Origin: a virus
Taxonomy: Duplodnaviria > Caudoviricetes
Direction: 5' to 3' (one strand)
Length of the DNA: 30,993 nt
Virus record (IMG/VR): IMGVR_UViG_3300037070_004496
Location: 1-30,993 of that record
The translations under genes and the position numbers were made by a program. Positions 1 to 30,993 of the stretch are shown one piece after another (positions within the stretch are counted from its first letter, which is position 1; every line of letters begins with the position of its first letter). The notes beneath the pieces were generated by a model. That model saw nothing but the letters and a program-made list of their open reading frames with translations, did no database searches and was not told where the DNA came from.

Positions 1-453
1 CTCCTGGGCATGCAGCCAGAAACTATAGTTGGTTACCACCACCCGGGCGTACTTGGCCCGACGTAACGCATCATAGTAGTGGCAGCCATGATGCTTCAGC
101 AGACACTGGACACCCAGGTGGCAGATGCCCTGCTCCACCGTGACCGGATTCGGGGCCTCCAGCTCGCAGAGGTAATTGCTCTGACCCCGCACGTCCACCA
201 CCATCTCCCGGAAGTCGCCGCTCCGGGTGTGGGCTAATTGGTCCTGGAGTCCACGGGCCGATGTAAGCACGCATACTCGGTCGGGCTCGGCCAGCGCAGC
301 CAGGGCCATGTAGACCAGGCTCTTGCCGCTGCCCGTGGGCATGTTCAGGACCACGAAACGGCTGTCCTGCTCGGCGGCCCAAATCAGTGCATCCAGCTGG
401 TTGTGTCTCCAGTCCACGAATCGGGGCGGGAGCCCCAGGTGCTGCGGCTTCAC
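1..453 (-). CDS. DinG/YoaA/XPD-family SF2 helicase with Fe-S domain, N-terminal part (runs off the window edge; not in the ORF track)
   Basis: Manual translation from GTG at 453: MKPQHLGLPPRFVDWRHNQ...VVLNMPTGSGKSLVY...LQDQL...RGQSNYLCE...GICHLGVQCLLKHHGCHYYDALRRAKYARVVVTNYSFWL. It shows the Q-motif, Walker A, the NYLC motif, four Cys and the VVVTNY motif typical of DinG/Rad3. GGAGGAGG lies just upstream. Confidence 0.85.
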   Translation of the reverse strand, partial: MKPQHLGLPPRFVDWRHNQLDALIWAAEQDSRFVVLNMPTGSGKSLVYMALAALAEPDRVCVLTSARGLQDQLAHTRSGDFREMVVDVRGQSNYLCELEAPNPVTVEQGICHLGVQCLLKHHGCHYYDALRRAKYARVVVTNYSFWLHAQE

Positions 454-566
454 TTCCTCCTCCACAGCCACAGGAGCACGCAGCCCCCAGGCAAAAGAAG
501 CCCGGCAGCGAGCAGGATGAGCAGGACGATGCGGCCCGCTTCCGCGAGCCAGGCCGCCTCCTTCAT
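450..566 (-). CDS. Small membrane protein (38 aa)
   Basis: MKEAAWLAEAGRIVLLILLAAGLLLPGGCVLLWLWRRK; hydrophobic, and its stop overlaps the helicase GTG (GTGA). Confidence 0.5.
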   Translation of the reverse strand: MKEAAWLAEAGRIVLLILLAAGLLLPGGCVLLWLWRRK

Positions 567-588
567 CCAGTCGTGCCGGGCCACAGGG

Positions 589-1182
589 TCACTGCTTCTT
601 CGCTGCGCGGCGGGCGGCCCGCTCCTTGTTCAGACGGGCGGCCTTCTCGTTTCGCTTGTGGAGCCACTTCGTCTTCTTGCTGCCACCCTTCTTCTTCGTC
701 GCCTGCACCTTCGTGTCGTGGGCATCCACCACGGCCTTCAGCGCAGCCGTCGTCTTCAGGCTACGTCGCACGGGCTCGGGCAGCTCGTCCCAGGCCAGGT
801 CCCCGTTCACCACCATCTTGAGGGAACCGATGTAACGACCGTAATGCCCGCGCAGGAACTTCCGGTTCAGGTTCTGGACCGGCTCGTTGCAGGACCCGCA
901 CGCGCAGAGCGGGATGAAACGCTGCTTGGCCTCGGAGAGTGGAGCCACCCGCTTCAGCACGCGCTCGTGCTTCCGCTTCTTGATCGCAGCCTCACGGATC
1001 GCGCGCCGCTTCGCCTTCTTCCGGACAGGCTTGCCCTCCTCGCGGGCCTCGGCCACCTTCCGCTGAAGGGCCTTCACTGCGGCCGGAACCACCCTCATCT
1101 TCGCCTTCGGGGGTGCGGGCTTCGTGGGCAGCGGGCTGTCGTCCGGGTCCGTCTGCTTCTTCACACTCAGGGACATCGCCAT
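589..1182 (-). CDS. Very basic K/R/A-rich protein with a CACGxC...RKFLRGH Zn-binding-like motif; putative DNA-binding protein
   Basis: ORF track 197 aa; GGAGGA RBS; K/A-rich N- and C-terminal tails flank CACGSCNEPVQNLNRKFLRGH. Confidence 0.65.
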   Translation of the reverse strand: MAMSLSVKKQTDPDDSPLPTKPAPPKAKMRVVPAAVKALQRKVAEAREEGKPVRKKAKRRAIREAAIKKRKHERVLKRVAPLSEAKQRFIPLCACGSCNEPVQNLNRKFLRGHYGRYIGSLKMVVNGDLAWDELPEPVRRSLKTTAALKAVVDAHDTKVQATKKKGGSKKTKWLHKRNEKAARLNKERAARRAAKKQ

Positions 1183-1185
1183 GAT

Positions 1186-1545
1186 CTAGTCCTCCACCGG
1201 AGGCCAGTAAGCCACGATAGGTGGCCACAGCCTGACGGTACGAGACATTACCACACTATCGCTCGTTACGTCAACCAGGGGCCAAAACGGTATCGGGCGC
1301 TTACCCCGCTCCAGGCGCAGCACCCGGGTCCCGGGGCTCCAGTCCATGAAGGTGTTCTGGCTGGCAACGAAGTCCCGTCCCCCGAAGGTCACCCGCGTGG
1401 TCCCTCGGGACATCTTGACGTGAGCCCGGCAGGGGGTAATCCGCACTACCTGGGCACGCAGCTCGGTGCCCACGACGCGCACTACGTCCCCAGGCAGACA
1501 GTCTCGGATGTAACGTGGCATTACTTCAACTTGCCAGTGGCGCAT
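1186..1545 (-). CDS. Hypothetical protein (start may be ATG at 1521)
   Basis: Tiles between minus-strand neighbours. Confidence 0.55.
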   Translation of the reverse strand: MRHWQVEVMPRYIRDCLPGDVVRVVGTELRAQVVRITPCRAHVKMSRGTTRVTFGGRDFVASQNTFMDWSPGTRVLRLERGKRPIPFWPLVDVTSDSVVMSRTVRLWPPIVAYWPPVED

Positions 1546-1649
1546 GACAACTGGGTGCTGTCATGCGCCACCAGGCAATGGGATCTACTTCTTCCGCTTG
1601 GTAGCGTACGAGGCACTGTGCCTGAGCACGGACACGGATGCCTTCGATG

Positions 1650-2432
1650 CTACCTTCGGTCTTTTGGGGACGGAGCGTCCGGCAACGTGTTGTCGGGACG
1701 AGCGCCCGAACCGGGCAGCGTGTTGTCCACGCCCGGCTGGGAACCCGGCAACGAGTTGTCCGGCCGCGCACCCGAACCGGGCAGGGTGTTGTCCGGTCTC
1801 GGGTCACCGGGCTTCCAACCCGACCCGGGCAGCGTGTTGTCGATGCCCGCGCCACCGCTCGGCAGCGAGTTGTCCGGCCTCGACCCATCGCCCGGCAACG
1901 AAGGCAGCGAGTTGTCGATGGTCGGAGGCGTACCGGTGGCCGCACCCGAGGGGGTCAGCACGATGCCCGCCGTCTGCGCCTCGTCACGCACGACGGTGAT
2001 GACGGTGGTGGCGACCACCAGCCGTTCCTCGCCCGCGTCCAGGTCCCCGTCGCCTTCGACCTTGAGATCGCAGGAGTGTGCGGAGCCTTCCACGTCGTCA
2101 CCCATCGGCGCGGGGGTGATCGTCGCGTGGAACGGGTCCGCGTCGTCCACCTTGAGGATGCCGACCGCGTTACCTGCGGGCGAGGACGTGAGGCCCCAAC
2201 GAGGCTTCCCGTCGATCTTGGCGGGCGTTACCCCGTCGGCCTTGAAGAACGTTACATGCGCTTCGAGTCCCGGAGAGGATTCTGTCATCTCGGCCATGCT
2301 CTTACTCCCATACTCGGGCCAGAAGGTAATCTGCCCGAGCGAAAGACGAATCACTGGTAGCGCACACTCCACGGACTCGCCGTGGCAGCAGGGGTTCACG
2401 ACTACAACTGTCCGGCAACTGCGATGAGCCAT
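1650..2432 (-). CDS. Hypothetical protein: beta-rich domain followed by a Pro/Gly tail with seven DN[ST]LP repeats
   Basis: GGGAGGGAG RBS before 2432; alternative start at 2298; repeats visible in the translation. Confidence 0.7.
   Translation of the reverse strand: MAHRSCRTVVVVNPCCHGESVECALPVIRLSLGQITFWPEYGSKSMAEMTESSPGLEAHVTFFKADGVTPAKIDGKPRWGLTSSPAGNAVGILKVDDADPFHATITPAPMGDDVEGSAHSCDLKVEGDGDLDAGEERLVVATTVITVVRDEAQTAGIVLTPSGAATGTPPTIDNSLPSLPGDGSRPDNSLPSGGAGIDNTLPGSGWKPGDPRPDNTLPGSGARPDNSLPGSQPGVDNTLPGSGARPDNTLPDAPSPKDRR
1680..1920 (-). repeat. Coding imperfect tandem repeat, (R)PDN[ST]LPGSG-like units, seven copies
   Basis: Recurrent GGCAGCG(T/A)GTTGTC / GGCAACG(T/A)GTTGTC on the plus strand. 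Confidence 0.85.
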
Positions 2433-2470
2433 ACGTTACTCCCTCCCGAAACGGACTCATAGTACTTCCG

Positions 2471-2710
2471 TCACCGTCGCCTCGGTTGAGCCATCGGCAC
2501 CTTGGTCGGGATCATGGGAAGCGTCCCCTCGTGGAGCGCGAGCAGAGCGAGGACGCCCGTGACCAGGCACGCGATGACCAGCATGCCCCACGGCAGGAAC
2601 ACGAAGAACACCCGCCACCGGTACCGCCACAGCTCCCGACGATAGATCCGCTCCTGCTGGTCACGCTCCCGCTGCTCCTCGGCCTTCGCGTTAACCAGCT
2701 TGTCCGTCAC
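2471..2710 (-). CDS. Small membrane protein
   Basis: GTG at 2710 overlaps the upstream stop; hydrophobic segment VFFVFLPWGMLVIACLVTGVLALLAL. Confidence 0.6.
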   Translation of the reverse strand: MTDKLVNAKAEEQRERDQQERIYRRELWRYRWRVFFVFLPWGMLVIACLVTGVLALLALHEGTLPMIPTKVPMAQPRRR

Positions 2711-2901
2711 GGGCGCTCGTCCCAATCGATGCACTCGGGGCACCAGCGAAAGACGAACCAGTGGAGCAGCCGCCGCCACCAGGACCGGCGTCGTAGCTCG
2801 TCCTGGTGCTCAATTGCAGCCTTTCGCCTAACCCACATCGGCTCGGGCTCATCGTGGAGGCGTTCCCACAGGGGGTCATCCTCGTCCAGCATCACCGGCA
2901 T
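2707..2901 (-). CDS. Small hypothetical protein (Trp-rich, C-terminal CxxC)
   Basis: MPVMLDEDDPLWERL...WCPECIDWDERP; coupled to neighbours. Confidence 0.55.
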   Translation of the reverse strand: MPVMLDEDDPLWERLHDEPEPMWVRRKAAIEHQDELRRRSWWRRLLHWFVFRWCPECIDWDERP

Positions 2902-3203
2902 GCTCTCAGCCTGAGTCCCCAGTAAACGAGCGTTACCAGGAATGCTGTGGCCCCGAGCAGCAACCGACGCACGATGTCCCCAGCCTTCTCGTCGCACCGC
3001 AGGTCGGCCAGGTCCATCGGGCTGATGTCGCCAGCATCGGGATTGTCCGTGAAGATCACGCCGTGGTGCCTGTGCTTCACTCCCTTGTGCTTCTTCCACT
3101 CACCGGCGAGATACCCCTCGGCCCGTGACGCGGAGTCGGTCCGGAGCACCTCGATTGCGGCACCGTCCAGTACCGTGTAGACAGTGAACTTCCCTTTGCT
3201 CAT
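2892..3203 (-). CDS. Hypothetical protein with C-terminal membrane anchor
   Basis: MSKGKFTVYTV...LLLGATAFLVTLVYWGL; ATGA overlap with the upstream ORF. Confidence 0.6.
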   Translation of the reverse strand: MSKGKFTVYTVLDGAAIEVLRTDSASRAEGYLAGEWKKHKGVKHRHHGVIFTDNPDAGDISPMDLADLRCDEKAGDIVRRLLLGATAFLVTLVYWGLRLRACR

Positions 3204-3343
3204 CGGTCCCACCTCGGGTACACCTTCCACCAGTCGGGGCGCTGCTTGTAGTAGCTCAGGAAGTGCAGGACCATCCACACATCCCAGATCACGTACGCCA
3301 GCAGCAGCAGCATCGGCCCAAAGAACAGCACTTGCTCCCTCAT
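3200..3343 (-). CDS. Small membrane protein (47 aa)
   Basis: Manual translation MREQVLFFGPMLLLLAYVIWDVWMVLHFLSYYKQRPDWWKVYPRWDR; the stop overlaps the next ATG. Confidence 0.55.
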   Translation of the reverse strand: MREQVLFFGPMLLLLAYVIWDVWMVLHFLSYYKQRPDWWKVYPRWDR

Positions 3344-3368
3344 CGGCCAGGTCCAGCCCGGCCCGGGA

Positions 3369-3995
3369 TCAGTCACCGATTACCTCGGCCAGGCACGCCT
3401 GCCAACGGGCCGACTCCTCGTCGTCCTCACTGGCCAGCCAGTAACGCTGGATTACCTTGCACACACGAGCCTTCTCAGCTTCCACGTCGTGCTGGCCCTG
3501 GCTCACCACAGGAGCGAATCCCAGCCGAGTGTCCGCAGGCAGGGTAAAGAGCGGTACCGCTTGCCCGCCCCCTGAATCGGCATTCAGGATCTCATCGATG
3601 CGCTTGATGGCACCGGCCCGCATGAGGGGGTTCGCGCTCGTCGCGGCTTCCACCAGCAGCTGAGCCCTGGCTCCCGGAGGCAACAGCTCCCGTAGGCTCT
3701 CCTGGTAGTCGTCGGCTTCGTCCCGCAGGATGGCAGCATGGCCAGCGGGGTCTCTCCTACGACGTGGGGACTTTGCGGCCGGGGGGGTTGAGGTGTCCGT
3801 AGCTGGGGGCTTCGCGGGGGGAGGCGTAGACCCGAGCCCCGAAACCCGCGAGCGGTCCAATGGGTCCAGAGCTAGCGCCCGGAGGACAGTCTCCAGCCCC
3901 TTCCCCTCCTGGAACAGAGTGCGCGCCTGATCGATGCAGCTGCGTCTCTCCTCCGGAGTTAGCTTGTACCAACGCCGCAGCTTCAGCACGGTCAC
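3369..3995 (-). CDS. Hypothetical helical protein; possible N-terminal HTH / displaced terminase small subunit
   Basis: 208 aa ORF with a helical N-terminal domain, Pro-rich linker and helical C-terminal domain. The function is inferred only. Confidence 0.5.
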   Translation of the reverse strand: MTVLKLRRWYKLTPEERRSCIDQARTLFQEGKGLETVLRALALDPLDRSRVSGLGSTPPPAKPPATDTSTPPAAKSPRRRRDPAGHAAILRDEADDYQESLRELLPPGARAQLLVEAATSANPLMRAGAIKRIDEILNADSGGGQAVPLFTLPADTRLGFAPVVSQGQHDVEAEKARVCKVIQRYWLASEDDEESARWQACLAEVIGD

Positions 3996-4073
3996 ACTCC
4001 CACAGGAATTCCGCGTCCTCGGCCACCAGCCTGACCCCCTTGCGCTGGAGCCCGTACAGCACCTCGCTGCGGG

Positions 4074-4169
4074 TCACGGCTTCTTCCTCCGCTGGGTACC
4101 CCACACGATGGCCAGGGTAACGAGGAATAGGACCACCAGCTCAGCCGCCCCGAACAGGACCCACTTCAT
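4074..4169 (-). CDS. Small membrane peptide (31 aa)
   Basis: MKWVLFGAAELVVLFLVTLAIVWGTQRRKKP; ATGA-coupled to 4166..4501. Confidence 0.5.
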   Translation of the reverse strand: MKWVLFGAAELVVLFLVTLAIVWGTQRRKKP

Positions 4170-4501
4170 GGCCAGTCCCTATGGATCGTTACCCCGTTAC
4201 CTGCGTGGTAACAAACCTCGATGCTGTTCGCACAGGACACCTTCTCGATCAGGTGCTCGGCCAGGCTGAGCGTGCTGGGCATCGGGTACCAGTGCTTCAC
4301 ATCGTTCTCGGCTTTCTCCACCAGCTCCCGCGCTTCCTGCCCACTGGCCACGCCCCCGTGCTCCGGACTGCTCTCGATCCAGTAGCGGATGGTATAGACC
4401 CATAGCTTCGTGGTAACGCGATATTCCACCACGCGCGTGCGCTGGACGACGTGGACGATCTTGACCGGGTTCTCACTGACCAACTTGATCTCGTCGGCCA
4501 T
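4166..4501 (-). CDS. Hypothetical protein
   Basis: 111 aa, translationally coupled (TGATG). Confidence 0.65.
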   Translation of the reverse strand: MADEIKLVSENPVKIVHVVQRTRVVEYRVTTKLWVYTIRYWIESSPEHGGVASGQEARELVEKAENDVKHWYPMPSTLSLAEHLIEKVSCANSIEVCYHAGNGVTIHRDWP

Positions 4502-4752
4502 CAGTGGCCCGGAACGAACAGCGTCCGGTCCTCCCCGGTGGCCAGCAACCTGCCCACACGCTCCCGAATCACGGCAGCGGCAGCGATCAGCGACACGCCC
4601 AGCTGGTCCATCTCGTGGGGCTCAATCGCAACGGTCATCTTCCGCGTCTTCGTGGCCAGGGTGAAGGCCACACAGTGGCTCCCGTCCTTGCGGCGCGGGT
4701 CGGGAACCTCGGCGATCTCCAGGTTGAAGTGCTCCATTTGGGGTATCGGCAA
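4501..4752 (-). CDS. Hypothetical protein
   Basis: 83 aa, tiles in the operon. Confidence 0.6.
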   Translation of the reverse strand: MPIPQMEHFNLEIAEVPDPRRKDGSHCVAFTLATKTRKMTVAIEPHEMDQLGVSLIAAAAVIRERVGRLLATGEDRTLFVPGH

Positions 4753-4941
4753 TTACACGCCCTCCAGGTTGTCGGTCACGAACTCCACGCGCACCTTGCC
4801 GTCCGTGTCACGGCAACGCTCGTGCTTCCAGAATACATGCTCACCCTGCTCGATCTCCAGGCCACATTGGCAGCAGACGAACTTGACCCGCACGGGCTTC
4901 AGGCAGTTGGTTACTCGCATACGGGGCCGAGGCTCACTCAC
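4753..4941 (-). CDS. Small Zn-ribbon-like protein
   Basis: CCQCGLEIEQGE...HERC; GTGA overlap with the HTH gene stop; GGAGG RBS. Confidence 0.6.
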   Translation of the reverse strand: MSEPRPRMRVTNCLKPVRVKFVCCQCGLEIEQGEHVFWKHERCRDTDGKVRVEFVTDNLEGV

Positions 4942-5375
4942 TTTGGGTAACCTCCGGTACCCGAACGACGAGCCTCCTTCCCTGCCTTCTTCTTCAGACG
5001 CTTGCCCAGGTTGCTCCCTGCCTTCAGGATGCTGGCCAACCTTTCGACCGTTACCCCCAGGAACCCCGCAATCCGGAGCGCACTGGTCAGGCTCATGCCC
5101 TGCTTCCCGGAAAAGATCCGGCTGATCTGGGCGTGGGCAATCTGGGTGCCCCGCGCGACATCGCCATTGGTCAGCCCCTGCGCCTCCAGGATCTCTTGCA
5201 ATCGGGGCAAGGTGGCCTTCACCACACGGGACCCGTCCCAGCTGCCCGGCTTCAGCGGCGCGGGGTCGGCCTCGCGTGCGCGGCCGGGGCTTGTGCTTCT
5301 GGATTGAGGACTGAGGCTTCTGGATTGAGGGCTGGAGTCGGGGCTTGTGGATCGAGGCTCTGATTCAGGTTTCAC
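4938..5375 (-). CDS. Cro/C1 (XRE)-type helix-turn-helix transcriptional regulator
   Basis: RLQEILEAQGLTNGDVARGTQIAHAQISRIFSGKQGMSLTSALRIAGFLGVTVERL matches the XRE HTH pattern; Ser/Pro-repeat N-terminus and basic C-terminus. Confidence 0.85.
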   Translation of the reverse strand: MKPESEPRSTSPDSSPQSRSLSPQSRSTSPGRAREADPAPLKPGSWDGSRVVKATLPRLQEILEAQGLTNGDVARGTQIAHAQISRIFSGKQGMSLTSALRIAGFLGVTVERLASILKAGSNLGKRLKKKAGKEARRSGTGGYPK

Positions 5376-5434
5376 GGGGCTAAAGGCTCCATTCCGGATT
5401 CTGTTTCCTGTACTAGATAACAGGACCGGGTGAC

Positions 5435-5464
5435 ACCCTACTACACCCTCCTTGCACCTGTCAA
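5435..5464 (-). promoter_or_regulatory. Sigma70-like promoter upstream of the HTH gene
   Basis: Minus strand TTGACA (5464-5459), 18 bp spacer, TAGGGT (5440-5435), in an intergenic gap. Confidence 0.55.
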
Positions 5465-5483
5465 CCCCAAAAGGGAGCCCCTC

Positions 5484-5669
5484 TCACCTCCTGGTAACAC
5501 CTCCCGAACCAATGGCAATGCGGAGCACCAGCCAGACCAAGGAACCCATCACCCAAATCACTGTGTAACCTCCAATAGAATGCAACCACAAGAGAACCAG
5601 AAACAGGAGTAAACCCCAAATAAGTCCACCCTCAGGAGCCAATCCCGAAAAGGACTTCACAGGTATCAC
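5484..5669 (-). CDS. Small two-TM membrane protein
   Basis: 61 aa with two hydrophobic stretches; AAGGAG RBS-like sequence. Confidence 0.55.
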   Translation of the reverse strand: MIPVKSFSGLAPEGGLIWGLLLFLVLLWLHSIGGYTVIWVMGSLVWLVLRIAIGSGGVTRR

Positions 5670-5902
5670 TCCTTACACACGGGGCAGGTACCATAGCACA
5701 CAGAGCCCCGCCCGTTGTCCAGGCAAACCCCGTCCTGGAGGTAAGCGTCCAAAGCCCCGGCCAGCTTCACGGCGGCCCGGAGCACGGGACCCCGATCAAA
5801 GGCTTGAATGGCGGTCTCCACCAGCCTGCGGCGCTCCAGCACCTTGCCCCGAATGTCGCTCAGATGAGCACTATTGCGGCCAGGATCAGCCATTTCTTCC
5901 AC
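5666..5902 (-). CDS. Hypothetical protein with C-terminal Cys cluster
   Basis: 78 aa ending CLDNGRGSVCYGTCPVCKE. Confidence 0.5.
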   Translation of the reverse strand: MEEMADPGRNSAHLSDIRGKVLERRRLVETAIQAFDRGPVLRAAVKLAGALDAYLQDGVCLDNGRGSVCYGTCPVCKE

Positions 5903-6345
5903 CCCCGCCCCTTCTTCACAGGCTGATGCGCGTCTGCCCTAGCGGACGTTACCGCATTGGCCATGCATGCCTTGTGTTGAGCATCCAATTCCGGAGCATC
6001 GTGAACGTTGAACCTAAACACTTGATGCCCAAGTCGGACATGGCACACCTCGTGGAGTGCCCACCGGGATAGCTCCTGATTGTCCGCCTTGCCTATCCGG
6101 CGAGGGTCCACCCTGATCTGAGCCCGGCCCGCGACGTTGCTGTCAGGCTCCGTCTGGGCGATCGTGTTGCGGGCGAACCCGGCCGGGATCATGTGCTCAC
6201 TGGTGAAGACTCGGGGGAAGTCGCTGGGGGTCCGCAGCTGTCCCCAAGGGACCCCAACCCGAAGGCTCCATGCCTGTACGTAGTTCTCGAAACGTTGCGT
6301 GGGGCTGGCCGCTGCCAGCACGACTAGACCGATTGCGGGTAACAT
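5860..6345 (-). CDS. Putative exported/membrane-anchored zinc metallopeptidase (HExxHxxxGH)
   Basis: N-terminal signal-like MLPAIGLVVLAAA, motif ALHEVCHVRLGH, C-terminal KKWLILAAIVLI anchor; GAGGAGGAG RBS. Confidence 0.7.
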   Translation of the reverse strand: MLPAIGLVVLAAASPTQRFENYVQAWSLRVGVPWGQLRTPSDFPRVFTSEHMIPAGFARNTIAQTEPDSNVAGRAQIRVDPRRIGKADNQELSRWALHEVCHVRLGHQVFRFNVHDAPELDAQHKACMANAVTSARADAHQPVKKGRGWKKWLILAAIVLI

Positions 6346-6348
6346 GAC

Positions 6349-6525
6349 TTACTCCTCCTCACCCTCAGACGAATAGATGGTTGACGGGTCCTGTCGCTCC
6401 TCCTCCCAATGCCGGATCGTGTGCTTCGCAACGTGGGCTAGGCACACGTCCTCCTTGCACTCCCAGCAATTGTACTCAGGACGTTCACAGGAGCATTCAA
6501 TGCAGACGGTTCGCATCAGTAGCAT
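6349..6525 (-). CDS. Small B-box-like Zn-finger protein
   Basis: CIECSC...CWECKEDVCLAHVAKH; start reassigned to ATG 6525 (RBS GAGAGGGGA). Confidence 0.6.
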   Translation of the reverse strand: MLLMRTVCIECSCERPEYNCWECKEDVCLAHVAKHTIRHWEEERQDPSTIYSSEGEEE

Positions 6526-6692
6526 TCCCCTCTCTTGCCTAGCTTCTCCCCAGCACGGAGGATGCGGGGCGGTCCTGTACGGAACGTTACATCGATCTTG
6601 ACACGCGCTGCCGCGATAGCGGCATCCTCCGCACTGGCGCAGTGCAGGACCACGAACCAACACGATCCGTGCTTCTCCGTTGCATTCTCCAT
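6516..6692 (-). CDS. Small hypothetical protein
   Basis: MENATEKHGSCWFVV...; AAGGGAG RBS before ATG 6692. Confidence 0.55.
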   Translation of the reverse strand: MENATEKHGSCWFVVLHCASAEDAAIAAARVKIDVTFRTGPPRILRAGEKLGKRGECY

Positions 6693-6712
6693 TGGCCTAC
6701 TCCCTTTCGTAT

Positions 6713-6898
6713 TCACCTTGCTCCACAGGATTGGCACGGACGTGCCGAATTGGTGGTAGCAGCCTGCCCAGCCTCGCTCCGTGTCTTGTAACTGATAGTA
6801 CCTCCCGCGTCGCAGGTAGCGCACACGACGCGCCAATCCCCCGGACGTAACTCACCATAGGCACGGGTCCCGACCGCTGAACGTTGATTCAGTCTCAT
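6713..6898 (-). CDS. Small Zn-ribbon protein
   Basis: CATC...CQSC pair; GAGGGAG RBS. Confidence 0.6.
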   Translation of the reverse strand: MRLNQRSAVGTRAYGELRPGDWRVVCATCDAGGTISYKTRSEAGQAATTNSARPCQSCGAR

Positions 6899-6901
6899 TG
6901 G

Positions 6902-7132
6902 CTACTCCCTCTCGTATTCTGCCTTACGGGACAGGGGGCCGGGGCGATGCGTGGCAGCGTACCGCTCACAGATGGAGCGAGCCTCGGCCTCCGTGCAACC
7001 CCGGGCAAGGGTGGTTTTCCTGCCCCCGGAGTTAGGCACCAAACTACGGAAACCCCCCACGAACTGGCTACCCTGCCAGCGGTACCAATTCCGGACGAAT
7101 ACCCGATACGATACTGCGCTACCCTGTTCCAT
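6902..7132 (-). CDS. Hypothetical early protein
   Basis: 76 aa; GGAGGA RBS. Confidence 0.6.
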   Translation of the reverse strand: MEQGSAVSYRVFVRNWYRWQGSQFVGGFRSLVPNSGGRKTTLARGCTEAEARSICERYAATHRPGPLSRKAEYERE

Positions 7133-7143
7133 TCTATCCTCCG

Positions 7144-7350
7144 TTACCCTTCAATGGGTGGCAGAACGGGAAACCACGACGCGAAAGGCTCGATAGCGGA
7201 CGCGTGCTCTGTGTTGTAGTGGAAACAGTAGTTGTCGTCCGGTAAAGGCTCGAAACGGAATGCGGCCGACCGTTCCAGGAATGCAGCAAGCACTTCGCGT
7301 GCCCCGTCCTCCCCACCAATGACAATGCTAGAGTCGAATTGCTTATCCAT
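7144..7350 (-). CDS. Hypothetical early protein
   Basis: 68 aa; AGGAGG RBS. Confidence 0.6.
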   Translation of the reverse strand: MDKQFDSSIVIGGEDGAREVLAAFLERSAAFRFEPLPDDNYCFHYNTEHASAIEPFASWFPVLPPIEG

Positions 7351-7422
7351 GACTTTCTATCCTCCTATAGACAGTTACCCTAATGCGACCCATGCAGAGC
7401 ACGGGCCGGATAGAGCAACCCT

Positions 7423-7869
7423 CTAACGTGCCCAGCCCGACTCCGGGCATCGGCACACCTCGGCCGCCATCATCGGCATGTAGGCCGACCCAACGTTACG
7501 CATGCCAGAGGCTGGAAAGTTGGCCTCGAAATGCTCCGAGCCTGCCCATTTGGCCATCGCCGTGGTGAAGACAGCATCGGGGTTGCGGCGGTAGACCGCG
7601 CGGAAGAAGTCACGGAACCCGTGCCAGCAAACGGCGTTTACCCGACTCGTGTCGCGTGTCGCATTGGCGGACGTGCGCTGATACCGCAGGTCCCCAGCCT
7701 CGCCCGCGCGGCGGTTTCCCTTGGGGGTGAAGGCATCGGGGTTGCTACCCCGGTCGGGGTTCACCTTGACACGGTGGCGCATGGCGGACAGTGAGCGGAT
7801 ATCGAGCGATACCCCGACCTCACGAGCAGCGGACAGTAGGACCTCGGCAGAGACCTTGCTAGCAATCAT
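7423..7869 (-). CDS. Hypothetical early protein
   Basis: 148 aa; GGAGGT RBS; conserved-looking AVCWHGFRDFF segment. Confidence 0.7.
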   Translation of the reverse strand: MIASKVSAEVLLSAAREVGVSLDIRSLSAMRHRVKVNPDRGSNPDAFTPKGNRRAGEAGDLRYQRTSANATRDTSRVNAVCWHGFRDFFRAVYRRNPDAVFTTAMAKWAGSEHFEANFPASGMRNVGSAYMPMMAAEVCRCPESGWAR

Positions 7870-7895
7870 GACATACCTCCATCACAGGTAACGGC

Positions 7896-7924
7896 ACGTT
7901 ACCCTAATGGGACCTATGAGTCAA
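7896..7924 (-). promoter_or_regulatory. Sigma70-like promoter whose -10 lies within a GTAAC-N5-GTTAC palindrome
   Basis: TTGACT (7924-7919), 17 bp, TAACGT (7901-7896); palindrome at 7888-7902. Confidence 0.55.
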
Positions 7925-7962
7925 TACCTGACTCACGGGTCCGGTTAGGCCAACGGGTAAGG

Positions 7963-8373
7963 CTACTTACATCGGGTAACGCGCGCATACATCCCGGGTC
8001 CGGGCGAGGTGCCATAGTAGCGGGCTCCCGTCCGGGGCGAGACCGCGCGGAAGTAGTAGCGGAACGGGGCGCGCTGCCAGCCGAAGGCACGCCCGACGCG
8101 GGCCGTACGCACACGCCAGACAGTCAGCACCTCACCCCCCGTCCAGGACGTGAGGCTATAGGGGACCGTGAGATTCGTGCCCGCTGGCCCACGGAGATAG
8201 AGGACAGTCTTACCCCCGGGGGGTAGCGCGTCCACGTCCGCCCGCTCGCGCACGTCCGCGCACGGGTAACAGACGGTAGCATCGGCAGGCTCACGGAGAC
8301 GCGCGTAGCCTGTGCCCCCAGTGTGCCCCGGGGGGGTCGGCGGGATACCGGCTTTGCAGTCGTGGCAAGTCAT
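7963..8373 (-). CDS. Hypothetical protein with N-terminal Zn-binding CxxC pair
   Basis: MTCHDC...VCYPCA; ATGA-coupled start at 8373. Confidence 0.65.
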   Translation of the reverse strand: MTCHDCKAGIPPTPPGHTGGTGYARLREPADATVCYPCADVRERADVDALPPGGKTVLYLRGPAGTNLTVPYSLTSWTGGEVLTVWRVRTARVGRAFGWQRAPFRYYFRAVSPRTGARYYGTSPGPGMYARVTRCK

Positions 8374-8669
8374 CGGCGGCCCCCGCGAATGACGTAGGCG
8401 CGCACGCAAGCACGAGAGCACGCGGTCTCGTTGCTATCGGCCGGGGTGAAAGGCTTGCCGCAACCAAGGCACGCGCGAGGCTCCAACGTGGGAAACATAA
8501 ACGACAGGTCGGCCACGGGAACCGCGAAAGTGTAGTCGGTCCCGTTAGCGCGAATGATGGCGCTAGCGGTCCCCATGTAGCGCACGAAGGTGCCCGCGAT
8601 GAGTGAGTCTCTGTCCTCGAAGCGTACGCGGTCTCCACGTTTGAACGTGGCCACGGTAGGCTTATCCAT
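8370..8669 (-). CDS. Hypothetical protein: SH3/KOW-like N-terminus plus CxxC...CSxxC Zn finger
   Basis: FKRGDRVRF...CLGCGKPFTP...ACSRAC; GGAGAG RBS. Confidence 0.65.
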   Translation of the reverse strand: MDKPTVATFKRGDRVRFEDRDSLIAGTFVRYMGTASAIIRANGTDYTFAVPVADLSFMFPTLEPRACLGCGKPFTPADSNETACSRACVRAYVIRGGRR

Positions 8670-8711
8670 TTGTACTCTCCGTTACCCGAGCCTGTTAGTA
8701 GACTCGCCACA

Positions 8712-8738
8712 AGGGGGGCAGGGTGACTGCCCCCCCTG
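8712..8738 (-). terminator. GC-rich hairpin downstream of DUF932 (terminator or processing site)
   Basis: AGGGGGGCAG-ggtga-CTGCCCCCC stem; only a weak U-tract. Confidence 0.45.
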
Positions 8739-8749
8739 GGACTAGCCTG

Positions 8750-9769
8750 CTATGCGACCGCCGCGACCGTCTGCATCGCCACGCGGAGAGCCCGCGCGTT
8801 CACGTCCGCCCCGCTGCCAAACCACGCCGAATTCATGCGCTTGTCGGCCGAGACCTTGCTGTCATCCGTGCCCCAGGAGATACGCTCCGTGACACCGTTA
8901 TAGGCGTCCCAGAACGACGCGCCCGTGTTGCCGCGCCCGCGCTGAGCCTTCGTTACCACGTCGGCCAGAATGCCCGCCATGCGCCCGGAAACGCTCTTTG
9001 CGGTGTCCTGTCCGATGATGTTTCCGAAACGGGCCGCCGTGGCAGACTCGGCCACGGGGGTTTCGTCGGTTACCTGGTAGACCGCCTTAGCGTAAGCCTC
9101 GATACCCTCACGATCGATGCTCGCCTTAGCTAGCAAACGGTACACCTCGGCCGTTTTGGTGAAAGCCTCGTTAGCCTTTGCGAGAGACTCGCGCACGGCC
9201 GTGAGACGCGCGCCCGCGCTGGCCGTGTGCTTGACCTTAAACATGCTCCGATCGGCCAGCGCCATTGACAGGGTGTTGCGGCAAACCACGCGCACGGGGG
9301 TGAGCCCGCCATTGTGCGCCATGCTAGCGTCGTGGGAGGACGCGAACAGGAGAAACTTGACAACCTTGTCACCCGGGCGAATCTCCATCATGGCATTACC
9401 CTTGCTGCCAATCTGAGCGAGGACCCACGTCCGCGAGCCTCCCGCGAGGCTCCCGGCCGTATGATAGGTTACCTCGCCCGACTCCAGGAACGGGTTGAAC
9501 CAATCGAGGTTTTCCCGATTCTGGCGGACCGTGTACGCGGGGCCGACCGTTCCCAGGATGCGACCGTCTGAGTCACGACGGGTTGCGTAAGCCTCCGTTA
9601 CATCCTGCCGGTCGGCGGTCACCAGGGGCACCTTGGAAACCGTCCAGTCAAGGCCCGACTGGCGGATCATTTCGTCGGTGGACGTGAGCGCTGCATCCGT
9701 CATGCGGACGCCTAGCCCGTGCCATGGGACATCCGCCGTGTAAGCCATCGTCTCGATATCGTGTGCCAT
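8750..9769 (-). CDS. DUF932-domain protein (phage/plasmid-like protein, TIGR03299 type)
   Basis: MAHDIETMAY...PWHGLG...GLDWTV...TAGSLAGG...WVLA...SSHD...TPVRVVCRNTL...WDAYNGVTE are hallmark motifs of the family. Confidence 0.9.
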   Translation of the reverse strand: MAHDIETMAYTADVPWHGLGVRMTDAALTSTDEMIRQSGLDWTVSKVPLVTADRQDVTEAYATRRDSDGRILGTVGPAYTVRQNRENLDWFNPFLESGEVTYHTAGSLAGGSRTWVLAQIGSKGNAMMEIRPGDKVVKFLLFASSHDASMAHNGGLTPVRVVCRNTLSMALADRSMFKVKHTASAGARLTAVRESLAKANEAFTKTAEVYRLLAKASIDREGIEAYAKAVYQVTDETPVAESATAARFGNIIGQDTAKSVSGRMAGILADVVTKAQRGRGNTGASFWDAYNGVTERISWGTDDSKVSADKRMNSAWFGSGADVNARALRVAMQTVAAVA

Positions 9770-9817
9770 TTGTCCTAACCCTCTTTCTTATCGTGCGGTA
9801 ATGCACGTTACCTAACC

Positions 9818-9846
9818 AATGTAGGCATTCGGCCGCCGCCTGTCAA
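9818..9846 (-). promoter_or_regulatory. Near-consensus sigma70 promoter driving the early (leftward) arm
   Basis: TTGACA (9846-9841), 17 bp, TACATT (9823-9818); GTAATGCACGTTAC at 9798-9811 covers the predicted start site. Confidence 0.75.
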
Positions 9847-10304
9847 GTAGAAAGTACAGGCTATTATTCCAATTGCTTGTAACGCGCGTTACGGGTAATT
9901 GGATCGGGGGTATAAGTCATTACACTATCCTTTCGCTTTACCCCCCGTAAGTGTAGATAATCCCATTTTCGTGAAATTGGCTAGGTTCAACGCTACGGTA
10001 ACGGGTGATACCTCGGGCTAGGGTTTGGGACAAGTCTTCACCACGAGCCTTCCAGGGCCCTTAAACGGGAATTACCTTTTTGGTAAGGATCAGTAACTTA
10101 CGGGGATTGCGCCCGCGTCGGGTCGGGAGCGTGTATAGATATGATGGGAGGTAACTGCAATTACCGTACCGTCATTTGAAGGCTTGGATACTGCATGCAA
10201 TCAGTGTGCCACGTTACCTCGCCTGTCACCAGGGGGGCAGGGGGCAGGAGGGGTAACGCATGACGCTAGGGTATGGGCGATGCACGCGCGCCTTGCTCTC
10301 TGTA

Positions 10305-10399
10305 CTACCTACCAGTCGGTAGGCTACCGACCACCCGGTAGGTTACCAACCGTTCGGTAGGCTACCGATCGGTCGGGTGGTTATGACCAGTTAGTATAG
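10305..10399. repeat. Tandem array of 19-bp internally palindromic units (four clear copies and one degenerate)
   Basis: CTACCTACCAGTCGGTAGG / CTACCGACCACCCGGTAGG / TTACCAACCGTTCGGTAGG / CTACCGATCGGTCGGGTGG / TTATGACCAGTTAGTATAG. Confidence 0.85.
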
Positions 10400-10660
10400 T
10401 TCTTTGTATACCTACCCAGACCCCCCCGGCACCCCCCCAAACCAGGGTCCCCCGGCGCAGGATAAGGGACCCCCTGAACAGCAGACAGCTCCCCGGCCTC
10501 TGGGCGAGGTAACGCGCGACAGGTCCCGCTCGTGGTCTGTGGAAACACTGGAGGACCCAGTGCCCTAAATGGGGGTACGGTAACGCCTGTTACCCCTTTT
10601 CGGGATCTGCTTCTGCCTCTGGTATGAGAGCATTACCCTCATACCACAACCCGAAGCGAT

Positions 10661-10772
10661 GTAATGGCTGTTACTCTTTCCAGAAAAGGGGGGCTGGGGG
10701 TACCCTCCCTTACCCCAAGCAGGGGTAATGATCGTTACTCTTTCCAGAAAAGGGGGCTCATTCCAGAAAAGG
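10661..10772. repeat. ~34-bp direct repeat x2 plus a partial third copy
   Basis: GTAATG(gct/atc)GTTACTCTTTCCAGAAAAGGGGG at 10661 and 10725; TTCCAGAAAAGG at 10761. Confidence 0.85.
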
Positions 10773-10922
10773 ACCCGGGGGGAGGACCCCTGCGCCGGTT
10801 TTCCCCCGGGTCGGCTCGGGTTACCTCATCGATCACCCCCCCACACCCCCCCAGCCTTCAGGGGAACATGCCCCGAAGGGGCAGGTTCCCTATAGGTAGT
10901 GCCCTCACGCGCCGGGTGGCTG

Positions 10923-10973
10923 AGGGTACCACCTTTTTCGGGACTTGTCAAGTATCATTATTTAGTATAGGGT
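10923..10973. promoter_or_regulatory. Overlapping divergent sigma70-like promoters sharing one -35 region
   Basis: Plus: TTGTCA (10945-50), 17 bp, TAGGGT (10968-73) toward terL. Minus: TTGACA (10951-46), 17 bp, TACCCT (10928-23) into the non-coding region. Confidence 0.55.
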
Positions 10974-11058
10974 CCAGGGCTGTGCCACTACCAGTAGTAG
11001 TACCCTCATTCCAGGGTTCCATGTCTCAGTTCAGAAGCACAAGCCCCCGGAGCACGCG

Positions 11059-12711
11059 ATGCCGAGGATAGGTCAGGTAAGACACGTTTACACGCGCCCC
11101 GAAACGGAGGTCCTGGAATGGGCCTCGCCCGAGCAAAAAGAAGTGTTCGAGTACGGTCCCGCGCCGGTTTGCGCGTCCGGGGGGTTCGGCGCGAGCAAAA
11201 CCTGGGCGATGGTGATGAAGGGCATCCTGCTGAGCGACTGTTTCCCCCGAAATCGTGGTGTGATTGTCCGGAAAGTCTTCACCGAGCTGCAAAAGACGAC
11301 GATGGCCACCTTCTATAAGGTGTTACCTAGCTCAGCTTACCTTTTCGGGGGTCGTAGAGCCGACAGTGAGAAGTACCTAAGATTGAACAACGGTTCTGAG
11401 GTACTTTTCATGCATTTGGACGACCCCGACGTGGCAAATGTCATAAAAGGGCTGGAAATCAACTGGTTTTTCATCGATCAGGCCGAGGAAATCGAAGAAG
11501 AAATCTTCGACAAGCTAAAATCCCGATTAGGCAGGTGGGACGGGGCCGAAGTGCCCGATCACATCATCCAGCGCGAGGTAAACTCCGGTAGAAAGTGGGA
11601 ATGGCTCAATACCAAGGGTCGGCCGATCCCCCCGACCTTCGCCATGCTCGCCTGCAACCCGGACACGAAGCAGCACTGGATCTACCGGCGTTTTCACCCC
11701 GATTCTGAGGAGTTTTCCCAGCTTCGGGAGGATGGTCAAGGCGGTAAGACCAGTTACCAGCTCGAAGGCTACAAGATGGTAACGATGAGTAGCCTGACCA
11801 ACAAGTTCCTCACCCAGCAGAACCGGAAGGAGCTGCTCACCCAGGACAAGAGTTTCATCAACCGGTACGTCCACGGGACGTGGGGCATCCCCGAGGGCCT
11901 AATTCACAACCCCACCGAGCTGAGCAAGATTCCCGGGACCCGTGATTTGGTAGCTCATTTGATCCGGTCCTGTACCCTGCACCGGACCCTGGACCACGGT
12001 GATACGGCCCCGACGTGCTGCGCCTGGTGGGCAGTGGACAAGGAGGGCAACATCTTCCTTTTCCGGGAGTACTACAAGCCTGACCAGCTCATCTCCTACC
12101 ATCGTGCGGAGATCAAGGCCCTGTCCGGTACCGAGGGTTACGTCTTCAACCTGGCCGACCCCAGTATCTTCGTGAAAACCCAGCAAAAGTACGGTGGGAA
12201 GTGGTCCATCGCCGACGATTACCTGGACCCGACGCTCGGGACCACGGAGTCGATGATCTACTGGGAGCCTGCCGACAACAACGAGCTGGTGACCCGTGGT
12301 CGTATCAACGAGTACCTCCGCGTGGACCCCGACCGGGTACATCCCATTACCAAGCAGAAGGGCTCGCCCCGGCTTTTCTTCATCATGAAGTCCGTTGAGC
12401 ACCCATTTGGGTGTGACTTCACTTGGAAGCAGACCGGTTCCCAGATGCGGCTGAAGGTCGGGACCGAGATGGGTAAGCCCGTTTACTCCGACGAGCGGGA
12501 TGAGACCGTGACCGATCACGCTTATGATGTCGTGCGTTACTTCGTGGCGTCTCGGCCTCCCGTTGCGGGCATCTTGCAGGCCAGGGTTCATCACAATACC
12601 TTCGAGGCGACCCGGCAAAGGGTGCTAGAGTTCCACCGTCGCGGTGGAGCGAAGCAGTTGCAGCGTAGGGTTCGCACTTTGGCGGGTGGCACCCGCTCAC
12701 GAGGCTACTGA
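11059..12711 (+). CDS. terL: Terminase large subunit
   Basis: Walker A-like GGFGASKT, Walker B-like WFFIDQAEE, coupling motif ACNP, RNase H nuclease LDHG and C-terminal DHAYDVVRY; first gene of the head module. Confidence 0.93.
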   Translation: MPRIGQVRHVYTRPETEVLEWASPEQKEVFEYGPAPVCASGGFGASKTWAMVMKGILLSDCFPRNRGVIVRKVFTELQKTTMATFYKVLPSSAYLFGGRRADSEKYLRLNNGSEVLFMHLDDPDVANVIKGLEINWFFIDQAEEIEEEIFDKLKSRLGRWDGAEVPDHIIQREVNSGRKWEWLNTKGRPIPPTFAMLACNPDTKQHWIYRRFHPDSEEFSQLREDGQGGKTSYQLEGYKMVTMSSLTNKFLTQQNRKELLTQDKSFINRYVHGTWGIPEGLIHNPTELSKIPGTRDLVAHLIRSCTLHRTLDHGDTAPTCCAWWAVDKEGNIFLFREYYKPDQLISYHRAEIKALSGTEGYVFNLADPSIFVKTQQKYGGKWSIADDYLDPTLGTTESMIYWEPADNNELVTRGRINEYLRVDPDRVHPITKQKGSPRLFFIMKSVEHPFGCDFTWKQTGSQMRLKVGTEMGKPVYSDERDETVTDHAYDVVRYFVASRPPVAGILQARVHHNTFEATRQRVLEFHRRGGAKQLQRRVRTLAGGTRSRGY

Positions 12712-14603
12712 TGGCGAAGAAGACTCCAGTCAAGAAGAAGTCCGACCCCCCCGAGGAGCGCGAGGATGCCCTGAAGATGTGGAAGGGCCACACCGAATCC
12801 GCCGACAAGGCGTACGGTGAGTGGGAGAAGGACTTCGATTGCGACATCCTGGAGGACTTCTACCTGGGGCACCAGCACGAGGAGATGGGCAACGGTCCCG
12901 ACGACCTGTACACCATCAACCTCGTCTTCCCCTCGATCGAGGTGAAGATCCCCAGCTTCCTGTACGCAGCGCCGCAATTGCGCGTTACCCCGAGACCGGC
13001 GAAGGCGGATGACCTGGGGAGCCAGGCCGAGGAGACCTGCAAGCTGCTGGAGGATACTGGTCAGACGCTGATGACCAGTAGGGCTGTGGGCTGGAAGGAC
13101 AGCCACTACCTGTCGCTGCGGGAGTCCTTCTACCGATTCGGCGTCACGGAGCAGGGCTACAGCAACGAGATCGGGGACAACCCGAACGGAGGCAAGCCGC
13201 TGCTGAAGCCGAACAGTAACGATCCTTACCTGGACGATGACGACGATCCCGTCATCCAGCCCGAGAAGATCCCGATTACGGAGCAGGTCTGGTCCCGTCG
13301 CATTCCCGCGCACCAGTTCCGGGCTCCTGCCGTCAGCAAGAACGAGGTGCTCTACAACGATTGGCTCGGCTACTTCGAGTGGATGCACCCCGAGGACATC
13401 AAGGCCACGCGGGGCTGGGACAACAAGGACCAGGAGTACCAGACCCGGGCCAACGTCTCCAAGAAGTACCAGGTCGAGATGGGGGGCAGCCTGGACGAGC
13501 GTAACCGTCGTTACGGGCTGGTGAAGGTGTGGAAGGTGTGGGACCTGCGGACCAAGGAGCGCCACGTTTTCCCGGCCGATGGCACCGACTTCTTTGTATA
13601 TAAGGAACCATACAAGACTTTTCCCCTCAGCTTCATTCGCCCGTACCCGGTGCTGGACAGCTTCTACCCGCTGCCCCCCGTCTACAACTGGATCAGCCCG
13701 CAGCGGGAGCTGAACGAGATCCGGAACACGCAGCGCACGCACCGCCGCCGAGCTAGGCGTCGTTACATGATGACGAAGGGTGGCGTCGAGGCCCCCGAGC
13801 TGGACAAGCTGGAGAACGGGCCGGACATGACGGTGATCGAGGTTGCTCGGCAGGATGCCCTGAAGGCGTTGGAGGATGCGCCGCTCGGGAGCACGGTGCA
13901 GAACGAAGTCGGTCAGACAGAGGACGACTTCATGCGGATCAGCGGGGTGGGGGGAGAGCAGCAGGGGATCAGCGAGTCCACCACGGCCACCCAGGCCAAC
14001 ATCATCGACGTGAACGCGAAGATCCGGGACAGCTTCGGCCGCAAGGAGATCGGGGAGTGGGTCAGCGACGGGATGTTCCAGATGCTGAGCCTGCTGCGGG
14101 AGAAGGCGGCCCTGCCCCTGTTCGTCATGGTAAACGTCGATTGGTCCGGGCCGCAGGCATTGCAGGAGGCCCAAAAGGTGCAGGCGATCTGGCAGCGGAT
14201 CGAGGCCACCGATCTCGGCTCGTTCGACTTCGATGTGACGGTGGACGTGGACAGCCTCTCGCCCATGAACGAGGACCAGAAGCGCCAGAATTGGAACCAG
14301 GTGCTGAGTGTCTTCGCCAATCCCACCCTCATGCAGATCCTGATGTCCAGCGACGTGATGCTGAAGAAGACGATGGGCTTCTACGGGGTAAAGAGCGATA
14401 GGGAGCTGCAAGAGATCAAGCAGGCTATGGCGATGGTGCTCCAGCAGCTTGCGATGGCGGCCCAGGCTCAGGCCCAGGCGAAGGGGGTCGGCGGCGGGAA
14501 GCAGACCGGAGCGGGAGCAGCCGGGCCGGGTCCCACGCCGGGCAACACCGACATTGCCCAGCAGCTCCAGGCGGGCAACGCGGGAGCTGGCCTTCCCAAC
14601 TAG
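12711..14603 (+). CDS. Portal protein
   Basis: 630 aa directly after terL; KVWKVWD, PQRELN, SESTTATQANI and FDFDVTVDVDS motifs with a Q/A-rich tail, typical of P22-like portals. Confidence 0.88.
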   Translation: MAKKTPVKKKSDPPEEREDALKMWKGHTESADKAYGEWEKDFDCDILEDFYLGHQHEEMGNGPDDLYTINLVFPSIEVKIPSFLYAAPQLRVTPRPAKADDLGSQAEETCKLLEDTGQTLMTSRAVGWKDSHYLSLRESFYRFGVTEQGYSNEIGDNPNGGKPLLKPNSNDPYLDDDDDPVIQPEKIPITEQVWSRRIPAHQFRAPAVSKNEVLYNDWLGYFEWMHPEDIKATRGWDNKDQEYQTRANVSKKYQVEMGGSLDERNRRYGLVKVWKVWDLRTKERHVFPADGTDFFVYKEPYKTFPLSFIRPYPVLDSFYPLPPVYNWISPQRELNEIRNTQRTHRRRARRRYMMTKGGVEAPELDKLENGPDMTVIEVARQDALKALEDAPLGSTVQNEVGQTEDDFMRISGVGGEQQGISESTTATQANIIDVNAKIRDSFGRKEIGEWVSDGMFQMLSLLREKAALPLFVMVNVDWSGPQALQEAQKVQAIWQRIEATDLGSFDFDVTVDVDSLSPMNEDQKRQNWNQVLSVFANPTLMQILMSSDVMLKKTMGFYGVKSDRELQEIKQAMAMVLQQLAMAAQAQAQAKGVGGGKQTGAGAAGPGPTPGNTDIAQQLQAGNAGAGLPN

Positions 14604-14614
14604 TGGTATACCTC

Positions 14615-14644
14615 TTGATATGGTAACACCACCTATGCTAGGGT
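14615..14644 (+). promoter_or_regulatory. Internal promoter, probably giving a leaderless mRNA
   Basis: TTGATA, 18 bp, TG-C-TAGGGT (extended -10); ATG at 14651 without an SD. Confidence 0.45.
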
Positions 14645-14650
14645 CCGCCC

Positions 14651-14908
14651 ATGAGCGATCTTTGCCCCTTCGGCTGTGGTAAAGAGGTATTGATCGGGCA
14701 GTGGCCCTTCTGCAAGGGTAACCCCGATAACCACAGCGGCGAGATCCACGGGATGCTCGGTGAGTTCAAGCCGTACTGGGACGAGCACGTAAGGGATGAT
14801 GGTAACCCGGTGTACATCACGTCCCTTGCGGAGCGCAGGCGAGAGATGAAGGCGGCCCACCTGGATTACGCACCCGTGAGGAACGGGATGCCCGGACGGG
14901 AGTTCTGA
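14651..14908 (+). CDS. Small Cys-containing hypothetical protein
   Basis: 85 aa, CPFGCG...WPFC; common position after the portal. Confidence 0.7.
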   Translation: MSDLCPFGCGKEVLIGQWPFCKGNPDNHSGEIHGMLGEFKPYWDEHVRDDGNPVYITSLAERRREMKAAHLDYAPVRNGMPGREF

Positions 14909-15195
14909 TGGCCAGCGTGAAGATGCAAGAGGCGTACACCAAGGCGAAGAAGGACCCGATGCGGGTCACGCTCAGCGTGTACACCCACGGTGGCCCCGGG
15001 CCGGACTCCTCCTGGAAGAAGGAGGAGAAGAAGCGCCGGAAGGCCGAGCTGGAGCGTCTGGATACCGAGATCAAGAAGTTCGACCGCGATCGGGCTGCGG
15101 ACAAGGTGATGTCCGCCCTGATGCGAGCACAGGAGCGTGCGAAGCGCGACCTGGAGGATTTCGACGGTGAGTTTGGGGGAGGGGTGACGCTGTGA
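14908..15195 (+). CDS. Hypothetical coiled-coil protein
   Basis: 95 aa, TGATG-coupled. Confidence 0.65.
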   Translation: MASVKMQEAYTKAKKDPMRVTLSVYTHGGPGPDSSWKKEEKKRRKAELERLDTEIKKFDRDRAADKVMSALMRAQERAKRDLEDFDGEFGGGVTL

Positions 15196-15344
15196 AGCGG
15201 GCACCGGTACCCTCCCTTACCTCGCTCGTAGCTGGACACCTCAAGTCCGGTTCACTCAAGACACAGCTCAAGCCGAAGCGGCGGACCAAGGTCCCAGTCA
15301 GGGGCACCGTCCGACGCAGCGGCTACTAACGAACGGAGACAAGC

Positions 15345-16256
15345 ATGGCAACGCCAGTAGCCCCCGCGTCCGCAGCCGATGACGGAGCAGACGAGGCTCC
15401 AGTCGGCGGGACCGGTGGCGACACGGGAGCCAGCGACGATACCCCTACCCCTGCGGCGGAAGGGGCTGAGGGTGCAGTATCGGCCGCTGCCGTAACCGAC
15501 GATACCGATGACGAAGACGCTGGTGATCTGGTCACTCCCGAGGAGCTGGCCCGGATCAAGGCCGACCCCGCACTGAAGGCTCTCTACAAGAACCTTCACA
15601 AGGGGTTCACCACCAAAACCCAGAAGCTGGCCGGTGCTCAGCAGCTGGCCCAGGCACTGCAAACCGATCCTGTGGGGACGGTCCAGTGGCTGGCTCAGCA
15701 GGCTGGGCTCCGGCTAGCTGACCAACCCAAGGCACCCGACGTTCGTGAGGGGATGCGTGCGGAATTGGCCAATGCCGTGGGAGATGACCTGGCCGAGCGG
15801 CTTCTGCCCGTTGTGGAGAAGATCGCGGGACAGGTTGCCCAGGCCCAGATTGGCCCGATCCAGCAACGCCTCACCATGACGGAGGCTCGTGGTGTCGAGG
15901 AGACCGCTGCCGTCGTACAGGCCGACTTCGAGAAGCGTCATCCCGACTTCAAGCAGCACGAGAAGAAGATGATGGAAGTCGCGCAGCGGTTCCGCCCCGT
16001 TCCGGGTGCCGACGCAAGCAAGTACCTGGACGATCTGTACACCCTGGCCACGGCGGAACGTGCGGCCGGGAAGGCGGCGGGTGACGCAGTGGACCGTCTG
16101 GTCGAGGCCACGGCGAGAGGTGGTGAGCGTCCCAGCAGCGGTACGCCGGGTTCCCGTGTTACGCCAGGCCCTCCGTCCGGTTTCGAGAAGATGTCCAAAG
16201 GCGACAAGCTACGGGCATCCCTCGCAGCGGCGAAGCGTGGCGAGCGGTGGGAGTAA
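15345..16256 (+). CDS. Capsid scaffolding protein
   Basis: Acidic low-complexity N-terminus, helical KGFTTKTQKLA region, located immediately before the major capsid gene; GGAG RBS. Confidence 0.82.
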   Translation: MATPVAPASAADDGADEAPVGGTGGDTGASDDTPTPAAEGAEGAVSAAAVTDDTDDEDAGDLVTPEELARIKADPALKALYKNLHKGFTTKTQKLAGAQQLAQALQTDPVGTVQWLAQQAGLRLADQPKAPDVREGMRAELANAVGDDLAERLLPVVEKIAGQVAQAQIGPIQQRLTMTEARGVEETAAVVQADFEKRHPDFKQHEKKMMEVAQRFRPVPGADASKYLDDLYTLATAERAAGKAAGDAVDRLVEATARGGERPSSGTPGSRVTPGPPSGFEKMSKGDKLRASLAAAKRGERWE

Positions 16257-16282
16257 CCACCGTTACCTGATAGGAGCCGACT

Positions 16283-17350
16283 GTGCCGAGTCCTTCTTCT
16301 TTGACGCTCAATTACGATGCTCTGCTCTCCACCACCCTGTTCAATTACAGGAAGACGCTGGAGGACAACATCTCCACCGGGAATGCATTCTTCTGGTGGC
16401 TCAAGAACAAGCGGGAGCGTGGGTACAAGGGTGTGGACAACATCGGGGAGAGGATTCAGATTCCCTTGATGTACGAGCTGGGTCGGGCCGACTTCTACAG
16501 TGGCTACGATCTGCTCGACACCACGCCGATGGACGGGATCACGTCCGCCTTCTACGACTGGCGGCAGATGGCGGTGCCCATCTCCATCAGCCGCAAGGAG
16601 GAGCGCCAGAACAGCAACGAGGCCCAGATCATCGACCTGCTGGAGAGCAAGATCGAGCAGGCCGAGCTGGGCATCCAGGAGCTGTTCGGGAAGGCTCTGC
16701 TCCAGGGCAACCTGCCCACGGGCGGGTCTCCTATCGTCCCTTACGTGTCGGCCGCGAACGGCGCGTCCGGTTTCGATCCGCTGGGCAAGGCTGTGACCCC
16801 CGATCCCACGGCGGCGCTCACGTACGGCAACATCGCCCAGAACACCTACACCTGGTGGAGAAACCAGTTCAAGAGCTTCACCGGCATCACCACGAATGCG
16901 GCGTACCGCACGGCGCTCACGAACCTCTACAACAACTGCTCCAAGGGTCCCGGGGGACCGCCCGACTTCGCTCTCTGCGACCAGGGCACCTACGAGCAGT
17001 ACGAGACCTACCTGGCCAGCTACCACCGTAACCCCGATTACGGCAAGGCCGACATCCCCTTCGAGAACATCAAGTTCAAGGGGTCCACGATCATGTGGGA
17101 CGAGTTCATCGCCGACTACTCGACGCCGGGCGCGATGACCACGAACAAGGGGTGCCTGTTCTTCCTGAACATGAAGTTCTGGGAGATGCGGTACGACAAG
17201 CAGACCAACTTCATCAGCGATCCGTTCCAGCGGCCCGTCAACCAGGACGCGAAGACCAGCCACATCCTCTGGTTGGGGGCGGCCTGCACCAGCAACCGGC
17301 GCAAGCACGGCATCGGGTTCAACATCCCGAAGGACACGGTTCTCACCTAG
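16283..17350 (+). CDS. Major capsid protein (HK97 fold inferred)
   Basis: 355 aa after the scaffold; GERIQIPLMY, YSGYDLLD, FENIKFKG and CTSNRRKHG motifs; highly biased codons; AGGAG RBS. Confidence 0.9.
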   Translation: MPSPSSLTLNYDALLSTTLFNYRKTLEDNISTGNAFFWWLKNKRERGYKGVDNIGERIQIPLMYELGRADFYSGYDLLDTTPMDGITSAFYDWRQMAVPISISRKEERQNSNEAQIIDLLESKIEQAELGIQELFGKALLQGNLPTGGSPIVPYVSAANGASGFDPLGKAVTPDPTAALTYGNIAQNTYTWWRNQFKSFTGITTNAAYRTALTNLYNNCSKGPGGPPDFALCDQGTYEQYETYLASYHRNPDYGKADIPFENIKFKGSTIMWDEFIADYSTPGAMTTNKGCLFFLNMKFWEMRYDKQTNFISDPFQRPVNQDAKTSHILWLGAACTSNRRKHGIGFNIPKDTVLT

Positions 17351-17374
17351 ACTGACAGCAGAGAGCGAAAGTAG

Positions 17375-17407
17375 GCTGCCGGGTAACGCCTTTGCCCGGC
17401 AGCTTTC
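17375..17407 (+). terminator. Hairpin/terminator after the major capsid gene
   Basis: GCTGCCGGGTAA-cgcct-TTGCCCGGCAGC followed by TTT. Confidence 0.55.
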
Positions 17408-17445
17408 ACCCAACACACAGGGCGCTAGAGATAAGAGGTAATCCA

Positions 17446-17880
17446 GTGTACTTCCCCACCATCAACCGTGACCGAGCCGAGCGCGGCTTCGGGGTGTTCT
17501 ACAACGCCTCGGGAGCCACCATGACCGCAGGGTACCCCGCCGTGCTGGACACGACCGCCACACTCGTGGACGGCAACCGGGTGACGAAGCCCCTCGCCGC
17601 GCTGCTGTCCCTGTTCGTGGGAGTGGCAGCGGAGAACATCGCCGATCAGGCGTACGGCAAGTTCCAGACCTACGGCTACTGCCAGAGCATCCTGGTCACG
17701 AACGACGCCTCCCAGGCCATCGCGGCGGGAGACATCCTCGTTCCCGTCACGGCGCAGTGGCACCTCGCCCGTTCCGGAGTCAGCGACGGTAAGAGCGGTT
17801 TCATCGTCGCCGCCGCCGCCGTCGCCACGGCTGCCACGCCCGCTGCGGCCCTCGTCAAGGGCTTCATCCGGGCTCTCTGA
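17446..17880 (+). CDS. Capsid decoration/cement protein
   Basis: Ala/Gly-rich beta protein after the MCP (FVGVAAENIA...YG, IAAGDIL); start reassigned to GTG 17446 after AAGAGGT. Confidence 0.75.
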   Translation: MYFPTINRDRAERGFGVFYNASGATMTAGYPAVLDTTATLVDGNRVTKPLAALLSLFVGVAAENIADQAYGKFQTYGYCQSILVTNDASQAIAAGDILVPVTAQWHLARSGVSDGKSGFIVAAAAVATAATPAAALVKGFIRAL

Positions 17881-17898
17881 ACCACCTCGCGTAAGCGA

Positions 17899-17948
17899 GT
17901 CCCCGGCTGGCTGGTTACCGTTCCCCGCCAGCCAGTCGGGGACGTTTT
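17899..17948 (+). terminator. Rho-independent terminator
   Basis: GTCCCCGGCTGGCTGG...CCAGCCAGTCGGGGAC followed by GTTTT. Confidence 0.65.
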
Positions 17949-17958
17949 GCGAGGTAAC

Positions 17959-18801
17959 GTGGAAGTAACACAGAGTAGGTCCATTCCGGGCATCCAGCTC
18001 CAGCTGGAGACTTCCGCCGTTTGCCACGCTCGCTGCGTCTTCTGCGAGTATCCCAGGATGCGACGGGCGAAGGGCTTCATGGACCGGGACCTTTGCCGGA
18101 AGATCCTGACCGAGGCCGCGACCATCCCCCAGATCAATTCGGTGTGCTTCACGGGTCTGGGAGAACCTCTCATCGACCAGTACCTGGAGGAGCGTATCGC
18201 CTTCGCCAGGAAGCTGTGCCCCGAGTGGGTAATCGACGTTTACACCGCAGGGACCCACCTGACGAACGTCAAGGCCGTCGCCCTGGCTGACGCGGGACTC
18301 ACCAACTTGTACGTTTCGCTCAATGCTGTCTCAGCGGAGAAGCGACTCGCTATCATGGGCCTGCCCGACTTCGACAAGGTGGTGGAGCAGATCAGGTACG
18401 CCACCGCGATTGGGAAGTACCGGGTGGTGGTAAAGGCCGTTAGCGAGAAGGACCTTTTCGAGATGGGCGAGAATGAAATCTTCATGGCGATGTGGGGAGA
18501 CTTCCGGGAGGGTGGGCAAGGTTTCCTTCACCAGGAAGGCAACTGGGCCGGGGAGACCTACCTACCACGCATTACCCCCACTGCTGGATGCTCCCGTGCT
18601 CTGGGCCAGATCATGGTGCTCTGGGACGGACGGGTGTCGCTGTGCTGTTTCGACGGCGAGGGGAAAGAGATTCTTGGGGACTTGAGGACCCAGACGATTC
18701 GGGAGGTCTACAATGGTCCCCACGCCACTGGGATCAGGGAGGCTCACTTCACCGGAAAGCGAGCGAGCATCCCGATTTGCGCGGGGTGCACGGGGATATG
18801 A
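17959..18801 (+). CDS. Radical SAM protein with C-terminal SPASM/Twitch domain
   Basis: CHARCVFC (CxxxCxxC), GLGEP motif, C-terminal C...DGRVSLCCFD...CAGC; GTG start after GAGGT. Confidence 0.92.
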   Translation: MEVTQSRSIPGIQLQLETSAVCHARCVFCEYPRMRRAKGFMDRDLCRKILTEAATIPQINSVCFTGLGEPLIDQYLEERIAFARKLCPEWVIDVYTAGTHLTNVKAVALADAGLTNLYVSLNAVSAEKRLAIMGLPDFDKVVEQIRYATAIGKYRVVVKAVSEKDLFEMGENEIFMAMWGDFREGGQGFLHQEGNWAGETYLPRITPTAGCSRALGQIMVLWDGRVSLCCFDGEGKEILGDLRTQTIREVYNGPHATGIREAHFTGKRASIPICAGCTGI

Positions 18802-19046
18802 GAACCGCCATCGTCATGGGTAGCATGGATTACTTCTTCTACAGGTGCCATCGCTGCGCCCGGCTCATCACGATCCTGGAGGAGAAGGCCGAGATCCGGA
18901 AGGGGCTCATGTGCCCCTGCGGGTCCCTGAACTACAAACCTACCAACCTACTTTGGTACGACTGGCTGAAGCCGAAGGTGTGGCGGGTGACGATCGTCCG
19001 CATGCTCGGCGGCTTCGATGAGACGAGGAGTGGGTACACGACGTGA
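18798..19046 (+). CDS. Small Zn-finger protein
   Basis: ATGA-coupled start at 18798; RCHRC...MCPCGS. Confidence 0.7.
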   Translation: MRTAIVMGSMDYFFYRCHRCARLITILEEKAEIRKGLMCPCGSLNYKPTNLLWYDWLKPKVWRVTIVRMLGGFDETRSGYTT

Positions 19047-19384
19047 GGTGGCTACTGGTCGTTACCCTGGCTTGCCTCCCCGGCTGTGCGTTCCATCTCC
19101 AGGGCCTTAGCGCGGGCTTGTGGCACGAGAGCAGGGCCGATCCCCCGCAGCCGCCGCGCCCGGTGGTGACGACGACGACGGTGGTGGCCCCTGCACCAGC
19201 GCCCGTCTCCGGTACTTCCACCGTGCTCGTGAACCTGACCAGGATTCTCATGTGCATGGGCAAGAGCGACAACGAGGTGCTGGACGCTCTGCGGGAAGCG
19301 GGGGTCGGGGCGGAAGCGACGATGTACGTGATGATTGCCCAGAACGACCTGTGTGCGGACGGTCACCCGCCCAGGATCAGGTAA
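19043..19384 (+). CDS. Putative lipoprotein
   Basis: MRWLLVVTLACLPGC lipobox-like signal; GAGGAG RBS. Confidence 0.65.
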   Translation: MRWLLVVTLACLPGCAFHLQGLSAGLWHESRADPPQPPRPVVTTTTVVAPAPAPVSGTSTVLVNLTRILMCMGKSDNEVLDALREAGVGAEATMYVMIAQNDLCADGHPPRIR

Positions 19385-19395
19385 TGGAGGCTGCG

Positions 19396-19881
19396 ATGAG
19401 GCGTCTTGTCCTGCTGTTCGCTGTGATGTCGCTGCCAGCCTGCCTGGACTTTGGCGACAAGAACACCACGTTCGTGAATGGCCAGACGCAGGGCAGCAGC
19501 CCGACCAATGCGTCTCCGGTGGTGGCGGACCCCGCGCTCGCTATCGGCTGCCCGGTGCGGCGGCTGGCCGGTGGCGTGTTCGGAGACGTACACAGTGTGG
19601 AGTGCGTGACCCGAGTCGCCAACGTGGTGCCCGTCGGGTGCGTGGTGTACGGCACCGTTACCCCGCTGCTGGAAGATGGCACCCAGGCGGCACCGTCGGT
19701 CCACGGGCAGAACCTGGACATCGACGTGATCGAGGGCTCGGACCGGATCGAGTTCAGCCAGGACGATCTCAACCTGTTCAACTACACGCTGAAGCGGCTG
19801 GGTCCCGGCATGGTCCGGATCAGGGCGTCGCTGGTGCCGCCCGGATGCCCGCTGATCTCTCGGGAGTACTTCTTCCCGTAA
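19396..19881 (+). CDS. Putative lipoprotein with a beta-rich (Ig-like) domain
   Basis: MRRLVLLFAVMSLPAC lipobox after GGAGG; start reassigned from 19120. Confidence 0.7.
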   Translation: MRRLVLLFAVMSLPACLDFGDKNTTFVNGQTQGSSPTNASPVVADPALAIGCPVRRLAGGVFGDVHSVECVTRVANVVPVGCVVYGTVTPLLEDGTQAAPSVHGQNLDIDVIEGSDRIEFSQDDLNLFNYTLKRLGPGMVRIRASLVPPGCPLISREYFFP

Positions 19882-19909
19882 ACGACGTTACAACAGAAGG
19901 GAGGCAGTT

Positions 19910-20224
19910 ATGGCAGCAGCGACGAAGAAGGTCAAGAAGAAGGTTCGCGGGTACAACGAGCACGGCAAGGTGGTGGTGGAGGAGGTGGAAGCCGAGGCCC
20001 AGCTGGTCCTCGCCCAGACGGGGCTCCAGGAGGTGGAGGAGGGTTTCATCCTGGTGACCGCAATCAACGAGGACGGGACCGTGGACGGGTTCACGTTCTT
20101 CCAGAGCGACGGGGACGTTCGGGTGGTCCGTGGCTACACCCCGGACGCCCCCCCTCCCCCCGAAGCCGATGTCGAGACGGCCAGGGGGTCTCGCAAGGAG
20201 CCGGATCGCAAGGAGTCCCGGTGA
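19910..20224 (+). CDS. Hypothetical protein
   Basis: 104 aa; GGGAGG RBS. Confidence 0.7.
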   Translation: MAAATKKVKKKVRGYNEHGKVVVEEVEAEAQLVLAQTGLQEVEEGFILVTAINEDGTVDGFTFFQSDGDVRVVRGYTPDAPPPPEADVETARGSRKEPDRKESR

Positions 20225-20883
20225 ATCTGATCTTTGCTTCTCCCACCTACGGCCCGGTGGAGGCCCCAGCCCGGAATTCGCAGTTCGCTGCCATCATGAA
20301 GGCGACGAGGAACGGCGTTACCTGGGTCGGCCCCGCGTGCCCCGAGAAGCAGAAGTTTGATGTTGCTCGCAACCAGGTTGTCCGGTCGGCACTGGACAGC
20401 CCCGATCAGGTAGATGGGATCTTCTGGTGCGACAGCGACATCGTTTTGCCCGTAGATGCAGTACGTATCGCCTGTTACGGCAAGGACTTTGTAACGGGCT
20501 TTTACTACCAGAAGTCGCCCCCGTACTGGCCCCTGGTGGGAGCCCGCCACAAGACGGGCTTCACCTGGCTCACCAGCTGGCCCGAGGATGTGGTGCTCGC
20601 GGTGGACGGCTGCGGCTTCGGCTGCGTGTACACGAGCATGGCCATGATCCGGAAGATGGACGTGCCCCACTTCGAGTACAACGCGGAGGTGAGCGAGGAC
20701 CTGTTCTTCTGCCGGAAGGCGGCCGAGCTGGGGTTCCAGCTATTCGCCGATACCGGGGTCCAGTGCGGGCACCTGCCGACCCCCGAGCCGGTCACCCAGA
20801 AGCACTTCGATTCGGTGAAGGATCGGCTGCACGAGTTCATCACCCCTGAATGGGCTCAGAAGCCCAAGGACAGTGCAGCGTGA
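20221..20883 (+). CDS. GT-A fold (family 2-like) glycosyltransferase
   Basis: ARNQVV, DxD motif WCDSDIV, GCGFGCV, SEDLFFC and DTGVQCGH. Confidence 0.88.
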   Translation: MNLIFASPTYGPVEAPARNSQFAAIMKATRNGVTWVGPACPEKQKFDVARNQVVRSALDSPDQVDGIFWCDSDIVLPVDAVRIACYGKDFVTGFYYQKSPPYWPLVGARHKTGFTWLTSWPEDVVLAVDGCGFGCVYTSMAMIRKMDVPHFEYNAEVSEDLFFCRKAAELGFQLFADTGVQCGHLPTPEPVTQKHFDSVKDRLHEFITPEWAQKPKDSAA

Positions 20884-21041
20884 GCCACCGCGTTCTCCAT
20901 CGGGACGTGGAGGAAAGTCTCCACAACGATGTAACAGAGCATTACGTTGCAGAGCACTCGCATCCTGCGGGGGGCCAGGTCCCGAATCACCAGGACCACC
21001 AGGAACCAGCAGAGATCCTGTGCGATGACAGCGGGGATCAT
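20856..21041 (-). CDS. Small hydrophobic protein (second gene of an antisense moron)
   Basis: MIPAVIAQDLCWFLVVLVI...; ATGA-coupled to 21038..21229. Confidence 0.5.
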   Translation of the reverse strand: MIPAVIAQDLCWFLVVLVIRDLAPRRMRVLCNVMLCYIVVETFLHVPMENAVAHAALSLGF

Positions 21042-21229
21042 CGGCTGTACTTCCAGAAGCAGCCGAGGAAGACGGCGGGCGCGCCGAGCAAGGCCACCAC
21101 GTCGAAGACCCTCTCCAGCTCGTGGGAGCCACCAGCGGCACCCCCCATGAACAAGGTCCAGAAGAAGAACCAAACGACCGTTACAAACCAGGCGACTCCG
21201 AACCCGAATACGACGTTCTTCAGCTTCAT
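21038..21229 (-). CDS. Small two-TM membrane protein (antisense moron)
   Basis: MKLKNVVFGFGVAWFVTVVWFFFWTLFMGG...VVALLGAPAVFLGCFWKYSR; own promoter immediately upstream. Confidence 0.7.
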   Translation of the reverse strand: MKLKNVVFGFGVAWFVTVVWFFFWTLFMGGAAGGSHELERVFDVVALLGAPAVFLGCFWKYSR

Positions 21230-21237
21230 AGTAAGAG

Positions 21238-21266
21238 ACGTTACCACATCAGTGCGTACGTGTCAA
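21238..21266 (-). promoter_or_regulatory. Sigma70-like promoter for the antisense moron, overlapped by GTAA-N6-TTAC
   Basis: TTGACA (21266-61), 17 bp, TAACGT (21243-38); palindrome GTAAGAGACGTTAC at 21231-21244; ATG at 21229 (near-leaderless). Confidence 0.7.
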
Positions 21267-21276
21267 GGGGGTAGCA

Positions 21277-22368
21277 ATGGGTAATTACGGAATCATGGCC
21301 CCTCTGTTTCAGGGTGCCGTGGCCAACCAGCGGCGGATGTTGCCGGGGTCCACCCGAGACGATGTGGCCGCCGTTCCGGGGTTGGGGGCTGGCCTCGGTG
21401 CTCGCCCGTCTGCCACAGCTCCCGGGACCGTCGCCGCGACATCGATGCCCGGGATGATCGGTGCAGGACCCATGCCGGGGAGCCCCGCCCCCGGGAGCCT
21501 GCAACTGGCTGGGCAGGATCTACTCAATTCGGCTCGCGGTGGGGTGGATGCGTTACTCGGTGCAAGGTTCGGTAACGCCAATGCAGGTAACGACAAATAC
21601 ATGCTGGAACTGTCCGGGGTCCCTGGTGTCTTCGCTGGGGCCAACGCAGGCAACCCCTATGCCGAGCGGCAAGCATCCCAGTACCTGGGAACGAAGGAGC
21701 GGGGTCCTGGCCTGGCTGGGTTGTTCAACGACATCGCCATCTACGACAACCTGAACAACTTTGCAAGTTTCTATCACGGAGGGGGGAGACTTGACCCCCG
21801 TGCCTACAACAACTGGGAGGCTGGGAACCAGGCTCGTGCGAACACGCTCGACCCGTACGGGCTCGACCGGAGAGCGGGGCAACCCAACCCGTACCACGCC
21901 ACCCCACCCCCGTCATCCGTGCCCCCGACCAATCCGATCTACTACAACCAGTTCACTCCTGGTGCAGCTGGCTCCGGAGGTAACCTCACTGTAGGTCCGA
22001 ACGGGAACCTGGTGTTCGGCAGCGGAGTGGGAGCGGACTCGGCCACGGGCGGTGCGGTGGATCAGTTCGGGAACCCGCTCGCTCCTGGCGATGCTCCCGT
22101 CGATTACCTCCCCAACACGGGGCAGGACTCCCGTTTCAACACGCTCCTGCCCACCACGCCAAAGGCCCAGAGACCGCCGATGTTCGTCCCACCTCCCACG
22201 ACGCGGCCGAATCCGTTCGGGGCCGGGCCTGGCTCCACCCTCACTCCGGAGGAGCAGCGCATCGCTCACGGCTGGACTCCCAACGATCCGTACGCCAGGG
22301 GCTGGGGGCTCTCGGGCGGTAGCGGTCCCAGCATGCAGGAGATCATGGGCTTCTACGGCGGTTACTGA
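21277..22368 (+). CDS. Gly/Pro/Asn-rich low-complexity protein, possibly an internal virion/ejection protein
   Basis: 363 aa, TGATG-coupled to the adaptor gene; the function is inferred from composition and position. Confidence 0.6.
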   Translation: MGNYGIMAPLFQGAVANQRRMLPGSTRDDVAAVPGLGAGLGARPSATAPGTVAATSMPGMIGAGPMPGSPAPGSLQLAGQDLLNSARGGVDALLGARFGNANAGNDKYMLELSGVPGVFAGANAGNPYAERQASQYLGTKERGPGLAGLFNDIAIYDNLNNFASFYHGGGRLDPRAYNNWEAGNQARANTLDPYGLDRRAGQPNPYHATPPPSSVPPTNPIYYNQFTPGAAGSGGNLTVGPNGNLVFGSGVGADSATGGAVDQFGNPLAPGDAPVDYLPNTGQDSRFNTLLPTTPKAQRPPMFVPPPTTRPNPFGAGPGSTLTPEEQRIAHGWTPNDPYARGWGLSGGSGPSMQEIMGFYGGY

Positions 22369-23012
22369 TGAACTTCCTGGCTATGCAGAACGAGGTGATC
22401 CGGCGAATGGAGGAGACCGATGTCCCCATTCGCTGGACCCTGGAGGAGATGAAGGACTGCATTAACGACGGTTACCAGGACCTGTGCATCCACTCCGCTT
22501 GCTACGAGGTGGAGCGGCAGTTCCCGCTGGACGACTCCCTCTACTACAACTTGCATGACGAATACAAGCGGGAAGAACAATTTCTCAACATCGTCCGAAT
22601 TCAGAACTTGACAACGGGGCGCTGGCTTGATTGGGAGAGCACGGACCGGCTGGACGTGGAGTACTACTACCGGTGGCAGACGCTGGAGGGCGAGCCCCAG
22701 ATGATCGTGGCCCGGGGGCCGTGGACGCTCGGCTTCTTCCCTCGGGGTAACGATGAGAACCTTCTCCTGAAGTTCGCTGCGGTCCCGGACCGGATGGTGC
22801 AGGACACCGACGTGCCGGTGTTTTCCAGGGAGTTCCACCTGGGCTGTGTCGAGTACGCCAACTATGAGCTACTCTGCATGGACAAGCAGCTGAAGAAGGC
22901 GATCCCGTTCTGGACCCGGTACCTGGAGATCGCCAACGCACTCCGGTTCGGGAAGGCGAGTGGGGGCCAGGTGGAAGGTGGGAGCCGGACCCGCGTACTG
23001 GGTGGTGGGTAA
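22368..23012 (+). CDS. Head-tail adaptor / tail tubular protein A-like
   Basis: RWTLEEMKDCINDGYQDL N-terminus and DTDVPVFSREFHLGCVEYA C-terminus, typical of podophage adaptors. Confidence 0.75.
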   Translation: MNFLAMQNEVIRRMEETDVPIRWTLEEMKDCINDGYQDLCIHSACYEVERQFPLDDSLYYNLHDEYKREEQFLNIVRIQNLTTGRWLDWESTDRLDVEYYYRWQTLEGEPQMIVARGPWTLGFFPRGNDENLLLKFAAVPDRMVQDTDVPVFSREFHLGCVEYANYELLCMDKQLKKAIPFWTRYLEIANALRFGKASGGQVEGGSRTRVLGGG

Positions 23013-23737
23013 TGATTGATACCCTTGGCACGGTGCGGACCCGGATGCGGAGCAAGCTGTCCGACCAGGACCCCGCTGTCTACATCTGGACCGACTCCGA
23101 GCTGAACCAGTACATCCAGGACGGGTACGACCTGTTCTGCCGGACCACCGACTGCCTGTGGGACCGGCAGCCGATTCCGGATGTGGCGTTCCAGCCCGTC
23201 TACGACCTCCCGGAGGGGATCACCAAGCTAGATCGCGTTACCTGGAACGACAACCGGATCTACTCCGATGTCCAGGACAACCTGACCAGCCTGTCCCCTG
23301 CCTTTGAGCGACAGACCGGGAACGTCGTCATGTACCTGGTGGACGGGGACGGCTACCGGAAAATCAGGAAGGTGTGGCCGCCCGCGACCGATGACCCCAC
23401 CAAGTTCCAGGTGGAGTATTTCAGGATCGGTGGCGAGCTAACGAGCGATACCGATGAGTTCGAGATCCCGGACTGGGCCTGTCGTATCGTCTCTTACTAT
23501 GCCCTGGCTCGGGCCTACGAGCGGCGCGGGCCGGGCCAGATCCTGGAGATGTCGCAGCATTACCTCCTTCGCTGGAACGAGGGCCTGGAGCGGATGAAGG
23601 AGCGCGGGTACCGTGCCCAGACCCGCAGGCAGCTAGCATTGGGTGGCTCGGCCCGCGTCCGGATCACCCGAGGAGTTCCCCGGCCGCAGCTCCCTTGGGA
23701 GTACGGCGTCGTCGTCAGATCACGAAGGAGAAGGTAA
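23012..23737 (+). CDS. Second adaptor-family paralog
   Basis: IWTDSELNQYIQDGYDLF, YDLP, DTDEFEIPDW...YYALARAY; same pattern as the preceding gene. Confidence 0.75.
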   Translation: MIDTLGTVRTRMRSKLSDQDPAVYIWTDSELNQYIQDGYDLFCRTTDCLWDRQPIPDVAFQPVYDLPEGITKLDRVTWNDNRIYSDVQDNLTSLSPAFERQTGNVVMYLVDGDGYRKIRKVWPPATDDPTKFQVEYFRIGGELTSDTDEFEIPDWACRIVSYYALARAYERRGPGQILEMSQHYLLRWNEGLERMKERGYRAQTRRQLALGGSARVRITRGVPRPQLPWEYGVVVRSRRRR

Positions 23738-23738
23738 C

Positions 23739-24329
23739 ATGGCTTACGCTCCCGGACAGGTCTTTCACCACAAGGCGACCTATGGAGTCCAGCAGGACTT
23801 CTACTTCACCCTGAACGACCCGGGGTCCACATTGGGTGACCTGTACAACGGGACAGGTGGCCCGTTTGCCATTGGGGACGCCACGATCAGCAAGGACGGC
23901 GGTGTCGATGCCAACTGCGCGAACGCTCCTGCCCAGATCGCGGCCAGTGGCTTCAATTACAGGATCACGCTCACCGCAGCCGAGCTGTCCGCGAGCCGGG
24001 TCATGGTGGCCATCCGGGACGCTACGGCCAGCGAGGTGTTCGGCCCCGCGACCCTGGTCATCGAGACCTATGGCACCGTTACCCTCGGGTCCGGTGGCGT
24101 GAGCGGCGGGAACCCGTGGGACATGGTTCCCACCGGAGAGAACACCAGCACGCCCACGAGCCTGCTGAGCTACGGGAAGCAGATCCAGTCGCTGCTCCAG
24201 AGGTTCTTCGGACGGGTGACCCAGAACAGCAGCAGCCAGATCGTGTACCGCACCGACGACGCCACCGCGCTGGGCACGATGCCGGTCAGCGATGACGGCA
24301 CCACCCAGACGAAGGGCAAGGCCGTCTAG
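23739..24329 (+). CDS. Putative virion structural protein
   Basis: Start reassigned to ATG 23739 (GGAGAAGGT RBS); ISKDGG and YRITLTAAEL beta-rich pattern. Confidence 0.7.
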   Translation: MAYAPGQVFHHKATYGVQQDFYFTLNDPGSTLGDLYNGTGGPFAIGDATISKDGGVDANCANAPAQIAASGFNYRITLTAAELSASRVMVAIRDATASEVFGPATLVIETYGTVTLGSGGVSGGNPWDMVPTGENTSTPTSLLSYGKQIQSLLQRFFGRVTQNSSSQIVYRTDDATALGTMPVSDDGTTQTKGKAV

Positions 24330-24353
24330 TCCGGCTTCACTGTAGAGGTAACG

Positions 24354-26588
24354 ATGGCGCAGGTAATCAAGGATAGGGTCCGGGAAGTCGCCTTCACCAC
24401 CGGCACCGGACCATTCTCGTTGTCCGGTGCCCCGCTCGGGGGGTACCAGCCGTTCAGTGCAGTCTGCGCCAACGGGGATACCGTCTACTACTCGATCAGC
24501 GACCCGACCGGGGCCAAGTGGGAGGTGGGGCTCGGGACCTGGGGCACCCTCGGCATACTCACCCGGTCGGCCCCGGGGGTGCTCTCCGGAAGCAACGGAG
24601 TGGGGGTTCTGGTCAGCTTCGATTCGGGGACCAAGGACGTGGCGCTCGTGGTCCCGGCCACCATAATCGCCAGCCTTCCCAGCCTCGGGTCCGTCGTTCC
24701 GTCCAGGCTGGTCCGGTCGGACAGCTCGGGGCAGCTTGCGAGCAATAGTGCCATTACCACCGGAGCCATCCCGAAGTCGGTGGCGAGCGGAGCCAGCCTG
24801 GCTGCCTCCCTCATCAGCGACGACGGGACCAATGTGACGATAGGTGGCGGGCTCGTGCTGGGCAGTGGCGGACTCGTCGCGGCTGCCGATGGTGGACTCG
24901 TCATCGGGGTGAACGGGGGGAGGATCTCCCAGGAGACCGCTGGAACCCCCGACCAGAGCGGGCTCTGGACCGGGAGCGTAGGTAACGCCTGGATCATCGC
25001 GGAGGAGGCGGACAGGGCGTTCGACTTTGCCCATGCGGCCCAGGTGGACCCGACCCTGTTCATCCACTCCCATAACCAGAGCACGGCGCAGTGGATCAGT
25101 CTCTCGCACAGCGGGACGGGTGGGTTCATTCGGACCGGGGTCGGTGACATCAACACGCAGTCGCTTCTCAACGCCAACGCGGGCATCTACGTTTGGGCTC
25201 AGAGCGCCATCGTTGCGAACATCGGGCTCTACCTCGGAGACACGAGCGGCGCTTATGCGTCAATCGGGACGCGCACCGAGTCGTCGCCAGCTCAAGCTGG
25301 GCTTTGGACGGGCACGCTGTCGAACGCATGGCTCATCGCGGAGCACGCTGATCGCCAATTCAACTTCGCTCACCCACTCCAGGCCGACCCCAGTCTGTTC
25401 ATCCACTCCCACAACCAGAGCACTACGGAGTGGGTGAGCCTGGCCCACGACGGGACTCAGGCCCGCATCTCCACCGGGGTCGGACCGGTCACCTTCGATG
25501 ACAAGGTGCTCGGTAGCCAACCGGCCATCTCGTTCTCGCCGAGTGGACTCAGGCTTTACGCGAGCGCTTCACCGGCATTTGCGATTGGCAATTCGGTGAA
25601 CACCGGGTACCTGTTGGTGGCGGGCTCCAGCACCCTCATCCCAAGTGCTGCAACGTTCGGGTGGACATCCGGGTCCCTTTTCGGCACCGGTGCTGACACG
25701 GGTCTGGCTCGCGTCTCCGCTGGTGTTCTGAGAGTAACGAACGGTAGCACTGGGGACGGGATCATCCGTGTTGGGATAGGTACCGCAGCTATACCCTCGA
25801 TCTCCTTCACTGGAGACACCGGGACCGGGTTCTGGAACAGCCCGACCGGCAACATGTTCTTCACTTCGGGGGGCACGTCCCGGGTCGGCTTCTACGGTTC
25901 CAGAATCCAGCTCAATGCCGCTGGCGGCAGCTTCGAGTGGTCCTCGGGAGCTACCGATGCTGCCGGTCCAGACACGCGGCTCATGCGATCCTCTGCCGGT
26001 GTGGTATCGTTCAATACCGGAGCAGGTACTGCGGACGGCACCCTGATCGTCGGGGCCGGTACCAAGCCCGCGAACGCTATCGCAATCGGGGCTGTCAACA
26101 CTGGCTTCTACGTGCGCTCCGCAGCTTCGCTCGAAGCAGTCATGGCGGGCACTGCTGTCTTTGGGATGAGCGGCGCAGGGGTAGCGGTCAATTCCACTCT
26201 CTACATCGGCTGGTCGTCCAGCACTGTCGATATTGGCGCTACCGACACCCGTCTCGCCAAACACTCCACTGCCGTCATCAAGGGAACGGACGGTAGCGGC
26301 AACATCGTAGGTTTCATTGGTGGGGGTGCAGCGGTCGCATCCGCCACCGCGCTGCCCCTGCCCACGGGCCGTGTATTCCACGTTACCGGTACTACCACAG
26401 TAACCAGTATTACCTCAACCGGTTTCCAGGCCGGTGCCATCATCACGATCATCTTCGACGGGGCTCTCACCTTCACCGACGGCAGCAACCTGAAGCTGGC
26501 GGGGGATTTCGTCACCACTGCGGACGACACGATCACGCTCTGCTACGACGGGACCAACTGGTACGAGGTCTGCCGCTCCGTGAACTAG
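24354..26588 (+). CDS. Tail fibre / receptor-binding-like protein
   Basis: N-terminal DRVRE...TTGTG...WEVGLGT domain seen in phage tail proteins; G/S/T-rich shaft with internal repeats; PSISFTGDTGTGFW motif. Confidence 0.78.
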   Translation: MAQVIKDRVREVAFTTGTGPFSLSGAPLGGYQPFSAVCANGDTVYYSISDPTGAKWEVGLGTWGTLGILTRSAPGVLSGSNGVGVLVSFDSGTKDVALVVPATIIASLPSLGSVVPSRLVRSDSSGQLASNSAITTGAIPKSVASGASLAASLISDDGTNVTIGGGLVLGSGGLVAAADGGLVIGVNGGRISQETAGTPDQSGLWTGSVGNAWIIAEEADRAFDFAHAAQVDPTLFIHSHNQSTAQWISLSHSGTGGFIRTGVGDINTQSLLNANAGIYVWAQSAIVANIGLYLGDTSGAYASIGTRTESSPAQAGLWTGTLSNAWLIAEHADRQFNFAHPLQADPSLFIHSHNQSTTEWVSLAHDGTQARISTGVGPVTFDDKVLGSQPAISFSPSGLRLYASASPAFAIGNSVNTGYLLVAGSSTLIPSAATFGWTSGSLFGTGADTGLARVSAGVLRVTNGSTGDGIIRVGIGTAAIPSISFTGDTGTGFWNSPTGNMFFTSGGTSRVGFYGSRIQLNAAGGSFEWSSGATDAAGPDTRLMRSSAGVVSFNTGAGTADGTLIVGAGTKPANAIAIGAVNTGFYVRSAASLEAVMAGTAVFGMSGAGVAVNSTLYIGWSSSTVDIGATDTRLAKHSTAVIKGTDGSGNIVGFIGGGAAVASATALPLPTGRVFHVTGTTTVTSITSTGFQAGAIITIIFDGALTFTDGSNLKLAGDFVTTADDTITLCYDGTNWYEVCRSVN

Positions 26589-26600
26589 TAGGAGGATGTA

Positions 26601-26789
26601 ATGGTTAGTTTAGTCCTGACCCTGATGGTCGTAGGGGTCTTGCTCTGGCTCATCAACACGTACATCCCGATGGACGCGAAGATCAAGCAGATCCTGAATA
26701 TCGTGGTTGTCGTGGCGGTGGTGCTGTGGCTGCTGAGCGTGTTCGGGGTCCTGGGCGCGATCAATACGCCGATACCTCGGGTTCGCTGA
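26601..26789 (+). CDS. Small two-TM membrane protein (Thivi_2564-like)
   Basis: VVGVLLWLINTYIPMDAKIKQILNIVVVVAVVLWLLSVFG; AGGAGG RBS. Confidence 0.8.
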   Translation: MVSLVLTLMVVGVLLWLINTYIPMDAKIKQILNIVVVVAVVLWLLSVFGVLGAINTPIPRVR

Positions 26790-26792
26790 CCA

Positions 26793-27251
26793 GTGCTGGC
26801 CTTCACCCCAATTTCGGGAGCTGCCATCGCGGACTGGGGGGCCGCGCTGGTCCCCTATCCCCTGGTCCAGGACGAGAGTCCGCTACGCACCGTTACCCCG
26901 TACCCGCTGCCCCGAAAGGTAACCCCCTATAGGGCAGAGACAGGGAGCATCATCGTGAGCGCATTTGGCCCGAAGGATCTGCAATCGAACGAGGTGTTCA
27001 CCTTCGATTTCGTCAACCTGTTGGGGGGCCTCACGATCTCATCGGGGCTCGTGGAGATCGATCTCGTGAGCGGGGTGGACCCCGACCCGGACCTGATGCT
27101 GGCTGGGGACCCCGAAGTGGACGGGACCATGGTGCTCCAGCGGCTGATCGACGGGGAGGACGGGGCCGCGTACCATCTCCGTTGTCGGGCGCTGCTCAGC
27201 GACGGCAGCGTCATCACCATCGGGGCCGAGCTGGACGTGCGGGAGTTCTGA
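26793..27251 (+). CDS. Fibre-tail adaptor-like structural protein
   Basis: KD...FTFDF...SGVDP...VLQRLIDGEDGAAYHLRC pattern; start uncertain. Confidence 0.65.
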   Translation: MLAFTPISGAAIADWGAALVPYPLVQDESPLRTVTPYPLPRKVTPYRAETGSIIVSAFGPKDLQSNEVFTFDFVNLLGGLTISSGLVEIDLVSGVDPDPDLMLAGDPEVDGTMVLQRLIDGEDGAAYHLRCRALLSDGSVITIGAELDVREF

Positions 27252-30200
27252 ATGCCCGAAGTGCTCCAGAAGTACAAGGACTGGCAAAGCGATTGGGAGG
27301 AGGACCAGGCTCCCGACGACGTGCTCCTGCGCTCGGACAACGTGGTGGCCGACGCGCAAGGTGCCAGGATACTGCGGCCGGGCACCCGAAAGCTGGGCTC
27401 GGCCCTGGCTGGCCCCATCCAGGACGTGTTCACCCACCAGCTCGCGGGCGGGAAGCAGCGGATGGTGGCCGCGGGTAACAAGTTTTACGTCAACGGGAGC
27501 GAGAAGGCCACCCTGGCGGACCCCACGAAGGACCCTGCACGGGACGCCTTCATGGACTCCATGTTCATTGCGAGGGGCGGGGACAAGTACCGCTGGGACG
27601 GGACCACGCTCCGGTCCTGGGGCATCATCGCCCCGAGCCCGCCCGTGGTGGATGGTGCCGGGGTAAAGAGCGGTAGCATCAGCACCTTCGATGCAGCGGA
27701 GACCCCGGCCTGGCTCGCCAAAGAGGGGACCATTGCGAACTGCAATGACAGCGAGGGCAATGGCAACGAGGCCAAGCAGGTCGCCCTGGCCAAGACGTTC
27801 CGGTCCACGATCATGCGGACCATCGCCAGCGGCTACTGGAACTACTCCACGCCTAACAACTACCAGGAGGATTCGGCCGACCTAATTGGCTTCTCCATCT
27901 ACATCTCCGATGCAGCCAATGCGAAGGATGTAACGCTCATGTTCGGGATGACGGCAGGGGCCGACCCCTTCAAGACGGACCGGTACGAGTTCGCTCTTGG
28001 GATCAACGGGGTCCCGCTCCAGGACATTCCGGGGGCCATGCCCAGCATCGGGAACAAGCTGTCCCTGTTCGCGGTCCCGATGGGGTACAAGTACGATGCC
28101 GCTGCCAAGGCGAAGACGACTACGGTACAGACCGTTACCGACCCCAGCATCAAGCCGGGCTCCACGGGCGACGAGGGCTGGAACACCATCGCCATCCCCC
28201 GTGGCGCGTTCAAGCGGGTCGGGGCCAATGCCGGGCTCGGGTGGAGCACGATCCGTGCGGTGAAGCTGGTATTCCAGGCGAAGAAGGCCGGTGGTATCGT
28301 CCGTTACGATGACCTGCGGATCATCTCTGGTGGAACGTCCTTCTTCGGCACGTACCGGATCAGGCTCCGCAGGGCTCGGGACGCCAACGGCTGGGTCGAG
28401 CTGTCGCCCGCATCATCCGAGTCCGCTTCCGTCTTCCTCTCTCTCCAGAACGCCACGGCGGTGATCCCGTCCAGCGAGCTGGTAGGGTCCACGAACGCTC
28501 TCACCGGCTGGACCGACTACTGGGTCTACATGCAGGGCGGCGCTCTCGACCAGTACTACAAGGTGGGCGAGTTCTCCGCGCTCGGGGCCGGTGACGGCAT
28601 GCGGATCGATGAGTTCAGTCGCACCAGCTCGAACACGCCCGGCCTCAGCAAGCGGGAGCGGACCCGGTTCGTGGACGTGGGGTTCAGCGGACCAGGGTTG
28701 CCCGTCGAGGGAAACCCCACCGATGGCCTCGTCGCCACCATCGCAGGTAACGAAGCGGACATCCTGATCCGGAACCAGTACCTCGACAACTTCGAGGTGC
28801 CGGACGGGAACATGATCGACTGCGACAACTTCCTGAGCCGGATGCTGGAGCTGACCGCAACCCACCTGAAGTACTCGCCGATAGGTATGCCCAGCGTCTT
28901 CTACACCGACTTTGCCATCGAGGTGGGGAGCCCGAGCGAGGTGCCCTACTGGATCAGGCGCACCCGGAACGCGCTGTTCGTGGGCACCAGCAAGGACATC
29001 ATCCGGGTGAGCGGGACTGGTCAGGTGGACGGGACCACTGGGCTGGTTGACTTCACCGCAGCTCGCCTGAACCTGGGCAAGCCCCCGATCGGACCCGATG
29101 TAACCGTTGATGGCAACACCATCTTCTACCGGGCCGAGGAAGGCTGGATGCTGTTCGACGGGGAGACGGCGGTGCCCCTGGACAAGGGTAACAACACGTT
29201 ACTGTGGCGGGGCTTCACCCGGCAGGGCATACTGCCCGTCGCTATCGGGGGCCGACACCGGGCTGCGGTGAACGACGGGTTCTTCTACAGCATCACCCCG
29301 CACGGGACCTTCAGCGGCGGGAGCACGGCCGAGAGCCGGGACATCGGCATGCGGCTGGACGAATTCTCGGCCCGACCGGACAACAGCTTCAGTGCAGCGG
29401 AGCGGTCCCGTTGGGTCAACGTGGGCTTCACCATCCCCAGCGGGGGCGACAGCAACGTGATTTGGCGCAACCGGATCGGGACCGCGCAGTGGGACCGGAT
29501 GGTGATGCCCGTGGCCATGAGGGCGATCTTCGTGGAGCCCGATGGCACCCTGGTCGCAGGAGGTGTGGACGGTTACGTCTACAGCCTACTCCACCCGGAT
29601 CGGGCCGATCACACCGAGGCCCAAGCCGGACAAGGGGTGAACCTGGACACACCCATCTTGGTAACGCTCCACACCCCTGCGATCATGCCTAACATGTTCG
29701 GGCGCTGTGATCTGAACGAGGTGCAAGCCTACGTAAAGAGCGATAGCGGGTGCTCGCCCGTGCTGGGCGGCGGCGGCCTGTACGTGGACGGGCAGCTGCG
29801 TGAATCGTTCGGCCTGTGTGGGCCGGGCGGCTTCGGCTTCTACCGTCGCCAGTTCCTGGACACGATCTTCCGCTCCGCTCAGCTGAAGTTCTCCGTGACT
29901 GCTCGCCAGTACAGCCTGAAGGGCATCCGCCTGAACTACCAGCTGCGGCCCCCGAGCCAGGTGTGCTACGACTCCGGTCTCATCCTGCCCACGAAGGACA
30001 ACGACCTGGTGGCCCTGGACGAATTCCGGATGCTGTCCCGGCTGTTCGCTCCCTGCTACGTGCGCCTGTACCTGAACGACGAGATCCTGGGACAGGACCA
30101 GCTCATCACCCCGGAGGACAGTGGCCTTCGTCCCTATAAGGCGCGTTACCCCCGAAACGCGAAGGGGTACGCGACCCGCGTCGTGGTCTATTCGGGTGTC

Positions 30201-30311
30201 GCGGAGTCCACTGCGGACAACCACGCGATGGAGATGTACTGGGCCGAGATCGCGTTCACGATCAGCGGCAACGAGGACGACAACACGCACCAAAAGAGCC
30301 TGCCCCTATGA
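27252..30311 (+). CDS. Large tail structural protein (tail tubular B / nozzle / stabilization-protein-like)
   Basis: 1019 aa beta-rich; LRPGTRKL near the N-terminus, YRWDGTTLRSWGIIAP, LKYS and LFVGT propeller-like motifs; position after adaptors. Confidence 0.7.
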   Translation: MPEVLQKYKDWQSDWEEDQAPDDVLLRSDNVVADAQGARILRPGTRKLGSALAGPIQDVFTHQLAGGKQRMVAAGNKFYVNGSEKATLADPTKDPARDAFMDSMFIARGGDKYRWDGTTLRSWGIIAPSPPVVDGAGVKSGSISTFDAAETPAWLAKEGTIANCNDSEGNGNEAKQVALAKTFRSTIMRTIASGYWNYSTPNNYQEDSADLIGFSIYISDAANAKDVTLMFGMTAGADPFKTDRYEFALGINGVPLQDIPGAMPSIGNKLSLFAVPMGYKYDAAAKAKTTTVQTVTDPSIKPGSTGDEGWNTIAIPRGAFKRVGANAGLGWSTIRAVKLVFQAKKAGGIVRYDDLRIISGGTSFFGTYRIRLRRARDANGWVELSPASSESASVFLSLQNATAVIPSSELVGSTNALTGWTDYWVYMQGGALDQYYKVGEFSALGAGDGMRIDEFSRTSSNTPGLSKRERTRFVDVGFSGPGLPVEGNPTDGLVATIAGNEADILIRNQYLDNFEVPDGNMIDCDNFLSRMLELTATHLKYSPIGMPSVFYTDFAIEVGSPSEVPYWIRRTRNALFVGTSKDIIRVSGTGQVDGTTGLVDFTAARLNLGKPPIGPDVTVDGNTIFYRAEEGWMLFDGETAVPLDKGNNTLLWRGFTRQGILPVAIGGRHRAAVNDGFFYSITPHGTFSGGSTAESRDIGMRLDEFSARPDNSFSAAERSRWVNVGFTIPSGGDSNVIWRNRIGTAQWDRMVMPVAMRAIFVEPDGTLVAGGVDGYVYSLLHPDRADHTEAQAGQGVNLDTPILVTLHTPAIMPNMFGRCDLNEVQAYVKSDSGCSPVLGGGGLYVDGQLRESFGLCGPGGFGFYRRQFLDTIFRSAQLKFSVTARQYSLKGIRLNYQLRPPSQVCYDSGLILPTKDNDLVALDEFRMLSRLFAPCYVRLYLNDEILGQDQLITPEDSGLRPYKARYPRNAKGYATRVVVYSGVAESTADNHAMEMYWAEIAFTISGNEDDNTHQKSLPL

Positions 30312-30993
30312 CCCGACAGATGCCAGCCAAGCTGGAGCTAATCAGCATCCAGACCGCGATCCGCAACATCTGGGCCGAGCTGGATGGTAAGGTAGGTTAC
30401 AAGGCCGGGGGCCGCCAGGTCACCAACGCGCACCCCGCAACCACCGGCTCCGGGCTCGTCACCCTGTCCCAGCTCACCGATCTGCTGGGGAAGAAGAAGG
30501 AGATCGCGGGCGGCGGATTCGAGTACCTGTTTCATCGGTTCGAGGCGTACTTGGTCGGGGAGTCGCCGCCCCTCATCCCCACCCCCAGTGGTGTCTGCTG
30601 GTTCGACACGATCATGTCCGGAGACAACTTCGATGAGGTGGCCTTCACCAACGCCTTGACCTGTGAGCGGGCCGGACGTTACCTCTATTACATCATGGTG
30701 ACCCTGTACCCCAACAACGATCCCAGCGTGCTCGGGGACTACGTTGCGATGGTCGTCAACGAGGATGGTGTGCCGGTCATGGAGGGCGGCACCGAAACGG
30801 AGCACTGGAGGCGTTACTTCCCGGTGACAGCCGGGAACGGGGTGGTCCAGGCCCACTTCTGTGGGGTCCTCGACATGGAGGAGGGTGGTACGATCACCCT
30901 GCCCATAGGGTGCAATAGCCCGTCCACCGACTACAACCAGGTGTCGGGGTACAACCACAACAGGGCGATCCTGGTTGACCTGACGAGGAGCAT
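30308..30993 (+). CDS. Putative tail protein with a C1q/TNF-like beta domain (partial; not in the ORF track)
   Basis: ATGA-coupled start; open to the window end: MTRQMPAKLELISIQTAIRNIWAEL...FDTIMSGDNFD...TCERAGRYLYYIMVT...GVLDMEEGGTITL. Confidence 0.7.
   Translation, partial: MTRQMPAKLELISIQTAIRNIWAELDGKVGYKAGGRQVTNAHPATTGSGLVTLSQLTDLLGKKKEIAGGGFEYLFHRFEAYLVGESPPLIPTPSGVCWFDTIMSGDNFDEVAFTNALTCERAGRYLYYIMVTLYPNNDPSVLGDYVAMVVNEDGVPVMEGGTETEHWRRYFPVTAGNGVVQAHFCGVLDMEEGGTITLPIGCNSPSTDYNQVSGYNHNRAILVDLTRS

Follow-up and report, generated by a model that had tools for sequence, protein, structure and literature searches.

What reads the short two-part word that recurs throughout the genome of an uncultured soil phage, and what is it for? 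The word was noticed in a stretch of 30,993 nucleotides (the window). In the original prediction it was a palindromic site, GTAAC-N4-GTTAC, bound by a dimeric protein. The window and an overlapping IMG/VR contig closed a circle of 45,617 bp. Weight-matrix scanning gave ~176 sites in the 45.6-kb circle, 125 in the window and 51 further in the closing 14.6 kb (L007:406-15029). The array thus continues on the rest of the phage, and its density, one site per ~260 bp, is higher than the one per ~0.6 kb first proposed. A regular-expression count gave 94 sites plus 38, with 113 matches at the main spacer compared to 1-5 at control spacers. At a window GC content of 62.6% (estimated beforehand at ~63%), GTAA-N6-TTAC occurred 20 times and GTA-N8-TAC 52 times (20 + 32; 76 in the circle), compared to 0.35 and 4.4 expected from half-site counts. 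Half-sites numbered 115 (53 GTAAC and 62 GTTAC). The earlier by-eye figures of 20 sites and ~115 half-sites were therefore exact. For GTA-N8-TAC the enrichment held but the total of ~48 was too low; all 21 positions listed for this form and all 8 for the CTAT/CTAG variants carry the site assigned to them. Sites lie entirely within genes in 139 of 176 cases (79%), and the genes for the basic protein described below, an SSB-like protein, a dUTPase and 1650-2432 contain none. The array and its non-coding control region are:

23..30691, no strand, 125 weight-matrix sites (GTAA-N7-TAS / GTAA-N8-TAC) forming the window's part of the array
9770..11058, no strand, non-coding control region, 13 weight-matrix sites

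The enrichment persisted when codons were shuffled synonymously in 69 genes (three schemes, 300 shuffles each). GTAA-N6-TTAC was observed 14 times against a shuffled mean of 0.3-0.7 (max 3), GTA-N8-TAC 53 times against 6.1-8.4 (max 18) and TA-N8-TA 111 times against 23.5-30.4 (max 50). Half of the GTA valine codons (56/112) fall in sites. The reversed sequence gave 4 matches compared to 157, spacer sequences were distinct in 51 of 52 sites, and the DNA sequence was identical in one IMG/VR contig and in contigs from three runs. The site halves were less complementary than expected, i.e. no more than chance. The possibility that the array is a compositional or assembly artefact, a codon effect, a repeat or an RNA hairpin is practically negligible given the shuffles, the reversed-sequence count, the distinct spacers and the independent identical contigs, even though gene boundaries are touched by 12 of 93 sites of the (G/C)TA-N8-TA(G/C) or related types, with TAA/TAG stop codons providing one half (9 boundary sites). 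RNA hairpin, repeat and codon explanations were ruled out by the non-complementary halves, the distinct spacers and the shuffles. The earlier preference for a protein site over a hairpin was borne out by these results and by the lack of orientation bias. With about one site per 260 bp, at a cost in codon choice to nearly every gene, something appears to act along the whole DNA and beyond promoters.

The site departs from a true palindrome: it is functionally asymmetric, GTAA-N7-TAS, though built on a near-palindrome. An intact GTAA half is paired with a loose (G/C)TA half in either orientation, and a second spacer class is one base longer (10 GTAA-N7-TTAC in the window). The weight matrix is degenerate and graded, with extra preferred bases (12 bits). 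GTAAC-N4-GTTAC itself is not the site, with only 4 exact copies in the window and 5 in the circle. Autocorrelation of TA with TA gave a single peak of 114 at lag 10, compared to 17-38 at other lags from 2 to 60, and no harmonics. Double departures from the motif fell in one half in 34 cases and were split over both halves in 4, against a neutral one-half:split ratio of 1.5-1.6 (P ~1e-4). A strictly additive homodimer is disfavoured because it predicts equal numbers of the two. The predicted protein site on double-stranded DNA was thus retained, while the perfect palindrome with a strictly additive homodimer was not. Collectively, these results suggest that a protein very probably binds the sites on double-stranded DNA, with contacts one helical turn apart.

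The asymmetric layout also recalls type I restriction-modification. Type IC sites such as that of EcoR124II have a 3-N7-4 layout, and the family varies its spacer by one base. STA-N7-TTAC matches this layout, and the word might then be a methylation target that the phage retains to mark its DNA as self for protection. However, the fixed sequence and single spacer of such a site are not matched: the motif is graded and not all-or-none, and its two spacer lengths coexist and interconvert. In addition, the phage avoids 6-bp palindromes (all 16 most depleted are present at 0-1 copies compared to 6.7-14.7 expected), and no DNA methyltransferase or HsdS family match was found among its ORFs. A methylation target is therefore very improbable.

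Spacing outside 5.4-11.1 kb was more even than random (CV 0.80-0.83, P 0.003-0.02 at four thresholds), and gaps of <100 bp were under-represented there. The evenness is modest, as the largest gaps reach 1,413 bp. The strong half came first in 56 sites and second in 48; 49 sites were forward, 51 reverse and 26 both, with balanced counts per arm. Neither strand alternation (45/99 switches compared to 50 expected) nor helical phasing between neighbouring sites (Rayleigh Z <=1.45) was detected, and per-strand spacing was irregular (CV 0.89 and 0.95, P 0.2 and 0.43). An orientation-free, fairly even, genome-wide array could serve DNA transactions, namely self-recognition in packaging through a small terminase, an entry ratchet, or replication restart or priming. 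No small terminase gene lies beside the large one, and that role could perhaps belong to the following product:

3369..3989, minus strand, 206-aa helical protein for which no homologue was found; the layout suggests, as a guess, a small terminase out of its usual place

Its structure model was uninformative (pLDDT 50.6), and its Atlas matches carried no names. Also in keeping with such a role, no primase was found among 67 ORFs or by a Prim-Pol search, and both copies of a 32-bp direct repeat in the control region (10661, 10725) begin with a site. Nevertheless, packaging needs only one pac site, priming predicts a regular per-strand spacing that is absent, and operators on -10 boxes are left unexplained. 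We consider a role in DNA transactions quite improbable.

The operators on -10 boxes were recognised from promoter-like sequences. Several sigma70-like promoters carry sites over the -10/+1 region, and the predicted late promoter does not:

1207..1304, no strand, four sites (1207, 1238, 1256, 1290) over a sigma70-like promoter (-35 1274-1269, -10 1250-1245, minus strand), immediately preceding the basic-protein gene
7888..7990, no strand, site of highest score (7888-7902, 20.4 bits), covering the -10 of a promoter on the minus strand (-35 7924-7919); further sites at 7914, 7957 and 7976
9798..9846, minus strand, leftward early promoter (-35 9846-9841, -10 9823-9818), with a 19.3-bit site (9798-9811) over the predicted transcription start
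8750..9769, minus strand, DUF932/TIGR03299 gene, first of the leftward operon
21231..21266, minus strand, late-arm site covering the -10 of a sigma70-like promoter that runs antisense
10945..10973, plus strand, putative late promoter TTGTCA-17-TAGGGT preceding the terminase gene, function predicted from sequence, nearest site ~100 bp downstream

The site centre lies between -6.5 and +6.5 in 4 of 8 promoter-like matches. Among 25 half-sites usable as a -10, three have TTGAC 16-18 nt upstream, compared to 0.034 expected. In a second tally the -10 was the site's own TA in 3 of 5 overlaps, and independent overlaps were 2/6 (P 0.14). No function for DUF932 was found in the titles and abstract openings of the literature.

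The promoter positions bear on whether a host protein, such as a CRP/FNR-type regulator or an abundant nucleoid protein, reads the sites, either recruited as a coat or titrated. GTA-N8-TAC is the NtcA core, GTAA-N6-TTAC has CRP geometry, and CRP sites often have one good half-site; the array shares these core letters and the one-turn spacing. NtcA-type sites, however, have T before the core (TGTA), whereas here G precedes GTA in 61% of sites and T in 19%, which is about background. Promoter sites are at -6.5/+6.5, a repressor-like position, and not at -41.5; the lattice runs through coding sequence, and no CRP-family gene was found in the phage. Titration needs neither even spacing nor intragenic sites. 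One Vicinamibacterales genome has six TGTAAC-N4-GTTAC, five ending in GTTACA, mostly in AT-rich stretches beside genes, which favours a host reader. So does the precedent of phi29, which is reported to carry sites for host Spo0A (PMC2731898). Exact GTAAC-N4-GTTAC, however, occurred 0-6 times per genome in 151 Acidobacteriota, where the phage density would predict hundreds. A host signature, proposed as the alternative to a phage system, was accordingly not chromosome-wide in these 151 genomes or in four searched separately (one of them among the 151), a set that may not include the host. Capsid alignment gave four genome matches, and the terminase had no match in 301 genomes of the class of the Vicinamibacterales genome. 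We regard a host reader as unlikely, and the reader as probably phage-encoded.

Three phage proteins had been named as possible binders. One of them, a basic protein, gained support from the four sites over its promoter, and the HTH protein and 3369-3995 did not:

589..1182, minus strand, basic protein of 197 aa with a putative zinc finger, net charge +35, pI 10.8
1186..1524, minus strand, ORF lying upstream; in relatives its homologue and the basic protein form a fusion, and here one in-frame TAG separates them
4938..5375, minus strand, XRE/Cro-type HTH protein (PF01381, E 1.6e-8), whose promoter -35 (5464-5459) carries no site

The basic protein is the most basic encoded on the circle, and its gene has a high codon-fit score (0.38 per codon) and a 5-base RBS. 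Lys/Arg/Ala-rich arms flank a putative zinc-finger core, CxCGxC...F..GH.GRY, which was modelled at pLDDT 84-96; C, C, C, H and F/G/R/Y are invariant in 8/8 aligned homologues. A fold search, dominated by N-terminal helices, gave a best Z of 5.9 on a helical hairpin, and residues 92-165 reached Z 4.8 with two TetR-family proteins, below the bar. The TAG between 1186-1524 and 589-1182 was identical in the main contig of each of three runs. With four sites in the 130 bp upstream, the gene ranked highest of 67 (Poisson P 0.0006; 0.037 once corrected for 67 genes). As these sites cover its own promoter, they resemble a signature of autoregulation, but the cluster indicates only that 589-1182 is subject to control, and does not make its product the controlling protein. 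The basic protein is the best candidate reader, a tentative choice at somewhat under even odds.

The HTH protein could instead be the reader, as a genome-wide repressor. It is the sole phage protein assigned to a recognised DNA-binding family, it is basic (+14), and a homologue exists at 79% identity. The 434 repressor site is a 14-bp 4-N6-4 operator, a geometry that the array matches. No site, however, lies over its own promoter or within 130 bp upstream, the distribution of motif departures speaks against an additive homodimer, and 6 of 27 relatives without the array carry HTH_3 genes, though not close homologues. We therefore view the HTH protein as rather unlikely to be the reader.

Our preferred explanation, to which we give a probability of roughly 0.4, is that the ~176 two-part words are docking sites for a phage-made DNA-binding protein. 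That protein, most likely the basic one with the putative zinc finger, would cover the entire genome and silence early promoters, among them that of its own gene. Promoter sites would repress early and middle transcription and leave the late promoter free, while coating would begin at the 139 intragenic sites and compact or shield the DNA. It is conceivable, if short of an even bet, that the basic protein is this reader and that negative autoregulation tunes its amount to the number of sites. A bolder version, in which a lytic phage keeps a nucleosome-scale address lattice in its genes and its own histone-tailed zinc-finger protein builds sequence-addressed viral chromatin, giving self/host discrimination without chemical modification, shielding or compaction, and early-to-late timing, is doubtful. 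Silencing, condensation, self-marking and titration of a host factor are all candidate purposes. If the coat reading is true, it would provide a self-marking route for unmodified phage DNA and a first function for the widespread unnamed CxCGC...GH family of phage proteins. What the array does can be tested without culturing the phage, given a defined motif, natural variants of it graded over 176 sites, and two small candidate proteins in ranked order.

Other phage genomes have known sets of 10-35 dispersed protein sites, whose role in lytic phages is described as open (PMC4351075, PMC7302621). The closest published system appears to be that of the Cluster O mycobacteriophages, with 34 invariant 17-bp 7-3-7 palindromes, TGTTCGG-N3-CCGAACA, 14 intergenic and about one third genic (PMC4351075). 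Both systems have dispersed dyad sites of undefined function, no integrase, no clear orientation, some intragenic sites, one denser gene region and a proposed role as protein sites; this phage differs in its degenerate, asymmetric and largely intragenic sites, variable spacer and other sequence. Neither integrase nor partition families were found among the ORFs scanned. The operators and stoperators of Cluster A (L5, TipsytheTRex) are 20-26 13-mers at promoters and in short intergenic spaces of temperate phages, oriented with transcription, with a single protein contacting two neighbouring major grooves (PMC9283540). They are likewise asymmetric, many per genome and in part over promoters. Unlike them, the present array is unoriented, mostly coding, ~7-fold larger and in a phage with no integrase found. 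Stoperator-like silencing, for which L5 had been named as an analogue, is not supported, there being no link of sites to transcription direction. The model for the proposed function is phi29 p6, which organises the phage genome, takes part in the early-to-late switch and reads no specific sequence but a bendability pattern with a 24-bp repeat (PMC10899789). This phage, in contrast, has a defined word, no helical phasing and no harmonics of its TA peak.

Arrays were sought in related and unrelated loci. A dyad scan of 82 loci found a strong spaced dyad in this phage (L013) only. L044, L047 and L060 had a weak matrix excess (best 11 compared to 2.1) with no TA core pattern and were not counted as arrays. 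IMG/VR searches with a three-site pattern (122 loci, ~58/64 parts scanned, 80 with flanks) and a perfect 16-mer (116 loci, 80 with flanks) returned this phage, tandem repeats and weak signals only; as these searches are insensitive, other arrays are not thereby absent from IMG/VR. Scans seeded with the capsid, DUF932, PolA, HTH and basic proteins gave nothing closer than the same phage. The capsid-related phages G170 (61.6 kb; helicase, PolA and nuclease genes in common) and G184 encode homologues of the basic protein, 3 and 4 respectively; neither has a spaced motif of comparable strength (best log10 P -9.3 and -7.6, compared to -111 in this phage) or a site cluster at the homologue genes. 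Three cultured actinophages with the basic-protein domain had no comparable array either. The absence of arrays from phages with this family favours a host reader. Co-occurrence of array and basic protein rests on one phage, since the sequence of the nearest relative, L204 (69.5% aligned identity), stops short of the basic-protein gene. The 27 more distant relatives have no array. In L204, 4 of 10 sites coincide with a site of this phage in the alignment (chance 0.036 each), the spacer length being switched in one of the four, and the 5 observed in its codon-shuffle test compare to a shuffled mean of 0.65 (max 3 in 1000 shuffles). One conserved site is in the capsid gene:

17028..17041, no strand, site formed by synonymous codon choice for Arg-Asn-Pro-x-Tyr, kept in L204

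Codons for Arg-Asn-Pro-x-Tyr/Phe spell the site in both array-bearing phages (2/2) and in none of 16 other loci where these residues occur.

The window is from a tailed phage, with the large terminase, portal, capsid (30% to that of Myxococcus phage Mx8), adaptors and tail genes on its plus strand; its minus strand encodes DUF932, a set of small genes and an HTH protein of the XRE type. The two ends of the window are identical to an IMG/VR contig, L007, over 405 and 3,188 bp, and the contig contributes a further 14,624 bp, closing a circle of 45,617 bp. The added part (L007:406-15029) encodes a helicase, a UDG-fused PolA, an ERCC4-type nuclease, a Sak4-like protein and a dUTPase. Family searches of the phage ORFs gave no match to integrase families, and none to primase families although PolA, helicase and SSB-like genes are present on the circle. 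No small terminase was recognised beside the large terminase on the whole circle. The phage sequence is present in three soil metagenome runs, from which it may originate. Radical SAM/SPASM, glycosyltransferase-like and class I methyltransferase genes (window 18058-20883; L007:2581-3090) are common to many capsid relatives.

The original prediction proposed a genome-wide palindromic site, GTAAC-N4-GTTAC, and its counts were reproduced in the window (62.6% GC): 20 GTAA-N6-TTAC and 52 GTA-N8-TAC, where the number of half-sites would predict 0.35 and 4.4, and 115 GTAAC/GTTAC half-sites. The proposed motif is present, but exact copies number only four in the window. TA-TA pairs in the window were found 114 times at lag 10 and 17-38 times at each of the other lags to 60; lags 20 and 30 show no peak. 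A class with a spacer longer by one base is represented by 10 GTAA-N7-TTAC in the window, and the array extends into the added part of the circle (44 TA-N8-TA, 24 GTA-N8-TAC). A 12-bit weight matrix, with hits counted above 10 bits, gave 157 hits at the main spacer, 32 at the +1 spacer and 3-14 at other spacers, compared to 4 in the reversed-sequence control. The working set was 176 sites (125 in the window, 51 in the added part), of which 139 are inside genes, 24 are intergenic (10.7 expected) and 13 are on gene ends. Four sites (window 3544, 14388, 27663 and 29733) share the 10-mer GTAAAGAGCG, and two others (window 10700 and 15207) have the same 14-mer, which hints at spacer preferences outside what the matrix captures. 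Separately, 6-bp palindromes are strongly avoided throughout the window (e.g. GCCGGC, GGATCC, CACGTG: 0 versus ~11 expected).

The claimed symmetry did not hold; the site is not a symmetric palindrome and its short form is GTAA-N7-TAS. At least one GTAA half was found in 126 of 158 TA-N8-TA pairs, whereas control lags gave 6; a model allowing asymmetry fitted better than the symmetric one by 76 log units. An additive symmetric model predicts equal numbers of double departures within one half and split across halves, whereas 34 and 4 were observed. Control spacers in the same genome lean likewise (12 versus 3, a figure raised by GTAA words of the array itself). Against the neutral ratio of 1.5-1.6, obtained from 21 GC-rich related loci and from this genome with paired TA masked, the asymmetry has P ~1e-4. 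Self-complementarity of the halves was not above chance. The strong half comes first in 56 sites and second in 48, showing no preference, and orientation is random along the circle. Gaps are under-dispersed outside 5.4-11.1 kb (CV 0.80-0.83, P 0.003-0.02), with a mode of 200-300 bp and the longest reaching 1,413 bp; no helical phasing was seen between neighbouring sites. The largest site-free gap holds an ORF (window 1650-2432, 260 aa) with repeated PDNTLPGSG-like motifs.

The array is real, selected and unusually dense. The excess survived codon-preserving shuffles of 69 genes (GTAA-N6-TTAC, 14 observed versus 0.3-0.7; GTA-N8-TAC, 53 versus 6-8), and 56 of 112 GTA codons fall in sites. With the threshold relaxed, 10 sites are seen in the closest relative (L204, 4 kb, capsid identity 76%). 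Four share their aligned position with the window phage, including one whose spacer is of the alternative length, and six are new, so sites are both retained and turned over. A conserved capsid motif uses site-spelling codons in both array phages and in none of 16 other loci. GTAA-N7-TAS occurs 0-20 times per locus in 27 more distant capsid relatives, at or below control in nearly all, compared to 125 times, counted in the same way, in the phage's own 41-kb contig. Two capsid relatives (L070, L071) have a marked excess of other short palindromes (AGC-N-GCT, 35 versus 5.4; TCCGGA, ACCGGT). The exact palindrome GTAAC-N4-GTTAC occurs 0-6 times per genome in 151 Acidobacteriota genomes. The array might instead be read by a host CRP/FNR-like factor, since CRP/FNR-type core letters agree with the core of the site. 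A Vicinamibacterales genome, G006, has six TGTAAC-N4-GTTAC sites near genes (L209:5092-12372 and L210:8572-8751), apparently a small regulon. The phage sites depart from the CRP/FNR type in the base next to the core and in where they are placed.

Known systems differ from this array in defining features. The palindromes of Cluster O mycobacteriophages are invariant, number 34 and have no established role (PMC4351075), whereas the 176 sites here are asymmetric. The stoperators of Cluster A are 13-mers, 20-26 in number, that are oriented and lie mainly between genes (PMC9283540), and in Microbacterium phages 5-12 motifs are found in intergenic DNA (PMC7302621), whereas sites here are randomly oriented and mostly intragenic. 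The phi29 protein p6 organises its genome without a sequence word (PMC10899789), whereas the word here is defined. Neither this motif nor a phage array this dense was described in the full-text literature searched, which leaves most subscription papers outside it. The array adds to dispersed phage protein-site arrays and comes with a testable candidate reader.

Eight promoters were called by a sigma70-like pattern.
Each end of the control region (window 10923-10973 and 9818-9867) has a pair of sigma70-like promoters placed back to back, the two having in common a -35 region that is close to palindromic.

At four of the eight promoters a site is centred between -6.5 and +6.5, and a fifth has a sub-threshold site only. 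The -10/+1 region is the usual place of repressor operators. Three of the site-bearing promoters take their -10 from the site's own TA; 0.034 matches to a -35 at the right distance were expected. Sites are absent from the putative late promoter (10945), from the promoter divergent to it and from that of the HTH gene. The last of these absences argues against the XRE HTH protein (4938-5375) as reader, although it belongs to the only recognised DNA-binding family in the phage. The control region also has palindrome-like repeats of 19-bp period (CTACC...GGTAG; window 10306-10381), distinct from the main site, that could be origin or packaging iterons. At window 10661-10772 there are a 32-bp direct repeat with a site at its head and three copies of CTC(T/A)TTCCAGAAAAGG. 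In the late arm, a small antisense membrane-protein-like ORF (window 21038-21266, minus) has its own site-covered promoter.

The basic-protein gene 589-1182, one of three reader candidates originally named, has the most upstream sites of any gene, four within 130 bp spanning its own promoter (P 0.0006 for a single gene, 0.037 after correction for 67 genes). Its product is the most basic of the phage (+35) and is our tentative candidate for the reader, with a probability of about 0.4. We strongly infer binding of two half-sites one turn apart, most likely by a phage protein, with GTAA as the anchor and TA as the sole requirement in the other half. When bound at promoters, the protein would prevent transcription from starting at early and middle genes and at its own gene. 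Along genes, it would seed a coat approximately every 260 bp, and the intragenic sites may, we propose, serve compaction, protection or self-marking.

The basic protein belongs to an unnamed family with an invariant C-x-C-G-(x)-C...F-x-x-G-H-x-x-R-Y, from which zinc binding is predicted. AlphaFold modelled its core confidently, and structure searches found no solved relative. In most aligned relatives the N-terminal part is a domain that matches ORF 1186-1524, which lies upstream here; a single in-frame TAG (window 1186-1188, minus) divides the two ORFs, which homologues have as one fusion. An internal Met that follows an acidic, RBS-like stretch is retained in these homologues, which suggests long and short forms. 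Weighing against this candidate, phages bearing homologues lack the array: two related phages, G170 and G184 (loci L334-L340), with three and four paralogous CxCGC...GH members, and three cultured actinophages with the family domain. The helix after GH differs, however, being GHD(G/A/S)R in these homologues and GHYGRYIG here and in the homologue P0128, so that the basic protein possibly gained its site specificity within its own lineage. One of the actinophages, Curtobacterium phage Parvaparticeps (L332), has a small excess of TTG-N9-CAA (15 versus 1.6).
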